Source of the DNA: a virus
Lineage: Duplodnaviria; Heunggongvirae; Uroviricota; Caudoviricetes
Strand: one strand, 5' to 3'
Virus record (IMG/VR): IMGVR_UViG_3300037882_002350
Coordinates: 18,999 to 82,998 of that record
DNA: 64,000 bases
A program made the position numbers and the translations under genes. Shown here in pieces: positions 1 to 64,000 of the stretch; positions within the stretch are counted from its first letter, which is position 1; every line of letters begins with the position of its first letter. The notes beneath the pieces were generated by a model. The model saw only the letters and a list, made by a program, of their open reading frames with translations. It was not told where the DNA came from and did not search any database.

Positions 1-2022
1 AGTCCAGTAAAATAGCTTAATCTGTCACTGCCAAACATTCCCTCAACATCGTCAGTACCTACTATAGCATTTTTTGTGTCTTTAAAATCTCTTGCTGCTT
101 TAAGCTTAGTATAAGCCTCGGAAGTTTCTCTGATGGCATTTGATTGTATAGTTAGCTTTAGAGAAGCTTTCTGAGCTTCCGAAGCTACTGTAGCATTAAT
201 ACGAGCCATTTCAGCAAGGTAGCCATTAGTTTTACTAGCAATTGTATTGAGTTCTTCTAATGCTGACTCCATTGCTTTTGTTTTTTCTGACTTTAAAGAA
301 TCCCAGGCAATAGATGCAAGGCCTAACAACATTAATACAGTTCCGATTACTGGGATTGCGTTGAGCATTGCAACACCTGTTGCACGAGCAGCAAGACCTA
401 CTCCATAAAATGAGGTCTTAGTAACATTTAATGCAGGCACTAATGTTCTAGTCATAACGCTAGCATTTGTTAAAGAAGCTGCGGAACTTAGTTTTAGACC
501 TTGATGGTGCTGTAATGTAGCATCTTTTATACTAGTTAGAGACTTTCTGTACTCTCCATTTGCTGCAGCATTTAAAGCTGTAGATACAGACTCTTCTCGG
601 GCTGCTAGAGAAGCGGTTATGGCTGCTTGATTTTTTGCCTCTCTTACTCTTTTAGTGTCTTTAATCTCAGATTCTTCAGCCTTTCTACGAGCATTTTGAA
701 TTATAGAGACAGCCTGAGCCTGTTTTCTAGCATTTTCTATTTCTGCTAATTTGGCTTTACCGCGCTCAGTATCCTCCCCAAAAAGAGGATTATTTTTCAT
801 TAGTGCTTGATTAGCAGCTACGCTTCTATTCAAGCTAATTATAGCTTTAGTATATTCTCCAGGAGCAGCCGCTCCTGTTTTGATACTATTAGATAGTTGT
901 GCGTACGCCTTTGGCGCTTTATTACCTACATAATCTAAATTAGCTAGGTTGGATATTCTTTGCTCTTTTTGGGCTTTAACAAGATTACGAGCAGAAACAA
1001 CGTTAGCTTCTAACCCTTCTGCAGATTCTTTCAATTTTGCTGCTGATTTAGAAGCTGCACCAGCTGCATCTAACCAACCAGGTACTAACTGGTTTTTGAG
1101 TGTATTACCAAATAGAACACCAATACCAGAAAGTAGAAGCATAGAGTTAGACAATCCACCTGCTATAGGGGTTGCGATTATATTTACAAATTTAAAAACT
1201 TGATTGGTTAAGTCTACAAAAGTTGCAGCTAATTTATCATAATTAGTGCTATCTGCTGCTGCATCTGATATACCACCAAACTTAAGTTCAGCCTCTGCAA
1301 GAATTGCATTTGCAAATCCTTGACGTTTTTCGAAATTAGTAAGTTGACTTTCAGTTTTACCTAATTTTAGAGCATACGTCGCACTAGCTTCTCCAAGTTT
1401 GGTCATAAGACCTAATTCGTCAAGTAATTCAGGCTCTAACTTAACTATACCACGAGTAAGTCTCTCTAGCGCATCGGTCATATTTCGACCTAATGCGAAT
1501 GATGTATCTCTAGCCGCTTGTCCTAGTTTAACTACGGTAGAATTATCGAAACCGGCAGCCATAATTTGCGCCGTAGAGCGCATAGACTCTTCCGTGCTAA
1601 TTGCGTCTCCAGTTACTTCTCTTAATGCTTTTGCAGTATTTATAAGACTTCTACCTGTGCGAGTACCGGCAGCTTCTAATCCTCTAAAAATCTGCTCTAC
1701 TTGTGATGCGCCTCTAAGTGCCGTAAAAGCAGCTGTAACTGCAAATATATTAGCCGCCAATGTAGCATAGGCGCCAACAAGCCCGCTCGAACCATCATTT
1801 CCTATGGTTTGAGCGAGCTTGGAAAAACTTCTAGTTGAGTTTGCTGTACCTATAACACCTTTAGCTTGTGTTTTATATAGATCTTCAGATTCTTTGGCAG
1901 TTTGTTTATACTGTGTACCGGTCTTTTGAACAGCAGCACCTAGCTGGCGGATATTTTTTTCCGCCAGCTTTATGCCGCCTGCATCGGTAACTACAACTTT
2001 AATATTAAACTGATTATCAGCC
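1..2022 (-). CDS. tail tape measure protein, N-terminal ~674 aa (partial; gene continues beyond window start)
   Basis: Reverse-strand ATG at 2020-2022. The open frame runs to position 1 without a stop and translates MADNQFNIKVVVTDAGGIKLAEKNIRQLGAAVQ..., with Ala/Gly-rich helical repeats typical of tape measure proteins. It lies downstream of the tail tube and chaperone-like ORFs. Confidence 0.6.
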
Positions 2023-2065
2023 ATTTAACCTACTATAACTCTTTAAAGAGTCTTGGCCTATAAAT

Positions 2066-2437
2066 CTATTTTTTGGCCGTTCTTTTCAATCTATCCCTTT
2101 CGGCTTTTAAGGCACTCGCGGATTTTTGAATAATTTTAGAGTCTAGTCTTATAAGAGTCTCTAAAAATAATTTTTTATTCTCAACTTCATAAACATCCAT
2201 ATAAACTGGAAGTTGTGTATAATCTTTACCTAGATAACCTATATCTGGGTATATTCTATCACCTAATTTATTAAATAAAATCATTGCCTTCTGAACATCT
2301 ATAGGGAAATCATCTATCTCAGGTGGGATTTCGTCTTGTTCAGGCTCTTTATTAAGTTGCTCACACATATTGATGTATTTTTCATAGGTCATTTTGGCTT
2401 CAAAGTTATTTTGATACCGCTCCAGCCTTTGCCACAA
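2066..2437 (-). CDS. tail assembly chaperone-like protein (overlapping downstream ORF, possible frameshift extension)
   Basis: 123-aa ORF overlapping the 3' end of 2406..2855. Its frame is +1 relative to the upstream ORF. An internal ATG lies 13 nt after the upstream stop, so it could also be a separate gene. Confidence 0.3.
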   Translation of the reverse strand: MWQRLERYQNNFEAKMTYEKYINMCEQLNKEPEQDEIPPEIDDFPIDVQKAMILFNKLGDRIYPDIGYLGKDYTQLPVYMDVYEVENKKLFLETLIRLDSKIIQKSASALKAERDRLKRTAKK

Positions 2438-2855
2438 CTCCTCTGTCTGTTGGTGTACGAAAGTTGTCTAAGTCAAAGACCACCGCATTTAACCAAGTAT
2501 CAAAATCAGATGAATTAGTTACTAGAAGCTCTGCTGCTTCTGGATCGAATGGTAGTTCTTGTTCTGGATCTTGTTTAGAAGTATCTACCAACATCAATTC
2601 TTCTAAATACTTCAGCTTTAACCCCTTCCAGCCTTTTACAGTTTCTTTTGTAAATTCTGAAATAAACTTCTTCTCATTTAACTCTTCGTAAGGTACTTTA
2701 CTTTTTCTATCGAATTTTGTTTCTATGCAGCTTTTACGTAGCGACATAAGGCGCTCTCTACCTAGATTTGTTACCTCTACTTCGAAGCCGTCTAGTCCAG
2801 GATAGCTAATCCACGCACTCTTGGTATCTACCATTAATGATTTTAGTAAACTCAT
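2406..2855 (-). CDS. tail assembly chaperone-like protein (upstream ORF of overlapping pair)
   Basis: 149-aa ORF directly upstream of the tape measure, in the position of phage gpG-type chaperones. Its last 32 nt overlap the next ORF in another frame. Confidence 0.4.
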   Translation of the reverse strand: MSLLKSLMVDTKSAWISYPGLDGFEVEVTNLGRERLMSLRKSCIETKFDRKSKVPYEELNEKKFISEFTKETVKGWKGLKLKYLEELMLVDTSKQDPEQELPFDPEAAELLVTNSSDFDTWLNAVVFDLDNFRTPTDRGVVAKAGAVSK

Positions 2856-2886
2856 GTTAAATTATTACTCCTTAAATTGGCACTAG

Positions 2887-3798
2887 TTAGTGCAAATGTT
2901 TTATTACTTGTGTTATGTCTGCGGGGGTTGTATTCATTTTAAAGTCAAAACTTTGTATAAATACTTCTTGTACATCTAATCTATTTGTGTAAACTATAGA
3001 TGGTATGTCAAATTCTAAAATAGGGCTACTACCTAAGTTACCTACTAGTATATTTAGGTCGTCTCCTATCTTCCAACTATTAACGGTGTCGCCGTTTTCA
3101 TCTGTTATGTATTGCTGAACATTTCCAGATAAAGTTCTGGACTGAACGACAAAAGCCTCTGGGAACTGGGTTCCAGAGGCGTCTATAATTCCGATACTGT
3201 TATGTAGGGTGTCGTTCTGTATCCACTCTATATTATTTTTTAGCTCTATAGATACATTTGTTATGTTTTCTAATGTTACTCCACCTAAAACAACATTTAG
3301 GGAAGTAGGAGCGCTATAAGTTAAAGTGCTTGAACGACTTTGTAAGGTTCCTGGGATTGTACCAATAAATTTACTTAATTTAGCAGCACTTCCAGATATA
3401 TTTAATAGTATTAAAGAGTTGCGAGCAATTTGAAACACTCCAGTTTCTATCGCTGCCTTTTCTAATTTATATATTTCCGAATTACTTTCTACATACAGAT
3501 CGGCGGTTTTGACGCTCGCCTCAATATTACCAATGTCATAATCTAGTAATAAGTCCGTTATAATATTAAAGTCATTTTGTAATATTAAAGGAATCGTAAA
3601 ACTAAAATTAGCTGGATTTGCTTTTGTTATGACTGCATTTTCAAACATATTAAACTGCGAATGCAAGGTTTTTACCGGCACGTCCGTCTCATTAAATGTT
3701 TGCGAAAAGTTTAAATCAGGGTATATATCTATTAAATATTTTAGACCGTTTCTGACAATATATAGTTTTGTCTCTTTTTTTAAATTATATGTTGCCAT
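2887..3798 (-). CDS. tail structural protein (hypothetical, tube-associated)
   Basis: 303-aa ORF between the tail tube and chaperone genes. Ser/Thr/Asn-rich beta-rich composition. Confidence 0.3.
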   Translation of the reverse strand: MATYNLKKETKLYIVRNGLKYLIDIYPDLNFSQTFNETDVPVKTLHSQFNMFENAVITKANPANFSFTIPLILQNDFNIITDLLLDYDIGNIEASVKTADLYVESNSEIYKLEKAAIETGVFQIARNSLILLNISGSAAKLSKFIGTIPGTLQSRSSTLTYSAPTSLNVVLGGVTLENITNVSIELKNNIEWIQNDTLHNSIGIIDASGTQFPEAFVVQSRTLSGNVQQYITDENGDTVNSWKIGDDLNILVGNLGSSPILEFDIPSIVYTNRLDVQEVFIQSFDFKMNTTPADITQVIKHLH

Positions 3799-3891
3799 TT
3801 TAGTACCTCTAGATATGATAGAGGGAGCATAAAGCCCCCTCTATTTCTTGTAGTATAGACACTCTGCACCAAAAAGTCAAGAACTTTTTGT

Positions 3892-5034
3892 TTAGACGCC
3901 TACGTATGTAACCTTCGAGATTTCATCTGTTCCACTAATAGTTGATGGTAGGGCTTTAAATTCAACACTTGTAGCAATAACATCACCGAGATCAAATGTA
4001 GGTAAGGACAAGTGGGCTTGCGGGATTTTGAATTGAATACCAGGACCTACAGGCGCGTCACCTGCTGCCTTACCGCCTACATAAAAATCTAGAGCAAACT
4101 TATTAGTTATAGCCGTAGTTGCTAATGATAGATCTTCGAATAACTCAATAGTACCATTGGTTTTTTCATCTAGATAAGCCGTGAAGTTACCTGTAACCGC
4201 TCGAGTTCCTGTTACGTGTCCTAAAGGTTGATTTACTCGACCTAGAGTTTCCGGAGTTAAGAATGTGATACCGTTATTCAAAGTTATGGAGCCACCTGTT
4301 AATGTAATCGCATAAGTCTTAGAAGAACCTGATACGGAGCTTACAGCTGTAAGCTGCGTTAGTCTATTTCTAATAAAGTTGGTTGTTAAGTTAATACCTG
4401 CAACAATAGCAGCACTCGCATCAAACGAAGCAACTTCTGTTAAGGTGCCACCAAATCCAGACCAAGATAGCATTGTAATACCATCTATGTCAAAAGAAAT
4501 AGAAACTTCGTTAGCTACAGCATTTGTTACCTTATATATTGTGGTATCACCATCAGCAGCATAGTTTAGACCTGAAACGCTTGTTGCACCCAAAACATAG
4601 TATATGTTATAAGTACCTAAAAGTATCTTGTTGGAACCTGTGAAGTCAATATCTAGTGTTGTTGCACCTAAAGTAACTCCAGTTGTCCAAGCAGGAGTTG
4701 CTGGATTGTAAGAGTTGTTTGCTACAAAATTTGCCCAAAGGACTTCCTCTACAGCTCTCATACGATTAGGTGAACCTGTTACTAGGAAAGGTCTAACGTA
4801 AGTATCAAAACTCCATTCAGCAGGTGCTAAAGAGTCGGTGAATATTTTACTACCGCGTCTGCTTGTACCTGCAGAGTCAGACATTTCTGCCAACGTTACT
4901 TCACTAGTATTAGTAGCTTGGCTAAAGCTGTAGCCGTTTAGAACTGGGATTTCCCAAATATTAGAACCTTGCTCAATAAATACGCGTGTATCGCGATTAA
5001 AGAATAAATTAGAGGTTCCTGATGCAATTGGCAT
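3892..5034 (-). CDS. major tail (tube) protein
   Basis: 380-aa Thr/Gly/Ser-rich beta protein. It sits after the neck genes and before the chaperones and tape measure. The C-terminal stretch is Ig-like. Confidence 0.45.
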   Translation of the reverse strand: MPIASGTSNLFFNRDTRVFIEQGSNIWEIPVLNGYSFSQATNTSEVTLAEMSDSAGTSRRGSKIFTDSLAPAEWSFDTYVRPFLVTGSPNRMRAVEEVLWANFVANNSYNPATPAWTTGVTLGATTLDIDFTGSNKILLGTYNIYYVLGATSVSGLNYAADGDTTIYKVTNAVANEVSISFDIDGITMLSWSGFGGTLTEVASFDASAAIVAGINLTTNFIRNRLTQLTAVSSVSGSSKTYAITLTGGSITLNNGITFLTPETLGRVNQPLGHVTGTRAVTGNFTAYLDEKTNGTIELFEDLSLATTAITNKFALDFYVGGKAAGDAPVGPGIQFKIPQAHLSLPTFDLGDVIATSVEFKALPSTISGTDEISKVTYVGV

Positions 5035-5096
5035 TTAATTCTCCTACAAACTTGAAAAACTACTAATCTTGAACCTTTGCTCTTGTTAGTTTGTTT

Positions 5097-5552
5097 TCAG
5101 TATCTTATTTGAAGTAAGATTTCTCCTACTCCTAGAGGGCTTAAAACACCCTCGTCTGTTTCTATACTCGTAATTGTTATATCGTGAGTTGTGTGTGAAG
5201 CTCCTGAAGCGTCTTGATAAGCCAACCTGCCGTTTTGTTCTACTACAGTTTCAATGTCTTCGAGGAGCTTCTCTAAGCTTAGTGCTGAATCTTCATCTTT
5301 AACGTAGCATCTGACAGTAACCGTAAGGAAACGATCTTTATAACCACCACCTTGATATTGTCTAGTCTCTCTACCTACAGCTAAATGTATAGCAGGGTAT
5401 TCCGATACTTCATCCCAGAAAAGTAGTCTAGGGTGTACGTTATTTTCTAAGTTGGACCAGAAAGACTCTGTTCCGTTTATTTGTTTCAGGGCTTCAGCAA
5501 GCGATACTAGTATACTAGCTCTTTTACTTGTATAAAATCTTTCATTACCCAC
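5097..5552 (-). CDS. tail terminator / tail completion-like protein (hypothetical)
   Basis: 151-aa ORF in the head-tail joining position. Confidence 0.3.
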   Translation of the reverse strand: MGNERFYTSKRASILVSLAEALKQINGTESFWSNLENNVHPRLLFWDEVSEYPAIHLAVGRETRQYQGGGYKDRFLTVTVRCYVKDEDSALSLEKLLEDIETVVEQNGRLAYQDASGASHTTHDITITSIETDEGVLSPLGVGEILLQIRY

Positions 5553-6389
5553 TTATATTCTCCTAGTATAAAATCTTCCAATAGCCATATCTTTAGCTAT
5601 GTCCCTTATAGACTTATCTATAAGCTTTTTGGGGTCTCTTCCTGGAGTAGCCCATGGAAGCGACCCTATAACAGGATCAAATACATCATAAGGAGCTCTT
5701 TGATAAGTATATAATAATCTAGGGTAGCCTTGCGGAGTATTCTCTACTCCCGCGACTCTAACACTTTCCGAAAATCTGCCTGTTCTGTTAAATAGAGCCC
5801 CGTTTTGACCCATATTAGCTCGAACGGCTGGAGGCAGTTTTGCATTTATTAAAGATATTAATGAAATATCAAACTCCGAAGAGTCTTTATTTTCTGTAAC
5901 TCTGTTAGCTAGTTCCCCGCGCCGAATAGTAGTAGATACCTTAGAAGCTTTTCTACTTCCAGATGTGGCCCTACTTTTACCTCCAGCAGAAATTACCGCT
6001 CTACTTAAGTCTTTAGCTACGTTGGTAAGAAATGAATCTTCGCCGCCATATCTAATCCAATCAGTTTCGTTTAAAAACTGCTGTAAAGCTCGTCTAGTGC
6101 TTTCTTTAAATACCTTATTGCTTATAATAGTATCTTTTTCAGGAGTTACTGTTAGTGTTGTACTTTTAGATGGTCCCATCCATCTGGAAACCAATTGTAG
6201 TCTTGCCAGTACACCCGCGGCCTCGTACACATCTCTATTGTTTAATAGAGGTGAAGAATTGCCTGTAACTTCTTCCGATATACTTCTTAGGTTATTAGGT
6301 CTTTCTTTAAAAGATTTATACCAGTCTGGATCAGTAACAAGCAGACTTTTTGCGGTCTGAACTAATTTTGTTAAGTTACCTTTTGACAT
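5553..6389 (-). CDS. neck / minor structural protein (hypothetical)
   Basis: 278-aa ORF abutting neighbouring ORFs in the structural operon. Confidence 0.3.
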   Translation of the reverse strand: MSKGNLTKLVQTAKSLLVTDPDWYKSFKERPNNLRSISEEVTGNSSPLLNNRDVYEAAGVLARLQLVSRWMGPSKSTTLTVTPEKDTIISNKVFKESTRRALQQFLNETDWIRYGGEDSFLTNVAKDLSRAVISAGGKSRATSGSRKASKVSTTIRRGELANRVTENKDSSEFDISLISLINAKLPPAVRANMGQNGALFNRTGRFSESVRVAGVENTPQGYPRLLYTYQRAPYDVFDPVIGSLPWATPGRDPKKLIDKSIRDIAKDMAIGRFYTRRI

Positions 6390-6390
6390 A

Positions 6391-6963
6391 TTAAATCTTG
6401 TAGTAATCTAAAATAGCTCTCACATGAGGAGGTAAATCAGCAACCCCAGTTCCGGATGTTATGATTGTAGCACCTTGCATAGACCTATTAGGTAGAAAAC
6501 CTTTATCCCTATAATAATTGACTAACTCTATTGCAGCTAGCTTTAGTTCTGCTGGAGTATTAGAATCTGTGTATCCACCTACGTATGTTACTTTAACAGT
6601 AGTAGGACTAATTGGCCAGCAAGAAAATCCGCTTCCTGCAATTCTAAGTATAGAATCTCCGTCTAATACATAATCTGTACCTACCTGCAAAGGTATATGA
6701 ACAGTGCTACCATAAGAATAACGATCAGGTTCTTCTACAGATATTAAATTAGTTATAGGATAGTACTTAGGCCACAGTCTATCAGTATCGTAGTCTACAC
6801 TAATGTATTCCACTATAGGAGACACTGGAGGTGCAAATATGGAACCAAGATAGGTTTTGATTAAATTACTGGCAGATTCTATAAGTAATGTGAATTTAAC
6901 GTCCTGATCAGTTTTGATCAGTCCTTCGTAATTCTTATATTCTTCGAGTGTTATTATGCTCAT
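6391..6963 (-). CDS. head-tail adaptor / head completion-like protein (hypothetical)
   Basis: 190-aa ORF immediately downstream of the capsid gene. Confidence 0.3.
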   Translation of the reverse strand: MSIITLEEYKNYEGLIKTDQDVKFTLLIESASNLIKTYLGSIFAPPVSPIVEYISVDYDTDRLWPKYYPITNLISVEEPDRYSYGSTVHIPLQVGTDYVLDGDSILRIAGSGFSCWPISPTTVKVTYVGGYTDSNTPAELKLAAIELVNYYRDKGFLPNRSMQGATIITSGTGVADLPPHVRAILDYYKI

Positions 6964-7009
6964 AATTTAACCAAAACCTTGGGTGGGGCTATTAACCCCA
7001 CCCAAAATA

Positions 7010-8995
7010 TTAAGATGCTGGGAATCTAAGACCTACAACAGACTTAGCGTCTGGAATAATTTCATCAAAGCCAAGACGTTGGCTAGATACTAGCACAGTT
7101 CGCTGATTTTCAGTCTGGTATTCGCTTTCGATTGTCATACCACGTAGACGTGGAATTACGAAGTTACGACGATTTAGAGCAAGAGCAAAGTAGTTATTTG
7201 CACCTGCTGGAGCAAATTCATCACACATAATAACGGAAGAACCGTATAGACGTCCAACTTCACCTGTAAGCTTGTTTGCATTTTGTGCACCAACCAAATC
7301 AGCGTCAGCAAATTCAGGGTCTTCAATTAGCTGGAAGTACGCGTCTTGTGAAACGATATAAACTACATCACGAGGATCCAGACCGTATTTACCCATTGTC
7401 TTACGAAGACCAAACAAACCAGCGCCTGTAAGCTGTGTGCTCAAGCTTGCTGCTGTAACAGTACGGCTGTTAGTAGCTGCAAAATTTAGAAGACCTTTAG
7501 CTGCACCAGAAGTGTATACACCTTGGTTAGTGTTACCTGCAAGAAGCATGTTTTCAACACCTCGAGCATGGGTTCTTTGCATAGATTCTCTAATCAGAGG
7601 TAAAATAGGAAGAATTGCGTCTTCTTCTGTTTCATTACCTAGATAAGCTTTGGAAATCATCTTTACAGTGCTTAGAGTTTTCTCTGTAAGTGTGATACCA
7701 CCATAAGGTGAACCAAAAGCAGCTCCTCTAGCGTCAATGTTACCATTAGGCTGAGTTCCTGCAGCTGTTGTAGCAGAAGTAATTTCTGCGTATCCAGCGT
7801 CCGGCATGATTGGGAAAGTCATTTGAGCGCTGTTCATGTTAATCTCTCTAAATAGAGGAGCAAGAATTAAGCTATTCCAAATGTCTCTTTCAATATTAGT
7901 GCTGATAATTGTTTCAAGATTATCATTACCAGTGCTTACTGTTGAGTGTGTGTTAAACTTTTCTAGAACGCCTTGACCAAACTTAGTTGAGTCAATTCCG
8001 CCCTTACGAACAGCTTTTGCAAGAATGAAAGCGTCTTCTGCTTCACGCATCAAACCTTCATTTTTGAAAGGATCTGAAGTTTTATCGCTAAAGTTTCTTT
8101 TTGATTCTGTGAACGCTTTAAGTTCCGCACTCTTAGCTTCTAGATCATCTTTCATTTGAGCAATGGTCTTTTCCAAGTCTTCGTTGTTTGATTTTAGCTT
8201 ATCGCCAAATTCAGCAAGTAGTTTTTCTTCAAGACCTTTAGTTGCTGCTTGAGCAGCTACTTTAGTAGCTTCTACTGCGGCTTCTTTCTCTGCACGTTCT
8301 TTAGCAGCTTTTTCTTCTGCTTCTTTTTGCTCTTTCATTTTTTCTGCAAAAAGTTTTTCCGCTAGAGCCTTTACTTCTTCTTCATTCATTGTTTTATTCT
8401 CCGGAGGTACTTCAGTACCGGACTTGAGCGAGTCGATTTCTGAGTCTAATGCATTTACATTTTCTTCAGCAGAGTCATTCTGGCCCTTTAAAGCATTTGT
8501 TTCTATGTTAAATTTATTACGGTCTAAGTCGTTTTCAAAAGATTTGGAAACGCTAAAGACTGCTGCCTGATTACAAGGAACTGAAACAACCGATACTTCT
8601 AGTAATTCTGCGTCTCTAATAATGTAACCATCTGTTGTTTGGTTGTAGTCTGCATCTTTAATCATAAAACCTACAGAAAAAGTACTAAGTACTTCATCCT
8701 TAATTAGGCCATAAGTTTCTCCTGCAGATTTACTTATTTCACATTCAATTTTAAGACCTTGGGCATCTACTTCTAGTTTTGTTGCCCGTCCTATAGGTTT
8801 GCTGTAATTATGATTAAACAAGATTATGGGATTTTTTTGATAGTTTTCTAAACCACCTTTAACCCAAGCATCTGGAATAATTACATCACCTGCTCGGTCT
8901 GTATCGGCTGTGCTCGCATAACCTAATATCTTAAGTTTATCTCCATCTTCCGATATAGACTTAATACGAGATTCTAGTGTAAATTTACGAGCCAT
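7010..8995 (-). CDS. fused prohead protease - scaffold (delta-like) domain - HK97-fold major capsid protein
   Basis: 661 aa. The N-terminus (GYASTADTDRAGDVIIPDAW...) matches the HK97-family (S78) prohead serine protease. The middle is a Glu/Lys/Ala coiled coil (EEKAAKERAEKEAAVEATK). The C-terminal ~300 aa look like a capsid shell domain. It sits directly downstream of the portal. Confidence 0.6.
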   Translation of the reverse strand: MARKFTLESRIKSISEDGDKLKILGYASTADTDRAGDVIIPDAWVKGGLENYQKNPIILFNHNYSKPIGRATKLEVDAQGLKIECEISKSAGETYGLIKDEVLSTFSVGFMIKDADYNQTTDGYIIRDAELLEVSVVSVPCNQAAVFSVSKSFENDLDRNKFNIETNALKGQNDSAEENVNALDSEIDSLKSGTEVPPENKTMNEEEVKALAEKLFAEKMKEQKEAEEKAAKERAEKEAAVEATKVAAQAATKGLEEKLLAEFGDKLKSNNEDLEKTIAQMKDDLEAKSAELKAFTESKRNFSDKTSDPFKNEGLMREAEDAFILAKAVRKGGIDSTKFGQGVLEKFNTHSTVSTGNDNLETIISTNIERDIWNSLILAPLFREINMNSAQMTFPIMPDAGYAEITSATTAAGTQPNGNIDARGAAFGSPYGGITLTEKTLSTVKMISKAYLGNETEEDAILPILPLIRESMQRTHARGVENMLLAGNTNQGVYTSGAAKGLLNFAATNSRTVTAASLSTQLTGAGLFGLRKTMGKYGLDPRDVVYIVSQDAYFQLIEDPEFADADLVGAQNANKLTGEVGRLYGSSVIMCDEFAPAGANNYFALALNRRNFVIPRLRGMTIESEYQTENQRTVLVSSQRLGFDEIIPDAKSVVGLRFPAS

Positions 8996-9004
8996 TTAGT
9001 AGCC

Positions 9005-9469
9005 TTAAGCCTTTTTTTCTGTTTTAACAGAAGTTGCTTCTACTTTCGTAGGTTCTACCTTTGCAGGTTCTGTTTTTTCTGCGTTTGCAGCAGCTTTTAC
9101 AGCGTTAATAGTTTCTGGATTTGCAGCTGCCAATGCTAGCTCTTCAGCTTTTGCATTTGCGTCTGCTTCTGCCGCTACTTTAGCTTCCAAATCCTCTCTG
9201 ATAGCTTGTGCAGCTTTAAGCTCGTCTAAAGCTTTTGCATTTGCTTCAGCGATAACTTCATTAACATTAGTTGTAGGTTCTGGTGCGGATCGCGCTTCTC
9301 TTGCCATTAATAATTTCTCCACTCTGTTCCAGCTTCCAAAGATATTACGAACTTGTTGTAATCGTATAGGAGTATCCGTTTCACGAGCATACTCGTTAGA
9401 CTTCATAATCCGTCCTTTATCTTTAAAATACTGATCTAAGGTCTCCAAGACCTTGGTTCGATTTGCCAT
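9005..9469 (-). CDS. hypothetical head protein with Ala/Glu/Lys-rich low-complexity tail
   Basis: 154-aa ORF between portal and capsid. The C-terminal half is an AEAK-type repeat. Possibly a scaffold or decoration protein. Confidence 0.3.
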   Translation of the reverse strand: MANRTKVLETLDQYFKDKGRIMKSNEYARETDTPIRLQQVRNIFGSWNRVEKLLMAREARSAPEPTTNVNEVIAEANAKALDELKAAQAIREDLEAKVAAEADANAKAEELALAAANPETINAVKAAANAEKTEPAKVEPTKVEATSVKTEKKA

Positions 9470-10668
9470 TAAACTTCCTCTTTTTTAGGTGGTCGCCCAC
9501 CTTCGTTAGGGTTTGCTGCGCTTCCAGCTATATTTGCCGGAATACGTATATCATCATGTCCTTCGAGGGGTTCTCGGCCTAGCTCAATACGAGCCTCATT
9601 GGCGGTAATAATACCCCCATTAACTAAAGATGCGTAATAGGATGCTTGGTCTGATAGTTCAGGTCTTAAAGCTTCTATATACGTTGTATCTTCATAAATT
9701 TCAAAACCAAAAAATCTTTGAAAAGCAGAATTTATCTTGTTAACTATCGGAACAATAGCCTCTAAATAAAATAATCTATGATTTGGTCTTATGTTAGCGT
9801 TGTTTCCTGTATCTAGTAAGATAGGTGGGACTCCGAGCGCTTTTAAGATTGTTTCTTCACACTTAACAATAGCGTTCTCAAAATCAAGCTCTTTAAAACT
9901 AATGTTGGAAATATTATCTATTTCTAGTCCACCATCAAGAATTATAGGTCTTTTACCGCCTGAACCTGGTCTATATTTTTTAGCCCATTCATCAGTAAGT
10001 CTTTTCTTAAGCCGTTCGTTTAAGGTATTTTCTGTTTTTAATACTAAACCCGGTACCGCGCCGTTCTTAAAAAAGTTATCTTGAAAGTTACGCATTTCTA
10101 TAACTAGGCGCATTGTTCTCAACGCGGGCTCTAATCTAGAACTTCCTCTATATATAGACTTATAACTATTATCTTTTATGTGTATTATCTCTTCTGGTTT
10201 GAATTTTTGTCCGTCATCAAACTCATAGTGGGATACGTAAGTTCTAGCATCTGCGACAATGGTAACTTTCTGCGCTGGCAGTTGATACATATGTGCGCCA
10301 TCAAAATATATAAAGATATTACCTTCTAGAAGTAGATCCATTATAAGGTCTCTACGAAAGGAATCTATATCCTGAAACGGATTAGGTTCATTATTAAGAA
10401 GCTTCTCTAAAGTTTTTTTCCTAATATTTACGAATCTAGATGTATTTAACTGGCCTCCGACTTTATTTTTTATAGCCGCCACGTCATCAACTAGCATATT
10501 TACTGCTCTATTTACTACTTCCAACTGTTCGTAACATTGCTGGTGCGAATAAGTCTTAGTAGTACTAGAAACAGTTTCTTTACCACCATTACTTAAATAA
10601 GCCTGGGCAGGATTTAGTTTTTCTACTGTCCATTCAATTAAGCCCATGCTTTCCTCGCTGTATTTCAA
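9469..10668 (-). CDS. portal protein
   Basis: 399-aa ORF immediately downstream of the terminase and HNH genes and upstream of the protease-capsid gene. Size and position fit a portal. Confidence 0.55.
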   Translation of the reverse strand: MKYSEESMGLIEWTVEKLNPAQAYLSNGGKETVSSTTKTYSHQQCYEQLEVVNRAVNMLVDDVAAIKNKVGGQLNTSRFVNIRKKTLEKLLNNEPNPFQDIDSFRRDLIMDLLLEGNIFIYFDGAHMYQLPAQKVTIVADARTYVSHYEFDDGQKFKPEEIIHIKDNSYKSIYRGSSRLEPALRTMRLVIEMRNFQDNFFKNGAVPGLVLKTENTLNERLKKRLTDEWAKKYRPGSGGKRPIILDGGLEIDNISNISFKELDFENAIVKCEETILKALGVPPILLDTGNNANIRPNHRLFYLEAIVPIVNKINSAFQRFFGFEIYEDTTYIEALRPELSDQASYYASLVNGGIITANEARIELGREPLEGHDDIRIPANIAGSAANPNEGGRPPKKEEV

Positions 10669-11008
10669 CCCACCGCAACTGTTTTTTAGCAGTAGTTAAA
10701 GCGGGATCTTTTCCATAAATTGCGTGTAGCTGTAAATGGTGCTTATGACACAGTGTTGTAGCTACTTCGTATAACTCTTCGTGATGCTCTGAAATAAATC
10801 TGTCTCTTATAGCAAGAACATCTTCTTCGCAATTTATAACAATATTATTATCTTTTTTCCACTTGTTATAAAGTGGGGTTAAGGTATAATGGTGGTGAAA
10901 ATCTAGGTCTTCCGTCGACCCACAAATACGGCACTCGGAACCTTTTTGATATCGTCCTTTAGCCTTATCTCGGATATATTTTATCTCGTCTCTTTTAAGA
11001 TCACTCAT
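10634..11008 (-). CDS. HNH endonuclease (terminase-associated)
   Basis: 124 aa with a CRICGS...DFHHHY...CHKHHLQLH zinc-finger/His-rich HNH signature. It sits between the large terminase and the portal. Confidence 0.55.
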   Translation of the reverse strand: MSDLKRDEIKYIRDKAKGRYQKGSECRICGSTEDLDFHHHYTLTPLYNKWKKDNNIVINCEEDVLAIRDRFISEHHEELYEVATTLCHKHHLQLHAIYGKDPALTTAKKQLRWVEIQRGKHGLN

Positions 11009-11113
11009 TTTACCTCTACTATTTATTTTGTCATTATAAACTCCCAGACCAAGAAAGTCAAGGACAATTTTATTTTGGGGGTTACAATATTATGTCTACT
11101 TTAAAATCTTTTA

Positions 11114-12481
11114 TTAAAGAGAGCCTATTGCGGCATCAAAACTATATAAAGCGTAACGAAGTGCATCAGCCATGTGGGACGCACTATCATGAACTGGTTT
11201 TTCTTTAATAAGATTAGGATTTGGGTCCCATCTATAAGCGTCAAAAGATCGTAGTGTTTGCTTACAATTTTTGTTTACAAATACTTTACCATTATCTACT
11301 ATAGAAGCCACATAACCAATACCGTCTAATAGTGATTTCTTTGCGTTCATCGTAGGTATGTCATACTCTTGTGCAAAGTCATACCTAGTTTGTTGTGCTG
11401 CCGAATCAATATATATGTAATCTAAATCCCATTTTTCTATCATAGCCTGAACATTAGCAGCATAGCCTGATGTTGTTTTCTCATTTTCATAATATTCATC
11501 TACGATATAAAATATTTCATTCTTCCAATCGTAACCCACAACAACCATTGCGGTGGCGTCACGGAAACCTAAGTCTAAGCCAGATACCATATCCATATCT
11601 AGTTCGCCAGGTGTAAATGCCGGATATTTAAGAACTGTCTCACCATTCTCTAACTCTATAGTTTCTAACGGATCTACAATGTTCTCTTTAGGTAGGTTCC
11701 ATATCTGACCTTGATAACTATTAAAGGATGCTTCATATTCTTGTTCAAACTCGGCTTTACTCATAGAGCGACGAGCATCTATAACATCTTCTTCCGTCAT
11801 ACGTGGGTTATCTTCCCAAGTAGAGTGAATAGAGCACCATTGTGGAAAGCTTTCGTGCTCCCCATTTTCCCCAATGTCAAACCCACGATTCCAGAATTCT
11901 GAAAACCAGTTGGTTTTACCACGTGGCGTACTAATAAAAATGGCGCGAGCATTGTCACGATCTAGTGTTGGACGTAACGATACGTTAAATGCATCCTTAC
12001 CCTCACTAGTCAACGCGGCTTCGTCAAATATAATTAGGTCGTATGAACGTCCTACGCAGGAATCAACTTGGTTAACAGAACCCATTCGGATCGTAGATCC
12101 GTTGCTTAGTACTATTACTCGGTCTTTGGCGTTATCCTTCTCAACTTCTAACATATGGTGACGAATGAACGCACGTTGTAGTTCCCAAGATATAGTCGAA
12201 AGATTATAGTTAGGAGACATAATAAGTATGTTTGAACCTGGAACTAGTGCTACGCACTGTCCTATAATGTTAGCTATATAAGTTTTGCCTTGACGTCTGC
12301 TAATAGCGGCGCAAACAAATCTGTATTTGTTTACCGCGTTTATAATAGCTATCTGAGACGGTAGGGGTTCTACATCAATAGATTCCAAATACCTACTAGG
12401 AGATATTTTTAGGAATCTATTTGGTAAGTCTTCAATAATATAATCTGATATTACATCGGACCTACTAATAGTTAAAGTCAT
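11114..12481 (-). CDS. terminase large subunit
   Basis: 455 aa. The N-terminal region has ATPase P-loop-like GQCVALVPGSNILIMSPN and DLIIFDEAA (Walker B). The C-terminal half is nuclease-like. It sits before the portal. Confidence 0.7.
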   Translation of the reverse strand: MTLTISRSDVISDYIIEDLPNRFLKISPSRYLESIDVEPLPSQIAIINAVNKYRFVCAAISRRQGKTYIANIIGQCVALVPGSNILIMSPNYNLSTISWELQRAFIRHHMLEVEKDNAKDRVIVLSNGSTIRMGSVNQVDSCVGRSYDLIIFDEAALTSEGKDAFNVSLRPTLDRDNARAIFISTPRGKTNWFSEFWNRGFDIGENGEHESFPQWCSIHSTWEDNPRMTEEDVIDARRSMSKAEFEQEYEASFNSYQGQIWNLPKENIVDPLETIELENGETVLKYPAFTPGELDMDMVSGLDLGFRDATAMVVVGYDWKNEIFYIVDEYYENEKTTSGYAANVQAMIEKWDLDYIYIDSAAQQTRYDFAQEYDIPTMNAKKSLLDGIGYVASIVDNGKVFVNKNCKQTLRSFDAYRWDPNPNLIKEKPVHDSASHMADALRYALYSFDAAIGSL

Positions 12482-12482
12482 C

Positions 12483-12752
12483 TTATTTCAAAAGTCCTTT
12501 TTTCTTTGTGGTTTCTGGCTCGACTATTTTGTCGTCTAGTAGTAACTCTTTTTGTTCTTCTTCCTGTTTCTCTTCTGTTGTTGTGCTTGCGAGAATTTCT
12601 TCTACGTATTGTTTTTGTTTATCACTAGCGGTAGCTAGAAGTTCGGGATGTAGATGTAAAGGTTCTTTATGCATGACGCCTTCTTTATCAACCCATTTTA
12701 CATAACCTCTTTTAATTTCCATTAGAATTTGTCTCCAAAGTGATAGTGTCAC
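12483..12752 (-). CDS. hypothetical protein
   Basis: 89-aa ORF, translationally coupled upstream of the large terminase. Acidic C-terminus. Confidence 0.3.
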   Translation of the reverse strand: MTLSLWRQILMEIKRGYVKWVDKEGVMHKEPLHLHPELLATASDKQKQYVEEILASTTTEEKQEEEQKELLLDDKIVEPETTKKKGLLK

Positions 12753-13080
12753 TTTCTTTGTTTTCAGTACTTGACATAGCCGCTATGGCGTCAAAAGCTT
12801 TTCCTGTATTATCCGCACGTTTTTCTGCTAGCATATCGCGATTCTCATCTGATTTATTAGCAGTAAAATAAAAGGCCAATATCATATTAATACAACCAGT
12901 TACAATTACTACAGTTATTAAAGTCTTAAATAATTCGACCCCCCAAAGAGCAGGATCGTACTTTGCCATCATAATCATCATAAAACCCATAGCAAAGGTG
13001 GTAAGCATTACAAGTTGTTTCTCTGTAGGCCAACCAGGTAGTCGAGATAAAACTCTATCCCAAAATTCCCAAAAGTTCAT
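12712..13080 (-). CDS. small membrane protein
   Basis: 122 aa with two hydrophobic helices (LVMLTTFAMGFMMIMMA; LITVVIVTGCINMILAFYF). Confidence 0.3.
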   Translation of the reverse strand: MNFWEFWDRVLSRLPGWPTEKQLVMLTTFAMGFMMIMMAKYDPALWGVELFKTLITVVIVTGCINMILAFYFTANKSDENRDMLAEKRADNTGKAFDAIAAMSSTENKESDTITLETNSNGN

Positions 13081-13508
13081 TGTGTAAGTTTATCCATTAG
13101 TCGACCATATGCAGTGTCTCCAAATTGATTGTTTACTTGAACTGCAACTCCCGGAACCATATTACCAGCTTCCTTAGTTGCTTTTATTTCATCCATTCTC
13201 ATTTTATGAGCCATCTGAAGTAGTTCAAGTAAATCTTTAGAAGTGTATATACCAGATTCTCTAGCGTCTTCTAATTTAGATTCAATCATTTCATCAAGCA
13301 GTTTGCCGAGCTTGTCGCGATTTCTATAACCCTGGTCTAAATAAACACCATCTAAATAGCGCTTAACCTCTGGAGTTTGTAAAACTTTAACGACTTCTTG
13401 TCTAGGGATATCCAGCTGTTCTGCTGTAGCATCTACTGTTCCGAAAAACAGAAATGAATTCGCAATATCAAAACCTTCAGGCCCTATTTTTGTAATTTCT
13501 TGTCCCAT
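13077..13508 (-). CDS. candidate terminase small subunit / DNA-binding protein
   Basis: 143 aa, upstream of the large terminase in the packaging module. The N-terminal helix-turn-helix-like segment is AEQLDIPRQEVVKVL. Confidence 0.35.
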   Translation of the reverse strand: MGQEITKIGPEGFDIANSFLFFGTVDATAEQLDIPRQEVVKVLQTPEVKRYLDGVYLDQGYRNRDKLGKLLDEMIESKLEDARESGIYTSKDLLELLQMAHKMRMDEIKATKEAGNMVPGVAVQVNNQFGDTAYGRLMDKLTQ

Positions 13509-13516
13509 ATTTTTCC

Positions 13517-13852
13517 TTAACTAGAGAACGCTACTACTAGGTCACTTACCGAAGAAACGTCCATATCCAAGTTTCCTCCTTCAATAAGTAATAGTATATC
13601 AGTGGGGTCTGCGCCTACTGCCGTGATGTGTAGTGCAGTATCACCTACTGTATTTAAATGAGTCGTGGTTAGTGCTAAATTATACCAACCGTCGCCTCTT
13701 TCTGTTATAGTTGGTGAGATTGCAGAAAAAGCTCCGCCATCTTTACTTATTGTAACTGTAAGTGTTAGACCAGTTTTACCAGTAACATGGTCTGTTGAGT
13801 CTGTCATAAAGACCATGACATTTTTTGCTGTATCTTTTTTAGCTTTACGCAT
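13517..13852 (-). CDS. hypothetical structural protein
   Basis: 111-aa ORF in the structural operon. Confidence 0.25.
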   Translation of the reverse strand: MRKAKKDTAKNVMVFMTDSTDHVTGKTGLTLTVTISKDGGAFSAISPTITERGDGWYNLALTTTHLNTVGDTALHITAVGADPTDILLLIEGGNLDMDVSSVSDLVVAFSS

Positions 13853-14077
13853 TAACTATTCTTCCTCTGCTATAACCAGAACTTCCGCCTCCCGAAGGGC
13901 TTAACGTACCTATAAAGCTACCTTGTGGACCATAAGATATATTAACTCTAACATCTCCCGTTATAGGAGATATTAGAAATAAAGTATGAGTATCTATTGT
14001 TGTGTCAGAAACGACCCCTATATTACCACGATTAGCTTCAGCTACAATATCATAGAAGATAATATCAGTTAATGCCA

Positions 14078-16234
14078 TTAGAATTCTCTAAGTACAGCTC
14101 TTACCTTGATATTATCTGCAAGGGAAGTAGGAGTTACTCTTACATAGGTATTTTCGTTACTACGATCTATATTATTGTATGTAGTCCACGCGCCGCCATT
14201 ATTTATGGATTTTTCCCAAGTCCATGCTTTTGTAACTGAATCATCAGAGCCTAGTGAGGCTCCTGTTTCTGCGTTGAATAACTCAATTTGTAATCTAGGT
14301 ACTGTTGAACCGTAAGCAACCGCGTGACGGAAACCAAATCGTTTGTTAACTAAATCAGTACCAATATTCGAAGAACCCTGCCAATAGTCTGACATATTAC
14401 TGTCTTCATACATTACGGCAACATTTAAAATTCTTGCTGGAACTAGGTGGTCTGCCATCCTAAACTCAAAACTAAATTGTATATGGGAAGCGCCTGCAAC
14501 TCCGGAAATGTCTCCAGAATTATCAATTGTCTGCCACGTACCCGAGTTATCAGAAATACCGGTTGTTCTGTATTTAATTTTGTGAGCTTCAGGTCTTACA
14601 CCAAAGTTCTTTCCTGTATCAAGACCTATAACCATATCTTCACTGGTGAATGCGGCGAGATATTGTTTGGCATTTGGAGTTGCTATACGTGGAGTGACGA
14701 TACGAGAATTTGTTGTACCTACCCACTCCCAATCACACCCGAGAGGTATAGCATAGATATGATTTAAAGCCGCCGTAGTACCTATTCTAACAGCATATAA
14801 CATACCATCTTCAATCCAGCTCGAAAACGGAGAAGCTAATTGCGAAGGTACAGGAGTAATACCGCTATCTGCTATGCCTTGGTCAACCTGTTTATGATCT
14901 ACGAATAAAACACGATCCATCTGTCCGCCGTCTGTTCTATATTGTGTTAGATAGGAACGAGCTCCTGCAACACCTGAAGACATTACAAGAAACTTATCTA
15001 TAAACCCACTGTATTCAATTGAGTTCATAACACCCGTTGCAGCGAATGTATTTATGCCACCAGGAGGAACTTCAGTCATATTATCTATTAACCAACCGGT
15101 TTCAGAAGCAACTATACTATCTACAGCTTTTGTTCTATATATTCTTGTTGCTGTAGTTAAGTATATACAATCGCTACCAGAGCCCGGCCCATGAGAGGTA
15201 TTAGCAATACGACCATTATTATTTTGAGAAGGAGCACCTACAAGAACACCACCACCACCAGTTTTAAATAGGAAAGCATTAGTGGCAGCTCCAGCTGTCA
15301 AAGTAAGATCTGCATAAACGTTGAATTTAAATAATACAGGGTTTGCAAGAGTATCTAACAACCAAAATATTCTGTTTGTTTGTGATGTTTTCTCTTGGAA
15401 TCCGCCTCCAAATGAGACAAGAGCAGTACCTGTTGCTGCATCTTTTAAGAAGTAGCAAGCACGGATACGATCTACAGTTGTCGCAGCAGGAACTGCGCCA
15501 CCAGCAGGTGCGAATAATTCTTTTTTTAAACCTTTAACAACGTATAGACCACCATTAGATGTAGTTACACTCGTACAAATAATATAAGCACGAAGATCTT
15601 CAATAACGTAAGGCGTTCCAGCAGCTATCGATCCTGCAGAAGTAGTTAGTGTTATACCTGTATCAGAGCCTACAGCTGAGATTTCATACCATTGTGTAAT
15701 CAGAGATGGGTCTGTAGAACCAAATCCAATACGATTACCAACGCAGGCTTTGTTAGCAGAAAATGTAGTTGATGTGCCGGTTACTGCTGTACCAGAAACA
15801 GCTACAGTTCCGTTAGTAATTTTTTCATATGACATACGAAGACTACGAATAGTCTTAGCTTCTAATGTACCTGGAAACGTAACAGTAATAAATCCGTCAT
15901 AAGTTAGTGTTCCAGTTATACGATCATAGCGATACATACCTAAACGACGAGTCGTTGCAGCTGTAGCGTTATCGGCTACAAATATCCAATCGGTTCTATC
16001 TGTCTCTGTCTCTGACCATCTCATAGCCCAAGGAAATGCAAAAGGAATAGCTACAGAAGCCTCCATAGGACGAGCTACAGAAACTGGTAGTGGTCCAACG
16101 AAGTTGTCATCTACTCCAGCACCTGTTTTCTGAGTCATAAGATAGCCAATACCTAAGGCGTCTTGATTATACGTACTAACACCTAGTTTGTATGATGGTA
16201 ATGAACCAAATTTTAAGATAGCTGAACGCTTCAT
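14078..16234 (-). CDS. large tail / baseplate or receptor-binding structural protein
   Basis: 718-aa Gly/Thr/Ser-rich beta protein within the tail-fibre gene block. Confidence 0.4.
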   Translation of the reverse strand: MKRSAILKFGSLPSYKLGVSTYNQDALGIGYLMTQKTGAGVDDNFVGPLPVSVARPMEASVAIPFAFPWAMRWSETETDRTDWIFVADNATAATTRRLGMYRYDRITGTLTYDGFITVTFPGTLEAKTIRSLRMSYEKITNGTVAVSGTAVTGTSTTFSANKACVGNRIGFGSTDPSLITQWYEISAVGSDTGITLTTSAGSIAAGTPYVIEDLRAYIICTSVTTSNGGLYVVKGLKKELFAPAGGAVPAATTVDRIRACYFLKDAATGTALVSFGGGFQEKTSQTNRIFWLLDTLANPVLFKFNVYADLTLTAGAATNAFLFKTGGGGVLVGAPSQNNNGRIANTSHGPGSGSDCIYLTTATRIYRTKAVDSIVASETGWLIDNMTEVPPGGINTFAATGVMNSIEYSGFIDKFLVMSSGVAGARSYLTQYRTDGGQMDRVLFVDHKQVDQGIADSGITPVPSQLASPFSSWIEDGMLYAVRIGTTAALNHIYAIPLGCDWEWVGTTNSRIVTPRIATPNAKQYLAAFTSEDMVIGLDTGKNFGVRPEAHKIKYRTTGISDNSGTWQTIDNSGDISGVAGASHIQFSFEFRMADHLVPARILNVAVMYEDSNMSDYWQGSSNIGTDLVNKRFGFRHAVAYGSTVPRLQIELFNAETGASLGSDDSVTKAWTWEKSINNGGAWTTYNNIDRSNENTYVRVTPTSLADNIKVRAVLREF

Positions 16235-16408
16235 TCTGGGAATACTCCGTCTTTAACATACTTAGCATGATAGCAAACCAAATTATCAGGATTTAAAATA
16301 TGGTATAATTCTACAAGATCATCTTCTGCGTAGTCACCTGCCGACAAAACATAAAGATTTGGGTCAAGTAAGCATGGTTCATCTTTTTCTAATCTAATCA
16401 TTAAATTC

Positions 16409-16804
16409 TCAACTTGTAACTACGCCAGTTAAAACATTAGATGTATATTGTAATGTTTTTGTGGCTATTAATGTGTTGGAGCTATTTCTTAGCTCAATAG
16501 AGGTAAGAACCCCGCTACTACGAATGAAGGTTAAGGTTTTATACAACTGGGTTTTTGCAGCGTCGGAATAGAAAGATATACTAGATAGGACGTTACCATT
16601 ATAGGTTAGTGTTTTACCTAGATACTCTTTCTTGGATACTGTAACATCTCCTGTTCCTATATCTGGACCAGTAGATGAAAAACTCATTTCAAAACCTGGT
16701 AACACTTTGCGTACCACAGCCTCACCAGCTGTAGATACGTCAAGGTCGGCACGTTTAATCGTACCGTCCTCAACTTGTGCACCATTAATTCTTGTTCTTG
16801 CCAC
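16409..16804 (-). CDS. tail fibre-like protein (short)
   Basis: The N-terminus MARTRINGAQVEDGTIKRADLD resembles the conserved N-terminus of phage tail fibres. It is a paralogue of the N-terminus of 17008..18084. Confidence 0.35.
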   Translation of the reverse strand: MARTRINGAQVEDGTIKRADLDVSTAGEAVVRKVLPGFEMSFSSTGPDIGTGDVTVSKKEYLGKTLTYNGNVLSSISFYSDAAKTQLYKTLTFIRSSGVLTSIELRNSSNTLIATKTLQYTSNVLTGVVTS

Positions 16805-17018
16805 GTACTTCTCGCGCTAGCTGTGTTCGTCCGTCTTCGGCTTTTTTCAGTCTTTCTAAAAGCAAGCCTCTTTCATGTTCACGATCACTAGCTTCTTGCT
16901 CTAATTTCTCAACGCGTCTTGTCAATTTTTCAACATTCAAATCCGCCGTTCTGCAATTTATAAACAAAACACCAATTTCACGAGCTAAATCTTCTAATAG
17001 TTCATTCTCATTTAACAT
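16785..17018 (-). CDS. coiled-coil small protein (fibre assembly?)
   Basis: 77 aa, charged heptad-like sequence (LEQEASDREHERGLLLERLKKAEDGRTQLARE). Confidence 0.3.
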   Translation of the reverse strand: MLNENELLEDLAREIGVLFINCRTADLNVEKLTRRVEKLEQEASDREHERGLLLERLKKAEDGRTQLAREVRGKNKN

Positions 17019-18084
17019 AATAAGCTCTTAGCTTGTCTCCTGTCAAAGGAGCAAACAACATAGTAATGGCAGTACCCGAAATTGTAAAGTCATTTCCCGC
17101 ACCCGGTTCTAAAACTATACCATTCAAAAACAACTGTAGCGTACCATTCTGCGGCGCAGAAGTTAAGGTAAATGCAGTGTTAGATCCGTTTATCGTACCA
17201 CTAGGAGTTTCATTATTAACGTGGTCTGTGTACTTCAAAAAGCCCGAACCAGCTGTTCGTACTATAGAAATAACACCAGTATCATTTATCGTTGCATCAC
17301 CGCTGACCGTTGTATAAGTTGCTACGCCAGAGTTATTCGCCATTAGTATTCGACCAGCAGTACCGTCAGCTATTTTAATACCATTTGCACTGCGTGTAAG
17401 TGAAGTGCCGTCTAGTTTTACACGAACGTTACCAGAGCCATCGTTTTCAACGCCCTGACCAAAGTTAACCGAAAATGTATTACCTGCAAGACCAAGTCCT
17501 GCACCATTTATATAAGATGTACCACTTAAATCTTGGTTAATGGTTACAGCAGTTGTATCAACTGTAATAGCGTCTGTGATAACCATCCATTTAGTATCTG
17601 CATAAGTAGTACCTTCTTCTACAAAGAATAAAGTAGACTTCTGAGTTGATGCGGCCGCCCACGAAGATGGGCGAGCCCATGCACCCGCAGCTACAGCCCA
17701 TGGACCGTTCTGTGACGCTGTTGTTTGCGCTCGTAGAAGCACAATTTGACCCGACGTAAGACTTACACCATCAATTGTTTGTAAACCAGTCAATGCAACG
17801 TTTGCTACAGAAACTGCTCGTGCTGAACGGATTTGAATACCATTCACAAGTCCCTGCACAGAACGCAAGTTCATAGCATCTTGAGGGTTAGTAGCATCCG
17901 CTAAGTTAGTGAGTTTAAATCCACCAACTGATTGGTCAGCAGTAAATGCAACTGTACCACCTGCACGAACGAATGTAGCTCCATCTGCCAAATTAGCAGT
18001 TGGAATACTGTACCCAGAAGCAAGTTTCGCTAGTGTTATTGTTCCGTCAGCAATCTGGGTGCCACGAAGAAAAGTTTGTGCCAT
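17008..18084 (-). CDS. tail fibre protein
   Basis: 358 aa. N-terminus MAQTFLRGTQIADGTITLAKLA. Gly/Thr/Ala-rich beta repeats. Confidence 0.45.
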   Translation of the reverse strand: MAQTFLRGTQIADGTITLAKLASGYSIPTANLADGATFVRAGGTVAFTADQSVGGFKLTNLADATNPQDAMNLRSVQGLVNGIQIRSARAVSVANVALTGLQTIDGVSLTSGQIVLLRAQTTASQNGPWAVAAGAWARPSSWAAASTQKSTLFFVEEGTTYADTKWMVITDAITVDTTAVTINQDLSGTSYINGAGLGLAGNTFSVNFGQGVENDGSGNVRVKLDGTSLTRSANGIKIADGTAGRILMANNSGVATYTTVSGDATINDTGVISIVRTAGSGFLKYTDHVNNETPSGTINGSNTAFTLTSAPQNGTLQLFLNGIVLEPGAGNDFTISGTAITMLFAPLTGDKLRAYYVK

Positions 18085-18091
18085 TTATATC

Positions 18092-18439
18092 TCAATACGT
18101 AAAGTTAATTACGTCACCGGGTTGAACACCCATAAGGGAAGGTACAGTAAGTGTTGCACCTGAAAGTGTGTAATAAGCTGGGCTTTGCATCAACCCATTC
18201 AAAAAGAATATACCGGCAACAGAAGGTCTACTTAAAATATAATTTTGTGTGCCTGTTGTAGTTACGATATGTTCAAAAGTACTAGTTAGTCCTGGCCCAG
18301 CTGGACCGGAGGGTCCTGCCGGCCCCATTACTAAAATTATTTGCTCGTCTGAAGCACTTAATATTTCAGTAATTGACTGTGTTTCAGGAAAGGCAATTTT
18401 TATTTGAGGACCTGGAGGTCTAGACCATTTAAGTAACAC
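18092..18439 (-). CDS. collagen-like repeat tail fibre protein
   Basis: Gly-X-Y run GPAGPSGPAGPG followed by a beta-rich C-terminus. Confidence 0.4.
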   Translation of the reverse strand: MLLKWSRPPGPQIKIAFPETQSITEILSASDEQIILVMGPAGPSGPAGPGLTSTFEHIVTTTGTQNYILSRPSVAGIFFLNGLMQSPAYYTLSGATLTVPSLMGVQPGDVINFTY

Positions 18440-18719
18440 TAGGGATAATCTCTATATTAACGGTAGAGGACTTCCTAACATCTCCGTTTGTTAGAGTTAG
18501 GGAAACGTCCGTAACGTATAATCCTGGGGTGGGAAAACTAGGGAGCTTTAGATTCCATCCGTTTGTAATATTTGTAACATTGAATGTACCTTCAAGCGGA
18601 TAAGGTTCTGTACGTGTCTTTTTTCGTAGTTTTGCACTTATTGAGCTTATAGTGTTTATGGAACCGTCTTCCACTGTTACATTAAATGATACTGTCTCAC
18701 CTTGTTTTAGCCTGTTCAT
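18429..18719 (-). CDS. hypothetical structural protein
   Basis: 96-aa ORF overlapping neighbours in the fibre operon. Confidence 0.25.
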   Translation of the reverse strand: MNRLKQGETVSFNVTVEDGSINTISSISAKLRKKTRTEPYPLEGTFNVTNITNGWNLKLPSFPTPGLYVTDVSLTLTNGDVRKSSTVNIEIIPSVT

Positions 18720-19009
18720 GTAATCACCATTCTTATAGGGATAATTTTAAGAGTATCACGATTGTCCCATATTCTCAATTTAAAATTAAATTCACCTGCC
18801 GTTGTGGGTATTCCTGTAACTGTAAGTCCGGAAACTGACATACCTGTCGGTAGGGCACCTTCAAAAATGTCGACGGTGTAGGGCGCCTGAGCTCCGGTTG
18901 GAACAAGCGTTACAGTTGCGGTCGAGTTGGAGGGATAGGACGGATTTTGAGTTATACTGACTTGGAAAAGTCTAGCTCGTTTTCGTCGCAAAAGAAAGTT
19001 TCGTCTCAT
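18716..19009 (-). CDS. hypothetical structural protein (first gene of late leftward operon)
   Basis: 97-aa ORF. Its start codon lies 8 nt downstream of a TTGACA-N17-TATACT promoter, so the message is near-leaderless. Confidence 0.3.
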   Translation of the reverse strand: MRRNFLLRRKRARLFQVSITQNPSYPSNSTATVTLVPTGAQAPYTVDIFEGALPTGMSVSGLTVTGIPTTAGEFNFKLRIWDNRDTLKIIPIRMVIT

Positions 19010-19017
19010 TTGGGGTA

Positions 19018-19046
19018 AGTATAGCTCGGTTAAAGCAAATTGTCAA
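19018..19046 (-). promoter_or_regulatory. sigma70-type promoter for leftward structural operon
   Basis: On the minus strand: TTGACA-17 nt-TATACT, with the ATG 8 nt downstream. Confidence 0.5.
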
Positions 19047-19080
19047 GGTTAAATTTTTTCAAGGTACTAAAAATTAAATC

Positions 19081-19109
19081 TTGACAAAACCGCCCCCTTC
19101 AGCTATAAT
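19081..19109 (+). promoter_or_regulatory. sigma70-type promoter (divergent), rightward
   Basis: TTGACA (19081-86), 17 nt spacer, TATAAT (19104-09). The ATG of 19116 is 6 nt after the -10 hexamer. Confidence 0.55.
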
Positions 19110-19115
19110 CATCTT

Positions 19116-19700
19116 ATGATAAAACATTGGACCCTTGAAGAGGAAAATAAACTTAAAGAATTAAAAGCTAAAGGAATGAAGCTAAAAGATATCGCTGTTG
19201 AGCTAGGTCGCACTTATCAGGCTGTAGCGACCAGAAGTAAACGATTGAATCCTATTCACAAAGGGGGAAATCCCTCTTGGACACAAGACGAAGTAGCTTT
19301 GCTTTATCAAGACTACGACTACAATGAGTTGGAGCAACTGCTTCCTAAATCTCGTCGAGCTATTATGTCAAAATGTGAAAAATTGGGTATAAGTAAAAGA
19401 TTTCCCGGCTCAAATAAATCAGTTGGAACTATGTATACGGATAAAGTTACCACGCTATATCTTGTAGATTTTGGGAGCTTTAAAAAAGTAGGTATAACCC
19501 AGGTAGATTTAGAAATTCGTTTTAAACAAGACAAACCTTTTAAAATTTTAGACAAGATAGAGCTTGATCTGGATGAGGCTAAATATTTTGAAGAAGAAAT
19601 ACTTCGGAATATGCGCGGGTTTCGTGTGTTGGGGGATATTCGACGAGGCTTTGGAGAGTGTTTTGATTATAACTGCACCCAATTAGAGGATTTGCTTTAA
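19116..19700 (+). CDS. SANT/Myb-like HTH plus T5orf172 (GIY-YIG-related) domain protein
   Basis: N-terminus WTLEEENKLKELKAKGMKLKDIAVELGRTYQAVATRSKRL (helix-turn-helix). The C-terminal part TTLYLVDFGSFKKVGITQ...RF resembles the T5orf172/MUG113 domain. It is a paralogue of 47009..47644. It may start at the internal Met at 19176, which has a good RBS. Confidence 0.4.
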   Translation: MIKHWTLEEENKLKELKAKGMKLKDIAVELGRTYQAVATRSKRLNPIHKGGNPSWTQDEVALLYQDYDYNELEQLLPKSRRAIMSKCEKLGISKRFPGSNKSVGTMYTDKVTTLYLVDFGSFKKVGITQVDLEIRFKQDKPFKILDKIELDLDEAKYFEEEILRNMRGFRVLGDIRRGFGECFDYNCTQLEDLL

Positions 19701-19706
19701 AAAGTT

Positions 19707-19737
19707 ACACGTGTGGGGGAGCCCACACGTTCTTTGA
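19707..19737 (+). terminator. intrinsic terminator
   Basis: Perfect hairpin ACACGTGTGGG-ggag-CCCACACGT followed by a T-rich tail. Confidence 0.45.
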
Positions 19738-20214
19738 AATATCATGTCTTGGAACCGCCCTAATTGCGCAACATTATTGCGCGCAATTATATTACAATTC
19801 ATTCAGATGAATTAACATTATCTTGCGTTATTGACCTTGAATAAGCAACAAGCTTGCTTGATTTTGTAATATTCGCTTTTGTCAAGCATTATTTTCGGAA
19901 CAAAACGTGAAAACGCCGCACAGCGCGAAACTTTATTTTTATGGACTAAGGTAAGCAAAAGGGCAAATGGCTCTCAGGAGGCTTCCTAGGGGCTTACGGG
20001 GCATATGCTATGTTTGGCATGATTATTGCATGGCAATATGGCCTGCCAAACTTGGCATGATTCTTGCATATATGATACGTTATATCATCTGTTATAGCGG
20101 AACAAAACGTGAATTCGTTTCATCGCATAAAACACTCGATTCGTCGCAACACTATATGCAAGGTTTGATAGGGTGTTAAGATAGGACATCAAGACAACGA
20201 AGGGACTAAAAAAA

Positions 20215-20451
20215 ATGGCAACTCGCAAACAAACAGAAACGATTGCAACAATAAGAGCTAAGGGCTTGACTTGTCGCTGCATTAATGGGGAATTTAGAAT
20301 TTCCTTTCCGTTGGAAACTATTAGCGCGCAATGGCCTAGCCTTTCATATAATGAAATAAAGGGCAAGAATGAAGCACTGGCCTACTATACTGATTGCGCA
20401 ATAGACGCTATCGGCACGGCTAACGCTATGTTAACGGCTTGGGGTAAGTGA
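20215..20451 (+). CDS. hypothetical protein
   Basis: 78-aa ORF with RBS-like aaaaaaATG context. First gene after the repeat-rich intergenic region. Confidence 0.3.
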   Translation: MATRKQTETIATIRAKGLTCRCINGEFRISFPLETISAQWPSLSYNEIKGKNEALAYYTDCAIDAIGTANAMLTAWGK

Positions 20452-20710
20452 TATGAAACCGTTTACACTTTTTTGCATTGTCTATTGCTCTATCGCTTTT
20501 GTTTTACTAATGTATATTTGTTCAAAGAAAGGTTAATAAAATGTCGAGACGAATCCTAGACGCCATGACAATGGCGGAACTAAACGAAAAAATGTCGCAG
20601 CTAGAAGCTTCACCCGAAACGGCGTTACGCAACTTCCAGATTGAAAAGCTTTCAGATTATATATATGAACGCATCAGTGCTTGCGTGCAATAATAGAAAG
20701 GCGGCAAAAA

Positions 20711-20995
20711 ATGTCCTGCAATGATTACTATAGAAGCGTTGCAATGGAAATAGCAGCAGATCAGGCGATGGAAAAAGCCCCTAAGCTTTGGCTATCGCCG
20801 CTTGAAAATTGCAATTGCTGCAATCGTGATTTTAATAACACAATGTTCGACGCTCGCTTACCATTTGGTTGGGGCAACTACTGCGCGCCTTGCTTTAAGC
20901 GAAACGGCGGAAAGCTTGGGACCGGTTTAGGTCAACGATATGAACGACAAGAAATTAAGGGCTTAGGTTTAGCTTGGGTTAAGACAGGGGGATAA
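20711..20995 (+). CDS. Cys-rich hypothetical protein
   Basis: Internal-ATG version of ORF 20681..20995. Has a CNCCNRD...CAPCF cysteine cluster. Confidence 0.3.
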   Translation: MSCNDYYRSVAMEIAADQAMEKAPKLWLSPLENCNCCNRDFNNTMFDARLPFGWGNYCAPCFKRNGGKLGTGLGQRYERQEIKGLGLAWVKTGG

Positions 20996-21137
20996 AATGG
21001 AATCTATTAGCTATGTGATTATCGCTAAATCTGGCAGGGAAGTCATGGCTTTTGATACCTTAGAAAAGGCTAGGGAACGAAAACGAGACTTTCAAAGAAT
21101 TAAGGAACGAAAAATTACGGAAAGGATTATAGAATAG

Positions 21138-21161
21138 GCCGGTTTTTCCGGCCTTTTTTAT
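21138..21161 (+). terminator. intrinsic terminator
   Basis: GGCCGG-tttttc-CCGGCC followed by TTTTTTATT. Confidence 0.5.
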
Positions 21162-21495
21162 TGCGAATGATTCTCAATTGGCGCCGAAAATTTTGGTCGT
21201 GCTTCTCCATGTATAACGTGTAACCTATCGTTTGTGGGTTGTCAAGCGTTTTATTTATTTATTTTCAAGATATTTACTTTTTGTTAACCATTAGCTAGGG
21301 TAAGACTTGAAAGGGTTACACTATGGCAAAAACGCAACAGGCGCGCGACAATCTGCCGCCAATGATAACAATTTACTTGACTTTACAAGAAGCTGAAGCT
21401 ATAAGAGCAACCAATTGCACGGCACTGGCAAGGGTTAGACTGCGATTAAAGCAGTTGACAGTCAACAGTCAATTATCAATTGTAAAAGGTGATTA

Positions 21496-21894
21496 ATGTT
21501 AAAGCCGATTGATTTTTTTAGAGCTATGTTGGAAATCTCGGATTGCGTCATAGTTACGCAGAATTTCCGTCGGTTTACAAAACAAGACAAACATTTTGCT
21601 GCATATATGCAACAAGATGGTGACTGTGATTTCACTCTAACTTTTGATCGTAATATAGTCAACGATCCTGATCCGCTTTACTATATCGAGACGCTAGCCC
21701 ACGAATTAACGCACGTTGCGCAATATGCTAGCGGAAAAATGGTTGACGGATGCGGAAGTATAGTTTACTGGGATGGGCAAGCTATAGATGAATCGACTGC
21801 TGATTATTGGCTTTTACCGTGGGAAGTTGAAGCCAGAGAAAAACAATTGGAATTAACACTAGCATGGCTAGCATATAACGAAAGGCATCATTAA
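21496..21894 (+). CDS. SprT-like HExxH zinc-metallopeptidase domain protein
   Basis: HELTHVAQY motif. C-terminal WLLPWEVEAREKQLE. It is a paralogue of 39765..40154 (HEMVHVWQH ... LRPWELEARALE). Confidence 0.4.
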   Translation: MLKPIDFFRAMLEISDCVIVTQNFRRFTKQDKHFAAYMQQDGDCDFTLTFDRNIVNDPDPLYYIETLAHELTHVAQYASGKMVDGCGSIVYWDGQAIDESTADYWLLPWEVEAREKQLELTLAWLAYNERHH

Positions 21895-21895
21895 G

Positions 21896-22204
21896 ATGAA
21901 TGAAGCACTCAAAAAAGGCTTGACATTGCCGCAATTATTCTGGAATATGCCACCTAGTGAGAAAGGCGGCTGGATCGGCATGTGTCTAATTCATGGCGCA
22001 ACCTTACCTATCACTATAGGCAATGTGTTAGGATGGACTAAAAACTTGCCCCCGCTTTCAATGGTTTTGATGATATGGGCGGGGCTTGTTCTTTACCTTT
22101 GGCGGGCTGTCGCAACGCAGGACCGATTGCATATTGTTAGCAATTCGATAGGCTTTATTTTTCAAAGCGTTTTGCTTGCACTGATATTTTTACCTATATT
22201 TTAG
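21896..22204 (+). CDS. membrane protein
   Basis: 102 aa with three hydrophobic segments. Confidence 0.3.
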   Translation: MNEALKKGLTLPQLFWNMPPSEKGGWIGMCLIHGATLPITIGNVLGWTKNLPPLSMVLMIWAGLVLYLWRAVATQDRLHIVSNSIGFIFQSVLLALIFLPIF

Positions 22205-22588
22205 AGAAAAGGGGCTTGACAATGGAAGAACAATGTGAAATAACTATTTCTAGCGCAATCGCTGTTTTGCTTCGCAATGCTATGCAGGACTATTTAGTTA
22301 ATGTAGCAGATGCGGATAACTCAGATGAATGTGACGCCTTTGCATCGCTTATGGTGGGTTTTGATGAATGTGATCGCATTGTTATCACGGTAAAGGACTA
22401 AATAATTATGTGACAAAAATGTCACATAATTAGCGCCGAAAATTTTGGGCGACTTCCCACCTTTAACTTACATATAGATGAAAGCATGGGGCACGTCAAG
22501 CATTTTATTTTAGGGGCATGTCTTTTTTATTGTTGACAAGCCTAGTCTTTTCTGACAATGCTAAGGCAAGGCAAAAGGAGCATTAAAG

Positions 22589-23161
22589 ATGGCAAATATC
22601 ATTTTTGATTTAGACGGGACGGTTATTGACACAAGCCACCGTTACCGCAATAAGCCTTGCGGCGATATAGATTTAGATTTTTGGTTTGAAAATTCAATTC
22701 CTGAAAAAATTGCGCAAGATAGCTTGCTACCTTTGGCAGACAGTTGGAAACGCTTCTATAATGAAGGGCACACAATAATTGTATGCACGGCGCGCTCTTG
22801 GGATAGGCACCCGAATTTACCTATTGATTTAGGGCCAATTTACGAAAGTTTTTTGCATGATAACGGTTTGCATTATCATGCGCTGCTATACCGTAATTTA
22901 GCCGGTCCCCGACATGAAAATTTAGGGGACGGTGATCTGAAAATTCGATTGCTAACAGACTATGCCCTATCACAAGGTTATAAATCTATAGCGGATATGG
23001 GCGCTATCATGTTTGATGACAATATAAAAGTTATTCAAGCGATGATAGGAGAGAGGCTAGTGTGTTGCGACGCGACTAGCTACAATAGGCAACTTGCAAA
23101 AGGGAAAACAATCGGAAAAAGCATTTTTGATTTGGCAAATAAATGGAGATTAGCATCATGA
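22589..23161 (+). CDS. HAD-superfamily phosphatase (T5 dmp-like 5'-deoxyribonucleotidase candidate)
   Basis: N-terminal IIFDLDGTVIDT matches the HAD motif I DxDGT. Size 190 aa. It sits in the pre-early-like block next to the A1-like gene. Confidence 0.45.
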   Translation: MANIIFDLDGTVIDTSHRYRNKPCGDIDLDFWFENSIPEKIAQDSLLPLADSWKRFYNEGHTIIVCTARSWDRHPNLPIDLGPIYESFLHDNGLHYHALLYRNLAGPRHENLGDGDLKIRLLTDYALSQGYKSIADMGAIMFDDNIKVIQAMIGERLVCCDATSYNRQLAKGKTIGKSIFDLANKWRLAS

Positions 23162-23406
23162 ACGAATTTTTAGTAATGTTCGCCCTATCGGCTGGCGGTC
23201 TTGCGGCGCTTTATTGGAAACTGAAAAAAACTAATTTAGACATTCCAGAGGAAGCAGAAAAATTTGTAGAGAATGCAAAAAGCTATCGAGACGCGCTAGG
23301 AAACGAAACAACACTTGTTATTCATATCAACCCGCGCGAAGGGGTTGACTTGCCCCGCGCTGGAATAGGTCATAATGGCGGACCACCTTTAAGCGAACGG
23401 GAATAA
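23158..23406 (+). CDS. hypothetical protein with N-terminal TM helix
   Basis: 82-aa ORF starting MNEFLVMFALSAGGLAALYW. Confidence 0.3.
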   Translation: MNEFLVMFALSAGGLAALYWKLKKTNLDIPEEAEKFVENAKSYRDALGNETTLVIHINPREGVDLPRAGIGHNGGPPLSERE

Positions 23407-23600
23407 ATTAGGCGGCTGGATTTATTCAGCCGCCAATTGGCGCCGAAAATTTTAGGCGACTTCCCACCTTTAACTTACATATAACCATAAATAAACGTGT
23501 TGTCAAGCCTTTTTATTTTATTTTTTCGCTTGCAATCCCGTTTTGTTTCGCCTAAGCCGGTTTTGTCGCAACTATCGCGGCGATTATAGGAAGACAGAAA

Positions 23601-25262
23601 ATGACTGTTAAGTTACAACCGGAAACTATAGCTTACTTCAAAGCTGCTGGCGTTTTTCGTGCTAAGACAGATGAAAAGGCACGGGAAAAATTTGATGAAA
23701 GTGTAGAAGATTTTGACGGTGAAGACGATTGCGAAACAAAAGACGCGCTTTTTACCGCGCTTATTGCTTGGCGCGATGAAACAAAGCTTGTAAAATTGCA
23801 AGCTGATGCTGCACGAGAACGCAAGCGGCAACAAAAAGCGGAAGCGGACGCCGCAAAGCCACTAACGGCTTCAATTGATAGCGTTGCAGATGTTATCAAG
23901 AAAATGCCGCACGGTCGATATGTTTTGACCGTGGCGCAAAATAACACGGATATCGACCCTGATATGTTTGCAGCGTTGCAACATTATTGTGTTGAAATGG
24001 ACGCAACTTTATTAATTGCCCGAACGACCTATAACAAGGGCGGGTTCAGGCAACCGGACGTAAATGACACAGAAGGGGAGAAGGGCGCTATTTTTTATGA
24101 TGATGCGGTGCAACCCTATCTTGTTTCCGGTCATATTGATTTAGGCGGCAAATTTCATTTTATCGCAGACGCTAACGTCATTGTAACAACAAAATGGCCG
24201 ACTAGCGGATTTGACGGCATTGCACCCGCTGGCGTGGGAGTTATAATTCCAGCCAGCAAAATTGAATTGCGCGTTAGCGCGGCGCTAAAAAATGCCCCTA
24301 ACAAAGTAATTGCCGCTACTGGTGCAATTACAAAGCGAAACTACATTATGCGCAAAGCGGGGGCGCAAGCCGCCTTTGCGCACTCAATCGGCGCTATTTT
24401 TGTAGATACGAAAAAAGGCACAATCCGCCATCTTGAACAGATGGAAGGGACAAAGGGCTTTTATGACATGGACCGCTTTTTTTCACCCTATGGGGTTAAG
24501 GATGCGTTAGGGCATGTTGCGGCGTTGCAATTTGGCGATATTCACGCTGAAAAGATGGAGCGTAAAAACATGAAAGCGGCGCTTGCTCTTATAGAGCAGT
24601 TGCAACCGGCTAACGTGATTTTGCATGATCTGCTAGATTTTTCATCCCGTAATCATCACAATATAAAAGATCCGACTTTCATTCATGCGCAAATGGTCGC
24701 AGGAAATACCGTCAAAGGCGACTTGCAAAAAATGGCCGCTATTGTAGATGAATTTCTTGCAACTGGCGTTAACTTGCATGTTATTGAAAGCAATCACGAC
24801 CTTGCGATTAATACTTGGTTGAAAAATGCCGATTTTAAAAATGATCCCGTAAATGCTGTTGTGTATCTTGATTGCATGTTAGCACTTTACAAGCATCAAG
24901 AAAAAGGGGGCAAGGATTACTTTAATATGCTATCCTTTGCTTATTCCAATATCGGGGGTGGTCGTTTTGCAGAAAGCATCGACTTTCACGAAACGGACGA
25001 AACGCTAACTATAGCCGGTGTGGAAATGGGCAATCATGGGCATAATGGGGTTAATGGCGCAAGGGGCAACCCTAAAGGATTTGCCGCATTAGGTGTAAAA
25101 ATGAACACCGGACATACGCATAGCCCTAGCATATATGGCCCTTGCTATACAGCCGGTGTTACCGCTTCCCTAGATATGGATTACAACAAGGGCGCATCGT
25201 CGTGGGCGATTGCCCACCTTGTCACCTATGACAACGGACAGCGACAAATTTTATTCGCTTGA
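23601..25262 (+). CDS. A1-like calcineurin-type metallophosphoesterase (Mre11/SbcD-like nuclease fold)
   Basis: 553 aa with phosphoesterase motifs in order: GDIH, LHDLLD, ESNHD, GNHGH, GHTH. Its size and context are close to T5 pre-early protein A1 (about 556 aa). The T5 A1 sequence itself was not compared. Confidence 0.55.
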   Translation: MTVKLQPETIAYFKAAGVFRAKTDEKAREKFDESVEDFDGEDDCETKDALFTALIAWRDETKLVKLQADAARERKRQQKAEADAAKPLTASIDSVADVIKKMPHGRYVLTVAQNNTDIDPDMFAALQHYCVEMDATLLIARTTYNKGGFRQPDVNDTEGEKGAIFYDDAVQPYLVSGHIDLGGKFHFIADANVIVTTKWPTSGFDGIAPAGVGVIIPASKIELRVSAALKNAPNKVIAATGAITKRNYIMRKAGAQAAFAHSIGAIFVDTKKGTIRHLEQMEGTKGFYDMDRFFSPYGVKDALGHVAALQFGDIHAEKMERKNMKAALALIEQLQPANVILHDLLDFSSRNHHNIKDPTFIHAQMVAGNTVKGDLQKMAAIVDEFLATGVNLHVIESNHDLAINTWLKNADFKNDPVNAVVYLDCMLALYKHQEKGGKDYFNMLSFAYSNIGGGRFAESIDFHETDETLTIAGVEMGNHGHNGVNGARGNPKGFAALGVKMNTGHTHSPSIYGPCYTAGVTASLDMDYNKGASSWAIAHLVTYDNGQRQILFA

Positions 25263-25475
25263 TTGCGATAAGGAAGGGGTGGCGCTTGATTGTGTCGCCC
25301 TTTTCTTTTACCTTGGAATGATACGTTATATCATTACACAAAATTATTTGCAGATATTGAAAATAAATGTTGACAGCAAGGCGCTTGCTAGGTATAAGAG
25401 ATTATCAAGAGCGGGGAAGCCTCCAAACTTGAAACAAGTTGGCAATGTCGCCAAATTGAAAAAAGGAAAATGCAA

Positions 25476-25916
25476 ATGACTAAAGAAAAAACACCGAATT
25501 ATTCCGCCGCACAAGTTGCGTTGATTGTCTCGACTGCTGCTGCTGCTGGCGGTTCGCTAAATCTCGATCTCGCAAAATCGCTTGCCGCTGATCCTGCGAT
25601 GAATAGTGAAGACGGACCGCGCAATTATCGCTCAATTGTTGCCAAAATCTCTCAAATGGTTCGCGCTGGCGACACTGTGGAAGTTGACGGCGAAAATGTG
25701 CCGATCACCTATGAACGCAAGCAACCGACAACAAAGGACGGCAAGCCGGTCACGAAAAAAGTCGATTTGGTCAATCAAATTGCATCGCTTGCCGGTGTAA
25801 ATGCGGCCAAGCTTGACGGCATGGACAAAGCACCTAAACAGGCGCTTGAAACCATTGTTGCGGCGCTTGAAAGTCGGGGTGGTGATCCTGTGGAAGCAAC
25901 AGGCACGGACGGCTAA
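25476..25916 (+). CDS. hypothetical protein (A2-position gene)
   Basis: 146 aa with RBS aaaaaaggaaa. It sits downstream of the A1-like gene behind a TTGACA-N17-TATAAG promoter. Confidence 0.35.
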   Translation: MTKEKTPNYSAAQVALIVSTAAAAGGSLNLDLAKSLAADPAMNSEDGPRNYRSIVAKISQMVRAGDTVEVDGENVPITYERKQPTTKDGKPVTKKVDLVNQIASLAGVNAAKLDGMDKAPKQALETIVAALESRGGDPVEATGTDG

Positions 25917-26326
25917 GGCCGGACCAACAAGCGGGGCGGCGCTTTCAATCCGCCCATATAAACGCGACGACGTTTTGAAACCTTTCGTTCCCAAGTGAAA
26001 CCGTTGGACAGGTTAGGAATATAACGGATAGTAGCAACGGCCAATTTCCTAATGAGCCGTAAGGGCAAAAGAGCAAAAGGGGCAAATTGCCCCTTTTGCT
26101 AATACTGCATAATGATATGTTATAACATAACATCAAGATTCCAGCCAAAACTTATCCACAATTAAAATGGTTAAAAGGCTTGACAAGCCCGAAAAATGTT
26201 GTTATGTTCATACCAAGGATGGCGCCGAAAATTTTGTGTCGCCAACACGCAATAAAATTACGTGCGATTTTACTTGACAATACAAATGGATTAAGGCATA
26301 ACGAGATTAACGAAAGGGCGTAGAAG

Positions 26327-26587
26327 ATGACTACCATAATTACAGAAATTAAGATTCCCTGTCGATGGGCTAAACCCCATCCAACTGGCACAAGTGTTTC
26401 TGACAGGGATGCTGTAGCCGTTTTTTCATTAGGGGTTGGCCCTTGCGGCAAAGAAGTTAATAAGCTAGATATGGTTTACGACAATCCTGCTTATTTCGCT
26501 GTTGTGCAATATTGTGACGGGGAAGCAAAAACTTTTGTTTACCCTTATCACACAATAACAGGCAGAATTAAAATAACTGAAAAATAG
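26327..26587 (+). CDS. hypothetical protein
   Basis: 86-aa ORF preceded by a GGCGCCGAAAATTTT motif and a TTGACA box. Confidence 0.3.
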   Translation: MTTIITEIKIPCRWAKPHPTGTSVSDRDAVAVFSLGVGPCGKEVNKLDMVYDNPAYFAVVQYCDGEAKTFVYPYHTITGRIKITEK

Positions 26588-26813
26588 TTCTTGACAGTGC
26601 AATCAAAACGCGCTATAAGAGAGAAACGAGGCAAGGAAGTAACCAACCCTTGTGCAAGCGTTTAGCCATTGCCCTGACCTTATTCCGTGTGGTAGCGGAG
26701 AGGACACCTATTGGGGATTGACGCTAAAGGGCGTGGCAGAAAAGCTACTCAAAATCTACCGCTAGTGGTATAAATTCTAGCTAAGCGGGGAATAATGGCC
26801 ATTATTCCCCGTC
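26587..26813 (+). ncRNA. short promoter-to-hairpin transcription unit A (sRNA or micropeptide transcript)
   Basis: TTGACAG-N16-TATAAGAG promoter at 26591-26623, followed by about 190 nt without an ORF of 30 aa or more. It ends in the perfect hairpin GCGGGGAATAATGG/CCATTATTCCCCG. Confidence 0.3.
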
Positions 26814-26931
26814 GAAAATTTAGAGAGCCTTTTCAACGCTGTTGAGGCGTCAAGATTAGTAATCGTGAATAGCGGCCTAACTAGCCCTGTTTTGGAAAGG
26901 CTCTCTAAGTTTTTGACAAAAGGGCACAAAA

Positions 26932-27225
26932 ATGCGAGTAATTTTCAAAAGCCACTGGCACCCGAATAGCAACGGCACTGAATATACAGACGTTCTAGGG
27001 ATTTACCCCGATTTAGGTGAGCAAGCACAAAAAGACGCTAATCAGGCTGCATGGGACCGCTACGAGGAAATGAGCGAGGAAGAGCAGGAGGAAGACGGCG
27101 TCGAGGATGAGGGACCGTATGTAATTATCGAGGAATATGATCCGGAAATCCATGACGGCGAACGCGCTGGCGGTGGGTCGTTTGAAGATGAATTTGCGGA
27201 AATAGAAAAAGCATTTATTGCTTGA
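26932..27225 (+). CDS. highly acidic small protein (DNA-mimic candidate)
   Basis: 97 aa with long Asp/Glu runs (EEMSEEEQEEDGVEDEGPYVIIEEYDPEIHDGE...FEDEFAEIEKAF) in the pre-early-like block. Confidence 0.35.
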   Translation: MRVIFKSHWHPNSNGTEYTDVLGIYPDLGEQAQKDANQAAWDRYEEMSEEEQEEDGVEDEGPYVIIEEYDPEIHDGERAGGGSFEDEFAEIEKAFIA

Positions 27226-27604
27226 CATTAAAAGCAATATGAAGTAATTCTTGGCCCTAGCGGACAATATTCTAGACGTTCACGCTAGGACAGATAGGCG
27301 AAGGTGACAACAAGCAAGGCAATAGTAGAACGCTATAAGGTCAATCTGCTCGTTTTTGAGTTAGCTTGCACTGAATGAGGCTAAACCGAATTGACACGGG
27401 CCTCTTAACCGGAAATAAACCCGCCTTGTGCGGGTTTATTTTTGCGCTTTTTTCACTTGACAAGATCCAATTCCGCCACTATAATAAAAGTAGCGACCAA
27501 AATTGGCGCCGAAAATTTGCAGATACCCCACCCATTATAATTACGTATAGCTATAAGTCTAGTTACTGTCAAGCGAAAAAATTTCACATTTTGCGATTAT
27601 TTTT

Positions 27605-27925
27605 ATTGACAGGACGGTCAAAACGCGATATAAGAGATTATCAAGACGAGATAAGCCTTAAGCAAGTGGAGGCGTCTTGGGTGGGTAGTCCGGCCCTAGA
27701 TACCGTGATAGCGTGCCAATACGGGGTTAATAAATTGGTGTGACACTTCCTGTCACTAAGGTGGAGCGTAGGCTATTTCGGCCTGTCGATAATACCAAAC
27801 GAAACCGGAACCTATTCCGCTTGACAGTAAATAGGCGTTATCACATAACGTAAAAGAGGCTCGCTTGGCTTCGCGTGAAAAAGAAAAGCCGTTGCGGAGT
27901 CATGACCGTAACGGCTTTTTGATTT
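27605..27925 (+). ncRNA. short promoter-to-terminator transcription unit B
   Basis: TTGACAG-N17-TATAAGAG, then the conserved leader ATTATCAAGA, then about 280 nt with no long ORF. The only candidate is a 21-codon GTG frame behind a GGAGG. It ends in terminator GCCGTTGCGG...CCGTAACGGC-TTTTTGATTTTTT. Confidence 0.35.
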
Positions 27926-27939
27926 TTTCTGAAAATAAG

Positions 27940-28170
27940 TCTTGACAGAACAGTCAAAGCGCGCTATAAGAGATTATCAAGAGGGTGGAAACCTAGATAT
28001 AGGACAATAAAGCTCTCTTGACTCATTGATATGGTTCGCTACCGGACATTGAGGGTGGTTCCGTGTGTTGCCATAAGCTGACGGACGTTGGGGCTTGTTC
28101 CCGTAGCGACAAAAACGCAACAAGCTAGAGCCGCAGGGTGCGCGATTGCCCTGCGGCTTGAATTTTATTT
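27940..28170 (+). ncRNA. short promoter-to-terminator transcription unit C
   Basis: TTGACAG-N17-TATAAGAG plus ATTATCAAGAG leader. About 180 nt. Terminator GCCGCAGGG-tgcgcgatt-GCCCTGCGGC-TTGAATTTTATTT. Confidence 0.35.
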
Positions 28171-28189
28171 AGCTTTAATAAAATTAATT

Positions 28190-28416
28190 ATTGACATGAT
28201 GCCGTTTTGTTGTTATAAGAAGCTATCAAGACGGCGGAGGCATTCACCGAATTGACAACGTAAATCTAGGTTACGGGGCTTGAAATGAGACTTCAAGGGG
28301 CGCTTTGCATAATCCCTATTGAAATAGATGTTCTGGTCTGCCTATACGTCCGTAATTGCAAATAATCGGGCAACCTTGCAAAAGAACGTGGAGGGCGGCA
28401 GAAATGCCGCCCTTTT
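28190..28416 (+). ncRNA. short promoter-to-terminator transcription unit D
   Basis: TTGACATG-N16-TATAAGAAG plus CTATCAAGA leader. About 180 nt. Terminator GGGCGGCA-gaaa-TGCCGCCC-TTTTT. Confidence 0.35.
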
Positions 28417-29665
28417 TCACCATATACGCATGATATGTTATAACATATCATGCCGCTTCGCGGCAAGTGGAACAAAACAGGAACAACCCCCTAGCGCCGA
28501 CGCGAGTAGTACGTCAACAACTATTTTACGCATACGTGCGCCGGCCGCCCAGTGCGAAATCTAGTACTATTTTTACGTGTGGCCACAACTTACCTCAAAT
28601 ATACAACTTAAACAGCCCCTCCCCACCCTGGTATACTAGCAGAGCTTGAAGCATCAGTCAAGTGCTAAATTGAGCGTCTCCGCGCACGTGTTGTTGCAAG
28701 CTCATACCAGTAGGCCTTCAATGAGCCCTGTTTTGGACATATTCCGACTTATTTGTAGTTTAACGAAGCTTGGGCAAGTTTTTTCACCGAAGGTGAATTT
28801 ATTTGCCCCAACTTTGAGTTAAAGCGACTTATTTTCATTTCCCGACTCGTTTTGGTCGTTGAGAGTTGGTATTCTGGAACATTCTGCGCCCGACAGCGAA
28901 AAATTCGGGCCGGCGAAAAAAATTTGCTGCGGACCTGCAGCAAGCTGTAGCAGGACTCACGCTTCGCGTGAAAAAGGCTTCAATCTAGTACAATATCAAC
29001 ACTAGATATATTCGTAAGGCAATAAAATACCCCCACTAGTACTAGACCAATGGAGGTTTAAACGAGCTAGAGTGGACTAGGGAGGGAGGCGGCCTGGGCG
29101 CTGGAATCCTCTTATAAGTCCACATAAATCAAAACAAACCCATCCACAGCCCCATTAGTATCCCAGTAGTAGCAACGTAACAAATAATCAAGTCGAAAAT
29201 GGTGTTTTTCAAAACACGGAGTTGTAGCCGACAGAAGCTATTATGACAGTAATAAATTTGTGGTGAAGTTGTTGGTAAAAGCGAGTTGTAGATAAGTAGT
29301 TAGTAAGTGTACGCGAAGCGTACTACGTTTGCGATAAGTTAGATAGAAGTAGATATAAGTTAATAGATATCTCACTTCACAGGGAACATTCTCTCTTGGC
29401 TACGCGGAGCTACGCCAGAGAATATTCCATGAGTGATATCTATTTTTAGTAATATAAAGAATTTGTGTATCAATCCATCATATAATATATGTTATAACAC
29501 ACTTTTTCCACAAATGCAAGAACTTTTTTGGAGGGGGTACGGTAGAAACGGAGTGAAATACCCAAGTCTTTATTTAAGGCCCCTTGCGAAAATCCTTGAC
29601 AAAGATGGTCTTTTTCTCTATACTGCTACTTAACACACTAATGTGTCAGTATTCAAGCAACGAAG

Positions 29666-30139
29666 TTGCACAATTTGGAGAATTACATGAAAAATATCTT
29701 TTACTCTACAAAGCTAGACAAGAATAAAAATAAGTTAACAGTAGGTTATCTCACTAGTAAAAATCGTGACCGTTACGGCGGTGATGGTTCTAAACAAGAT
29801 ACAGTATTTTTTGCGGATTTTAATTCCGAAGGAAAACTAGCACTGTTCGATACTAGCGTGCATGATGACGTTAAGGGTCATGTAATGCGTGCTATGATTG
29901 TAAATAACGGAGCACTAGCGACGGATAGTTCTGGTGGAAATTTTGTACTTTATGCAAAGTTGAATGATGTGTGGTCTCGAACTCCTTTTAGTTTTGGTGA
30001 TTTTAGTGCTGCTAACTCTGCTATGAAAACGATGATTAGTCAGTATCAAGCGATGTTGGTTCGTGACGAATCAGAAACTAAAGAACATGTTACAGAAAAA
30101 GAAGACATATACGATGCAGATTTGACTATTGGAGAATAG
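29666..30139 (+). CDS. hypothetical early protein
   Basis: 157-aa ORF with RBS ggagaattacATG. First gene after the long non-coding stretch. Confidence 0.4.
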   Translation: MHNLENYMKNIFYSTKLDKNKNKLTVGYLTSKNRDRYGGDGSKQDTVFFADFNSEGKLALFDTSVHDDVKGHVMRAMIVNNGALATDSSGGNFVLYAKLNDVWSRTPFSFGDFSAANSAMKTMISQYQAMLVRDESETKEHVTEKEDIYDADLTIGE

Positions 30140-30249
30140 GGGCACCCCTTAAAAATAGTCAAAAACTGTAGTCTAATTCTGGGCAGAAGTTGATTCTGTT
30201 CTTGACTGTTATGGTTTTTCACACTATAGTGAGTTCTTGAAAGGGATTT

Positions 30250-30510
30250 ATGCGTAAAAATTCAGAAACAATTTACCAAGCAAACCAACGAGGACTACTA
30301 GTTGGTTCAAAAGCAGAGATAACTACTAAACATCATCTCCCTTCGTGGCATGGTAAGTGTGTAGTAATTCTTAGTATAGATGAAATTGAATATAAAGCAA
30401 TGGGACAATATCCGGAAGATTATACTTATACAACACTACGCATAACTACCCGCCCTTCGGCGGGTCATGAATGGATGTTTTATAAATTAGAGGACTTGAA
30501 AGCAATATGA
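30250..30510 (+). CDS. hypothetical early protein
   Basis: 86-aa ORF behind promoter-like TTGACTG...CACTATAGT. Confidence 0.3.
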   Translation: MRKNSETIYQANQRGLLVGSKAEITTKHHLPSWHGKCVVILSIDEIEYKAMGQYPEDYTYTTLRITTRPSAGHEWMFYKLEDLKAI

Positions 30511-30701
30511 TTGAAATAATTAAGACTGTTGGAATAGGATTAGTAGCTATTTTAGTAGCGCTACTGGGAACGGCCTGTTTATTTGCGGCTATTTATTTTT
30601 TAAGTACTACGCTTGTACTACAGGTAATTTTCTGGTCAGTGCTTTTTTCTTTTGCTTGTTATATAATTGGTGTATACATTAAAGAGGAGTACTATCTGTG
30701 A
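30507..30701 (+). CDS. small transmembrane protein
   Basis: 64 aa with two hydrophobic helices, start-stop coupled to neighbours. Confidence 0.35.
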   Translation: MIEIIKTVGIGLVAILVALLGTACLFAAIYFLSTTLVLQVIFWSVLFSFACYIIGVYIKEEYYL

Positions 30702-30938
30702 AATATTTGGTAGTTATAGACCACGGATACCACGATATAGGTACTTATGAATTTGAAAAAATTGATAGCCATCTTCTGGAGTTACTAAGTGATAACGTAG
30801 TTGATGTAGAATACTTTGTTTCTGTAAAAGAAGAGCTAAATGTCACAGAATTTCTAGCGCAACACTATAATGCTCTAATAGAAATCAATGAAGCTATTCG
30901 CGGACGTGCACTAGCAAAACTAACACAGGAAGAAAAAG

Positions 30939-31274
30939 ATGCGCTTGGATTGTGAGGTTTGTGGGCGGTCTCCCACACTAGGCGTAGCCTCCTCGTGTCT
31001 AGGAGCAATAAGCTTTGCTTTTTGTAAGGAGTGTTTAGATGAACAAGCCGAACCAGAATTTATGCTTGGGTTTATCTGGGACTCCTGTGATGGTAACGTG
31101 GCTGAATGGGTTAAACAAATTAAAACTTATGTGAATGGTAAATACATCACATGGGATGAGTTCGAAGCCGATGCTCTAGCAAATCCGGATAAATGGAAAT
31201 ATGACCCGCCGGAGCCAGAAAACTACGACGACCTAGAACCTATAGACCTAGATTTTGGGGAGGTTTATCCTTAA
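30939..31274 (+). CDS. Cys-rich (zinc-ribbon-like) hypothetical protein
   Basis: CEVCG...C..C..CKEC arrangement. 111 aa. Confidence 0.3.
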   Translation: MRLDCEVCGRSPTLGVASSCLGAISFAFCKECLDEQAEPEFMLGFIWDSCDGNVAEWVKQIKTYVNGKYITWDEFEADALANPDKWKYDPPEPENYDDLEPIDLDFGEVYP

Positions 31275-31357
31275 AATGGACCAAGAAATAATTGAACATA
31301 ACCTTCAAGTACTGCTAAGACAGTTGGTTTCTTACATGAACGAACTAGAGTACTTAG

Positions 31358-31669
31358 ATGAAAAGCCGCGGCAGCTTTATGAAGCTACAGGCTGCTCTGA
31401 CTGGTTGTCTTTATCAACTAAAGAGAAGGCGGTGTGGCGTGGGAAGTGCTGAATTTAGGTGTCAAGTTTGTGGCCATATTATAAATGTGACTTTAGGAGA
31501 GTTAGCTTATTACACTTTTAATGGGGAGCTATATAATGGTTCCTGTGGCCATAGTAATACGATGACAGTAACAGAATTAACGCAAGTAACACTCTCAGCG
31601 ATCGAAAACATTCAAGAACAATTAACAAGATTGGAAACTATTAATGTTCACACACAACCCGCTATCTAG
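31358..31669 (+). CDS. zinc-ribbon hypothetical protein
   Basis: CQVCGH ... CGH motifs. 103 aa. Confidence 0.3.
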   Translation: MKSRGSFMKLQAALTGCLYQLKRRRCGVGSAEFRCQVCGHIINVTLGELAYYTFNGELYNGSCGHSNTMTVTELTQVTLSAIENIQEQLTRLETINVHTQPAI

Positions 31670-33150
31670 AGCATTAGGACTAGAGAACTCATTCACTTAC
31701 CAGGATTATTTGTACGAACTATTGGCGGACGGATCTTCTCAGAAGCCTGTAACAGAGCAACAATGGGAAATGCTTTGCGTCATTATAGGAAAACGTAAGT
31801 TAGTGTACGCCAGCACTTCTAGTAATATGATTCGTTGCTTAGATAAAGCTTAAAATAGTTCTTGCTATTCAAGCTGTTTTGTTTTATATTTCAGTTTGAA
31901 AGTGAGAAAAAGATGGAAGATTTACTTAACAAATACGACGAACTACACAGACAATTAGGTGAAACTTATGGGGCTCATACAGGTCATGGTGTAGCTAGTC
32001 GCTCAGCTGTAGGTTTGCATAAACTACGTCATGATATCTGCACTGAAATGCGTGAAGTTCGAAACGAAATCTTAGAGTATGGAAAGTCTTATAATGTTTG
32101 AATGTTCTTACGGTGAGATTAAATGTATATGGTTTAATGGACCACCTAGGCCAGAATACTATTTTGTATGGAAGCCGGAAGTTAGCGCATGGTGTGTAGA
32201 AAATCTTAATTATATTCCACGAGTAAAACCACATATAATATTCTTTTTCACTAGAGAAGATTATAAGAAATTTAATGCAGTATGGTCCATCAATTTTCTA
32301 ACAGAAGTAAAAATCAAATCTGAAATGGGTTGGTTTGAGAGATTTTGGTACAAAGGATTTTTTTAATGCGAGTTGTGCATACTAATTACGAATATGTGGG
32401 ATTTCGTTATGAAATTCTGCAAGACGTCGATGGTAGGTTTTATGCTAATCCCTGTCGTGAGCAACATAAAGCAGCCTATAAAGAAGCACACTGTCAAAGT
32501 GCCGCTGAACAATTTACTGAGGACTATGAGTGGGTTCAAAAATTATGAATGACGAATTATTCGAGGCTTCATTAGTTTTTCTTTTGGTTCTACATTTTAT
32601 TTTCTGGCTAGCTAGCGGGCAAATGATCTATTTAGTTTCACCTACTATAATCATTGCGATTTGCTTAGTTGTAAAGTATAGGGATTTAAATAGTGAATAG
32701 AACTGATATTTTGTGTTTAGTTACCTTGTTTATTGGACTTTGTAACATGTTCATGTGGGTCTTAGGCGGGCTTTCATTGAACTTATTTGTGGGGGTATCA
32801 ACAATATTGATATGTTCTGATTATATAATATGTAGGATTTTGTTGGATTATGAGTAAAGATTTATGTTTATTAATACTTTTTTCTTTCTTTAACACATTA
32901 TGCACTGTGGTTGTATTATGACCTCTTTATGAGCTTATTAGTAAGCCTAGGCGTACTAATAATCACAATATCCTATATGTATTTTGAGGGTTTTTATGAT
33001 GTATAAATTAATTGTTTTACTTAATGTGATTTCTGCTGTACTTAACTTTGTAGTAGGTTCAGTAAATCCTATGGATGTTCATTTCGTTACGGGTATACTT
33101 AATATCTTTGTGGCTATAATCTTTATGATACTTACTTTAAGCGAGGAAGA

Positions 33151-33390
33151 TTGGTAATGTTAATTTTTGCTTCAATTTTAGGTTATTTACTTGTAGGGTA
33201 TTTAACCGCAATGGTTACGTGGATAAGAGCCTATACGTACGACCGATTTTTCGATAATCCGGAGCCCACTTTTATGGGGGTACTTTGGCCTATTAGTATA
33301 CCTTTGGCTATCTTTATTAGTGGAGTCTCAAAATTTGCCCCTCTACACAAAAACATTGAAACTAATTTAAGGAAGATTTTAATTAAATGA
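33151..33390 (+). CDS. small transmembrane protein (member of micropeptide run)
   Basis: 79 aa, two TM helices. One of about nine consecutive hydrophobic small ORFs between 32546 and 33751. Confidence 0.35.
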   Translation: MVMLIFASILGYLLVGYLTAMVTWIRAYTYDRFFDNPEPTFMGVLWPISIPLAIFISGVSKFAPLHKNIETNLRKILIK

Positions 33391-33581
33391 AAGCAATAAT
33401 TATAGACGCTATCCTTAATATAGGAATAGCACTACTAACTTTAATACTTACTTTTAGTATTGTAGCTGGTTTTACTTGGTTTGTAACTTCAGTACCTTAT
33501 GTAGGTCTAGCAATACTAATACTTGTGGCCTTAGCTTTTTTGGCGGCTTTTGGTCATTTTCTTAGAGAAGGTGGCTTTTAA
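33387..33581 (+). CDS. small transmembrane protein (member of micropeptide run)
   Basis: 64 aa, two TM helices. Overlapping start and stop with neighbours. Confidence 0.35.
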   Translation: MKAIIIDAILNIGIALLTLILTFSIVAGFTWFVTSVPYVGLAILILVALAFLAAFGHFLREGGF

Positions 33582-33754
33582 TGAGGCAGTTTTTTGTATT
33601 TTTACTGATAATACTAATTCTTGTAACTATAGCTTTGGCAGCGGCGTTCGGCTACGGTAAAATCATAGGTATAGTACTATTAATTATTCTCGTGTTTATT
33701 CTTGCATGCGCTTTATGGGATATTGCTGGAGATATTGCTGAAAAGAGATAAGAT

Positions 33755-34348
33755 GTGTTAGAAGCCAAAGAATTTGTTGAATATATGAATAAACAAACTG
33801 GTCCAAACTATGATAAATGTTTGGACCAGTTACGCTTGTTGGGTGAAGCTGAAATTCGCAGTTCTAGCGTATTAGAACCCACCCCCAGTATCTCACTGAC
33901 CTTTAAGGCTTATCATAAGTGGCTTAAAAAACAAATAAAACCTTCTCTTATTGATAGAGGCTTTGGATATTTTGGTAATCCCGAAGACAAATCTTATAAA
34001 TTCGAAACAGATAAGAAAATTTTGGTAGCAGAATTAGAACAATACCGAAATCACAGAGACTTATTATCCAAACACTTCCACAGACTAGCTATGATGAATT
34101 TGGTTGCAACTTGTCTGCTAGAATGCGGGCCAGATAAAGTAGGCTATGTAATTGTAGAAAAAATCATACGAGAAAGAAAAGCTAGATTAACGGAGCATAA
34201 AACAGTTATTATGCAAGCTATTTTAGGAACAGAGATTTTAATTGATAACATTGAGACGACTATAAGTCTTATAGGTTATTATTCACATACACATACTTTT
34301 GCTAAAAAAGTGAATGCTTCAGTAAAGAGAGTAAAAAATGAAATGTAG
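33755..34348 (+). CDS. hypothetical early protein
   Basis: 197-aa ORF. Confidence 0.35.
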   Translation: MLEAKEFVEYMNKQTGPNYDKCLDQLRLLGEAEIRSSSVLEPTPSISLTFKAYHKWLKKQIKPSLIDRGFGYFGNPEDKSYKFETDKKILVAELEQYRNHRDLLSKHFHRLAMMNLVATCLLECGPDKVGYVIVEKIIRERKARLTEHKTVIMQAILGTEILIDNIETTISLIGYYSHTHTFAKKVNASVKRVKNEM

Positions 34349-34679
34349 AGAAGAGATAATCGCGAGCGGAGCATCTTTAGTACCTAGAAGCTGCCCTACT
34401 TGTAAATTTGGACCATGTCGACTGAATAAAGAAGATTATATGACCTATAATTATGGCGTTATTGTTAAGGACTTTTATCAAGTAGAAGATGATTATACTC
34501 CAGGAATTTATACCCCTGTATACTATCAAACTATATTAACTTTTACAACCAAAGAAGAATTAATTGAATGGATAGAACGTAACAATACTTTATTGTCGAA
34601 ACAGAATGTTGTCAAATGCATTAAATTTACTGAATTGACTGTAAAGCACGAAATAACATTAGAAGATGCAAAGGTCTAA
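34338..34679 (+). CDS. hypothetical early protein
   Basis: 113-aa ORF with N-terminal Cys pairs (CPTCKFGPC). Confidence 0.3.
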   Translation: MKCREEIIASGASLVPRSCPTCKFGPCRLNKEDYMTYNYGVIVKDFYQVEDDYTPGIYTPVYYQTILTFTTKEELIEWIERNNTLLSKQNVVKCIKFTELTVKHEITLEDAKV

Positions 34680-34840
34680 GTGCCACAAGTGTGGCCAAGA
34701 AGATGTAATCTACGTTACAGAACACGGCCAAACCACTATAAAAGAAAAGATATATTGGACTAATTACTTTGGTAATCAAGAAGAGTTAGTGGACCATAAG
34801 TGCCACTTAGGTATAAAAGCTAAATTTAAGGAAATTAAAA

Positions 34841-35269
34841 ATGTCACCTGAGCTTGTATTATTAATGCTAATTTTTCTAGTTATGCTAATAACCAGCTTT
34901 TTAGTTATACCTATTGAAAAGTATTCCCATTTCTTTGACAGAATTACTAGAGGTAAGCTGCGTAAAGATCATGAAACACTAAAAATGGCTATTGACCACT
35001 TAAAGAACTATCCAGAAGAATGGTCTATTAGCAGAACTTCAGTAAATTTTCCTAAAGAAGGCTTAAAACGAATTGTTTTCAATTTAGATAGAAGTACTGG
35101 ATGGGAGTATAATATGCCAGCTTTTGGTAACTTCAGGCCTCTAAACGGCCACTTTGAAGCATGTTTAGAAGAGATTATTAAGAAAGAATGTTCTATTCAA
35201 GAACGAGAAGCCCTTTTTAGAGCATTCCACCCAGAATTAAACAACCTGTTACTTACTAAAAGGGCTTAA
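34841..35269 (+). CDS. membrane-anchored hypothetical protein
   Basis: 142 aa with an N-terminal TM helix. Confidence 0.3.
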   Translation: MSPELVLLMLIFLVMLITSFLVIPIEKYSHFFDRITRGKLRKDHETLKMAIDHLKNYPEEWSISRTSVNFPKEGLKRIVFNLDRSTGWEYNMPAFGNFRPLNGHFEACLEEIIKKECSIQEREALFRAFHPELNNLLLTKRA

Positions 35270-35270
35270 G

Positions 35271-35864
35271 ATGATCGAATTTGGTGTCCTACTTATACTT
35301 GTTGTGGCTGGTATTATGAGCTACCTAGATTTATCTTCTCGTACTTACCAGCTTGCAATAGATCCCCAGAGCTTTCCCCCACCTCACAAACCTGCCGTTG
35401 AATTGATTTTAGAATTACTACGTGTAGAGCCACAAAATTGGAAAAATACAACACAGTATGTTATACATGATGGTTTAAATATAAAAGTATTTAAAGAAAC
35501 TAATTCTTATTCAGCTGAAATAACTATATTTATAGATAACGTAGAGTTAGTAGATATTACAGTAAGTGAACAAAATAGCTTAGGTAAAGCTATTAGAAAG
35601 TTTGAAATAGATAAGAAACAGACTCATAATGAAGAACTCACTAAAAAACTCGCGAAACAAATTCTCGAACGAGAACAAAGCATTTTGGCTCAATCTGAAT
35701 TGGGAGGAAGCAGAGAAGCAAAATCTTCTGCCGTGGCAAGTACCACCCTTAAACTCACAGACGAAACCGGAAACGAGATTATTACAGATTTGTCACTCCA
35801 TTCTCTCTTGAAGAAGGAACAGTCATATGACTATTTACAATACAGTAAAAAAAGAAATTATTAA
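35271..35864 (+). CDS. membrane-anchored hypothetical protein
   Basis: 197 aa with an N-terminal TM helix. Confidence 0.3.
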   Translation: MIEFGVLLILVVAGIMSYLDLSSRTYQLAIDPQSFPPPHKPAVELILELLRVEPQNWKNTTQYVIHDGLNIKVFKETNSYSAEITIFIDNVELVDITVSEQNSLGKAIRKFEIDKKQTHNEELTKKLAKQILEREQSILAQSELGGSREAKSSAVASTTLKLTDETGNEIITDLSLHSLLKKEQSYDYLQYSKKRNY

Positions 35865-36057
35865 ATATAAGGCCGCAGTAGTTAGTAGCTACTGTGAGCA
35901 ATATGACTGCAGCGATAGATGGAGAAGTATAGATAGCTATGTATACTATTGCGTAGTTATGATTTTGCTTATTTTAGTAACTGCGGTTCTAGTTTAAAAA
36001 TAAATCTTGACTTTTAAGCTTAAAAAGCGTATTTTCTTAAAAGATAAGGAAATAACG

Positions 36058-36327
36058 ATGAATGACGAATTAAGAAATAAATTTGTTAAAATCTTTCAAC
36101 AAGTAGACGGAGGCTCGTCTACACATATGGAAGCTATGATTGATGATGCTATTGAGAACGGTATCATCACTAGAAACGATTTTGATGATAACGAATTAGA
36201 AGTTTGTGGTATTTTCGATAATGACTGGTTCACATGTCTAGGCTGTGACTGGATTTTACCTATCGAAGACCAAGATGAACGCGGTGAATGGCACTGCAAA
36301 CAATGTATGGATGAAGAATATGGATAA
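36058..36327 (+). CDS. Cys-rich hypothetical protein
   Basis: RBS aaggaaataacgATG. C-terminal CLGCDW...CKQC pattern. Confidence 0.35.
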   Translation: MNDELRNKFVKIFQQVDGGSSTHMEAMIDDAIENGIITRNDFDDNELEVCGIFDNDWFTCLGCDWILPIEDQDERGEWHCKQCMDEEYG

Positions 36328-36393
36328 TCAAGGAACCTTTTGGTTTGGATTTGTAACTCTAGCGGCGGTATTTTTATATGCACTGGTGTCAGC

Positions 36394-36822
36394 ATGATTT
36401 TAAAAATGTATGCTATTTTTGCGCGAGAAACTCTTAAACAAATGCAGTTTGAGGGTAAGCTTGCTGCGCAAGCGGGTCACGCCTTTCTACATGCTTGGTG
36501 GGATGCAGAAAACCGTCTTGAAATAAACGGACACCATTATTCTGATTATTATAGGGACGTAATGCTTCCTTATAAAAACGGAAATGATGCCCGTAAAATC
36601 ACCTTAGTTGTAGATACTGTCGACGAGCTAGAGGAACTGTACTATAAATTCCGTCCCCATATGGGAGCAACTCTTGTAGAAGACTGTGGTTATACGGTTT
36701 TTGATGAACCAACAATAACAGCTGTTGGACTCGGTCCAATTCCTAGTGACTGGACTATAGGTACGTCTTTATCTGACTTACCTACACTACAAAATGAAAT
36801 TCATGGAGAAAAATATGTTTAA
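36394..36822 (+). CDS. PTH2-family peptidyl-tRNA hydrolase-like protein
   Basis: KLAAQAGHAFLHAW matches the PTH2 catalytic motif (KIAAQCSHA...). TLVVDT..EL and TLVEDCGYTVF..PTITAVGLGP correspond to conserved PTH2 strands. Confidence 0.45.
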   Translation: MILKMYAIFARETLKQMQFEGKLAAQAGHAFLHAWWDAENRLEINGHHYSDYYRDVMLPYKNGNDARKITLVVDTVDELEELYYKFRPHMGATLVEDCGYTVFDEPTITAVGLGPIPSDWTIGTSLSDLPTLQNEIHGEKYV

Positions 36823-37144
36823 GAAAATTGTTTCAGTTTTAGCTTTGGGACTCTCACTATCTGCTTGTGGTCAATTAAATAAAGAAACTCACACATTTAC
36901 AGTAGACTCTAAGGAACGTAAATGTGATAGCGCGGGTGAAACTACAGATTGCTATTACGTAGTTTACGGCACAGGTGGTGAGGTTTTTGAAAACCGTGAC
37001 GACCTGTTGAACGCTAAATTTAATAGTGGTACTTTACAAGCTAAATTTAAAGTTGGAAGCACTTACACAGTTAGAACTACTGGCTGGCGTAACGAGTTTC
37101 TCTCTATGCAACCCAATATTATTGAGGTAAAATTTGTTAAGTAA
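36794..37144 (+). CDS. lipoprotein
   Basis: Signal peptide with lipobox LSLSAC. 116 aa. The true start may be the ATG at 36815. Confidence 0.4.
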   Translation: MKFMEKNMFKKIVSVLALGLSLSACGQLNKETHTFTVDSKERKCDSAGETTDCYYVVYGTGGEVFENRDDLLNAKFNSGTLQAKFKVGSTYTVRTTGWRNEFLSMQPNIIEVKFVK

Positions 37145-37288
37145 TATCCTATCTCTGCTTATATTTAGAGCAAAGATGCTTTTGACAACCAACCCGTTTG
37201 CCCCAATTGCGTTCGTTCATCGAACAAGAGAGGGGCACGTCTGGCAAATTGTAGTTAGCAGAGTTCCCGAACTGGAGAAACAAGTAGC

Positions 37289-37585
37289 ATGAAAATAAGT
37301 AAAGAAGCTAGGCAGTATGCTTGGTATTATAATGATTTTCATTGTGTGCCGGATAGAGAAATGCGTGAAGGCTGGTTTTCGGGAAAATACGATAATCATC
37401 CACAAGGTGGAGCAATACGTTTATTTGCAAAATTTGAAACAAAAATACGAGAAGACGAACGCATAGCGGCAGAACAACGCGGCATGGAACGGGCTGCGGT
37501 GATTGCGGAGGGTCTTTCATCGCCTGAACAGTATCACGACATCGCCGCTGCAATACGCAACGCAAAGGAGGCGAATGATGGATAA
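37289..37585 (+). CDS. hypothetical protein (GC-rich island)
   Basis: 98-aa ORF. Local GC is about 55%, against about 38% in the flanks. Confidence 0.35.
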   Translation: MKISKEARQYAWYYNDFHCVPDREMREGWFSGKYDNHPQGGAIRLFAKFETKIREDERIAAEQRGMERAAVIAEGLSSPEQYHDIAAAIRNAKEANDG

Positions 37586-37853
37586 GGAAAAAGTTGCTCG
37601 TGATATTGTCGCCAAACACTATCCCGAAATGAAGCCGTCATACAAAGGACGTAGACTGACAATAGCGCAGGAAGCGTATGCATCCGGACAGAAAACCGCC
37701 TACGCGCCCGACCGGATAACGCCGGAAGTGGTGGAGGCTGCGGCTAGGGCGATAAGCCTGAATACAACGATGACAGAGGATAATTGGCCGAACTTTGTAG
37801 GGGCCGCCAAAGCCGCGCTCCTTGCAGCGTTTGCGACGTTGGGAGGTGTGTGA
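37578..37853 (+). CDS. hypothetical protein (GC-rich island)
   Basis: RBS aaggaggcgaATG. 91 aa. Confidence 0.35.
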   Translation: MDKEKVARDIVAKHYPEMKPSYKGRRLTIAQEAYASGQKTAYAPDRITPEVVEAAARAISLNTTMTEDNWPNFVGAAKAALLAAFATLGGV

Positions 37854-37974
37854 TGGAATACATAATATACGTAATAATTGCCGGAGCGTGCTGCACCTGT
37901 TTTGCTCTTGGCGTGTTTTGTGAACGCGGGAAACCGAGCCGTCACTTTTGCATCCGTTGCCAGAGTAAATTGCC

Positions 37975-38340
37975 ATGACAACACTATCAACCCGCCTAGC
38001 AGCGGCAACGCAACTAACGCCCGAACTCCGCGAAGAAATGGCGCGGCTTTGCGGGTGGTCGTGGGAAAAAGCAATTCCAGTAGGACAAGGAAGCTGCGCT
38101 AGTGGGTGGGTACGCGACAAAGATGTGCAGTGGACATTGCCCAAGCTCGACCTCACCGAGATAGTGGCAGAGAACGACCGGCGCGGGTGGGATAGCAGCC
38201 ATGATACGGCATTCGGCCAATGTCAATTTAGAGTGGCAACCGGCTGCAAACTACATCGCGCCAGCCGCCCCGACCGCAACATCCAGCTATGCGCTATGAC
38301 TGCGCTGGCGATGGCTTTGGAGAACACGAATGCAGAATGA
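37975..38340 (+). CDS. hypothetical protein (GC-rich island)
   Basis: 121-aa ORF. The ORFs in the island overlap start to stop. Confidence 0.35.
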   Translation: MTTLSTRLAAATQLTPELREEMARLCGWSWEKAIPVGQGSCASGWVRDKDVQWTLPKLDLTEIVAENDRRGWDSSHDTAFGQCQFRVATGCKLHRASRPDRNIQLCAMTALAMALENTNAE

Positions 38341-38659
38341 CCTTACACAAGCTGAATTGAGTAAGCCGGACGTTGCACAAGCGGATTGCGCCTCAACCTT
38401 CGCCCATATCCGTGAACAGGCTGGCGAAGAAAGCACATGGGATGGGTTGCCGCGCCAGATAATGATGTGGCTGGACATGGAACCAAAGACGCCTGATACA
38501 CTATTCAAACACCTAGAACGCAGCGGCTATGAAATTCCGCAATGGTTGCTTGATGAACCTGAAATGCGTCAACGCGACCATGTGCCAAGTAAAGGGACGC
38601 GATGCGTTATCCTGTTTCGCGCCATGCTCGACCAGATCGAAAGGACAACCAATGACTGA
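38330..38659 (+). CDS. hypothetical protein (GC-rich island)
   Basis: 109-aa ORF. Confidence 0.35.
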   Translation: MQNDLTQAELSKPDVAQADCASTFAHIREQAGEESTWDGLPRQIMMWLDMEPKTPDTLFKHLERSGYEIPQWLLDEPEMRQRDHVPSKGTRCVILFRAMLDQIERTTND

Positions 38660-39014
38660 CCGCCAACTATCACAAAACGCCGTTATTGCGGCTATCTCGG
38701 TTGTTGGGTGCCAGAGGTTGGAAAACCTCGGCATCCGCGAAGATGACGCGGCCTACAATCAGGCGCTCGAACACGCCATAGCAGCCGTTAAAGCACTGCC
38801 GGAGGTGTCTTTTCGCCCGACAGTGGAGAACTATCTGAAAAAGCGAGTCGCGGAATTAGAGGCTGAATTGTTGTCCCGCAACTTTGCGTTTGATATACTT
38901 ATGCAACAGTCTGACGAATTCGCTAGAACGATGAACCAAAAGACAGACCGGATTTTAGCTCTAGTGAAAAATCACTTTCCAGACAGCCCACCGGAGGCGA
39001 ATGATGGACAGTGA
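38652..39014 (+). CDS. hypothetical protein (GC-rich island)
   Basis: RBS aaaggacaaccaATG. 120 aa. The longer listed ORF 38529..39014 is an upstream in-frame extension. Confidence 0.35.
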   Translation: MTDRQLSQNAVIAAISVVGCQRLENLGIREDDAAYNQALEHAIAAVKALPEVSFRPTVENYLKKRVAELEAELLSRNFAFDILMQQSDEFARTMNQKTDRILALVKNHFPDSPPEANDGQ

Positions 39015-39764
39015 AGACCGCTGCGAAATAGCCCGTATGGTCGCAGAGTGGAGAGCGTTCAAACGCGCTTTCTGGCTTGGTTTTACTGGCAAGAGATTGG
39101 AAGATTATGATGGACAATAAGGAACTGATAGCGCAACTTGCCGCTTACTCGGATGACGGCACTTTCCGCACCCGCCTGCTAAAGAAAGCCGCCCAAGCCC
39201 TTGCCGCACAGGATGCGCGTATTGTTGAACTGTAAGCAGAGATTGAACAAGCTAAAACTTCTGCCAAAACAGACCAGCAATTCTATAGTGCGCTTAGTGA
39301 CGTTTTGATTGCGCATATTGCTAAACTGGAGAATAATAATGCAGATAATTAACTTGGACGGTTTACAAAATTTACGTTTTGCTCTTGATGACGTAATAGG
39401 TTATTTAACAGATAATAGTTGCAGCGACCCTGACTGCTGTGGTGGACCTTTCTACGAACTAGAAGAGTACGAATCAGGCTTAAAAATACTTCAACATTAT
39501 GGATTAAAATATGAAATCTGAATTTAAAATGTCAAAAATTGATATTCAAATAGCTATAGTTGAATACTTTGAAAAACGAGGTATTACAATTGAGCCTAAG
39601 CAAGTTAATCTAAAAGGGTCTCCTCAATATGACTTTAGGGGTGAGCCTGTGCTAAGCACTTATGACATATCTGCAACAGTTGAAGTTAGTCACACTTTTT
39701 TTCAAAGATATTAAAATTGCTTCTTGACTATCTTGGTTATCTACATTATAATTATGGAAATTAA

Positions 39765-40154
39765 ATGAGAATTATCGGACCTAAAAAACTAACCAAACGT
39801 GCTGAATTTGTAGCAAATTTACTAGACATAAAACCAGCAATAACTCTTTCTTGGGCTAAAGAAGAAGGTGACTTTTCATATTGTATAGAGAACGATGATG
39901 CTTCTTTTAATATGGAAATTCAAAAGTGGTTAAAGGGCGAAGATTTAATTAAAACTATCGGACATGAAATGGTCCACGTTTGGCAACACAAACGAGGAGA
40001 CCTTGTCTCCTTTCATAACGAATTTCGTTGGTTTTGGAAAGGTCAGATGTACGTAGGTACTGAAAATAATATGGAAGAATACTTTCTCAGGCCTTGGGAA
40101 TTAGAAGCTAGAGCCTTAGAGGATTGGATAGCGTGGCGGTGGAGAAATAGATGA
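39765..40154 (+). CDS. SprT-like HExxH zinc-metallopeptidase domain protein
   Basis: HEMVHVWQH motif. Paralogue of 21496..21894. Confidence 0.4.
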   Translation: MRIIGPKKLTKRAEFVANLLDIKPAITLSWAKEEGDFSYCIENDDASFNMEIQKWLKGEDLIKTIGHEMVHVWQHKRGDLVSFHNEFRWFWKGQMYVGTENNMEEYFLRPWELEARALEDWIAWRWRNR

Positions 40155-40867
40155 GCTATAGTGAAGAATTAACTCAAGAAATTATAGAAGAATATAAGGC
40201 TAATCCTTGTCGAAAAACTGTAGACCAAATTTCAGAAAGAATAGACAAGTCTGTTCGTTCAGTTATAGCTAAACTATCAAGTGCTGGAGTTTATCAAACA
40301 CCGCAACGCACAACTAAAACTGGTGATGCCATCGTGAAGAAGGAAGAACTGGTTAGAGACATTTGCACATGGTTAGGTGTTGAAGCCCCTACACTTGCAA
40401 AAACAGGTAAGTTAGACTTACAAAAAATACATAAAGCAATGCATGACTTACTGTCAGAGATTGATTGATGCGTAAGCCTTCAATGAAACAAGCTGAATGG
40501 ATTGCAAACCAAATGGATGATGCAAATGCTGATGACGTATTTGACGTCCTTTTAGGTACTATAACAGAGCCTAGCTATTTCGTAAAAGAAGTGGAAGAAT
40601 GGGCAAAAGAATATGAATTAGATTTTAGGAGACATAATGTCGGATAAGTTAAATTGGATGAAAGAACAACTAGAAGAAGACGGTTGGGGCGAGTTAAATA
40701 TTGAAGATATTAAAGCAATTTTAGATGGTGCTGTGGAAGATTTCGAAGATACTCTAGTTGACTGTGTTTTGGAGTTAGAGTCCGAATGGGCTACAGACGG
40801 GAACATTTAATATAGTTCTTGACTTCTTTGGTCTTCTTAGGTACAATGAGTCATCAAAGGAGACAAT

Positions 40868-41248
40868 ATGGAAAACGAAATTTTAGCATTTTTAAACAGA
40901 CGTGAAAATCTGCGAGCTGATTTAGTCCTTTGTTTGACAGACACCTCCATCCCACTAGATACCCGATGGAGTGCTTTTTTATCTTCTGAAGATATTTTGC
41001 CTATATGGCCTTGGATAGATAGACCTATGGATATTTATTCCGATTGCCTTTATGACGATTTTTGTATCGAAAGGCATCAAACCGCAACTTATGCTGAAAT
41101 AGACGAACAAGTTTGTCAAAATTCAACTACGGAAGGTGAGGAGCCAGGATATCAGGCTGAATTTTGGGATGCTTGCTATGCTAAGCGTGACCTATGGCGA
41201 GAGGCAGTTCTGGCAAGTGGTTATAGTGGTTTTGTTTACGATTGGTAA
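40868..41248 (+). CDS. hypothetical early protein
   Basis: 126-aa ORF with RBS aaaggagacaatATG downstream of a consensus early promoter. Confidence 0.35.
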   Translation: MENEILAFLNRRENLRADLVLCLTDTSIPLDTRWSAFLSSEDILPIWPWIDRPMDIYSDCLYDDFCIERHQTATYAEIDEQVCQNSTTEGEEPGYQAEFWDACYAKRDLWREAVLASGYSGFVYDW

Positions 41249-41453
41249 ACTTAATTATTGACTTTGACGCTCAATGTGTCTATATTGAGAAAATGGAAAG
41301 CGCGAAGAACTATCGAGATGGCGCTTTAACGGGCAATTCATTGAGTTGTCGCAGTTGGTAGGCAGTTCTAGGATATTGGAGGGCGGCTAGGCTTGGCAGT
41401 CGTTAAATGAAAGGTGTAACTGGCTTTCACCCTACCATATCTTAAAAAAGTTC

Positions 41454-41482
41454 TTGACTTTCAAGGCTTTTAATAGTATAAT
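41454..41482 (+). promoter_or_regulatory. consensus early sigma70-type promoter
   Basis: AGTTCTTGACTT (TTGACT 41454-59), 17 nt spacer, TATAAT (41477-82), then GAG. Confidence 0.55.
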
Positions 41483-42183
41483 GAGTTTTCAAGATATGGG
41501 AAGGGCTGCAATCCTTCTTATTAGTTATGAAGCATCAATGGTCGATGTACCCCTCTTAAAGGGTGTGTTCTCTGCGGAGAATGTGGTTCGATTCCACCTT
41601 AACGAACTAAGCTGTGCCGAGCGGGCATTCCTCGAAAGAGAGAATACGGGTTGGATTCCCTAGGCTTAGAAGTCTGAAATGCACAGCGGGCTTTGAACCC
41701 GAAAGACAGAGATTGGTAGCCTCTGACGCATAGCGTAGGTGTAAACATACTACCCAATTTGACTAGTGCAACGAACTTTAAGGCACGATAAATATGGAGA
41801 AGTTATAAAAAGTATGACGCTAGAAGCGCGTATAAAAACAGTTGTTGACTGGCCATACTATACTTGAGGTTCAATGCGATGGCGTCGGTTGAATAATAGC
41901 TACCCCATTATTAGTAATGAAAATAACTAGCTTTCCTCTTGCAAATAGAAAGACGTTTCTATTGGAGCATAAAGGGTTGTGGCATCGCACAACATTCTTC
42001 CTAGCGGATGGTAGGGGCTAGGGAGCCGGATTTTATTGAGGTTAAAACCTCTACGAAACGGGCCTGTGAGTGTAATGATACCGGTCGCCAGACCAACCCG
42101 TGTATGTCGGGAGTCCTAAGTCTCACAGATAGGGATAACACATGCACTTAAGGCGGCGAGGTGAGAATCTTGCCGCCTTTTTA
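41483..42183 (+). ncRNA. about 700-nt promoter-to-terminator structured non-coding RNA candidate
   Basis: No ORF with RBS between promoter 41454 and terminator GGCGGC...GCCGCC-TTTTT (42150-42183). It contains tRNA T-arm-like hairpins (GTGGTTCGATTCCAC; GGGTTGGATTCCC; CGGGCTTTGAACCCG) and many short helices. Confidence 0.4.
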
Positions 42184-43415
42184 GTAACTGTTAATAAAGC
42201 TATTGACACATAGCTTAAAAAGTACTATTATTCAGGAATAAATGATGAAATCAATTCTATGTCTGCTAGGTAAACATAAACTCGTTAATAATAGAATTTA
42301 TTGTGGCGGAGATACATGGAAAACTGTAAACCAATGCACTAGATGTGGTTTTATCGAAAGAGAAAATACTTTTAATTTGACACCTATAAAACGGAGTAGG
42401 AATGGAACCCCTTGATTTAAAAAAGCTTCTTTGGATGAACAAAGATACTAAAGATAGCGTGGTTATCCTGTCTATTAAAGATGATAAAGTAGAACTTAGT
42501 GATTGGAGGTCTGATTCTACTTTTGTTATAACAACAAAAGATTTTTCTAAAAAATACGAAGCAACTTATCAGGTGGAGTTTTAATGGATTACTTACTATT
42601 AAGAAAAGAGATTAAAAGGTTTAACGGATCTAACGATAGTGACGACGACGTATTGGATGCTTTTGTAAACTTAACCTGTGACACAAAACATTATTCTGAC
42701 AAAGATCTAAAAGCGGTTATTAAAGAATATAGATTATTTGAATCAAATAATCCGGAATTTGTTGCTATGGGGGACTTATGGCCTTAAATAGAAGCATAGA
42801 TAGAGATTATGATATTCCAGAACACCTTAAGGGAATCGAAGACGCCCTAAAAGAAATCCAGTTCCATCTGGATGGACTAGAAGGTGTTGGTTACGATCCT
42901 GTAAACGAACTTAGAAAGATAAATGAGTTTTGTGTGAAGATAACAACAAGTTATTACTAAGTCACTTAGTTGTGACTTTTGGCTTCTCTAAACGAAATGC
43001 AGAGATAGCCATACAGATGCTCCAAAATGGTCAGCTTGACATTATGGAAGAGAAGGTGATTGAAAAATTAAAGCTGGCACCCAATGATATGCAACAACCT
43101 AAGGTTGAGTACTATATTCCAACATGTAGTACAGGTATTGGGATTTTGGAGCATCTTAATTATAAAATCACACAAAATGGTGGAGACGCAGTTATAAAGG
43201 CTAATAAAAGGAGAGTATAGTGTTATTTGTAAAGGGTTTAACGCTAGTTCTAGGAGTACTCATAACCTTATTTATGGTTATAACAGTTGTATATTATGGA
43301 GCTAGATGGGTATACTCCAATTTTCTATCAGATGAAAAAGAATTGGTAGAACAAGAAGAACGACTAGAAAAATTAATTAAAGAATACACCGAAATAATGG
43401 AAGAAGGAAAAGTAA

Positions 43416-44222
43416 ATGCGAATTAAGAATTTGTTGATTATTGCTGCGGCATCTCTGTCTCTGATGGCCTGTAGCCAAATTGATGACAACCAGATTGGAC
43501 TAAAACGTACATACGGTGAGCTAGAGAATGAACCTGTAAAAGGTTTAGTTTGGTATAACCCTTGGTCCACTGATATTATTACTTTTGATAATAAACAACA
43601 AAAGGTTAAACAGGAAGTTTCTATTCCAACCTTTGACCAGCAGCGAGCATCAATTGTATCAACTTCGACAGTTCAGTTGAATAAGAAGTTTGCGTCTAAG
43701 ATGTATCGTGATGTTGGTGAGAATTGGGTAGGTGCAATTGTACCACAGCTAGTAAAGTCTACACAACTTGAGGTTGTTGGCAAATATACAGCCACCGATG
43801 TTATTCAAAAACAGGAAACCGTAGCTAATGAAATCCGTACTCGTCTAGCCGAAAAACTTGCGAAACGCGGTATTACATTAACAGACTACCAGTTGACAGA
43901 AGTTAAATTCTCCGAAGAGTATATGGCAGCAGTAGAATCAAAAGCTACAGCAGTACAAAATGCTGAAGCTGAGAAGAATAAAACAGCTGCTATTCAAGAA
44001 CAGGGCCGTCAACAGGTAATTACAGCGAACGCAGAAGCTGATTCTATGCGAGTTCGTGCTAATGCGCTACAGGCCAATCCTAATCTGATTGAATACGAGC
44101 GACTAAAAGTTGAACGAGAAGCTATTGAGGCTTGGAAGCAAGGTGGAGCTCAAGTACCTACAACTGTTTTTGGTGGTAATGGTGCAGGTATTCCTTTTGT
44201 GAATGTCCCTATGGGTAAGTAA
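43416..44222 (+). CDS. SPFH/band-7 (prohibitin/HflC-like) domain lipoprotein
   Basis: Lipobox LSLMAC. The central region with the Ala/Glu/Gln-rich helix (AVESKATAVQNAEAEKNKTAAIQEQGRQQVITANAEADSMRVRANAL) is typical of SPFH proteins. Confidence 0.4.
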   Translation: MRIKNLLIIAAASLSLMACSQIDDNQIGLKRTYGELENEPVKGLVWYNPWSTDIITFDNKQQKVKQEVSIPTFDQQRASIVSTSTVQLNKKFASKMYRDVGENWVGAIVPQLVKSTQLEVVGKYTATDVIQKQETVANEIRTRLAEKLAKRGITLTDYQLTEVKFSEEYMAAVESKATAVQNAEAEKNKTAAIQEQGRQQVITANAEADSMRVRANALQANPNLIEYERLKVEREAIEAWKQGGAQVPTTVFGGNGAGIPFVNVPMGK

Positions 44223-44230
44223 TAATAAAA

Positions 44231-44260
44231 GGGCCGCTAATTTCAGCGGCCCTTTTTATT
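44231..44260 (+). terminator. intrinsic terminator
   Basis: GGGCCGCTAATTTCAGCGGCCC followed by TTTTTATTT. Confidence 0.55.
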
Positions 44261-44393
44261 TGTCTTGATTCAATTTGTAAAATTTATTATAACATCTTTA
44301 TTAGAAGAGTTCGGCAGATATAAAGTAAGTCCAAACACTTAAAGCAGGTAGTAACTGAACGAAAGTCACTTACAAAACAAACCAGCTAGAAAC

Positions 44394-44427
44394 GAAAAAG
44401 CCTGCTGATTAATCAGCAGGCTTTTTT
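44394..44427. terminator. bidirectional intrinsic terminator
   Basis: AAAAAGCCTGCTGAT-TAATCAGCAGGCTTTTTT. It lies at the 3' end of the leftward dut-S21-hydrolase operon and of a short rightward transcript. Confidence 0.55.
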
Positions 44428-44428
44428 A

Positions 44429-44836
44429 TTATCGGTAAAAAAGATGATTACCGATACGAACTGTAAGTTTTAATTTCCATCTAGGATTCACACTTTTACT
44501 ATGAAAGTACATGGCTCCATACGTAGGGTCACTACCCGGATTTTTAGCAATTTTAAGCGCTTTATTCCAGTCCGCGCCGGAGTAGGTAACTCTTCTGCTA
44601 TACAAAAATTGGCCTCGTTGATTAACAACTTGGCACGGGGTTAACTTTCTAGTTTTAGCTCTGTTTAGTATAACATGAGCCACCGCCCTTTTACCTAAAT
44701 CAGACTCTCCTCTAGCTTCGCCATAAATGGCTTGTGCTACACAAGTTACTTGTTGGGGTGGTAAATCAATAAACATAATATTCGGCCTATAGCCTTTGGT
44801 TCTCCTTTTAAATAAAATAAAAAGGGGGCTTGTCAC
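44429..44836 (-). CDS. cell-wall hydrolase (SleB/Hydrolase_2 family)
   Basis: AQAIYGEARGESDLGKRAVAHVILNRAK matches the conserved SleB-type hydrolase block. GTG start. Confidence 0.5.
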   Translation of the reverse strand: MTSPLFILFKRRTKGYRPNIMFIDLPPQQVTCVAQAIYGEARGESDLGKRAVAHVILNRAKTRKLTPCQVVNQRGQFLYSRRVTYSGADWNKALKIAKNPGSDPTYGAMYFHSKSVNPRWKLKLTVRIGNHLFYR

Positions 44837-44846
44837 CCCCTTTTTA

Positions 44847-45047
44847 CTAATTTCTTTGATCTTGTTGATCTCTATCAGCCCTTCGCTGCCTTGCGATTGC
44901 TGATCTTTTCAAACGTCTTTTACGATCACTAGGTTTTTCAAAAAATCTCTTCTCCTGTAATTCTTTAAAGACATTCTCTTCGGCAAGCTTACGTTTTAGA
45001 GTCCTAATTGCTCGGTCTAAGTTTCCGTTTCTTACTTCAATTTTCAT
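44847..45047 (-). CDS. rpsU: ribosomal protein bS21 homologue
   Basis: IEVRNGNLDRAIRTLKRKLAEENVFKELQEKRFFEKPSDRKRRLKRSAIARQ aligns along its length with bacterial S21 ([52 protein letters not shown]). Confidence 0.6.
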   Translation of the reverse strand: MKIEVRNGNLDRAIRTLKRKLAEENVFKELQEKRFFEKPSDRKRRLKRSAIARQRRADRDQQDQRN

Positions 45048-45053
45048 TATTTA

Positions 45054-45488
45054 TTACTTTCTTCCTGTTGAACCAAATCCGCCGGTTCCGCGGTTTGTAG
45101 AGTCCAATTCACTTACTTCTACAATTTCAGCTTTAGCGACTGGGCATAACACTAATTGCGCTATCCTATCACCATACTCTACGTGAAAATCTTCTTTTCC
45201 AAGATTTTGTAGAATTACACCAATCTCTCCACGATAGTCACTGTCTATCGTTCCAGGAGAGTTAGTAATGGTAATTCCATGTTTAAGAGCCAAACCGGAC
45301 CGCGGTCTAACTTGGATTTCAAAACCTTGAGGAATTGCAACTGCAAAACCTGTTTTTACCAATTTAATCTCGCCTGCTGGAATTAATAAAGTATCAGCTG
45401 ACCTTATATCCATACCTGCGGCTTCTTCAGAAGCATAACTAGGTAGAGGGAGGTCTAATCCATTAGATAATCGTTTAAATTGAATCAT
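45054..45488 (-). CDS. dut: dUTP diphosphatase
   Basis: Classic dUTPase motifs: [37 protein letters not shown]. Confidence 0.8.
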
Positions 45489-45721
45489 GCTTGCTTACGC
45501 TCTCCATTCTCTTCTTTTGCTAATAATTCAAGATATGTCATGAAATCGGCGCATCTAATCTGAAAGCCAATATCATTTTGCACATCTATACCTTGGTCTT
45601 CTGCCCAATCAATCACACTAGATATTAGGTTTTTAATATCTATAACCTTATTAATAGGCTTTTTGATTTCGGGGCGAAGCAAAGGAACTACGTTAGTACT
45701 CATATTTATCCAAAACTCCAT
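45485..45721 (-). CDS. hypothetical protein
   Basis: 78-aa ORF coupled upstream of dut. Confidence 0.3.
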
Positions 45722-45873
45722 TTTCTTTGTCTAAGATAGTTAACTTGAGAATAAATACTAGACTCACTTCTATCTGGTAGCAACGAAAGCAGTTCTGACA
45801 TAGGGACTTTTTTGTAGAATTTTTTCAAAGTATATCTTTCTTCCCTAGTCCAAGGAACTTTCTTTCGTTGCAT
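45706..45873 (-). CDS. small SANT/HTH-like protein (short form of ORF 45706..46155)
   Basis: C-terminal [44 protein letters not shown] resembles the HTH N-termini of 19116 and 47009. The upstream part of the listed ORF overlaps a rightward promoter and is probably not coding. Confidence 0.3.
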   Translation of the reverse strand: MQRKKVPWTREERYTLKKFYKKVPMSELLSLLPDRSESSIYSQVNYLRQRKWSFG

Positions 45874-46177
45874 TTGATGAATATACAATAATTGAGCATG
45901 GAAGTCAACACTTATTTTATACGGTCTTGGAGAACCATCAGTATAGCAAGGTTGAAAATAGGGCTTGACTTTACTGCTCACTCTAGCTATAATGAGTTCA
46001 TTACAGAGCAAGGAATAGACATGAAGCCCGAAGATTTTAGAAAATTTATGATAGATAGTGTAAGAGCTTTTGATAAATGGGCTTGGGTGGATATGCAGCA
46101 GAATCCAGAAGATTGGAATACAATGACTAAAGAAGATTTGTTTCAGATGTTTCATGATTTTATAAAGGACGATTTGA

Positions 46178-46585
46178 ATGACTGATTATAGAAGTAAAGC
46201 AGAATTGTTTGTAACGGAATTTCTTGATTATATCAATAAACACGACATTTTGGACCATTTTGATAAAAAGACCCAAAAAATGATTCGCTCTGCGGGAGTA
46301 GAGGCTTTGATTCGTCAAGCTAGCGATGTTTTTCCACCACGAGTTGCTATTGGTAAAGCTGAAACAGATAAACTAACTTCTGAACAAGTTTCTAATTCTA
46401 TAGAAGAATCAGAAAATGTTCTAGACCGTCGTGATGCATTCTCTCGTAAGATTCAAACTAATGGGGGAGCAAAGGGTCTGCTTGAGCGCATCCTAGAAGG
46501 TGACGTTACTGCTATACCTCTGGCGCGCGAACTTATTGATGCGGATAACGGAGATAAGGAGTTTTATGTATCGCCTAAAGTATGA
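46178..46585 (+). CDS. hypothetical early protein
   Basis: 135-aa ORF after promoter 45963-45991 (TTGACT..TATAAT). Confidence 0.35.
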   Translation: MTDYRSKAELFVTEFLDYINKHDILDHFDKKTQKMIRSAGVEALIRQASDVFPPRVAIGKAETDKLTSEQVSNSIEESENVLDRRDAFSRKIQTNGGAKGLLERILEGDVTAIPLARELIDADNGDKEFYVSPKV

Positions 46586-46756
46586 TAGGATGGGGCACAA
46601 GAAAGGAACCTTAGTTTATATTCTAACAGGAACAGACTATGGCTCCTCAAGCATGGATTCCTTCATAACTCAAATACAACATATTTCTGTAACTACAAAT
46701 GAAGAAGGCGATTATCCTTTCTTTACTGTGCCATTACATGATTTAGAGGAAGTCTA

Positions 46757-47020
46757 ATGAGAGACAACGGAATTAACTTTGCTAATATTAATAAGGAACA
46801 ATCAGTGAATAAAAAATGCAAAAGACTTGGTAATACTGCAACCAAAAAAGAATTAGCGGAAGCACATCGCATTAAGATGGAAATGAAAATCTTAATGAAT
46901 GAACATAACCGAAAACAGCTGATAGATAATCCCGAATGGATTTATGCTAATATTAGTAAACATCACGAACACTACGGTGACACACCTAAAGAGCATGAGA
47001 AACGAAAACTAAAAATCTAA
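46757..47020 (+). CDS. hypothetical early protein
   Basis: 87-aa ORF. Confidence 0.3.
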   Translation: MRDNGINFANINKEQSVNKKCKRLGNTATKKELAEAHRIKMEMKILMNEHNRKQLIDNPEWIYANISKHHEHYGDTPKEHEKRKLKI

Positions 47021-47644
47021 TTCTAATACATCTTTGGTAAAAAGTTCCGTATTACCATCAGACTTAAGAAGTTTATCTGTAGATTTATATTCCTTAAATT
47101 TATTTAATATAAATTGCTCTCTTAACTTAGCCTCAAATCCGGTTTCAAAAGGTCTCTCCAAAAGAGTAATTATAGTAACATTTGATTTATCTTTTTTAAA
47201 TCTATAATCTACAGTATTATTGGTAATTCCTATTTTAAATCTAATTATATCATCTTTAATTATTTTAATGTAGTATAAAATACTTGGTAAATCGGGATTA
47301 AAGCCAGACCAATTACTAGAACAGATAGGGCAGCGAGTACCTGCCAATATATTAGCAGGTCTTGCTTTCCAAGTGTGCCCATCATTACATTTGTGCTCTA
47401 TAGGAAATGTTGAGCCTTTATAATCTTCTAAGACTTCGTAGCATATACGCTTATTTCGAAGTTTTCTGATATAAGAGTCTATAGAGTCCTTAGTATCTTT
47501 ACCTTTAATATTAAGTCTACAAGCTTTTTGAGCAACCCCACTTTCTGTACGTCCTAAAATTTCAGCACACTGATAGGCTCCTAAATTACTATAGTTTTCA
47601 GTTAAAAAGTTAATGTCCTCCTCGGACCATGATTTACCACCCAT
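47009..47644 (-). CDS. HTH plus zinc-finger plus T5orf172 (GIY-YIG-related) domain endonuclease-like protein
   Basis: N-terminus WSEEDINFLTENYSNLGAYQCAEILGRTESGVAQKACRL (HTH). C..H..C..CPIC zinc finger. ILYYIKIIKDDIIRFKIGIT matches the T5orf172-type core. It has its own leftward TTGACT-N17-TATACT promoter. Confidence 0.4.
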   Translation of the reverse strand: MGGKSWSEEDINFLTENYSNLGAYQCAEILGRTESGVAQKACRLNIKGKDTKDSIDSYIRKLRNKRICYEVLEDYKGSTFPIEHKCNDGHTWKARPANILAGTRCPICSSNWSGFNPDLPSILYYIKIIKDDIIRFKIGITNNTVDYRFKKDKSNVTIITLLERPFETGFEAKLREQFILNKFKEYKSTDKLLKSDGNTELFTKDVLELDF

Positions 47645-47705
47645 TTAATAAGTATAAAATAATTATAAGATAAAGTCAAGAACTATTTTTTCAGGGTGTG
47701 TAAAA

Positions 47706-47735
47706 TAACTCTTGACATTTAGTTAAAAGTATCGT
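47706..47735 (+). promoter_or_regulatory. sigma70-type promoter of the tmRNA-like gene
   Basis: TTGACA, 17 nt spacer, TAGTAT. Confidence 0.45.
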
Positions 47736-47741
47736 AGTATG

Positions 47742-48300
47742 CAAACATAGTTGTTGATAAAGGACAATAAAAGTGAACAGGACGCGGAGGGCAGCACTCC
47801 GCCGCCTCCACCATTAAATCTACCTAGGTATTTAAGGGACCGAAAGCGTAGAGCCAGCAGCCTTAACTGCAAACAACACGCCAACCTCATAAGTTGGAAT
47901 CGGGGCTTGGCTTCCCCCACTTGTCGGGTGACAGGTTAGTGTAAGGCGTTGGTAGATTTATTGATGGGGGCGAAATAGGATCGACTGGCGCAGAATAGGA
48001 AATTAGTAGACTATTGACTAGCAAAGTGCTAAAATCGTTAAATGCAAATGACAACGAAAACACTGTGGAGTATGCGCTAGCCGCATAATTTAACGGGGAT
48101 TGGCCCACCTGGCAACATAACGGGCTAACATCTTTAAGAACCGGGATGCAACAGCTATAAGTAAGTATATGAAAACCTTGAGAAAGGCATTTCAATATGA
48201 CTAGTAATATACTGAACGAAAAGTGGTGCTGAAATTAATAAAGTAGCTAATTATTAAGGGGTTCGACTCCCTGCATAACGGCTCTTAAAGATGTAGTTTT
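47742..48300 (+). ncRNA. ssrA: circularly permuted (two-piece) tmRNA-like gene: acceptor piece then coding piece with tag ORF
   Basis: Acceptor piece at 47780-47813 is GGACGCGGAG-ggcagca-CTCCGC-CGCCTCC-A-CCA; compare the E. coli tmRNA 3' end GGACGCGGGTTCAACTCCCGCCAGCTCCACCA. At 47966-47986, GGGGGCGAAATAGGATCGAC is complementary to CGCCTCC; compare the E. coli 5' end GGGGCTGATTCTGGATTCGAC. Tag reading frame 48044-48088: GCA AAT GAC AAC GAA AAC ACT GTG GAG TAT GCG CTA GCC GCA TAA = ANDNENTVEYALAA*. Confidence 0.65.
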
Positions 48301-48358
48301 ATTTTAACCTGTATAGGTATAGTTAGGTTATGTTTAAAAACATTTCCTCGGAGAAATC

Positions 48359-48907
48359 ATGTTTGAAGCTTTTAAAGCGTTATCAATAGGAACCAAGTTA
48401 GGTATAGCTTTTGGTTTTATCGTATTATTGTTAAGTATAGTAGGCTCTACGGCCTATGTTTCCTATAATAAAGGTTTAAATGTTTCTAAATTAGAAATAC
48501 AGAGTTATAAAGCAGATGTAGCTAATCTAAACTCAAGATTAAAAACCGCACAAGGAAAAGTTGATGTCAAAGTTATTACGGAATATAAAGATCGTATTAA
48601 CTATGTAGATAGAGTGACTTATAAAACAAAGACTGTAGTTGAAACTATAATTAAAGACAATATGGTTCCTCAATTCAATCTGTCTAAAGGTTGGATATAT
48701 GTGTATAATCAATCCGCTCTAGGGCTTGAGGTTGACCCTGTTCTTGCAGCAGATTCAACACCATCAACAGTAACAGAAATGCAAGCCTTAGCAGACACAA
48801 TTGTGCCAAATAACGGAAGATACCTTTCCGTTAAGGCCCAACTTGAAGCACTTCAAAGTTGGGTAACGAATACGGAGAAATCACATGAAAAAGTTATTAA
48901 TAATTAG
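48359..48907 (+). CDS. i-spanin-like protein (N-terminal TM anchor plus periplasmic coiled coil)
   Basis: 182 aa. TM helix IAFGFIVLLLSIVGSTAYV followed by a coiled-coil-like region. The next gene is a small lipoprotein that overlaps its 3' end. Confidence 0.35.
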   Translation: MFEAFKALSIGTKLGIAFGFIVLLLSIVGSTAYVSYNKGLNVSKLEIQSYKADVANLNSRLKTAQGKVDVKVITEYKDRINYVDRVTYKTKTVVETIIKDNMVPQFNLSKGWIYVYNQSALGLEVDPVLAADSTPSTVTEMQALADTIVPNNGRYLSVKAQLEALQSWVTNTEKSHEKVINN

Positions 48908-49056
48908 TCTTTTAGCTTTGGCCGCTTGTTCTTCACCTAAAATAGGCGAGCCTACAATAGAATTACCTAAAGCGCCAGCAGCTTTAATGATACCACCGCA
49001 AAATCTAGAACCTATCAAGGAAGAAAAAGTTGAAAACAATAACAAAGACGATTGAA
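48884..49056 (+). CDS. o-spanin-like small lipoprotein
   Basis: 57 aa. MKKLLIISLLALAACSS (lipobox LAAC), Pro-rich. Its start is embedded in the end of the preceding gene. Confidence 0.35.
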
Positions 49057-49219
49057 GTCGTAGATAAATTTATTATAGAAGGTAGGATATGCAGCGTAAT
49101 TACTAATTTTGATTACTACGGAAATCCTAAAGGTACTGTGTCTATTAGAGATACTGAAACAGGAGAATCTTCAGAGATATCTGTTAATGTAGATTTTTTA
49201 AACAAATTAAATACATTAA

Positions 49220-49696
49220 ATGATAGATTTGCTAAAGTACAAATGGAGATTAAAATCCTTGACAATTGAGAAAACACTAGCCGAACGTGGAGCACGGTAT
49301 GGCAAATTTGCAGATCATGCTATTATATCCCAAGGCATCCAAGATGTAATGAGGTCAGCCCCTCGATGGAATGATCTAGACCAAGATATGAAACAAGCTC
49401 TAAGTACTATAGCGGATAAAATCGCTAGAATACTTAATGGAGATCCTTATTACGTAGACAACTGGCATGATATTATAGGTTATGCTAAACTTATTGAAGA
49501 CAGAATCAATATGCTACCTAGTAATGAAGAGCCTCAAGGACTATATGATTCTCCTAGCTCAGAAGATATTACATACAGAGCAGATGAAGAATCCACTCTT
49601 ACGGGGACTAAAATCATGTCTATACTTATGGATGGTAAAGGCTTGCCAACTAAGGAAGATATTTTAACTGGTTTTGCCAGACGTAATCAACATTAG
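49220..49696 (+). CDS. hypothetical protein
   Basis: 158-aa ORF. Confidence 0.3.
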   Translation: MIDLLKYKWRLKSLTIEKTLAERGARYGKFADHAIISQGIQDVMRSAPRWNDLDQDMKQALSTIADKIARILNGDPYYVDNWHDIIGYAKLIEDRINMLPSNEEPQGLYDSPSSEDITYRADEESTLTGTKIMSILMDGKGLPTKEDILTGFARRNQH

Positions 49697-49698
49697 TT

Positions 49699-49728
49699 CT
49701 TGACAGAACACTTAAAATTTAATATAAT
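49699..49728 (+). promoter_or_regulatory. consensus early promoter
   Basis: TTGACA (49699-704) and TATAAT (49723-28), then GAG. Confidence 0.5.
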
Positions 49729-49756
49729 GAGTCATTAAAGAAAGGGAGTCTTTCAA

Positions 49757-50776
49757 ATGAAATACGATTTATTAGTTTACATAGGGCGCTTTCAGCCACT
49801 TCATCGGGGACACCAAGAAGTGATTGAACGTGCCCTTTTGCTTTCCAAAAAGGTGCTTGTTCTAGTTGGTTCAGCAAACCAAGCGCGTACGACGCGCAAC
49901 CCATTCACTTATGATGAACGTGCAACTCTAATTAATGAGCTATACCCAAGTGTAGTCACTAAGCCTCTACAAGACCATACCTACAACGATACGGCGTGGA
50001 TTGCGGAAGTACAAAAACAAGTTAAAGAAACTTTGCTAGGAACTGGTTGGACTCCTGATGGTCTTTCTGATTACAAAGTTGGCCTCATAGGTTGCAACAA
50101 AGATGCAACATCTTACTACCTTAAGATGTTCCCAAATTGGGCTAACGAAAGTATAGAGCATTTTGATGAAATTGACGCAACTCCTATTCGCAATCGCTTT
50201 CTAGCCAATAAAATGAATGAAGCTTTTATGGAGCAGGTTGTTATAAGTCAAAATGTATACGAGTTTATGCAAGACTTTATGATTACAGATAGCTATACAG
50301 CCTTAAATGAGGAATATAAGTATCTTGTTAAATATAAAGAAAACTACGGGCACGGTCCTTTCCTCACAGCTGATGCACTTATCCAGGTTGGTGGGAAAAT
50401 CCTACTTATCCGTCGCGGAAAAGAATATGGACATGGTCTGTTGGCGCTTCCCGGTGGATTTGTTAATCTGGGAGAGACCTTTATCAACGCTTTCCTTCGG
50501 GAACTGCGAGAGGAAACAAATCTTAGAGTCCCTGTGCCAGTCTTAAAAGGCTCAATTAAGAATACTTTTATGGCTGATGAACCTAATCGTTCGGCACGAG
50601 CACGGCTAGTGTCACAAGTATTCCACGTTAAACTGGAAAACGATGTGAAATTGCCCGAAGTACGTGGCGGCGACGATGCTGATGAAGCGTTGTGGGTTGA
50701 TATTGCGGACTTGCGTCGTGAGGACTTCTTTGAAGACCATTATCATATTATTAAGCTTATGTTGGGGTTAAACTAA
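49757..50776 (+). CDS. nadM: bifunctional NMN adenylyltransferase / Nudix hydrolase (NadM-like)
   Basis: N-terminal GRFQPLHRGH (HxGH nucleotidyltransferase motif). C-terminal Nudix box LPGGFVNLGETFINAFLRELREETNL. Confidence 0.7.
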   Translation: MKYDLLVYIGRFQPLHRGHQEVIERALLLSKKVLVLVGSANQARTTRNPFTYDERATLINELYPSVVTKPLQDHTYNDTAWIAEVQKQVKETLLGTGWTPDGLSDYKVGLIGCNKDATSYYLKMFPNWANESIEHFDEIDATPIRNRFLANKMNEAFMEQVVISQNVYEFMQDFMITDSYTALNEEYKYLVKYKENYGHGPFLTADALIQVGGKILLIRRGKEYGHGLLALPGGFVNLGETFINAFLRELREETNLRVPVPVLKGSIKNTFMADEPNRSARARLVSQVFHVKLENDVKLPEVRGGDDADEALWVDIADLRREDFFEDHYHIIKLMLGLN

Positions 50777-51168
50777 TGGATAAAGAAGCAAAAATTCGTG
50801 CATATTCAAAAATGCTAAGAGAAGAAGCGGAGCGCTTGATTGAAGCCCCTTTTGGGGTGACAGTAGATTTAAATTCTTTCGATAAAATTCTAGAAAGCTT
50901 TATTGATGTTGCTCTAGAAGGTTATAAACCTAGACCAATAACAGGCGCTGAAATTCTTCGCCGACATACAAGGCCTGACAATGACTAAGTACATGGTTGA
51001 TGGAGGTATTTTCGAAGATACCTCCTTTGAGAAAGTAGTTGAAGGTACAGAAGAATCTTATGGACCTTTCATATCTAAGGAACGAGCTTTAAAAGAATGG
51101 AAACGAAGAACTTTTACACAGAATCTTGATATTTGTACACATAGAATGAAAGTTGTAGAAATAAATTA

Positions 51169-51855
51169 ATGTTACAATTATATACACCAAATACAATTCC
51201 ATTTTGGACAGAAGACGAAATCGAATTTAGAGAACTTTTTCAAGCACGAGTAGTAACTCGTATTAAACAGACTCTCACAGATATGAATAAAGCTTGGCGT
51301 TTTCATCGAATCGAAGGTCCTTGCCTGTCCCCTAGATATAAAATTGGTAATAGTTATGATGATAGTGATATTTTTGTCACTAATCATAAAGTAGAGTCTG
51401 ATTTTTTATGTCTAAGGGCAGAAACAACGCCATCTAGTTATGAATATGCGAGATTTTTAAACAAACAGCAATTACCTTTATGTGTATGGCAATCTGGTAA
51501 AAGTTTTCGCCGTGAAGTTAATGATGGTGCAACAGCTGCGAAACTTCGTTTCAATGAATTCTATCAATTAGAGTTTCAGTGTATTTATAGTAACACAACA
51601 AAAGCGGATTATAGATCAGCCCTTATTGATGCCGTTGAACAAGAGATTGAACGGTTCACTCAATGTAAAACTCGAGTTGTAGAAAGTGATAGACTTCCTT
51701 TATATTCGGATAGTACTCTAGATATTGAAGTTTATTTAAATAACGAATGGCGAGAGATAGCTTCTTGCTCCATTCGTAATGACTTTTCCGAAAATACGAA
51801 AGTTGCCGAGATCGCTATTGGCCTAGATCGTGTTGTGATAGCGAGTGATATTTAA
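51169..51855 (+). CDS. class II aminoacyl-tRNA synthetase-like catalytic core (class IIb-like, truncated)
   Basis: Motif 2-like KSFRREVNDGATAAKLRFNEFYQLEFQ (fRxE...R..EF.Q.E). Motif 3-like AEIAIGLDRVVIASDI (GxGxDR). Only 228 aa, with no anticodon-binding domain. Confidence 0.4.
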   Translation: MLQLYTPNTIPFWTEDEIEFRELFQARVVTRIKQTLTDMNKAWRFHRIEGPCLSPRYKIGNSYDDSDIFVTNHKVESDFLCLRAETTPSSYEYARFLNKQQLPLCVWQSGKSFRREVNDGATAAKLRFNEFYQLEFQCIYSNTTKADYRSALIDAVEQEIERFTQCKTRVVESDRLPLYSDSTLDIEVYLNNEWREIASCSIRNDFSENTKVAEIAIGLDRVVIASDI

Positions 51856-52069
51856 TGGTTAAATACGCTGTTCATCAGTATATTAAAAAATGTAATGTAA
51901 AAAATTAGAATGGACTTCCTTTTTACAATCCAATAACTCAACCAAGAGACACTCTAGAAGAAGCCGAGCAGGATTTTATACGTTTTAGTAATTATGAAAG
52001 AATAGATAAAATGAGGTACCCTCTTAGTATACGAGAATTTAGTGGCTACGGTCTTGTTATAAAGGAATA

Positions 52070-52582
52070 ATGATGCAAGTATTTTTAGACTGTGATGGCG
52101 TATTAGCAGATTTTGACGGGTTCGCCGCAGAAATTTTAGGTATGCCTCCACGTGATTATGAGCGTGAAAAACATAACAACTCTGACTTATGGGAACGACT
52201 GTATGCAGTTGAAGATTACTTCTTCAAGCTACCTAAAATGCATGATGCCGACGAACTTGTTGCAGGTGTAGAAGCGTTTGGTTTTGCCCCTATAATTCTT
52301 ACAGGTATTCCTAGTAAGGGTGGCAGCGATTGGGCTATTGACCAAAAAACACGCTGGGCGCAGGTTCATTTTCCTAATCTTGACATTATTTGTTGTAAGA
52401 GTAAGGAAAAAGCCTTTAATATGATTGAAGGTAAGCATAACGTACTTATTGATGACTGGACACAATATAAACACGTATGGGAAGAACATGGAGGGTCTTT
52501 CATTGTACACACAAGCGCAAAGAAATCACTAGCAGAATTGCAGCAACTTGATATGCTTATGAATATTCAGGGTGTGTATTAA
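52070..52582 (+). CDS. 5'(3')-deoxyribonucleotidase (NT5C-type HAD)
   Basis: VFLDCDGVLADF N-terminal motif typical of the NT5C family. 170 aa. Confidence 0.5.
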   Translation: MMQVFLDCDGVLADFDGFAAEILGMPPRDYEREKHNNSDLWERLYAVEDYFFKLPKMHDADELVAGVEAFGFAPIILTGIPSKGGSDWAIDQKTRWAQVHFPNLDIICCKSKEKAFNMIEGKHNVLIDDWTQYKHVWEEHGGSFIVHTSAKKSLAELQQLDMLMNIQGVY

Positions 52583-52636
52583 CCCTCAAAAAATTTACAT
52601 CTTGACTTCAGGGTTATAGATAAGTAAAATAGAAAA

Positions 52637-53260
52637 ATGAATAAAATAGAATTTATAGAAGCGATGTTAAAAAATCGCAAATTGAACCCCGAAGACCTTG
52701 TTAGAAAAAAGTATCGCACTGTTCCTAATATCACGGCTTTTAGTTTATTTGAGTCCATCTTTGAAAGAGAAAATGTCAGAGCCATTGCAGCCTACTATGG
52801 AGTGGGTATAAATACAATTAACCGGTTAATGAAAACTCTATTTCCAGATGTTACCATAAAAGGAGGCTCTAGGACTTGGAGATATTATTTACTAGATATT
52901 TTGCGACACAAAATGTGTACAGATTGTGAAGTAATCAAGTCGAAAGAAGAATTTTATATAGGAAATGTAACAGAATTACGTTCTACATGTAAAAGCTGTG
53001 ATGTAGAACGAGCAGCCAAAAGAAGAGCAAAAATATTAAAAGCTACTGATATAGATTCTAGTTTAGATATAATTCAGACAATTTATGCAAATTGCCCAAA
53101 AGGTTATCATGTTGACCATATCATACCTTTAGATAAAGGAGGTAGACATCATCAAAATAATTTATGTTATTTATCTGCTACCGATAATCTACATAAAAGT
53201 AATAAATTACCGGAAATGATACCTGATATAATGGCAAGAGCTATATATCCTAAAATATAA
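52637..53260 (+). CDS. HNH homing endonuclease
   Basis: C-terminal CPKGYHVDHIIPLDKGGRHHQNNLCYLSATDNLHKSNK. Paralogue of 62801..63481. Leaderless: the ATG is 7 nt after a TAAAAT -10. Confidence 0.6.
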   Translation: MNKIEFIEAMLKNRKLNPEDLVRKKYRTVPNITAFSLFESIFERENVRAIAAYYGVGINTINRLMKTLFPDVTIKGGSRTWRYYLLDILRHKMCTDCEVIKSKEEFYIGNVTELRSTCKSCDVERAAKRRAKILKATDIDSSLDIIQTIYANCPKGYHVDHIIPLDKGGRHHQNNLCYLSATDNLHKSNKLPEMIPDIMARAIYPKI

Positions 53261-53263
53261 TTG

Positions 53264-53292
53264 TTGACAATGCTTCTTATTTTTACTATAAT
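53264..53292 (+). promoter_or_regulatory. consensus early promoter
   Basis: TTGACA (53264-69), 17 nt spacer, TATAAT (53287-92), then GAG. Confidence 0.55.
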
Positions 53293-53322
53293 GAGCACAT
53301 AAAGAAAGAAGGGAGTCTTCTA

Positions 53323-54705
53323 ATGACCAAGTTTAATTTCATCCAAGACACTGATAGTTACAAATTTTCCCATTACCAATATTACGTTCCTGGAGCGGAA
53401 CACATTTATAGCTACGCGGAGAGTCGTGGTGGTGTATATCCTGCAAGCGTATTCTTTGGATTACAAAAATATATTAAAGAATTAGCTGATGTTCGTGTAA
53501 CCCTTGACGACTTAGTAGAGGCTTCAGAGTTCGCAGAAGCACACGGTGTACCTTTCAACTATACTGGCTGGAAGAGCATCGTTGTAGACCACAATGGAAA
53601 AATTCCAGTACGTATCAAAGCGGTTGCGGAAGGCACTCTCGTGCCAACCAGCAATGTTCTCGTAACGGTTGAGAATACTGACCCTTCGATGCCTTGGCTA
53701 ACCAGCTATATCGAAACTGCACTTCTGAGAGCGGTTTGGTATCCTACGACTGTAGCTACTCGTATTCACTACATGAAAGAAAGGATTAAGCCATTCTTCG
53801 ATGAAACCAGCGATACTGGCGACATGGGTTTTGCTATTCTTGACTTCTCGGCTCGTGGCGTTTCCAGCCGTGAAACTGCCGAAGTTGGTGGTCTTGGTCA
53901 TTTGGTTCACTTTATCGGTTCGGACAACATTCCAGCTGTTCTAGCTGCTCGTAAATTCTATGATGAGCCAATGGCCGCTTTCAGCGTTGCTGCAACAGAA
54001 CATAGTGTCATGACTAGTTGGGGTGATGAAAATCGTGAGAGCGAAGCAATAAAATATATGATCGATACGATGCCAGAAAACGGTATTCTATCAGTTGTTG
54101 GTGATACTTATAATATCTACAATTTTATTGATAAAGTAGCTCGTCTAGAGGATAAGATTGCGGCTAAGAATGGTACCTTTGTAATCCGCCCAGATTCTGG
54201 CGATATGAATGTTGTGTTACCTAAAGTTTTTGAAAAGGTTCGTAATCTTTTTCAAGGCGAATTTAACAACAAAGGCTATTTCGTGCCTAAGTATGTTAAA
54301 GTTCTGCAAGGCGACGGTATTGATGAGGTTAGTGTTTCTACCCCCTTTAAATTGGCAATGGAAGAAGGGCTTAGTGCAGATTGTATTATGACGGGCTCTG
54401 GTGGTGGACTTATGCAATCGCATATTGATCGTGACACACTAAAATTTGCCTTTAAAGCATCCAGCGTCACTATTAATGGTGTTGATGTTCCGATCGCTAA
54501 GGAACCATTCACTGATCCGGGAAAACGGAGCAAAAAGGGTAAACTAAAGTTAATTACCAATGAAAATAAATATATGACTGTTTCATCTGAAAATGAAAAG
54601 TTTTATCATATAATGTGTGACGAATTAAAACTTGTATATGAGAACGGCGAGGTTTTCAATAACCAAACACTAGCACAAATTCGGGAACGTGCTGCAAAAA
54701 ACTAA
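53323..54705 (+). CDS. nadV: nicotinamide phosphoribosyltransferase (Nampt/NadV)
   Basis: 460 aa. The N-terminus FNFIQDTDSYKFSHYQYY parallels the Nampt N-terminus (FNILLATDSYKVTHYKQY). Size and general similarity fit NadV. Confidence 0.65.
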   Translation: MTKFNFIQDTDSYKFSHYQYYVPGAEHIYSYAESRGGVYPASVFFGLQKYIKELADVRVTLDDLVEASEFAEAHGVPFNYTGWKSIVVDHNGKIPVRIKAVAEGTLVPTSNVLVTVENTDPSMPWLTSYIETALLRAVWYPTTVATRIHYMKERIKPFFDETSDTGDMGFAILDFSARGVSSRETAEVGGLGHLVHFIGSDNIPAVLAARKFYDEPMAAFSVAATEHSVMTSWGDENRESEAIKYMIDTMPENGILSVVGDTYNIYNFIDKVARLEDKIAAKNGTFVIRPDSGDMNVVLPKVFEKVRNLFQGEFNNKGYFVPKYVKVLQGDGIDEVSVSTPFKLAMEEGLSADCIMTGSGGGLMQSHIDRDTLKFAFKASSVTINGVDVPIAKEPFTDPGKRSKKGKLKLITNENKYMTVSSENEKFYHIMCDELKLVYENGEVFNNQTLAQIRERAAKN

Positions 54706-54769
54706 TGTTATAGGGTAGAGTCAAAAATTGATCTTGACTCTGCCCTTTTTCTTTGCTATAAGGATTGTA

Positions 54770-55324
54770 ATGAATTTATTCTTTCTCGATCATGATTTAG
54801 ACAAATGCGCTGAATATCACATAGATAAACATGTAGGTAAAATGCAACTTGAGGCCGCACAGTTAATGTCAACAACATTATGGGTGGATAAGCTTTTCGG
54901 ATTTGTACCTAGAAAACTGGATGCGGATCAACTAAGTGAACTTAGATTAGCAATGTCTAGTGAGCCGGTAATTGAAGAACGTAAATTTTTGCGTTATCTT
55001 GCTACACATCCTAATCATCCTTGTGCTGTGTGGGTTCGCTCTAGCTTAGATAATTTTATTTGGACGCACTGTTACGTTAACGCATTAAACAGTGAAAGCG
55101 TGTGGCGAGGTAATAAGCCCCACGCTTCTTGCGTCGAAGTGAACAAAATGCCGGAGCCATTAAGTCTTCCGAGCCTAGGACTTACCGCCTTTGCATTAGC
55201 AATGCCGGATGAATATAAAACTGCTGATGCTGTTATATCTTATCGCACATATTATAAAAATGATAAAGCTAATATAGCTTCATGGAAACGTAGAGAACAA
55301 CCGGAGTGGTGGAATGACTATTGA
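54770..55324 (+). CDS. hypothetical early protein
   Basis: Internal-ATG form of ORF 54728..55324, starting MNLFFLDHDLDKCAEY immediately after a TTGACT..TATAAG promoter. Confidence 0.35.
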   Translation: MNLFFLDHDLDKCAEYHIDKHVGKMQLEAAQLMSTTLWVDKLFGFVPRKLDADQLSELRLAMSSEPVIEERKFLRYLATHPNHPCAVWVRSSLDNFIWTHCYVNALNSESVWRGNKPHASCVEVNKMPEPLSLPSLGLTAFALAMPDEYKTADAVISYRTYYKNDKANIASWKRREQPEWWNDY

Positions 55325-56522
55325 AGTAGGCAACTTAATTAAGGCTTTATTAACTGATATTAACACCTTAACTAAAACTATTAATGATAAACAACAGCTT
55401 GTTAAATTATTAAGAAAGGAATGTGTACATGAGTGGCAATATGATTATACTTGTGGACATAAAGGTGAGGATTACTATGTTTGTAAACATTGTGGGGCAA
55501 TGAGATGAATGATTTTCTTATTAAGCAACAACGGTTGCATGATGCTTCAGCTCGTAAAGCTTTAATTCTATTTTATAAAGCTATAACAAACTTAGGAAAT
55601 ACCTTAAACGATAACGGAGTAAGACTTGAAGGAGCCACTAAGGATAGGTTTGAAGAACTTAAAACGCAACTAAAATCAGATATGTGGGACGCAGGTATTT
55701 CCCAGAAGGATTTAAATGACCAGTAAAGTAACTATTGACGCTCATGCGGGTTGGGATATTGAAGTTATTACAGAAGAAACTTTTGATATTAGAGGAAATT
55801 TAACTTTAGATAGAAAAGTATTTAAAATACTAGCAGGCACTAAAGCTGATGTATATATTTGGGATAATAAAGAAATAGTTTCTATTAAGGAGTTAAAGAA
55901 TGTGTGTAGTTAGTGCAGTATCAGAGCCTTTCAAATATCCTAATTCTTGGCCCAACTGGCCAACCGCAGTGCCTTTTCCGAGTTCTCCATTTAAACCGAT
56001 GGAAATCGAAAAGTCTTTTGAGCAGAAAGTTACTAGAGAAGAATTTGAAGCGTTAAGAGCGCAAGTAGAAGACCTCAAAATTCTTCTAGAAAAAGCCAAG
56101 GATCAGGATATTCGTGAAGGTAATCCAGATTGCGAAATGGAAGATAAAGTTTTCGTTATTAAGAAAATAGCCGAATTAGTCGGTGTAGATTTAGGAGACG
56201 TATTTCCAAAATGAATAAAGTACGAGACTATTTTAAAGCAAAGTACGATAAGACAGGCCCAGCCTATTTGCAAGGTGTACTTAGAACGATAAATAAACTA
56301 CCGGCAGAAGATGAAGAATCTGTGCCTGAAAATAAGAAGGTACTTGAAAAATGATAAAATACGTAGTTATTTCCCCTAATCAGGCAGAAACGCTAACTAT
56401 CGAAGCCAATAGTTACGAAATAAACGAAACCGGATTCCTTAGTTTTATTAAAGGCACTTACAGTTGTAACCCTTTCATGTCTATAAATCCTAGTCATTGG
56501 GCTGTAGTTATGGAGGCAGAGG

Positions 56523-57179
56523 ATGAGCTGTAAATTAATTTCTGTAACCCATCCGGTTATTCCTGAATGTGAAACGGCTGAAGATTTAATTGCCTATATT
56601 GCTCGCGTTAGCAATCCAGCTAATCAAGTAAATAAGGAGACAAGTTCAAAGCTCCTTAAGTATTTGATTAAGAACAATCACTGGTCTCCTTTTGAGCAGG
56701 TGTCACTAACAATTGAAATTGTTACAACTAGGGACATTGGAAGACAAATTCTTAGACACCGTAGTTTTGTATTCCAAGAATTTAGTCAACGCTATGCAGA
56801 AGCGACAGAATTCCACGACGGACGTGAGGCACGGCTTCAAGATAATAAAAATCGTCAAAACTCTATAGAAACAGATGACGGAGATTTGCAACGTTGGTGG
56901 AATACGTGGCAAAATTATGTTAAAGGCGAATCAGAAAAAATCTACAAGCTTGCTCTACAAAGAGGTATAGCTAAAGAACAGGCTCGCGCAGTACTGCCAG
57001 AAGGTCTTACTATGTCTAGAATGTACATGACTGGTAATCTTCGTAATTGGATTCATTATTGCCAATTACGCACAGGTAACGGAACTCAAAAAGAACATGC
57101 AGAAATTGCTAAAGCTTGTTGGGACATTGTAAAAGAAGAATTCCCTAGTTTAGAGGATTTATTTGATAATGATTGTTGA
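56523..57179 (+). CDS. thyX: flavin-dependent thymidylate synthase
   Basis: ThyX signature RHRSFVFQEFSQRY (RHRx7-8S). Size 218 aa. Confidence 0.7.
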   Translation: MSCKLISVTHPVIPECETAEDLIAYIARVSNPANQVNKETSSKLLKYLIKNNHWSPFEQVSLTIEIVTTRDIGRQILRHRSFVFQEFSQRYAEATEFHDGREARLQDNKNRQNSIETDDGDLQRWWNTWQNYVKGESEKIYKLALQRGIAKEQARAVLPEGLTMSRMYMTGNLRNWIHYCQLRTGNGTQKEHAEIAKACWDIVKEEFPSLEDLFDNDC

Positions 57180-57534
57180 ATTTAGCTACAATACAAGACC
57201 TAAACAAGAAGTATCCTCGTTCAGGTCATACCCAAATCCTTCAAGACAAGATTTAATAGAAATTCTAAAACTATTAGAGTCTTTAAAGGACAGAACAAAC
57301 TTTAAGTTTAGTTTGTCGGAGATAGAGTGAAAGCAAATTATAGGCTTAGATCAAAAGAACAATTAGAAGGTACTATGGAATACCCTGCTATAGTACCTCA
57401 AGCTATGCAAAATGCTGATGGATTTACGTTACTAGGCTTCCAAAGCTGGGAAGATGTTACTAGCGAAAAATTAGCTGCTGCTGTAACTGATGTTGTTGAG
57501 TTTCACTTAACAAAAGAACAAATAGGATTTCATA

Positions 57535-57680
57535 GAAATGAAGACAAGAATTGAAGTAAACGATAATGGGGAATTTTTTATAATAATTCCAGAAGACGTT
57601 CTTTTAGAGTACGAGCTAGGTGTAGGGGAACAACTAGAGTGGGATATTGATGATCCTGACTTTATTACTCTCAATATTTA
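57535..57680 (+). CDS. AbrB/MazE-like (swapped-hairpin) small protein
   Basis: 48 aa. TRIEVNDNGEFFIIIPEDVLLEYELGVGEQLEW resembles AbrB/SpoVT-type DNA-binding domains. Confidence 0.3.
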
Positions 57681-57745
57681 AAAAAGTTCTTGACTTCGAA
57701 GCTCAAATTTAGTATTGTCTAGTTTCTAAACAAACGGAGAGTAAA

Positions 57746-58462
57746 ATGGCTATTAAAAAGGGTATTAAAAAGAAAGAGGGAGAAAACCTCACAGATGCTC
57801 ACATTGAGAAAGTCATTAGCTTATTAGGGGCAGAAAAGCCTATCACAAAGAAAGAGGCGTGTGAGATACTTAATATTTCATATAACACAACTCGACTAAC
57901 TAAAATTATAAATGAGTATCTCGAAGAACAGGAAAGTCAAAAGAAGCGTCGAGCCGCAAATAAAGGCAAACCCCTCAATGATTACGAAAAGCAAGTAATC
58001 ATTGAGGGTGTTCTTGACGGAGATAGTGTAACAGAAATAGCTAAAAGACTTTACAGGTCTACGGCTTCCGTAAACAAAACTATAGAAGAAATTGGAATAC
58101 CGGAAAGAAGCGATAGTTATGTAAGTATAGCTATTCTGCCAGACCTTTGCGTTTCTGATTCTTTTAACGCAGGTGAGTTAGTATGGTGCGCTAGGTCTAA
58201 CAAAATTGCTGTTGTTAGGGAGGATAAATGTCAGAGAAATCCTGATATTCTTCAAGTTTATGAGTTTGAACGACTAGAAGAAGATTCCCCTTTCTTTCCC
58301 AACTGTCGGACAGGAGACTATGGGGGCCAGTATGCCTCTTACCCTAAGTACGAAGTAGGAAGACTAGAACACTTGAAACAGTATGGTATTGATTTATATC
58401 GTACTTACACAAAGCATTTCCCTTTAGCTATAAGACAGGCTATAGGTATGGAGACAAAATAA
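57746..58462 (+). CDS. HTH-containing early protein
   Basis: 238 aa. RBS aacggagagtaaaATG. Two HTH-like segments (EACEILNISYNTTRL; VTEIAKRLYRSTASV). Confidence 0.35.
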   Translation: MAIKKGIKKKEGENLTDAHIEKVISLLGAEKPITKKEACEILNISYNTTRLTKIINEYLEEQESQKKRRAANKGKPLNDYEKQVIIEGVLDGDSVTEIAKRLYRSTASVNKTIEEIGIPERSDSYVSIAILPDLCVSDSFNAGELVWCARSNKIAVVREDKCQRNPDILQVYEFERLEEDSPFFPNCRTGDYGGQYASYPKYEVGRLEHLKQYGIDLYRTYTKHFPLAIRQAIGMETK

Positions 58463-58567
58463 TTGTTATAACACCAACATCTTATTGTTAGAGCAGAAAT
58501 ATCTAAGCCGCCTAAATGGGATTATCCTATAGAATTATGGCTTTCTGACTTAGTTAAGAGTTTAGAC

Positions 58568-58828
58568 ATGAAAGTTATGATGGGACCTATAGCTTCATAT
58601 TGTCATATGACTGGCAATAAAGGCCTAACAGGTGTAGTGGTTATAGAAACTAGTCATATTGCCCTACATACTTGGGATGAAGATAATCCAGCTATGCTTC
58701 AGCTAGATGTATATTCCTGTTCTAAGGTTGATTTAAATGTGGTTTGGAAAGCTATTGAGGTATTTGAACCTACGCATATCGACTATAAGTTCTTAGATCG
58801 AAAAGATAAATACATTACCATATTATAA
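58568..58828 (+). CDS. S-adenosylmethionine decarboxylase-like (SpeH-type) domain protein, N-terminally short
   Basis: GLTGVVVIETSHIALHTWDEDNPAMLQLDVYSCS parallels SpeH [32 protein letters not shown], including the E-S cleavage site that forms the pyruvoyl group. Only 28 residues precede the site, against about 60 in SpeH. Confidence 0.5.
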   Translation: MKVMMGPIASYCHMTGNKGLTGVVVIETSHIALHTWDEDNPAMLQLDVYSCSKVDLNVVWKAIEVFEPTHIDYKFLDRKDKYITIL

Positions 58829-58836
58829 AAAAGTTC

Positions 58837-58865
58837 TTGACTTTGCGGTTATTTTTAAATATAAT
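58837..58865 (+). promoter_or_regulatory. consensus early promoter
   Basis: TTGACT (58837-42), 17 nt spacer, TATAAT (58860-65). Confidence 0.55.
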
Positions 58866-58889
58866 CATGCTTCAAGAACGGAGAATGAG

Positions 58890-59018
58890 ATGAAAAAATT
58901 AGTACTTATTGCAGCTATTCTACTTGCAGCATGTTCGGCTCCCGAGTGTATTGTAGATGACGGAGGATTCTCACAAGAGGAGCATTCCAACGTAGAACAG
59001 GTTGAAAACGATAATTAA
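58890..59018 (+). CDS. small lipoprotein (42 aa)
   Basis: RBS ggagaatgagATG. MKKLVLIAAILLAACSAPECIVDDGG has lipobox LAAC. Confidence 0.4.
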   Translation: MKKLVLIAAILLAACSAPECIVDDGGFSQEEHSNVEQVENDN

Positions 59019-59021
59019 TAA

Positions 59022-59097
59022 GCTCGGTTCGACTTCTGGTGAGGCCACCCTCCTTACAAGTGGGTTAAGATGGGTTCAATTCCCATACCGAGTACCA
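59022..59097 (+). tRNA. tRNA-Val(TAC)-like
   Basis: Acceptor GCTCGGT/ACCGAGT (G1-U72), anticodon arm CCCTC-cTTACaa-GTGGG, T-arm ATGGG-TTCAATT-CCCAT, discriminator A, encoded CCA. The D-stem is weak. Confidence 0.45.
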
Positions 59098-59621
59098 GTT
59101 TTCTAGTAGGTGAGAACCGCTACCTCACACACCTTTCATGCCATATGAAGGTACAATAGCCTTGGTTGCCTATATGGAGACCGCTCCAAGGTGAAGAGAT
59201 CGTACTTTGCAATACGACTAGAAAATATAGGGATGGCTGTCATTCCTTCTACCGCTTAGAGCGGGGTAAAGCCTTTAAATAACCGTATAAGGGGTGGCAT
59301 AACTTGTAGTTCTTAAGTGAACCGTGGCGATCACGATAGCTTCGCACGCATGTCTACTAAGCGTAATATGGTTCGGACGGACTGTAGATAAAAAGCGACC
59401 GTACAGGGAAACCAAATTAGGTCGCTTTAACCGGCCCCGTTATCCAACGTAAATGGACTTCCTTGTGAAAACAAGGAAAGACCTCACCTAGGTGGTCTAA
59501 AAACAGGATCTAGTGTCGCGGAAAAATGGTCAATTCGCGTAGATAAAATAACCACGTGAAGGTACGCACTCGAAGACCTTCTAGTCGTGTGGGCGACGAT
59601 AATACCCACTTAGTTTTATGT

Positions 59622-59695
59622 GCTTCCATCCTCTAATGGTAAGAGACCCGCCTGATTAGCGGTGAATCGGAGTTCGAATCTCTGTGGAAGTACCA
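59622..59695 (+). tRNA. tRNA-Ile(GAT)
   Basis: Acceptor GCTTCCA/TGGAAGT, D-arm CTCT-AATGGTA-AGAG, anticodon loop CTGATTA, T-arm CGGAG-TTCGAAT-CTCTG, then A-CCA. Confidence 0.6.
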
Positions 59696-59698
59696 TAT

Positions 59699-59775
59699 TC
59701 CCCGAAGTGCAAATTGGTATAGCAGCACGGCTTTGAACCGTGTGCTTGTGGGTTCGAAACCCACGCGGGGATCCA
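59699..59775 (+). tRNA. tRNA-Gln(TTG)
   Basis: Acceptor TCCCCGA/GCGGGGA (one mismatch), anticodon arm CACGG-cTTTGaa-CCGTG, T-arm GTGGG-TTCGAAA-CCCAC, then T-CCA. Confidence 0.55.
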
Positions 59776-59783
59776 AATTTAAT

Positions 59784-59873
59784 GGAAGGTTAAGTCAGCA
59801 GGTGCTGGCCTCTGTCTTGAAAACAGATGGTACACGAAGGTGTATGGGGATCGAGACCGCCGGCCTTCCTCCA
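59784..59873 (+). tRNA. type-II tRNA-Ser(TGA)-like
   Basis: Acceptor GGAAGGT/GCCTTCC, anticodon arm TCTGT-cTTGAaa-ACAGA, long variable arm, CCA encoded. I could not fold the T-arm cleanly. Confidence 0.4.
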
Positions 59874-59905
59874 AAAACAACGCTGCATGGTGCGCCCAGC
59901 AGCCT

Positions 59906-59931
59906 CCTCACCGCTACGGCGGTGAGGTTTT
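59906..59931 (+). terminator. intrinsic terminator
   Basis: CCTCACCGC-tac-GGCGGTGAGG followed by TTTT. Confidence 0.5.
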
Positions 59932-60081
59932 AACAAGGAATATATGTTTAACTATTTAGCACAATCTAATACTATAAAACCTCATCTGGGGTTATTTTGT
60001 GCGCATGGCAGGTCGTTTGGTGACGACGGGGGTCTCATAAGCCTCTAGAATTGATTCGATTTCAATACCTGCTACCATTGC

Positions 60082-60115
60082 GCCACGGTTCTAAATGAAT
60101 TTCGTGGCTTTTTTA
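60082..60115 (+). terminator. possible intrinsic terminator
   Basis: GCCACG...CGTGGC followed by TTTTTTATT. The loop is long, at 15 nt. Confidence 0.35.
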
Positions 60116-60337
60116 TTGGAAATAAAATGAAAATTCTTAAAATTACACCTGTACAGTCTTATATTGTAAAAACAGATGATAAAGAGTGGCCTTACTATAG
60201 AACGGACGGTAAAGGCAACTGGGAAAATCAAATAGGTGAGTCTTGGGAAGGCATCTACGATGTGGACGATGAATTAGAAAAAGCCGTTTCTGAATTTCTT
60301 TCTTGACTTTCAACCTGTTTGCATTTATAACAGATAA

Positions 60338-60562
60338 ATGATGACAAAAGAAGAAGAATATGAGCGATTTATTGAAGACCGTGATATGGCGGAGTCGAAC
60401 CTAGAATCTTTAAACGAAGAGATTCGACATCTAGAAATGTCTATGGATAAGTTTGAACTAACAGAAGAGTGGAATTCACTATTCAATGAAATAACAGTTC
60501 TAGAAAGCCGGGTGAATTATTTAAATTCTTGGATTGATGCAGAAATGGACGAGTTTGCTTAG
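60338..60562 (+). CDS. hypothetical acidic coiled-coil protein
   Basis: 74-aa ORF after promoter TTGACT..TATAAC. Its last 16 nt overlap the tRNA-like element at 60547. Confidence 0.35.
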   Translation: MMTKEEEYERFIEDRDMAESNLESLNEEIRHLEMSMDKFELTEEWNSLFNEITVLESRVNYLNSWIDAEMDEFA

Positions 60563-60635
60563 TAGGCCGAAAGCACCGGGCTCTTAATCCGAACGCGAAA
60601 GCGCACCGTGGGTTCGAATCCCACCTCGTCCTCCA
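60547..60635 (+). tRNA. atypical tRNA-like element (type-II-like, anticodon CTT as read)
   Basis: Acceptor GGACGAG/CTCGTCC, T-arm GTGGG-TTCGAAT-CCCAC, T-CCA encoded, variable hairpin CGCGAAAGCG. The D-loop is long and the anticodon stem irregular. Confidence 0.3.
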
Positions 60636-60654
60636 GTTTATAGAAAGTTTCTAC

Positions 60655-60975
60655 ATGCAAATACGGCATCGTCGTTTGGAAGACCGCTTGTGGGTAGAAG
60701 CTATTATAGATAACAGAGTAATAGCTTGGGCTTCTTTTGTTCTTAATGAGAAAAAATACTTATGGTCTGCTTCGACATTTGTAGAGCCTAAATATCGCAG
60801 AGCAAAAGTAGCTAAACAGATTTATATGTATGCACATAATTTAGGGTATGAAATACGACCTTCGGGTCTTCAAACAGATGCCGGCAGGCTCATGTGGAAA
60901 TCCTTTAAAAAACAGAGACTACCATTTGCAAAGTTAAATATATTTGAACGAATAATATATAAAGTCTTAGGTTAA
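60655..60975 (+). CDS. small GNAT-like hypothetical protein
   Basis: 106-aa ORF. VEPKYRRAKVAKQIYMYAHNLGYEI weakly resembles GNAT motif A. Confidence 0.25.
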   Translation: MQIRHRRLEDRLWVEAIIDNRVIAWASFVLNEKKYLWSASTFVEPKYRRAKVAKQIYMYAHNLGYEIRPSGLQTDAGRLMWKSFKKQRLPFAKLNIFERIIYKVLG

Positions 60976-61010
60976 GTCCTAAGCTATGGCCGAAATTGAA
61001 CAGTTCATAT

Positions 61011-61087
61011 GGACCGGTAGTTCAATAGGCTGAACGACGGGCTTTTAATCCGTGCGCATGCGGGTTCGAACCCCACCCGGTCTACCA
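61011..61087 (+). tRNA. tRNA-Lys(TTT)
   Basis: Acceptor GGACCGG/CCGGTCT (G1-U72), D-arm GTTC-AATAGGCT-GAAC, anticodon arm ACGGG-cTTTTaa-TCCGT, T-arm GCGGG-TTCGAAC-CCCAC, then A-CCA. Confidence 0.6.
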
Positions 61088-61234
61088 GTTTAAAAAGACA
61101 AAGGCACAGCATAACTAATACTAGTTAAACATAAGTTATATTAGGTAATTCCTAATTGCACGGCTTATTAACAGAATTAATTACTCAAGTTAATAATCTA
61201 GGTAGCTTTGTGCCACCAATCAAAAAAACAGTTC

Positions 61235-61263
61235 TTGACTTCCAAGGCTGTTTTATGTATAAT
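61235..61263 (+). promoter_or_regulatory. consensus early promoter upstream of a 250-nt leader and tRNA-Pro
   Basis: TTGACT (61235-40), 17 nt spacer, TATAAT (61258-63), then GAGTTATCAAGAG. Confidence 0.55.
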
Positions 61264-61525
61264 GAGTTATCAAGAGCAGAGAGGATCATTTTGCGTTAAC
61301 AGAGTTAATACTCGGTGAAGTAATCAACTTTTTAAATGTTCTGATAAGCTATGCCAAACTAGCGTCGCAAGACGAAGTAAGGCATAAACTCTAGCCCACG
61401 AGTATAAATTGAGCGGGCTGCACAATCCGTTGGATGTTCCGTGCAGGGCTGGGAGAGGGACGGGACTCCTTGCACTAGGGTATCTAAGGAAGATTTAATT
61501 TTAGCACAGCCGCTAAAGCCTACAT

Positions 61526-61602
<77 letters not shown>

Positions 61603-61773
61603 GTTTATGTTGGGTGGGCACAGTCCCTACGAAGTCATCGGTGAGGTTACACCATGCGCCCGACGCCAAGTTTAGCTACGCAAACACTAGTAGGTCAATG
61701 AAAGTGTGGGCTTATGGTGCAGGAGGTATGATGTTGACTCGAATACCACAATACACCGCTAATTAAATTTATG

Positions 61774-61828
61774 TCGAGATTCCCTGGGGGTAAGTGCACA
61801 TAGGCGGTTCGAATCCGTGTCTCGACTC
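61774..61828 (+). pseudogene. truncated tRNA-like fragment (acceptor stem plus T-arm only)
   Basis: GTCGAGA ... GGCGG-TTCGAAT-CCGTG-TCTCGAC. Only about 21 nt lie between the acceptor and the T-arm, and there is no CCA. Confidence 0.25.
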
Positions 61829-61930
61829 TAAGTTTCTCATAACTGAACCAAGTAGACTAGTAAACGCTTGGCAGAAGTTTATGTAGAGGAGAGCCGCGTG
61901 GGGCTAAGTAAAGTACCACGAATTTTAAAT

Positions 61931-62005
61931 GCGTGCGTGGCGTAATCGGTAACGTGACAGGCTTCCAACCTGTAGTCGAGGGTTCGATTCCCTCCGTATG
62001 CTCCA
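61931..62005 (+). tRNA. tRNA-Gly(TCC)
   Basis: Acceptor GCGTGCG/CGTATGC (two G-U pairs), anticodon arm ACAGG-cTTCCaa-CCTGT, T-arm GAGGG-TTCGATT-CCCTC, then T-CCA. Confidence 0.6.
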
Positions 62006-62041
62006 AATTCCGAGACATTCTGTCTCAACTTAGGAGAAACA

Positions 62042-62527
62042 ATGAAACTATTTACAATCGCAGCACTAGCTGCTGCCCTCGTAACGACACCAGCTCTTTC
62101 GCGAACTAATGAGAATTTTACCGGAGTCCGAGCAGAAGTAACGGCGGGTGTTAATGATGTTACTAATAGCCCTGATGTAAACGATGTTGTATATGGAGCA
62201 GCTATTGGCGTAGATGTACCTGTTAGTGACCGATTTACATTTGGTGTAGAAGCAAATACGAGCAATGTATTTGAAGATGAACGCCAAATTGGTGCTAGTA
62301 TGCGTATTGGTTACGCACTTAATAAACAATTTCTTGGCTACGTGAAAGGCGGTTATAACAATTATAATAATGTCTTTTCTCAAAAACTAGACGGTGCTAC
62401 AGCAGGTGCCGGTGTAGAGTTCAGCATTAGTGATAATAGCTATGTGAAAGCAGAATATAATTATACTGATTTTCAAGCTAATACAGGAAGCCACGCGGCA
62501 CTTATTGGTGTGGGACTTCGATTTTAA
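62042..62527 (+). CDS. outer-membrane beta-barrel protein (Lom/Ail/OmpX-like)
   Basis: Signal peptide MKLFTIAALAAALVTTPALS. Alternating amphipathic beta strands. Aromatic C-terminus ...ALIGVGLRF. 161 aa, RBS aggagaaacaATG. Confidence 0.55.
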   Translation: MKLFTIAALAAALVTTPALSRTNENFTGVRAEVTAGVNDVTNSPDVNDVVYGAAIGVDVPVSDRFTFGVEANTSNVFEDERQIGASMRIGYALNKQFLGYVKGGYNNYNNVFSQKLDGATAGAGVEFSISDNSYVKAEYNYTDFQANTGSHAALIGVGLRF

Positions 62528-62676
62528 TAAGGTACTGGTCTCTCATAGAACCTGGTTGCGTTCGCGACGCACATTATGATAAGCGGTGACTTTCAGCTTA
62601 TCAAATTCATAAGTGACCCTCGGTCAGCGCAGCTTATGACGTTTTCGGGTATCGAATAACCCGCCAGATTTTATAT

Positions 62677-62753
62677 GCCTGCGTAGTCCAACGGTAGGAG
62701 ACAACACGCTTAGAACGTGAACAGTGTCAGTTCGAATCTGACCGTAGGTACCA
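62677..62753 (+). tRNA. tRNA with anticodon TAG (Leu by anticodon) but a short type-I variable loop
   Basis: Acceptor GCCTGCG/CGTAGGT, anticodon arm CACG-cTTAGaa-CGTG, T-arm GTCAG-TTCGAAT-CTGAC, then A-CCA. Confidence 0.5.
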
Positions 62754-62764
62754 AAATTTAATTC

Positions 62765-62793
62765 TTGACTTTCGACCTCCAAATTGCTATAAT
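62765..62793 (+). promoter_or_regulatory. consensus early promoter (leaderless HNH gene)
   Basis: TTGACT (62765-70), 17 nt spacer, TATAAT (62788-93). The ATG at 62801 lies 7 nt downstream. Confidence 0.5.
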
Positions 62794-62800
62794 TTGGCAT

Positions 62801-63481
62801 ATGGAAGAAAAAATAAAAGAAAATTTTTATCAAAAATTACAAATTGATCGCAAAGCGGAGTTTGTGTCTAAATGGGGAGTTAAACCTGCAATTACAATAG
62901 AGAATCTTATAGATGCTTTATGGTTGTTTGAAACAGGTCCTAAAGCTATAGAATTTTTAGGTCGATCTCCTCAAAGTTTTAATAGAAATATAAAAAAACT
63001 ATTTCCAAATGTACAGTTACAAGGAGGTGGACAAACATGGAAGCATTGGCTTATAAGTCAATCAGACTATAAGCGGTGTTGTACTTGTAATAATTTTAAG
63101 TTAAAAATTGATTTTAATAAAGAAAAATCTCGCTACGATAATTTAAGTTCAAAATGCAGAGACTGTGCCAAAGATAGCAGTGCTGAAAACTATAAAAATA
63201 ATCAAAGTTACTTTATAGAATATCGTGCAACTCATGATTCAGAACAACGAGCACGCACAGCTAAAAGAAGAGCAGCGAAATTACAGAGAACTCCCAAATG
63301 GGCTGATCTCAAAGCCATTCAATTAGTATATAAGCTATGCCCTGAAGGTTATCATGTAGATCATATTTATCCTTTGCAAGGGGAGTTTGTTTCTGGATTA
63401 CATGTCGAGAATAACTTACAATATTTAACTGAAAAAGAAAATCTTAAAAAGGGCAATAAGATGCCTGAATTTATTTCTTGA
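62801..63481 (+). CDS. HNH homing endonuclease
   Basis: C-terminal CPEGYHVDHIYPL...HVENNLQYLTEKENLKKGNK. Paralogue of 52637..53260. The listed ORF 62765..63481 starts inside the promoter. Confidence 0.55.
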   Translation: MEEKIKENFYQKLQIDRKAEFVSKWGVKPAITIENLIDALWLFETGPKAIEFLGRSPQSFNRNIKKLFPNVQLQGGGQTWKHWLISQSDYKRCCTCNNFKLKIDFNKEKSRYDNLSSKCRDCAKDSSAENYKNNQSYFIEYRATHDSEQRARTAKRRAAKLQRTPKWADLKAIQLVYKLCPEGYHVDHIYPLQGEFVSGLHVENNLQYLTEKENLKKGNKMPEFIS

Positions 63482-63525
63482 CTTTGAAGCCCTAAACGAA
63501 TATAATGGCTTTATTAAGAGACAAT

Positions 63526-63612
63526 GGGGTTGTGGCGAAACTGGTTATACGCGCGAGACTTAAAATCTTGTGGATTTATTCCGTGTGGGTTCGAGTCCCA
63601 TCTTCCCTACCA
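63526..63612 (+). tRNA. type-II tRNA-Leu(TAA)-like
   Basis: Anticodon arm CGAGA-cTTAAaa-TCTTG, long variable hairpin GGATTTATCC, T-arm GTGGG-TTCGAGT-CCCAT, A-CCA encoded. The acceptor GGGGTTG/CTTCCCT has two U-U mismatches. It is fed directly by promoter 63478-63506. Confidence 0.45.
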
Positions 63613-63701
63613 TTTAAATAAAGGAGATAAAGATGTTTACAATTATTTTGCTTGGTGTAGCCATTTATGGTGGATATAAATGGGGTCAACATAACAATTA
63701 A

Positions 63702-63786
63702 GGGTAGGTAAAGCTAGTGGTTCTAGCAGGGAGTCTGTAAAACTCCTCCGGTCTCGGGAGTGATTCGATCTCACACCTGCCCACCA
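63702..63786 (+). tRNA. type-II tRNA-Tyr(GTA)
   Basis: Acceptor GGGTAGG/CCTGCCC, D-arm GCTA-GTGGTTC-TAGC, anticodon arm GGAGT-cTGTAaa-ACTCC, long variable hairpin CCGGTCTCGG, T-arm GTGA-TTCGATC-TCAC, then A-CCA. Confidence 0.55.
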
Positions 63787-64000
63787 GAAATTTAGGATGC
63801 TAACAGCAAACCATTTCAAATTTTCTTCATAGCAGAAAACAAGAATGGCATCCTGGACAGTTGAGTCCTTTACCTATCGGTCTAGGATTTATCAAGGTTT
63901 TGAATGTTGAACCAGCATAGCGAATCAACACTTAATGGCGACTCGTGCTGAAATTGGTAAACGGGGTGGCAAGTACCTAGATGATAAATCGGGGAAAGCT

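Follow-up and report, generated by a model that had tools for sequence, protein, structure and literature searches.

What does a densely coding phage gain from a row of short transcription units that hold no recognizable gene? The question is raised by a 64,000-nucleotide stretch of an IMG/VR record of a tailed phage (the window). A first-pass annotation had described in it four head-to-tail units, here called A to D, each running from a promoter to a hairpin, and had proposed that they produce small regulatory RNAs or micropeptides. The promoters and transcribed features discussed below lie on the + strand, and L numbers denote related loci and contigs. Our best explanation, which we hold with somewhat more confidence than doubt, is that B, C and D are small non-coding RNA (ncRNA) genes expressed in the first minutes of infection, and that A is an mRNA leader.

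A promoter-rich region in first-step-transfer DNA

T5-type phages begin injection with about 8% of the genome, from which the host and its defences have to be shut down within minutes. Gene content indicates that the window covers the pre-early (first-step-transfer) block of a T5-like phage. The ORF at 23601-25262, the A1 homologue, matches phrog_1745 (E = 5.8e-152) and shows 40% identity across 90% of the length to the annotated A1 of Klebsiella T5-like phages. Positions 22589-23161 are matched by the dmp homologues of relatives, which carry PF26880 Phage_T5_dNMPase. The A2 position, after A1, is held by a 148-aa ORF (25470-25916) that matches A2-like genes of relatives and no Pfam or PHROG family.

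Of the 2.5 kb that follow A2, 78% is non-coding, and this stretch is dense in strong promoters and terminators. The cluster of four promoters is present as annotated, but the array is longer than described: ORF-less stretches also lie at 25917-26100 and 27226-27447, and a consensus sigma-70 promoter (27457-27485; TTGACA-17-TATAAT, 12 of 12 matches) points toward unit B and is kept in L002, L007 and L024. The right border of the array is GCATGATATGTTATAACATATCATGC, a perfect 26-bp palindrome at 28428-28453, within which the contigs L002, L003 and L007 terminate. It marks the start of an untranslated region of about 1.2 kb (28420-29650), which contains palindromes, direct repeats and no credible ORF, and which is conserved in L004, L024 and L093. 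This region resembles the T5 injection-stop region and parallels T5 repeat region 3 (Davison, bioRxiv 10.1101/866236).

The motif TTGAC-N16-20-TATAAGA occurs six times in the window compared to 0.09 expected, and because of this excess we take the predicted promoters of the TTGACA/TATAAG type to be real. Four of them (TTGACA-N17/18-TATAAG) stand where the annotation had placed them. The promoter of unit A (26591-26619; -35 TTGACA at 26591-26596, -10 TATAAG at 26614-26619) belongs to repeat family D1 and has no ATCAAGA leader. Those of units B (27606-27634, with leader), C (27942-27970) and D (28191-28219) follow, the C promoter being 77% identical to that of B across 65 nt. A fifth, TTGACA-N17-TATAAG with the leader GATTATCAAGAG, precedes the A2-like gene (25370-25412).

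The shared leader was also confirmed. TATAAGAGATTATCAAGA is found exactly at 25393, 27629 and 27965 and with three mismatches at 28214, and the leader recurs as TATAATGAGTTATCAAGAG at the tRNA-region promoter (61235-61275) upstream of tRNA-Pro. Since the promoter of the A2-like gene carries it, the leader serves a protein-coding gene too. The Shine-Dalgarno sequence (SD) and ATG of ordinary genes or, in one case, a tRNA lie within about 20 nt downstream of it in 13 IMG/VR contigs. On sequence grounds, the leader ATCAAGAS is the part transcribed first from one type of phage promoter and not the signature of an RNA family. Across 185,579 genomes the promoter-plus-leader pattern gave 13 scattered matches, about the chance level. 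In several units the leader pairs with a downstream complement, which would give the RNA a stabilising 5′-terminal stem; in unit C this predicted stem joins UCAAGAGGGU with GCUCUCUUGA. Promoter and leader, a palindrome and the GGCGCCGAAAATTT motif are the only repeats, and the bodies of the units are mutually unrelated, as had been stated.

Unit A and the gene for an acidic protein

Unit A does not behave as a promoter-to-terminator unit. Its hairpin (26787-26810), read by the annotation as the end of the unit, is not followed by a T-tract and opens a composite structure in front of the next gene (26787-26917, z = -7.4). A 10-12-bp hairpin with a GGCC loop is directly followed by a closing stem of 23-24 bp, in which 26811-26834 pairs with 26895-26917; this stem encloses a branched interior of about 60 nt. 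The structure stops 14 nt upstream of the ATG at 26932, and no T-tract comes after it.

This ATG starts the gene for a very acidic 97-aa protein (26932-27225), the cistron served by the unit A promoter. Homologues with 51-71% identity occupy the same position in L002, L006, L007, L008 and L024. No other promoter serves the ORF. As read from the DNA, unit A is the 310-nt leader of the mRNA of this protein, and the small-RNA reading is wrong for it. The body of unit A (26622-26786) forms the ORF-less 5′ part of the leader; no homologous sequence was found for it, and the corresponding slot holds a 90-95-aa signal-peptide ORF in L002, L006, L007 and L008.

The 3′ region of the gene (27226-27447) is ORF-less and ends in a bidirectional terminator (27410-27444). 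It begins at 27226 with a weak promoter-like start that drives an 83-aa ORF in L004, and 27207-27238 is 97% identical to 9184-9215 of L004.

The same hairpin-plus-long-stem architecture is present, with different stem sequences, in L007 (z = -7.75), L024 (z = -7.0), L008 (z = -3.2) and L094 (z = -6.2), in one copy per genome. As the stems share no sequence, an alignment of the module with MAFFT and RNAalifold gave nothing, and the loci were compared by separate folds. The closing stem has the conserved double-stranded length, at least about 20 bp, that is expected of an RNase III site, and z lies between -6.2 and -7.75 in four loci. The module is probably a processing or stability site of the RNase III type, as the folds suggest, and would represent a second new conserved RNA structure in this region.

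Units B, C and D as candidate RNA genes

The remaining units fit the original description better. Between 27.6 and 28.4 kb lie what appear to be three autonomous cassettes, each with a strong sigma-70-type promoter, 190-290 nt of gene-less sequence and an intrinsic terminator. Unit B (27641-27930) would give an RNA of about 290 nt, counted from a predicted 5′ end, and has an internal promoter-like site at 27822; unit C (27977-28170) would give about 195 nt and unit D (28226-28417) about 190 nt. The annotated terminators are all found: hairpins followed by a T-tract at 27883-27920 (B) and 28128-28159 (C), and a hairpin at 28393-28412 followed by TTTTT (D).

The claim that no ORF reaches 30 aa needs correction: mechanical ORF calling gives frames of 37 aa at 27740-27853 and of 55 aa at 28088-28255, the latter crossing the next promoter. 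The listed ORF at 27375-27743 is spurious as suspected, its frame being broken in L007 and L024. Stop codons are spread evenly over the three frames (26/27/28 in 27230-28420), and reassigning stop codons opens no long frame. Read this way, B, C and D each consist of their own promoter and an intrinsic T-tract terminator with no credible ORF between them.

The strongest evidence for an RNA product comes from unit D. This unit is also found in L002/L003, L007, L024 and L093, four further variants whose A1 proteins are 55-88% identical, and it consists of invariant blocks on either side of a variable middle. A long-range helix (28258-28272 with 28372-28389) joins the two most conserved blocks. 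Helices 2-4 are 100% paired and contain three compensatory pairs, so that no substitution of the 3′ block is left uncompensated. The covariation check proposed for these units yields eight pairs changed on both sides over the entire structure of D, compared to 2.9 +/- 1.4 in shuffles (0 of 500 reach eight) and 1-2 in slid controls; the signal comes from five distinct sequences and is mostly carried by one divergent member, L093. From one homologue to another, the pairs predicted by single-sequence minimum free energy (MFE) folds show no significant preservation. The terminator contains invariant G-U pairs that are consistent with the + strand. We suggest that D folds into a 5′ hairpin, the long-range helix closing a variable central domain, and the terminator.

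For D the small-RNA reading is therefore supported by the conserved blocks and the paired changes. D is missing from L004 and L094 and is thus not essential. A covariance model of D searched over 53 loci recovered the five known copies and a weak match to the C′ unit of L007 (23.6 bits), and exact and degenerate patterns retrieved no further homologue from IMG/VR, JGI metagenomes or GTDB genomes.

For B and C the small-RNA reading is plausible. Taken as whole units they fold well (z = -3.9 for B and -3.0 for C), but this strength stems from the terminators: the bodies without them are no more stable than shuffled or coding sequence, with z between -1.6 and +1.5 and a mean of -1.0 for the coding controls. 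The search for homologous units, successful for D, returned none for B and C in any fetched related locus.

The position occupied by B and C is itself variable. On its left it is anchored by a conserved, repeated non-coding element, GGCGCCGAAAATTT...TGTCAAGC (27503-27575), whose 79-85% identity to relatives exceeds that of coding DNA. The slot contains no unit in L024, one in L002, two in L007, two in the window and, in L004, two coding cassettes and one ORF-less, hence between zero and three cassettes. The B′ units of L002 and L007 show 88% conservation, and every pair of their consensus fold is intact. In L024 the D promoter consists of the -35 and spacer of a B′-type promoter joined to the D leader. 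L008, L015, L093 and L094 contain additional ORF-less units preceded by the same type of promoter. This pattern suggests that the GGCGCCGAAAATTT element and D are conserved anchors on either side of a variable slot, that B and C are strain-specific occupants of this slot, and that recombination between the repeated promoters adds and removes cassettes.

The RNAs of B, C and D would be made from the only phage DNA in the cell during the first minutes. Based on this position and on the turnover of the cassettes, they may act in trans in host takeover or counter-defence. Functions assigned to the first-step DNA of T5 outnumber its known genes (Davison, bioRxiv 10.1101/866236); if the units are RNA genes, RNA could carry part of the missing pre-early functions.

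None of the units resembles a known RNA family. Rfam 15 gave nothing at the gathering threshold in 25200-29600, with E values up to 10 considered (the best hit reached 27.6 bits against a threshold of 86, and others were similar), and no family matched in six related loci. Inside the 64-kb window, complementarity to possible antisense targets is no longer than 12-13 nt, which is the chance level. CRISPR-repeat-like units or short tandem repeats would be expected of a Racr anti-CRISPR RNA or a ToxI-type antitoxin RNA; the units contain no tandem repeats, and no direct repeats apart from the promoters.

A different possibility is that the units act at the level of DNA or transcription, as a cluster of strong promoters whose short units are quickly recycled and whose bodies are filler. 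They could serve to capture the host RNA polymerase, or to shield the injection-stop region from read-through. The promoters are near-consensus, A/T-rich upstream and the sole repeated part of the units; the bodies of B and C lack homologues and are not unusually structured; and the units directly precede the palindrome and the untranslated region. T5 pre-early promoters are moreover known as exceptionally strong and hard to clone. Nevertheless, the D body is constrained in both sequence and pairing, as filler would not be, and B′ is conserved between two relatives with its fold intact. Promoter-proximal terminators would also leave 150-250 nt of unique sequence unexplained in an otherwise densely coding phage. 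We consider a purely DNA-level role rather unlikely.

That the units encode micropeptides is less probable still. Suitable frames exist: 20 codons from a GTG at 27681 in B (annotated as 21 codons), 21 codons from a GTG at 28063 in C and 26 codons from an ATG at 28285 in D, the first two at suitable spacing after GGAGG- or GAGG-like sequences. However, SD-preceded frames of at least 20 codons arise by chance in 13-22% of composition-matched sequences. The ATG of D is in frame with a 20-codon GTG frame of L002 and L007, and a TAG-to-TAA change keeps the stop. Yet the window and L002 share only 4 of 20 residues, the start reads GGT in L024 with a frame-shifting indel, and nothing aligns to it in L093. 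Within D the small ORF occupies the most variable part, between invariant flanks. The micropeptide reading fails for D.

Equally improbable, in our view, is that the units are remnants of protein-gene cassettes in which decay or deletion spared the promoters and terminators, although the promoter type is shared with small protein genes of relatives (the 90-95-aa ORF of L002, L006, L007 and L008 and the 83-aa ORF of L004) and the region is highly variable in T5 relatives (Davison, bioRxiv 10.1101/866236). The annotation had named intact longer ORFs in relatives as the sign of such decay, and the 90-95-aa ORF is indeed intact in the A slot of relatives, yet the bodies of A, B and C retain no trace of it. 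In tblastn searches neither the slot ORFs nor the 593 ORFs taken from 12 related loci hit the bodies, the only matches being to real genes and conserved non-coding elements; blastn of 25300-29500 against 50,697 phage records gave no match. The even spread of stops, the ORF-less units in every relative examined and the retention of an ORF-less D in phages whose A1 identity falls to 55% also argue against decay.

We thus return to small RNA genes as the preferred reading. B, C and D are probably candidate exchangeable pre-early ncRNA genes of a kind not described before for this phage group. With a defined predicted structure and five sequence variants, unit D is a concrete candidate for testing.

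Comparison with known systems

Bujard and colleagues reportedly characterised the strong early and pre-early T5 promoters P_N25, P_H207 and P_D/E20; P_H22 and P_D/E20 are mentioned in the literature. The promoters described here share with the strong T5 promoters a near-consensus sigma-70 sequence, an A/T-rich upstream region, a shared initial transcribed segment and the clustering in pre-early DNA. They differ in that the -10 ends in G (TATAAG), the transcribed segment is ATCAAGAS and several drive no gene.

RNase III processing sites exist between the early genes of T7. Like them, the module at 26787-26917 is large and very stable, has a stem of at least 20 bp and lies at the junction of upstream RNA and the next cistron. 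Unlike them, it combines a hairpin with a closing stem whose ends (GUCGAAAAU / AUUUUCGAC) are conserved and whose branched interior varies, and in L094 it is not followed by a gene.

The long non-coding stretches of the block recall the untranslated regions of the T5 left terminal repeat, whose repeats, palindromes and DnaA boxes are described as acting as DNA (Davison, bioRxiv 10.1101/866236). In both phages, long non-coding pre-early stretches are better conserved than the neighbouring small ORFs, and A2 is separated from the injection-stop region by a variable ORF region. In contrast, the description of the T5 regions mentions neither promoter-to-terminator transcription units nor RNA genes (Davison, bioRxiv 10.1101/866236). 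More generally, the literature describes no ncRNA genes in the T5 pre-early region.

Non-coding RNAs are made by other lytic phages and prophages, such as the species 1 and 2 RNAs of the T4 tRNA cluster and the early ncRNAs of Pseudomonas phages. Few of those from lytic phages have been characterised, according to a review that names Racr anti-CRISPR RNAs and the CBASS-activating phage RNA (PMC10884466). The T5-family anti-retron factor Rad proved to be a protein. Like phage ncRNA genes, the units described here are 100-300 nt long, have their own promoter and an intrinsic terminator, and appear to lack a conserved ORF, to which D adds a conserved structure. They differ in their location in the first-step-transfer DNA of a T5-like phage, in their tandem and exchangeable arrangement, and in having no CRISPR-like or tandem repeats and no Rfam match.

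Finally, the cassettes can be compared with the morons of lambdoid phages, which Hendrix and colleagues are said to have defined as autonomous promoter-gene-terminator cassettes. By analogy, the DNA from the GGCGCCGAAAATTT element to the palindrome might be a hypervariable island of RNA morons: interchangeable ncRNA cassettes, recombined through their promoters and expressed by T5-like phages from the first-step-transfer DNA, that would disarm defences or take over the host by means of RNA instead of protein, with D as the widespread core and B and C as strain-specific members. We put this forward as a speculative and rather improbable extension of the small-RNA reading. As with morons, the cassettes are self-contained, lie between conserved neighbours and are present or absent among close relatives, and, if the units are RNA genes, a cassette array that differs between close relatives would be the pattern expected of counter-defence loci. 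In contrast to morons, the candidate cargo is ncRNA, the phage is virulent and the exchange apparently takes place via the repeated promoters.

T5-like layout and related loci

From its gene content, we assign the window to a T5-like phage. The ORF at 23601-25262 hits phrog_1745, the A1 'DNA transfer protein' family, at E = 6e-152 and is 40% identical to the annotated A1 of Klebsiella T5-like phages; a dNMPase homologue (22589-23161) precedes it and a 148-aa ORF in the A2 position (25470-25916) follows. Minus-strand genes, head and tail genes among them, fill 1-19000. Orientation is rightward throughout from 19100, and the early genes begin at 29666, after a 1.2-kb stretch from 28420 without credible ORFs. 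A permuted two-piece tmRNA lies at 47708-48130 (Rfam alpha_tmRNA 89.2 bits; tmRNA_permuted 89.1 bits), with no ARAGORN call.

No close relative turned up in a DNA search of 50,697 phage records, and relatives were obtained from public assemblies via protein-guided look-ups. Their A1 identity to the window is 87-88% for loci L007 and L008 (partial A1 only), 84% for L002/L003, 82% for L005, 79% for L004, 56-58% for L001 and L015 and 55-56% for L093 and L094; L024 is from the same sample as L005.

Four units and their promoters

The first-pass annotation described four promoter-to-terminator units, A to D (26587-26813, 27605-27925, 27940-28170 and 28190-28416). This array is largely real: B and C are each closed by a terminator found in the terminator scan, and D closes with TTTTT behind an 8-bp G+C-rich hairpin. 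Unit A was misread, its hairpin (26787-26810) having no T-tract. As annotated, the unit bodies are mutually unrelated, repeats in 25200-29700 being confined to promoters, a palindrome and the GGCGCCGAAAATTT motif, with no tandem repeats found inside units. Stop codons are even over the three frames (26/27/28) and no stop-codon reassignment opened a frame. The ORF at 27375-27743, already suspected, is indeed spurious: it runs across two promoters and a terminator, and neither L007 nor L024 keeps the frame intact. We also note an exact 16-nt repeat, GCTTCGCGTGAAAAAG, in unit B just before the terminator (27868-27883) and in the untranslated region (28961-28976), which is too long for chance within 4.5 kb.

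The promoter sequence TTGAC-N16-20-TATAAGA occurs 6 times against 0.09 expected. The leader, ATCAAGAS, lies 4-5 nt downstream of TATAAGA. The leader reported for the units is real (an 18-nt box-plus-leader has three exact copies) and belongs to the promoter. It precedes the A2 gene in the window and every relative, and likewise a 90-95-aa ORF of L002, L007 and L008. In 13 IMG/VR contigs with promoter-plus-leader, the SD and ATG of ordinary genes usually follow within about 20 nt; a tRNA follows in one and a boxA-like leader in two. Because it also precedes ordinary genes and a tRNA, we take the leader to be the initial transcribed segment of a phage promoter type, not specific to units A-D. 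T5 promoters have a conserved transcribed region as well. Across 185,579 bacterial genomes, promoter-plus-leader gave only 13 scattered matches, about chance level.

A 5'-terminal stem is predicted in unit C, L008, L015 and L094, formed by the leader and a complementary stretch 25-40 nt downstream. In the IMG/VR contigs L019 (~72, minus strand) and L021 (75-130), promoter-plus-leader precedes a hairpin and GCTCTTTGAAAA, a sequence similar to boxA, the antitermination signal of rRNA operons. Upstream of tRNA-Pro, 61235-61525 contains a promoter with the leader (TATAATGAGTTATCAAGAG) and then ~290 nt without ORFs; this stretch may be a tRNA precursor leader or a further non-coding unit. Across all pre-early promoters, the -10 typically ends in G (TATAAG, TATATG, TATACG) where the canonical base is T.

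Conserved structure in units D and A

Unit D is present in L002/L003, L007, L024 and L093, the most distant carrier named (A1 only 55% identical). Its conservation is blockwise, with invariant CAACGTAAATCTAGGTTA, CCGTAATTGCAA and GGCAACCTTGCAAAAGAACGTGGAGGGCGGCAG around a variable middle, and in the consensus fold including L093 the first block pairs with the last (28258-28272 with 28372-28389). All three 3'-block substitutions of L093 are compensated in the 5' block. Covariation in related phages, named at first pass as a check, is found: counted across the complete structure, both partners differ in 8 pairs, compared to 2.9 +/- 1.4 in shuffles (0/500 as high) and 1-2 in slid controls. Invariant G-U pairs in the terminator are consistent with the plus strand. 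Unit D is accordingly described here as a predicted new structured RNA, supported by covariation. A micropeptide, also proposed for D, does not hold up: its ORF lies in the variable middle, its ATG is GTG in L002 and L007, L024 has GGT there together with a frame-shifting indel, and L093 has no counterpart. No further copies were found by covariance model in 53 loci or by pattern scans in IMG/VR, JGI metagenomes and GTDB genomes. The unit is absent from L004 and L094 and is therefore common but dispensable.

Directly after the unit A hairpin, a 23-24-bp stem (26811-26834 with 26895-26917; z = -7.4) encloses a branched interior and stops 14 nt upstream of the ATG of a 97-aa acidic protein, with no promoter found between module and ORF. 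The same architecture, with unrelated stem sequences, lies ahead of the homologous gene in L007 (z -7.75), L024 (z -7.0) and L008 (z -3.2); L094 has the module without a homologue of the gene (z -6.2). The hairpin covaries, with GGGGAATAATGG/CCATTATTCCCC in the window versus GGGAAGGGTGG/CCACCCTTCCC elsewhere. On these comparisons unit A reads as a leader, not as a stand-alone promoter-to-terminator unit, and the module (26787-26917) resembles an RNase III-type processing site. In L002, L006, L007 and L008, the unit A promoter slot drives the 90-95-aa ORF, whose product has a signal peptide, upstream of the acidic gene; no trace of this ORF was found in the window. The 97-aa protein (26932-27225) is extremely acidic, with runs of E and D, keeps its position across the clade and matches nothing in Pfam or PHROG. 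That it is an anti-restriction protein of the DNA-mimic type is conceivable, as a guess.

A variable slot and the comparison with T5

Units B and C occupy a slot bounded on the left by an element (27407-27646) 79-88% identical to relatives, above coding DNA, and on the right by unit D. L024 has nothing in the slot; L002 has a single ORF-less unit (B'), L007 (B', C') and the window (B, C) have two each, and L004 has two coding cassettes plus one ORF-less unit. Further unrelated ORF-less units lie behind the same promoter type in L008, L015, L093 and L094. Neither blastn nor nhmmer found homologues of the B and C bodies in any locus. L002 and L007 share B' at 88% identity, and its consensus fold, of little power with two sequences, has three compensatory pairs and none broken. 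The D promoter of L024 joins the -35 and spacer of a B'-type promoter to the D leader, and the window promoters of A, B and C are paralogous, which points to cassettes being gained and lost through recombination between promoters. B and C are, on indirect evidence, plausible strain-specific RNA cassettes. Their bodies are not unusually stable once the terminators are left out, and chance alone yields SD-preceded frames of ~20 codons, the kind seen in both units, in ~20% of matched random sequences.

The units have no Rfam family match, no CRISPR- or ToxI-type repeat structure and no above-chance complementarity to other parts of the window. Because they lie on first-entering DNA, have strong promoters and turn over between close relatives, the RNAs would fit trans-acting host-takeover or counter-defence RNAs. 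The main rival explanation puts the weight on the promoter cluster, with the transcribed bodies as filler; the constraint on D speaks against this for D, whereas for B and C there is no such argument. A 2024 review (PMC10884466) notes that what non-coding RNAs do in lytic phages is still to be worked out.

Other non-coding elements recur across the region. The element GGCGCCGAAAATTT(T)-N~45-TGTCAAGC (21176-21250, 22435-22505, 23440-23512, 27503-27575; variant 26221-26285) sits just after terminators, before the next gene block. Among non-coding sequences it is the best conserved versus other clade phages (79-88% identity), and L002, L005 and L009 have several copies of it. Every copy, read on the minus strand, carries a promoter-like TTGACA-N17-TAYAYG facing the upstream bidirectional terminator, and the element's core GGCGCCGAAAATTTTCGGCGCC is palindromic and operator-like. 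The palindromes ATGATAnnTTATAACATATCAT (20066-20090, 25318-25345, 26112-26135, 28428-28453, 29480-29500) precede some -35 boxes by ~45-50 bp and also occur at the untranslated-region border; assemblies L002, L003 and L007 terminate within the copy after unit D, and L001 has four tandem copies at 13690-13780. The palindrome at 26112 and the promoter at 26180 flank a consensus DnaA box, TTATCCACA (26152-26160); such boxes have also been pointed out in the injection-stop region of T5 (bioRxiv 10.1101/866236).

Palindromes and direct repeats (GAGTAGTACGTCAACAACTATTTT at 28504, partial copy at 28561) are abundant in the untranslated 1.2 kb at 28420-29650, which also contains hairpins and has blocks conserved in L004, L024, L093 and L094. 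It likely corresponds to repeat region 3 of T5, which is the injection-stop signal. The T5 pre-early region has been described as containing untranslated repeat regions and a variable ORF region (bioRxiv 10.1101/866236), and RNA genes are absent from this and other literature descriptions of it. Phage small RNA genes are already known as a kind; the place and arrangement of the putative ones here have not been described before. The layout in which they stand agrees with that of the T5 left terminal repeat, where pre-early genes are followed by a variable small-ORF region and then by the untranslated injection-stop region.

What the first reader, a model, noticed from the sequence alone, without database searches (positions are those of the whole stretch)
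36394..63786. A translation-rescue toolkit dispersed through the early region
The same early region carries several translation-related genes. These are the tmRNA-like gene (47.7-48.3 kb), a PTH2-type peptidyl-tRNA hydrolase homologue (36394..36822) and a ribosomal protein S21 homologue (44847..45047). There is also a truncated class II aaRS-like catalytic core (51169..51855) and a cluster of about 10 tRNAs (59.0-63.8 kb). Individually, phage S21 and phage tRNAs are documented. Together with tmRNA and a PTH2 they suggest a coordinated strategy to keep translation running. Threats would include host anticodon nucleases or toxin-induced ribosome stalling, or the phage's own A1-type host shutoff. 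The whole region is driven by one family of very strong early promoters.
Basis: inference. Interest (0 to 1): 0.6.

Follow-up and report, generated by a model that had tools for sequence, protein, structure and literature searches.

The report
Translation-support genes in a T5-like phage
A T5-like phage of an alphaproteobacterium really does carry a ribosome-rescue RNA (tmRNA), a peptidyl-tRNA hydrolase, ribosomal protein S21, a stripped-down tRNA-synthetase-like enzyme and about ten tRNAs, but they are separate genes rather than one module, and such sets are already known from other phages.

Summary
All five components are real at the stated coordinates. PTH2 (36394-36822), S21 (44847-45047, minus strand) and the class II aaRS core (51169-51855) pass Pfam thresholds. 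A two-piece alpha-type tmRNA (47749-48130) passes two Rfam thresholds. It has a G3:U70 acceptor stem, an encoded CCA, its own promoter and the tag ANDNENTVEYALAA. There are 9 confident and 3 marginal tRNAs.

The phage is a distant T5 relative (A1 protein). Its host is probably an alphaproteobacterium (GcrA-like regulator, alpha-type tmRNA).

S21 and the tmRNA keep their positions in three or four related contigs, and PTH2 in three. The aaRS-like gene is missing from the same site in two relatives, so it is a recent insertion. It lies between the two genes of a NAD-salvage (NARP2) pair.

In other phages, PTH2 lies near tmRNAs (8 of 25 loci) and suppressor tRNAs (9 of 25). The aaRS-like gene has no constant neighbour. 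It belongs to a discrete, uncharacterised family of ~230-residue proteins.

Most of the tRNAs read A-ending codons that the AT-rich phage prefers.

Verdict: observation confirmed. A single coordinated toolkit is only partly supported. This is a compact new member of a known kind of phage translation-gene set.

The parts
36394..36822 (+). PTH2-type peptidyl-tRNA hydrolase, 142 aa
   Evidence: PF01981 at 46.8 bits against a cut-off of 23. It aligns to archaeal Pth2 structures 2zv3 and 1rlk. The GK22..AQAGH29, D97, T101 and GxGP115 positions are invariant in 30 homologues. It falls below the NCBIfam equivalog cut-offs (44 against 126).
44847..45047 (-). Ribosomal protein S21 homologue, 66 aa, in a minus-strand block with dUTPase (45054-45488) and a cell-wall hydrolase (44429-44836)
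   Evidence: PF01165 at 60.7 bits against 27. TIGR00030 at 57.8 against 28.95. It is 66-79% identical to genes at the same position in L163, L164, L195 and L197. A terminator-like hairpin lies just 3' of it at 44818-44846, and another at 44227-44256 closes the block beyond the hydrolase gene.
47712..47740 (+). Promoter-like site of the tmRNA gene (TTGACA, 17 nt, TAGTAT)
   Evidence: It ends 8 nt before the start of the tmRNA_permuted match.
47749..47813 (+). tmRNA acceptor piece, with an alpha-type T-arm and a 3' end CGCCUCC-ACCA
   Evidence: Rfam alignments. Sequence read directly. The 3' strand at 47803-47809 pairs with GGGGGCG at 47966-47972 and gives a G3:U70 pair.
47814..47965 (+). Intervening segment of the permuted tmRNA precursor (152 nt), presumably removed on maturation
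   Evidence: It forms an insertion in both Rfam alignments. Its fold is not significant, z = -0.9. Spacers of about 18 to 256 nt are seen in other phage two-piece tmRNAs.
47966..48130 (+). tmRNA coding piece. Tag reading frame 48044-48088 encodes ANDNENTVEYALAA followed by a stop codon.
   Evidence: Tags of the same type (ANDNFA..ALAA) occur in about 110 viral contigs. nhmmer matches this part at the same position in L195, L197/L198 and (weakly) L163; in L163 ARAGORN also calls the gene.
51169..51855 (+). Stand-alone class II aaRS catalytic core, 228 aa, with no anticodon-binding domain. It is the last gene of the operon NMNAT-Nudix, orf70, orf62, aaRS-like.
   Evidence: Pfam. Motifs 1-3 are invariant. 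AlphaFold2 model with Foldseek top hit M. tuberculosis GlyRS 8t5n, E 2e-13. More than 1000 homologues of 58-69% identity. 97 cluster representatives at E <= 1e-30, nearly all 210-260 aa. Start and stop codons overlap at 50776, 50981-50988 and 51169. The gene is absent at this site in L195 and L197.
59022..63786 (+). tRNA array. Confident: Val-UAC, Ile-GAU, Gln-UUG, Lys-CUU, Lys-UUU, Pro-UGG, Gly-UCC, Leu-UAG, Leu-UAA. Marginal: Ser-UGA, Met-CAU, Tyr-GUA. Small ORFs, a GNAT-like gene and an outer-membrane beta-barrel gene are interspersed.
   Evidence: Promoter-like sites at 58837, 61235, 62765 and 63478.
49757..50776 (+). Context: bifunctional NMN adenylyltransferase/Nudix, behind a 12-of-12 consensus promoter at 49700-49728
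   Evidence: PF01467 plus PF00293. NF003786 at E 2.5e-105. Promoter.
53323..54705 (+). Context: nicotinamide phosphoribosyltransferase. Together with 49757-50776 it forms a NARP2-type NAD-salvage pair.
   Evidence: PF18127 plus PF04095. NF006629 at 496 bits against 405. Promoter at 53264-53292.

Best explanation
The window is part of a roughly 110-kb-class T5-like siphophage that probably infects an alphaproteobacterium. Its early region holds five genuine translation-related loci. They are separate transcription units that act in parallel on the host's protein-synthesis machinery. They are not one co-regulated module.

Shown:
- The identity and intactness of each gene.
- The tmRNA's own promoter.
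- Conserved positions of S21 and the tmRNA (three or four relatives) and of PTH2 (three relatives).
- The recent insertion of the aaRS-like gene.

Inferred:
1. The two-piece tmRNA is charged by host AlaRS through its G3:U70 pair and delivered by host SmpB and EF-Tu. It frees ribosomes stalled on truncated mRNAs, which should accumulate after A1-type host shutoff. It tags the peptides with ...YALAA for proteolysis.
2. PTH2 releases tRNA from dropped-off peptidyl-tRNA, or from N-acylated aminoacyl-tRNA.
3. The tRNAs supply the A-ending codons favoured by the AT-rich phage genes.
4. S21 joins host 30S subunits and biases initiation.
5. The 228-residue class II core keeps its ATP and adenylate-forming residues but has no anticodon-binding domain. 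It probably makes an aminoacyl-adenylate (glycine-like pocket) and passes it to an acceptor stem or to some other acceptor. Its target is unknown.
For: Gene identities.

tmRNA anatomy read from the sequence: GGGGGCG at 47966 pairs with CGCCUCC at 47803, followed by ACCA. The tag runs from a GCA resume codon to a UAA stop. The promoter is at 47712.

Lineage conservation: L163 and L164 keep PTH2 (62% and 57% identity), the SPFH gene, the hydrolase, S21 (66% and 70%) and dUTPase. L163 then has a permuted tmRNA. L195 and L197/L198 keep S21 (76-79%), the tmRNA (nhmmer E 3e-7 and 1e-14), NMNAT-Nudix, NAMPT and ThyX in the same order.

Linkage across lineages: a tmRNA lies within 10 kb of PTH2 in 8 of 25 loci, against 1 of 42 aaRS-like loci (Fisher p = 0.001).

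tRNAs: seven of the nine confident ones decode A-ending codons with RSCU of 1.04-1.95. GC3 is 0.29.

Host: GcrA-like regulator, PF07750 above its cut-off. The T-arm fits the alpha_tmRNA consensus. The nearest cultivated homologues of PTH2 and the aaRS-like protein are almost all in Caulobacter, Brevundimonas and Sinorhizobium phages. The nearest S21 homologues are in Pelagibacter phages.

Published precedent: PMC7162821, PMC9004378, PMC11242549.
Against: - No expression or activity data exist, so every mechanistic step is inferred from homology.
- PTH2 scores below the NCBIfam equivalog cut-offs, so its substrate may differ from that of archaeal Pth2.
- No SmpB was found among the roughly 40 larger ORFs scanned. 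The window is only part of the genome and many small ORFs were not scanned.
- ARAGORN with default settings did not call the tmRNA.
- The host's codon usage is unknown, so the codon-supply argument is one-sided.
- The window's acceptor piece differs from that of its relatives. nhmmer matched only the coding piece there.
- The aaRS-like gene's operon partners are NAD-salvage genes, so it may have nothing to do with translation.
Confidence: 0.6

Rival explanations
1. Counter-defence island. The genes are kept mainly to survive abortive-infection systems that attack tRNA or NAD+. The tRNAs replace tRNAs cut by anticodon nucleases. PTH2 deacylates tRNAs that toxins have N-acetylated or otherwise blocked. 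The tmRNA clears the stalled ribosomes that result. The NMNAT/NAMPT pair (NARP2) rebuilds NAD+. The aaRS-like enzyme re-charges or protects tRNA 3' ends.
For: The aaRS-like gene sits between the two NARP2 genes, in the operon of the first, NMNAT-Nudix. The same neighbourhood recurs elsewhere. In phiCbK the order is RtcB, SpoT-like HD hydrolase, PTH2, NMNAT-Nudix, NAMPT. In CcrBL9 it is NMNAT, NAMPT, aaRS-like, with an RNA ligase about 4 kb away. L031-L036 carry a PncB/NadE/NMNAT/PncA cluster next to the aaRS-like gene, and RtcB adjoins it in L002, L011 and L194. In L192 it lies beside Lar and a DNA methylase. NARP2 is a proven anti-defence pathway (bioRxiv 10.1101/2024.02.11.579819).
Against: The tRNA repertoire tracks phage codon preference, not the known nuclease targets alone. 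No RtcB or other RNA-repair enzyme was found among the window ORFs scanned. PTH2, S21 and the tmRNA are 3-15 kb from the NAD genes and in other transcription units. The linkage could simply reflect a shared accessory-gene region.
Confidence: 0.25
2. Unconnected accessory genes. Each was picked up separately from the gene pool shared by phages of Alphaproteobacteria and is kept or lost on its own. Their presence together is a by-product of a large accessory early region.
For: The aaRS-like gene is absent from L195 and L197, and no neighbour is conserved across 44 loci. Near 120 viral tmRNA loci there are no PTH2 and no aaRS-like genes, and S21 appears in only 7. Homing-type HNH genes flank the tmRNA (47009-47644) and the aaRS-like gene (52637-53260).
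Against: S21, the tmRNA and PTH2 keep their order across relatives that share only 50-79% protein identity. PTH2 is significantly linked to tmRNAs and to suppressor tRNAs in unrelated phages.
Confidence: 0.12
3. The tmRNA is a non-functional host fragment, for example an attachment-site remnant.
For: ssrA fragments are known in prophages (discussed in PMC9004378). ARAGORN did not call it.
Against: Both pieces are complete. The acceptor pairing, the CCA and the tag with its stop codon are intact. It has its own consensus-like promoter. It scores 39-42 bits above the Rfam gathering thresholds. A tmRNA lies at the same position in three or four relatives. No integrase was seen.
Confidence: 0.03

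Closest known systems
Translation-gene sets of huge and jumbo phages (Al-Shayeb et al. 2020, PMC7162821; Sinorhizobium phage AP-J-162, PMC11242549)
   Same: Both combine tRNA arrays, tRNA-synthetase-type genes, S21, a tmRNA and a peptidyl-tRNA hydrolase. In both cases the genes are interpreted as keeping or redirecting host translation.
   Different: Here the set sits in a T5-like siphophage with relatives of about 111-115 kb, not a genome above 200 kb. No SmpB, initiation or elongation factors, or release factors were seen. The synthetase is a 228-residue core, not a full-length enzyme.
Two-piece tmRNAs of marine and aquatic phages (Melnitz and pelagimyophages, Buchholz et al. 2022, PMC9004378)
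   Same: A permuted alpha-type ssrA lies directly behind an early sigma-70 promoter. The tag is of the ANDN...ALAA type. S21 occurs in the same phage group.
   Different: Rfam finds no glutamine riboswitch here. The virion type is different (T5-like siphophage rather than T4-like myophage). The intervening segment is 152 nt.
phiCbK-like and Bertelyvirus phages of Caulobacter
   Same: They hold the closest cultivated homologues of PTH2 (43-46% identity) and of the aaRS-like protein (45-48%). Both genes lie next to NMNAT-Nudix and NAMPT. GcrA-like regulators are reported in Caulobacter phages (abstract of PMC13459779).
   Different: They are unrelated giant siphophages with high G+C content. Their protein identity to the window is below 50%. 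tblastn found no S21 homologue in them.
Dimeric (alpha2) glycyl-tRNA synthetase and other class II aaRS catalytic domains; stand-alone paralogues such as HisZ, AsnA, EpmA and amino acid:carrier-protein ligases (listed from general knowledge)
   Same: The class II fold and motifs 1-3 are shared. The best sequence and structure matches are to GlyRS.
   Different: It is about half the length of GlyRS and has no anticodon-binding or insertion domains. It scores 45 bits against a GlyRS cut-off of 312. It forms a discrete family of its own. No stand-alone paralogue ranks near the top; HisZ gives only a far sub-threshold hit (20 bits against 272).

Membership tests
tmRNA (two-piece, alphaproteobacterial type) | Covariance-model score above the curated threshold | tested here: met
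   RF01849 at 89.2 bits against 50. RF04321 at 89.1 bits against 47.
tmRNA (two-piece, alphaproteobacterial type) | Acceptor stem formed between the two pieces, with a G3:U70 pair and a 3' CCA | tested here: met
   GGGGGCG (47966-47972) pairs with CGCCUCC (47803-47809), followed by ACCA.
tmRNA (two-piece, alphaproteobacterial type) | Tag reading frame that starts at an alanine resume codon, ends in a hydrophobic ..LAA and is followed by a stop codon | tested here: met
   48044-48088 encodes ANDNENTVEYALAA and then a stop.
tmRNA (two-piece, alphaproteobacterial type) | Processing into two RNAs, alanylation, and SmpB-dependent trans-translation | not testable with these tools
   This needs RNA and protein experiments. 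No SmpB was found among the ORFs scanned.
Peptidyl-tRNA hydrolase PTH2 | Pfam PF01981 above its gathering score | tested here: met
   46.8 bits against 23.
Peptidyl-tRNA hydrolase PTH2 | Conserved Lys and Asp of the GK..AQ..HA and D.G.T motifs. Their active-site role is recalled from the archaeal Pth2 literature, not tested here. | tested here: met
   K22, D97 and T101 are invariant in 30 homologues and align with 2zv3.
Peptidyl-tRNA hydrolase PTH2 | Equivalog-level score (same function as archaeal Pth2) | tested here: not met
   NF003314 at 44 bits against 126. TIGR00283 at 43 against 82. It is a divergent member.
Ribosomal protein S21 | Pfam and NCBIfam equivalog thresholds | tested here: met
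   60.7 bits against 27. 57.8 against 28.95.
Ribosomal protein S21 | Incorporation into 30S subunits | not testable with these tools
   This needs ribosome purification from infected cells.
Class II aminoacyl-tRNA synthetase | Class II catalytic fold with motifs 1, 2 and 3 | tested here: met
   EGPcLxP, LRAETT..GKSFRRE..RFNEFWQLEFQ and EIAIGLDR are conserved. Foldseek E 2e-13 to GlyRS.
Class II aminoacyl-tRNA synthetase | tRNA-recognition (anticodon-binding) domain | tested here: not met
   The 228 residues are fully taken up by the core. Family members are nearly all 210-260 aa.
Glycyl-tRNA synthetase | Equivalog-level sequence score | tested here: not met
   NF003211 at 45 bits against 312. 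TIGR00389 at 24 against 243.
Class II aminoacyl-tRNA synthetase | Amino-acid activation and tRNA charging | not testable with these tools
   This needs ATP-PPi exchange and aminoacylation assays.
T5-like phage (A1-dependent two-step DNA transfer and host shutoff) | An A1 homologue upstream of the early region | tested here: met
   23601-25262: phrog_1745 at E 6e-152. About 40% identity to the A1 of Klebsiella T5-like phages.

The most novel reading that the evidence does not exclude
The ~230-residue class II core may be a previously uncharacterised, horizontally mobile phage enzyme family. There are more than 1000 sequences, 58-69% identical across unrelated phages. The enzyme would work without anticodon recognition.

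One possibility is that it aminoacylates or protects tRNA or tmRNA acceptor ends. It is embedded in or abuts tRNA arrays in about 15 of 42 loci.

The other is that it partners NAD-salvage phosphoribosyltransferases, by analogy with HisZ and HisG. It lies next to NAD genes in at least four lineages.

Separately, PTH2, tmRNA and suppressor tRNAs may form a recurring phage module that copes with ribosome stalling caused by stop-codon read-through or by host shutoff.
Probability: 0.2. Interest if true: 0.7.

Novelty: new member of a known kind. Interest (0 to 1): 0.4.

Why it matters
It shows that a mid-sized T5-like phage, not only huge phages, can hold a compact set of ribosome-rescue and tRNA-recycling genes. 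Part of that set (S21 and the tmRNA, and PTH2 in three relatives) is stable within the lineage.

It yields two testable leads. The first is a significant PTH2-tmRNA-suppressor-tRNA linkage across phages. The second is a large, highly conserved and unstudied family of minimal class II synthetase-like proteins that travels between tRNA arrays and NAD-salvage clusters. Either lead could tell us how phages keep translation going under host shutoff or abortive-infection stress.

Tried and rejected
- Nucleotide searches of GenBank phages with 8 kb of the region and with the tmRNA found nothing, so there is no close cultivated relative.
- The exact-sequence look-up of the window's aaRS-like protein was not on record.
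- Walking along the L163 contig with an exact 35-mer returned only 1.2 kb.
- A scan with the NMNAT protein found only distant jumbo phages, not the relatives.
- I tested whether the aaRS-like gene is tied to the tmRNA. It is not: 1 of 42 aaRS-like loci has a tmRNA, and none of 120 tmRNA loci has the gene.
- I considered reading the gene as a one-piece tmRNA that ends at the T-arm-like hairpin near 48258. I rejected this because no complementary acceptor strand or CCA follows it.
- Rfam finds no glutamine riboswitch of the Melnitz type.
- The 48125-48300 element has no homologue in any fetched locus.
- The afdb50 fold library was unavailable.
- A literature search for a characterised phage minimal class II aaRS found nothing relevant.
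- Cluster look-ups gave no informative names.

Full report
WHAT THE WINDOW IS

Positions 2-18 kb carry minus-strand virion genes: terminase, portal, a head protease/major head protein and the major tail protein. From 19 kb onward there is a long plus-strand early region.

An A1 DNA-transfer protein homologue lies at 23601-25262 (phrog_1745, E 6e-152). It is about 40% identical to the A1 of Klebsiella T5-like phages. No nucleotide-level relative exists in GenBank phages.

The host is most likely an alphaproteobacterium:
- A GcrA-like regulator lies at 19116-19700, with PF07750 above its cut-off.
- The tmRNA fits the alpha-specific model, including its reduced T-loop.
- The only cultivated phages with homologues of the PTH2 and the aaRS-like protein are almost all Caulobacter, Brevundimonas and Sinorhizobium phages.
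- The nearest S21 homologues are in Pelagibacter phages.

CHECK OF THE OBSERVATION

PTH2, S21 and the class II core all pass the Pfam gathering scores.

The tmRNA passes two Rfam models by about 40 bits. Read directly, it is a textbook permuted gene:
- a promoter, TTGACA-17-TAGTAT, at 47712
- an acceptor piece at 47749-47813 ending CGCCUCC-ACCA
- a 152-nt spacer
- a coding piece starting GGGGGCG at 47966, which pairs with the acceptor 3' strand and gives G3:U70, the alanine identity pair
- a tag frame at 48044-48088 encoding ANDNENTVEYALAA and a stop.

ARAGORN with default settings missed it.

Nine tRNAs are found by both tools.

The promoter claim holds for the plus strand. TTGACW-N17-TAWAAT occurs 13 times against 0.14 expected. 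Sites lie in front of the NMNAT operon, NAMPT, tRNA-Val and tRNA-Leu.

S21 is on the minus strand, in a block with dUTPase and a cell-wall hydrolase. A terminator-like hairpin lies just 3' of S21 at 44818-44846, and another at 44227-44256 closes the block.

IS IT A CONSERVED SET?

PTH2-centred and S21-centred searches recovered syntenic relatives. These are L163 and L164 (contigs of 111 and 115 kb), L168, L195 (82 kb) and L197/L198.
- L163 and L164 keep PTH2 (62% and 57% identity), the SPFH gene, the hydrolase, S21 (66% and 70%) and dUTPase. L163 then has a permuted tmRNA.
- L195 and L197 keep S21 (76-79%), the tmRNA, NMNAT-Nudix, a deoxyribonucleotidase-like gene, NAMPT and ThyX in the window's order.
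- In both L195 and L197 the aaRS-like gene is missing from the site between the homologues of 50981-51169 and 52070-52582.

So S21, the tmRNA and, where the locus reaches far enough, PTH2 are lineage features. The aaRS-like gene is a recent insertion. The nearby HNH endonuclease (52637-53260) also sits at a different position in L195, upstream of NMNAT-Nudix.

ACROSS OTHER PHAGES

Two-piece tmRNAs are common in viral contigs. A loose pattern hit its 120-locus limit, and nearly all hits carry ANDN...LAA tags. This agrees with Buchholz et al. 2022.

PTH2 homologues (25 loci) usually lie in or beside tRNA arrays:
- 8 have a tmRNA within 10 kb, against 1 of 42 aaRS-like control loci (Fisher p = 0.001).
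- 9 have a suppressor tRNA with anticodon CUA, UCA or UUA, against 1 of 42 (Fisher p = 0.0004).

These loci are not phylogenetically independent, so the p-values are indicative only.

In phiCbK, PTH2 lies between an RtcB/SpoT-like HD block and the NMNAT-Nudix/NAMPT pair.

THE aaRS-LIKE PROTEIN

It belongs to a discrete family:
- More than 1000 sequences are 58-69% identical to it.
- There are 97 cluster representatives at E <= 1e-30, nearly all 210-260 residues.
- All three class II motifs are invariant.
- The confident AlphaFold2 model matches GlyRS first, then PheRS-alpha, PylRS and SepRS cores.
- It scores far below every NCBIfam synthetase cut-off.

It occurs in genomes from 37 kb to more than 600 kb. 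No protein-coding neighbour is conserved. Two contexts recur:
- tRNA arrays, in about 15 of 42 loci, sometimes only about 25 nt from a tRNA-Gly
- NAD-salvage clusters, in the window, CcrBL9, L003 and L031-L036.

RtcB adjoins it in three loci. In the window it is translationally coupled to the NMNAT-Nudix operon.

Its substrate and acceptor remain unknown.

THE tRNAs

The phage has a GC3 of 0.29. Seven of the nine confident tRNAs read A-ending codons whose RSCU is 1.04-1.95. This fits codon supply. It does not exclude a decoy role against anticodon nucleases.

COMPARISON WITH WHAT IS KNOWN

Sets of tRNAs, synthetases, S21, tmRNA and SmpB are described for huge phages (PMC7162821). A tmRNA together with peptidyl-tRNA hydrolases is described for a Sinorhizobium jumbo phage (PMC11242549). 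Promoter-proximal two-piece tmRNAs are described for marine phages (PMC9004378). NAMPT plus NMNAT is the published NARP2 counter-defence pathway.

The window is therefore a compact new member of a known kind, in a smaller T5-like genome. No paper in the searched library describes this combination in a T5-like phage.

VERDICT

The genes are real and plausibly keep translation running, and part of the set is conserved. It is not one unit. The aaRS-like gene is an accessory insertion linked to NAD salvage. The proposed threats are untested.

The most interesting leftovers are the uncharacterised minimal class II family and the PTH2-tmRNA-suppressor-tRNA linkage.

Noticed in passing
window 48125-48300 (+): A 176-nt element just after the tmRNA folds far better than shuffled sequence (z = -4.65). 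A 13-bp stem closes it, and it holds a T-arm-like hairpin, GGGGTTCGACTCCCT. By eye, that hairpin and the bases before it resemble the acceptor-piece T-arm of the tmRNAs in relatives L163 and L195, but no acceptor strand or CCA follows. It may be a decayed second acceptor piece or a processing signal. nhmmer finds no homologue in any fetched locus.
   Followed up: partly
L163-L187 (PTH2 loci in viral contigs): Suppressor tRNAs (anticodon CUA, UCA or UUA) lie within 10 kb of PTH2 in 9 of 25 loci, often directly upstream. The comparison set of aaRS-like loci has 1 of 42. Window relatives L164 (UUA) and L168 (CUA) each have one. None is seen in the window.
   Followed up: partly
window 49757-50776 and 53323-54705 (+): A NARP2-type NAD-salvage pair (NMNAT-Nudix and NAMPT). 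Each gene sits behind a perfect 12-of-12 sigma-70 consensus promoter, at 49700 and 53264.
   Followed up: partly
window 19116-19700 (+): A GcrA-like cell-cycle regulator is the first gene of the early region, behind a consensus promoter at 19081. It points to an alphaproteobacterial host.
   Followed up: partly
window 60547-60635 (+): The tRNA with anticodon CUU (Lys) is 89 nt long and appears, by eye, to have a long variable arm, which is unusual for tRNA-Lys. Its charging identity is uncertain.
   Followed up: no
window 60655-60975 and 62042-62527 (+): A short GNAT-like acetyltransferase ORF and an outer-membrane beta-barrel protein gene (PF13505) lie inside the tRNA array.
   Followed up: no
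window 47009-47644 (-) and 52637-53260 (+): HNH-type endonuclease genes lie immediately beside the tmRNA and close to the aaRS-like gene. The second one sits at a different position in relative L195. This suggests homing-driven shuffling of this region.
   Followed up: partly
window 59100-59620 (+): About 500 nt between tRNA-Val and tRNA-Ile hold no convincing ORF. There is a weak sub-threshold match to the skipping-rope RNA at 59100-59224 (26.8 bits against 36.7).
   Followed up: no
window 47749-47813 versus L163, L195 and L197: The window's tmRNA acceptor piece has the reduced alpha-type T-loop (GGCAGCA). In relatives L163 and L195 it has a canonical GGTTCGACT-type or GGTTTGACT-type loop. 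In L163, L195 and L197, nhmmer matches only the coding piece. The acceptor piece may have been replaced.
   Followed up: partly

Follow-up and report, generated by a model that had tools for sequence, protein, structure and literature searches.

The locus considered here lies in a 64 kb stretch of phage DNA (the window), in which a lipoprotein gene is followed on the plus strand by a GC-rich block of small genes (Table 1). Eight ORFs make up this block (ORF1 to ORF8, among which ORF3 and ORF7 are candidates only), perhaps preceded by the candidate ORF0, and none has a paralogue within the 64 kb window. The ORF coordinates given in an earlier note on this DNA are all present, except that the end placed at 37975 fell short of the stop codon (the real end is 37978). 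The starts are coupled by ATGA-type or short start-stop overlaps, and AGGAGG, GGGAGG, GGAG or AGGA is found 4-8 nt upstream of most of them. The overlaps that had been described thus hold throughout, as do most of the ribosome-binding sites (RBSs), although ORF1, ORF4 and ORF8 are preceded by less pronounced signals. The choice of the plus strand as the plausible coding strand is also upheld: its ORFs have a coding-type pattern (GC1 of approx. 0.6, higher than GC2), whereas the long minus-strand ORFs (e.g., 37638-38156, 172 aa), which were considered as genes and rejected, have flat positional GC (0.54/0.56/0.54). Because they also overlap conserved plus-strand genes, these minus-strand frames are artefacts of high GC content.

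Table 1. Coordinates of genes and other features at the locus (positions in the window).
Feature	Position	Strand	Description
Lipoprotein gene	36794..37144		lipobox LSLSAC (from sequence reading); PHROG 301 match, annotated 'secreted protein'
Inverted repeat, left arm	37151..37161	+	ATCTCTGCTTA, 11 nt perfect; 7 nt past the lipoprotein stop codon
Candidate ORF0	37176..37292	+	38 aa from ATG at 37176; ATGA overlap with ORF1
ORF1	37289..37585	+	98 aa; small-protein family with AAEQRGMERAA and AIRNAKEA motifs
Conserved gene junction	37558..37589	+	GGAGGCGAATGATGGA; RBS, stop and start in one
ORF2	37578..37853	+	91 aa; JGI call is 92 aa from ATG at 37575
ORF3	37853..37978	+	41 aa, candidate; single predicted membrane helix, then Cys-rich tail; variable slot 1
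ORF4	37975..38340	+	121 aa; small conserved family, consensus MTTLSTRLAAAT...LDLTEIVAEIERRGW...RPDRNIQLCAMTALAMA
ORF5	38330..38659	+	109 aa; variable slot 2; all-helical domain of ~70 aa
ORF6	38652..39014	+	120 aa; N-terminus conserved in L007 and L013 homologues
ORF7	39001..39120	+	39 aa, candidate; extra gene between ORF6 and ORF8
ORF8	39107/39110..39235	+	41-42 aa; homologue is a 58-aa gene of L007
Inverted repeat, right arm	39233..39243	-	TAAGCAGAGAT on the + strand; opens with the ORF8 stop codon
Open frame after ORF8	39236..39349	+	38 codons past TAA in the ORF8 frame; read from sequence

A sliding-window GC run confirms that a GC-rich island stands in an AT-rich early region, as had been proposed. 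In 300-bp windows, GC content is 0.51-0.56 across approx. 37500 to 39000 and 0.28-0.39 on either side, and a two-boundary likelihood fit over 35500-41000 delimits the island by positions 37449 and 39219, GC content being 53.4% within these limits and 36.5% beyond them. The island is the strongest compositional outlier of the 64 kb window, lying 5.0 sd above the mean (z = 5.0), since all other 1771-bp windows have at most 46.6% GC. Outside the island, GC content is 38.6%, i.e., the recipient phage is one of approx. 39% GC. Codon usage follows the same division, with GC3 of 0.47-0.58 in the island ORFs vs. 0.19-0.32 in the neighbouring genes. As for the limits of 37150 and 39300 suggested in the earlier note, the right one is close to the observed switch (approx. 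39215-39235), and the AT-rich genes do resume at about 39,340, the next native gene being located at 39339. However, the left switch, which is sharp in both composition and GC3, lies not at 37150 but within ORF1 (approx. 37440-37465). The region 37165-37285 forms a separate patch of approx. 49% GC.

The gene order ORF1, ORF2, slot, ORF4, slot, ORF6, ORF8 recurs in the metagenome contigs L007, L008, L013, and L012, which have 50-53% GC. L007 (1.9 kb, 53.5% GC) contains, in this order, counterparts to the end of ORF1 and to ORF2, ORF4, ORF6, and ORF8, L013 (2.6 kb, 52.8% GC) matches ORF1, ORF2, ORF4, and ORF6, and L008 (53.1% GC) carries two ORF1-family genes in tandem. These three, which are short contigs of JGI metagenomes 3300020042 and 3300020044, are the closest DNA relatives of the island. 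In L012 (25 kb, 49.8% GC), an ORF2-like gene, a slot gene, and an ORF4-like gene are located directly upstream of genes encoding a primase-helicase and a DNA polymerase A, the latter being nearest to roseophage polymerases (~32% identity). The similarity is confined to the island, as the remainder of the 64 kb window exhibits none to the module contigs. The description of the block as a recently acquired cassette is therefore well founded, given that contigs of 50-53% GC carry the same module.

At the DNA level, the island and the module contigs share patches of 81-100% identity, many of which are situated at gene junctions (98% at 38265-38324, 93% at 38647-38702, 100% at 38984-39010, and 97% at 39107-39138); patches of 89-100% identity are found at junctions ORF1/2, ORF4/5, ORF5/6, ORF6/7, and ORF7/8. 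ORF5 is exactly the dissimilar stretch between two patches of high identity. In slot 1, where the island has ORF3, contigs L007, L013, and L012 carry unrelated genes (90, 49, and 59 aa, respectively), and the positions of ORF3, ORF5, and ORF7 are taken by unrelated genes or by none in these contigs. Both marks of mosaic module exchange are thus present: the same ordered module occurs in unrelated phages, and its patchwork identity changes at gene boundaries.

The individual genes differ considerably in their distribution. Candidate ORF0 (GC and GC3 of 0.4-0.53, enclosing open frame 37134-37292) has no homologue in the module-related loci retrieved. ORF2 is 100% identical to P0006, and its homologues occupy the equivalent module position in L007, L013, and L012 (tblastn, blastn), with DNA identity of 70.9-89% over 37693-37857. 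ORF3 has a strong RBS (GGGAGG), and its best domain match, to a LITAF-like zinc-ribbon, is weak (E 0.014). Because no homologues of ORF3 or ORF7 were found in the module loci and the databases searched, these two may not be genes. The ORF6-like gene of L007 runs directly into the ORF8-like gene (...CCACCGGAGGCGAATGATGGACAATAAGGAA...) without ORF7, and in the island the junction ATGATGGACA is present twice, at 39001 and 39107. ORF6 exhibits 36% identity over 124 aa to its L007 homologue and 54% over the N-terminal 54 aa to that of L013, whereas its C-terminal half is divergent and helical-looking; its DNA patches have 95%, 87%, and 100% identity. ORF8 is 54.5% identical over 44 aa to the L007 gene (tblastn), and in the DNA alignment its TAA stop is aligned with a GAA codon of that homologue. 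Any homology beyond this stop would extend over four codons of a Glu-rich helix only.

ORF4 and ORF5 belong to families of very different size. A search with the ORF4-family alignment revealed no relatives in GTDB genomes, IMG/VR, or JGI metagenome contigs. The idea that ORF4 contains a Phage ABA-sandwich domain was rejected, as no Pfam match appeared at E<=1 and the model was too poor for a fold test. The ORF5 domain (W.GL.R.IMMWLDM...LF.HLER.G.EIPQWLRDEPEM..LDHVPSKGTR) represents a large, widespread, uncharacterised family that is absent from Pfam. Genes of this family adjoin integrase, ERF, SSB, and a Phage_P22_Y8K6-like gene among the small accessory genes of temperate phages, and the domain is sometimes fused to DUF551 (one such case). 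The structure model of ORF5 is a confident all-helical fold with no analogue among solved (PDB) or predicted viral (BFVD) structures. In the protein searches, long concatenated word-indexed queries were swamped by chance matches, one of them giving ORF5 matches only, and ORF5 dominates among the best 150 matches listed from an exhaustive HMMER search.

Up to approx. 37449, ORF1 is AT-rich (GC3 0.21), and its C-terminal half is GC-rich (GC3 0.49); along the gene, GC3 is 0.0-0.33 before approx. 37450 and at least 0.47 after it. DNA identity of 89-92% to L008 and L013 begins at 37464/37465. Nonetheless, ORF1 is homologous over its full length to P0152 (38% identity, E 2e-15), the N-terminal 36 residues alone still giving E 1e-6, and the P0152 gene is GC-rich in both halves. 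Since the composition switches inside ORF1, yet homology to the family of the module includes its AT-rich N-terminus, the gene has the look of a hybrid composed of an AT-rich N-terminal and a GC-rich C-terminal half of one family. The insertion had been placed between the lipoprotein gene and 39340, a view that has to be revised, as the left junction falls inside this hybrid. It could also be that the donor was itself mosaic and brought in the AT-rich half of ORF1, which would then not have been resident.

At the right edge, the frame of ORF8 remains open past its stop; this extension is AT-richer (GC3 0.2-0.4), ends 11 nt into the next native gene, and includes the RBS of that gene. It is probably what is left of the 3' end of either a displaced native gene or a hybrid ORF8. 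The possibility that a single native gene was split into the ORF1 N-terminus and 39236-39349 was considered and rejected: the remnant bears no resemblance to ORF1-family proteins (hhalign probability 0.1), and when the supposed gene is reconstructed, its product can be aligned to P0152 in the first 36 residues only. Within the island, the junction GGAGGCGAATGATGGA between ORF1 and ORF2 is repeated at 38984-39015 and is found in L007, L008, and L013 with 90.9-100% identity; it is likely to be a recombination hot-spot between modules. Exact junction DNA patterns had no match in IMG/VR. Two features close to the edges, the patch at 37165-37285 and the inverted repeat at 37151/39233, are at odds with a simple model of two crossovers in which the left joint lies at 37450.

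The recipient backbone is T5-like but distant, with A1, a T5-type terminase, portal, tail genes, and a tRNA cluster. The A1 DNA-transfer gene (23601-25262) matches PHROG 1745 (E 6e-152) and is 40% identical to those of Klebsiella T5-like phages, TerL is 45% identical to that of Vibrio T5-like phages, nine tRNAs are clustered at 59-63.6 kb, and the protease and the major capsid protein are apparently fused. The island, which is situated past A1 and ahead of the tRNA cluster, lies in the early region, as had already been proposed. The surroundings of the island are themselves poorly represented in databases. No relative sharing the flanking genes was found in GenBank phages, IMG/VR, or JGI metagenome contigs; the lipoprotein and PTH2 genes were absent from the latter two, and neither the island nor 35000-41500 had a match in GenBank phages (megablast, blastn). 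When nine concatenated flanking proteins were compared with GenBank phages (tblastn), only PTH2 homologues were retrieved, mostly from Caulobacter phages.

With its foreign composition, its homology to a module of other phages, and its junctions inside ORF1 and at the end of ORF8, the island is probably a piece of a mosaic module of small early-region phage genes, taken up by horizontal transfer. The source would be a phage lineage of approx. 50-53% GC in which small genes, coupled in translation, follow one another in the order given above; of this string, approx. 1.8 kb, possibly 2.1 kb, would have recombined into the early region of the ~39% GC T5-like phage. The left joint, at approx. 37450-37465 inside an ORF1-family gene, would have produced an in-frame hybrid with recipient-like codon usage in its N-terminal half, and the right joint, at 39220-39243, would have left an in-frame TAA at the end of ORF8 and the 38-codon remnant with the RBS of the next gene. 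The RBS-stop-start junctions are near-identical between lineages, whereas the gene interiors are divergent and the slot genes appear to have been swapped whole, a combination that suggests repeated recombination at gene boundaries. Apparently lacking a promoter and a terminator of its own, the block most likely depends on read-through from early phage promoters for its transcription and on coupling for its translation.

Other explanations can be set against this one. The earlier note spoke of a classic moron; as such, the block would be an autonomous transcription unit that had entered between two native genes and whose expression does not depend on the early operon. Possession of a promoter and a terminator of its own belongs to the definition of a moron, and GC content deviating from that of the surroundings is one of its defining traits (PMC3594210). 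The latter trait is evident here (53.4% vs. 36.5% GC), and the block does contain a few promoter-like matches, which are weak (9/12 each, at 37839, 38871, and 39082). However, scans revealed no promoter-like site between the lipoprotein gene and ORF1 (a consensus scan, which is weak evidence) and no terminator after ORF8. Moreover, the eight overlap-chained genes lead into the next native gene via a remnant frame that holds its RBS, the left junction lies within a gene rather than between genes, and expression from a repressed prophage is inapplicable to this phage, which is T5-like and shows no hint of lysogeny within the window. The moron label, which we consider very unlikely to be correct, is therefore replaced by mosaic module exchange, since the block lacks a promoter and a terminator of its own. 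It is highly unlikely, too, that 37151-39243 is a mobile cassette bounded by terminal inverted repeats of 11-16 bp and mobilised in trans. The position of the repeat, 7 nt past the upstream stop and exactly at the ORF8 stop, would speak for such a cassette, as would its rarity: the motif has just two exact copies in the window, and an 11-nt repeat (which extends to 16 nt with 2 mismatches) was reached in 12/2000 shuffles of two 200-nt boundary windows, in a test that was post hoc. The GC enrichment of 37165-37285 would also allow foreign DNA to start near 37151. Nevertheless, no transposase or recombinase domain is present in any island ORF, there is no target-site duplication (the flanks TAATATCCT and TGAACAAGC differ), the motif is missing from all 13 related loci, and the right arm falls within the part of the DNA that can be aligned to the coding region of the ORF8 homologue in L007. 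The relatives of the module, furthermore, exhibit mosaicism from gene to gene rather than transfer as a unit.

An artefact has to be considered as well, namely that the assembler switched, at short stretches common to both, from an AT-rich T5-like phage to a co-occurring phage of ~53% GC and back, in which case no real genome would contain the island. The window comes from a single JGI metagenome contig of 82,998 bp, the island proteins all form singleton clusters, ORF1, ORF4, and ORF5 have no exact entry in the contig index, and the closest DNA relatives are short contigs from two JGI metagenomes; in addition, the left junction falls in the family-conserved motif AAEQRGMERAA, at which graph-based assemblers can switch genomes. 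Yet two switches only 1.8 kb apart would be needed, with the same phage on both sides and reading frames kept, and the AT-rich phage itself would have to possess a homologous module sharing k-mers exactly at either end, which nothing indicates. At the right junction, no common sequence can be recognised, and the island is just 68-100% identical to known GC-rich contigs, so it is not one of these contigs pasted in. Such a chimera is, in our opinion, unlikely. Least credible of all is that the genes are native and ancestral, with a high GC content imposed by amino-acid or structural constraints. The native-like codon usage of the ORF1 N-terminus does suggest that this family may have been resident for a while, but the contrast sits at synonymous positions (the GC3 values given above), the boundaries are sharp, patches of DNA are up to 98-100% identical to contigs matching the island in GC content, and no island gene occurs among 50,697 GenBank phage records, T5-like phages included (tblastn, concatenated query).

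Like GenBank phages, plasmids yielded no match to the island proteins (tblastn, concatenated query), and E. coli genomes yielded none to the island DNA (blastn). Nothing in Pfam, PHROG, NCBIfam, PADLOC, PDB, or BFVD assigns a function to any of these proteins, as had been anticipated; in sequence and fold searches, none of them proved homologous to a family of defence or anti-defence proteins or to a solved structure, and a search of the region against Rfam gave no match. From their sequences, the products appear to be seven small soluble proteins and one predicted membrane peptide, which, like the products of early-region genes of this kind in general, would most likely be dispensable, host-directed accessory factors acting in host takeover, anti-defence, or exclusion; the anti-defence or host-modulating role raised in the earlier note is conjectural. 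Two conserved but uncharacterised families, that of ORF4 and above all that of the ORF5 domain, are reasonable candidates for functional screens against bacterial defence systems. A bolder scenario, to which we attach little probability, is that the cassette moves among T5-like siphophages, roseophage-like podophages, and temperate phages, that its ends are the 11-16-bp inverted repeat, and that the ORF5 domain is a new counter-defence or host-takeover family.

If the favoured reading, acquisition by mosaic exchange, is correct, the island is a case of ordinary phage mosaicism, in unusually clean detail, and leaves the current view of phage evolution unchanged. It would nonetheless document, with good resolution, how genes passed into a T5-like phage out of lineages of very different base composition, with one joint falling within a homologous gene and with conserved RBS-stop-start junctions apparently serving as recombination points. 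It would also point to a pool of small early accessory genes common to phage families and lifestyles.

Several known systems invite comparison. Morons were reportedly described in the lambdoid phages HK97 and HK022 by Juhala et al. in 2000. The island resembles lambdoid morons in being extra DNA of foreign composition that is horizontally acquired and encodes non-core accessory proteins (reviewed by Cumby, Davidson and Maxwell 2012, PMC3594210). However, morons are independent units between genes and are expressed from the prophage, whereas the island consists of eight coupled genes in an early operon. The early-left regions of temperate lambdoid and P22-like phages contain strings of small overlapping genes, including those for DUF551 proteins, between the recombination genes and int. 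These regions have in common with the island the start-stop overlaps, the unrelated genes in equivalent slots, and the joints at gene boundaries, and it is in exactly such regions that ORF5-family members are found. T5-like phages, on the other hand, are known as virulent. The recipient here is T5-like, with ~39% GC, and L012, another carrier of the module, has a primase-helicase and a DNA polymerase A and no integrase among the genes shown; with such carriers, the module crosses the boundaries of both lifestyle and family. In the hyperplastic regions of T4-like phages, small early genes are said to be shuffled via conserved promoter/stem-loop junctions (Arbiol et al. in 2010). The exchange of variable small early genes through short conserved junction sequences is similar, but the junctions of the island are RBS-stop-start overlaps (such as that between ORF1 and ORF2) rather than promoter stem-loops, and the exchange would have involved unrelated phage families that differ greatly in GC content. 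Finally, T5-like phages (Demerecviridae) themselves have variable early ORFs, which, like those of the island, are small, have no assigned function, and lie in the interval from the pre-early gene A1 to the tRNA cluster; the island proteins and their immediate flanking proteins differ in that, with the exception of the PTH2 hydrolase, they have no homologues in the T5-like phages of GenBank.

The GC-rich block in the early region is a segment of a mosaic module of small genes that entered a phage with a GC content of about 39%, since the same gene order recurs in metagenome contigs of 50-53% GC, the usual genomic background of the module, and similarity to these contigs is confined to the island. 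The jump in composition described in the earlier note holds up and is large: GC over 300-bp windows is 0.51-0.56 at approx. 37500-39000 vs. 0.28-0.39 outside, a two-boundary likelihood fit places the limits at 37449-39219 (53.4% GC inside, 36.5% outside), and the island stands at z = 5.0, the maximum of all other 1771-bp windows being 46.6% GC. Averaged over the whole window, GC is 39.0%; with the island left out, it is 38.6%. The eight plus-strand ORFs are also present as described there; in these, GC1 (approx. 0.6) exceeds GC2 and GC3 is 0.47-0.58, compared with 0.19-0.32 in neighbouring genes, whereas positional GC is flat in the minus-strand ORFs overlapping them. Thus, the composition differs at synonymous sites, and coding is on the plus strand. 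Because the boundaries are sharp and GC3 is unameliorated, a recent event can be argued for, and the horizontal acquisition proposed earlier is well supported by the module in GC-rich contigs and by the foreign GC3.

Related modules were found when the island proteins, concatenated into one query, were run in an exhaustive HMMER search and the matches were traced to contigs (L007, L008, L012, and L013 in the table); among the matches listed, there were at least six ORF4 homologues, and ORF5 homologues numbered in the hundreds. The DNA of the island has short patches of 81-100% identity in common with these contigs, many at gene junctions; gene interiors are mostly more diverged or unalignable. 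ORF5 is exactly the similarity-free segment between the 98% and 93% patches, and ORF7 separates ORF6 from ORF8 as an additional gene, the homologues of these two being immediate neighbours in L007; copies of the junction ATGATGGACA flank ORF7 on both sides. The position of ORF3 is taken in relatives by unrelated small genes, two of three Cys-rich, and no homologues of ORF3 or ORF7 were found. The tandem paralogues of L008, which share the AAEQRGMERAA motif and a ...NAKEA C-terminus, indicate that the ORF1 family duplicates locally within the module; the window itself holds no paralogues of island genes. No similarity between the window and the module contigs was found beyond the island. In L012, the module lies immediately upstream of a primase-helicase and DNA polymerase A, the latter nearest to that of roseophages such as SIO1 (approx. 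32% identity). The amidoligase-type proteins of this podophage-like contig (weak matches to COOH-NH2_lig and Amidoligase_2), together with its GTA-type holin, hint that one of the phages carrying the module infects an alphaproteobacterium (Rhodobacterales-like).

Coordinates of island and backbone features (window positions) and of the contigs carrying related modules (contig positions)
Feature	Position	Details
A1 DNA-transfer protein	23601-25262	PHROG 1745, E 6e-152; 40% identity to A1 of Klebsiella T5-like phages
Terminase, portal, protease-capsid fusion, tail tube gene	2.9-18 kb	minus strand
661-aa ORF	7010-8995	minus strand
tRNA genes	59-63.6 kb	nine
22-nt near-palindrome ATGATATGTTATAACATAACAT	26112-26133, 28430-28451	2.3 kb apart
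65-nt element	26567-26631, 27582-27646, 27918-27982, ~28214	3-4 copies
PTH2-type peptidyl-tRNA hydrolase	36394-36822	Pfam E 6e-12
Lipoprotein gene	36794-37144	
Inverted repeat arms	37151-37161, 39233-39243	ATCTCTGCTTA, TAAGCAGAGAT
Candidate ninth small ORF	37176-37292	
ORF1-ORF4	37289-37585, 37578-37853, 37853-37978, 37975-38340	plus strand
ORF5-ORF8	38330-38659, 38652-39014, 39001-39120, 39107-39235	plus strand
Identity patches	37550-37593, 38265-38324, 38647-38702, 38984-39010, 39107-39138	91%, 98%, 93%, 100%, 97%
Cytidylyltransferase/Nudix fusion	49757-50776	NMN-adenylyltransferase type
Nicotinamide phosphoribosyltransferase	53323-54705	
L007 (JGI 3300020042)	1935 bp	53.5% GC; ORF1-like 3' end, ORF2-like, unrelated 90-aa gene, ORF4-like (52% identity), unrelated 52-aa gene, ORF6-like (36%), ORF8-like (54.5%)
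L013 (JGI 3300020044)	2634 bp	52.8% GC; ORF1-like, ORF2-like, 49-aa gene, ORF4-like, 60-aa gene, ORF6-like
L008		53.1% GC; Phage_P22_Y8K6-like gene, then two tandem ORF1-family genes (991-1525)
L012	25 kb	49.8% GC; ORF2-like, 59-aa gene, ORF4-like
L012, two amidoligase-type proteins and GTA-type holin	93-2780, 15695-15808	

The junctions bear on how the piece was joined to its surroundings. Within ORF1, GC3 in 15-codon windows is 0.0-0.33 up to approx. 37450 and at least 0.47 beyond, and DNA identity to L008 and L013 (89-90%) begins at 37464/37465. Over its full length, ORF1 is homologous to P0152, an ORF1-family protein of L008 (91 aa, 38% identity, E 2e-15) whose gene is GC-rich in both halves, and even the first 36 residues by themselves, encoded by the AT-rich part, match it at E 1e-6. 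On these alignments, the simplest reading is that ORF1 would be an in-frame hybrid, with a crossover near the conserved AAEQRGMERAA motif between a resident AT-adapted family member and an incoming GC-rich copy; the AT-rich N-terminus could also be explained by a donor that was itself already mosaic. At the other end, GC3 drops beyond approx. 39215-39230. Where ORF8 has its stop codon (TAA, 39233-39235), the aligned 58-aa homologue of L007 has GAA, and past the stop the frame of ORF8 stays open for 38 further AT-richer codons (AEIEQAKTSAKTDQQFYSALSDVLIAHIAKLENNNADN) to 39349, ending 11 nt into the next native gene and including its GGAG ribosome-binding site. The stretch 39233-39349 resembles a hybrid gene interrupted by a nonsense codon, or what is left of a gene; for the 38 codons, the favoured reading is the 3' end either of a native gene that was displaced or of a hybrid ORF8. 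These codons have no similarity to the ORF1 family.

It should be noted that the sequence comes from one JGI/IMG metagenome contig (82,998 bp), that the island proteins are all singleton clusters at 90% identity, and that no close relatives of island or flanks were found in GenBank phages, IMG/VR, or the JGI contig collection; the island might be the product of a double assembly switch, which is unlikely. Beside the imported module, a patch of approx. 49% GC (37165-37285) adjoins the left edge and may contain one more small ORF, the ninth. Flanking the island is a perfect 11-nt inverted repeat that occurs nowhere else in the window; when the boundary windows were shuffled 2000 times, 12 shuffles reached this length. 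Neither a target-site duplication at the repeat nor a transposase in the island was found, and the motif is absent from related loci.

By its gene content, the recipient is a distant T5-like phage, with a large terminase 45% identical to counterparts in Vibrio T5-like phages. The 661-aa ORF, which matches head maturation protease (residues 8-266) and major head protein profiles, is a predicted protease-capsid fusion, unlike in T5, where the two genes are separate. Among the GenBank phage matches listed, the peptidyl-tRNA hydrolase is nearest to that of phiCbK-like Caulobacter phages (approx. 45% identity). The cytidylyltransferase/Nudix fusion and the phosphoribosyltransferase together would form a phage NAD+ salvage pair; such pairs have been reported to counter NAD-depleting defence systems. 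Downstream of A1, the 65-nt element, set in an ORF-poor, relatively GC-rich stretch (27.4-29.2 kb), holds a near-consensus promoter (TTGACAG...N17...TATAAGAG), and its copies may serve as strong early promoters of very small genes or non-coding RNAs. The near-palindrome, also in this ORF-poor region, could be a binding site or a T5 injection-stop-type signal.

The eight island proteins gave no match above noise in Pfam, PHROGs, NCBIfam, or PADLOC, and no PDB sequence match. ORF5 contains a widespread domain of approx. 70 residues: the concatenated query retrieved 206 representatives at E<=1e-10, nearly all, among the matches listed, on this domain, which lacks Pfam coverage (a credible Pfam match in 0 of 44 members). 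In temperate phages, the family occurs among small accessory genes adjoining ERF, SSB, and integrase; it is also present in Sphingobium genomes and one alphaproteobacterial MAG, and is fused once with DUF551 and once with a sub-threshold Lar-like zinc ribbon. ORF4 belongs to a small family in which 31 positions are invariant, and its poor predicted structure (pLDDT 61) yields no fold assignment. Judging by position and context, the island proteins are most likely dispensable, host-directed early accessory proteins; no test lent support to the more specific suggestion of anti-defence.

By definition (PMC3594210), a moron has a GC content foreign to its surroundings and carries a promoter and a terminator of its own. 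The island, which had been suggested to be a classic moron or a recently acquired cassette, shares only the foreign GC with morons: a consensus scan found no promoter-like site from the lipoprotein gene to ORF1 and no terminator 3' of ORF8, and matches inside the island are weak (9/12). Given this lack of flanking signals and the chained overlapping stops and starts, transcription would proceed by read-through from upstream early promoters, with coupled translation. The pattern fits classical phage mosaicism, in which modules are exchanged at gene boundaries, as is known from lambdoid early regions and the hyperplastic regions of T4. The island is a known kind of feature; less usual here are a T5-like phage receiving DNA from donors of much higher GC and the occurrence of the module across podophage-like and temperate backgrounds.
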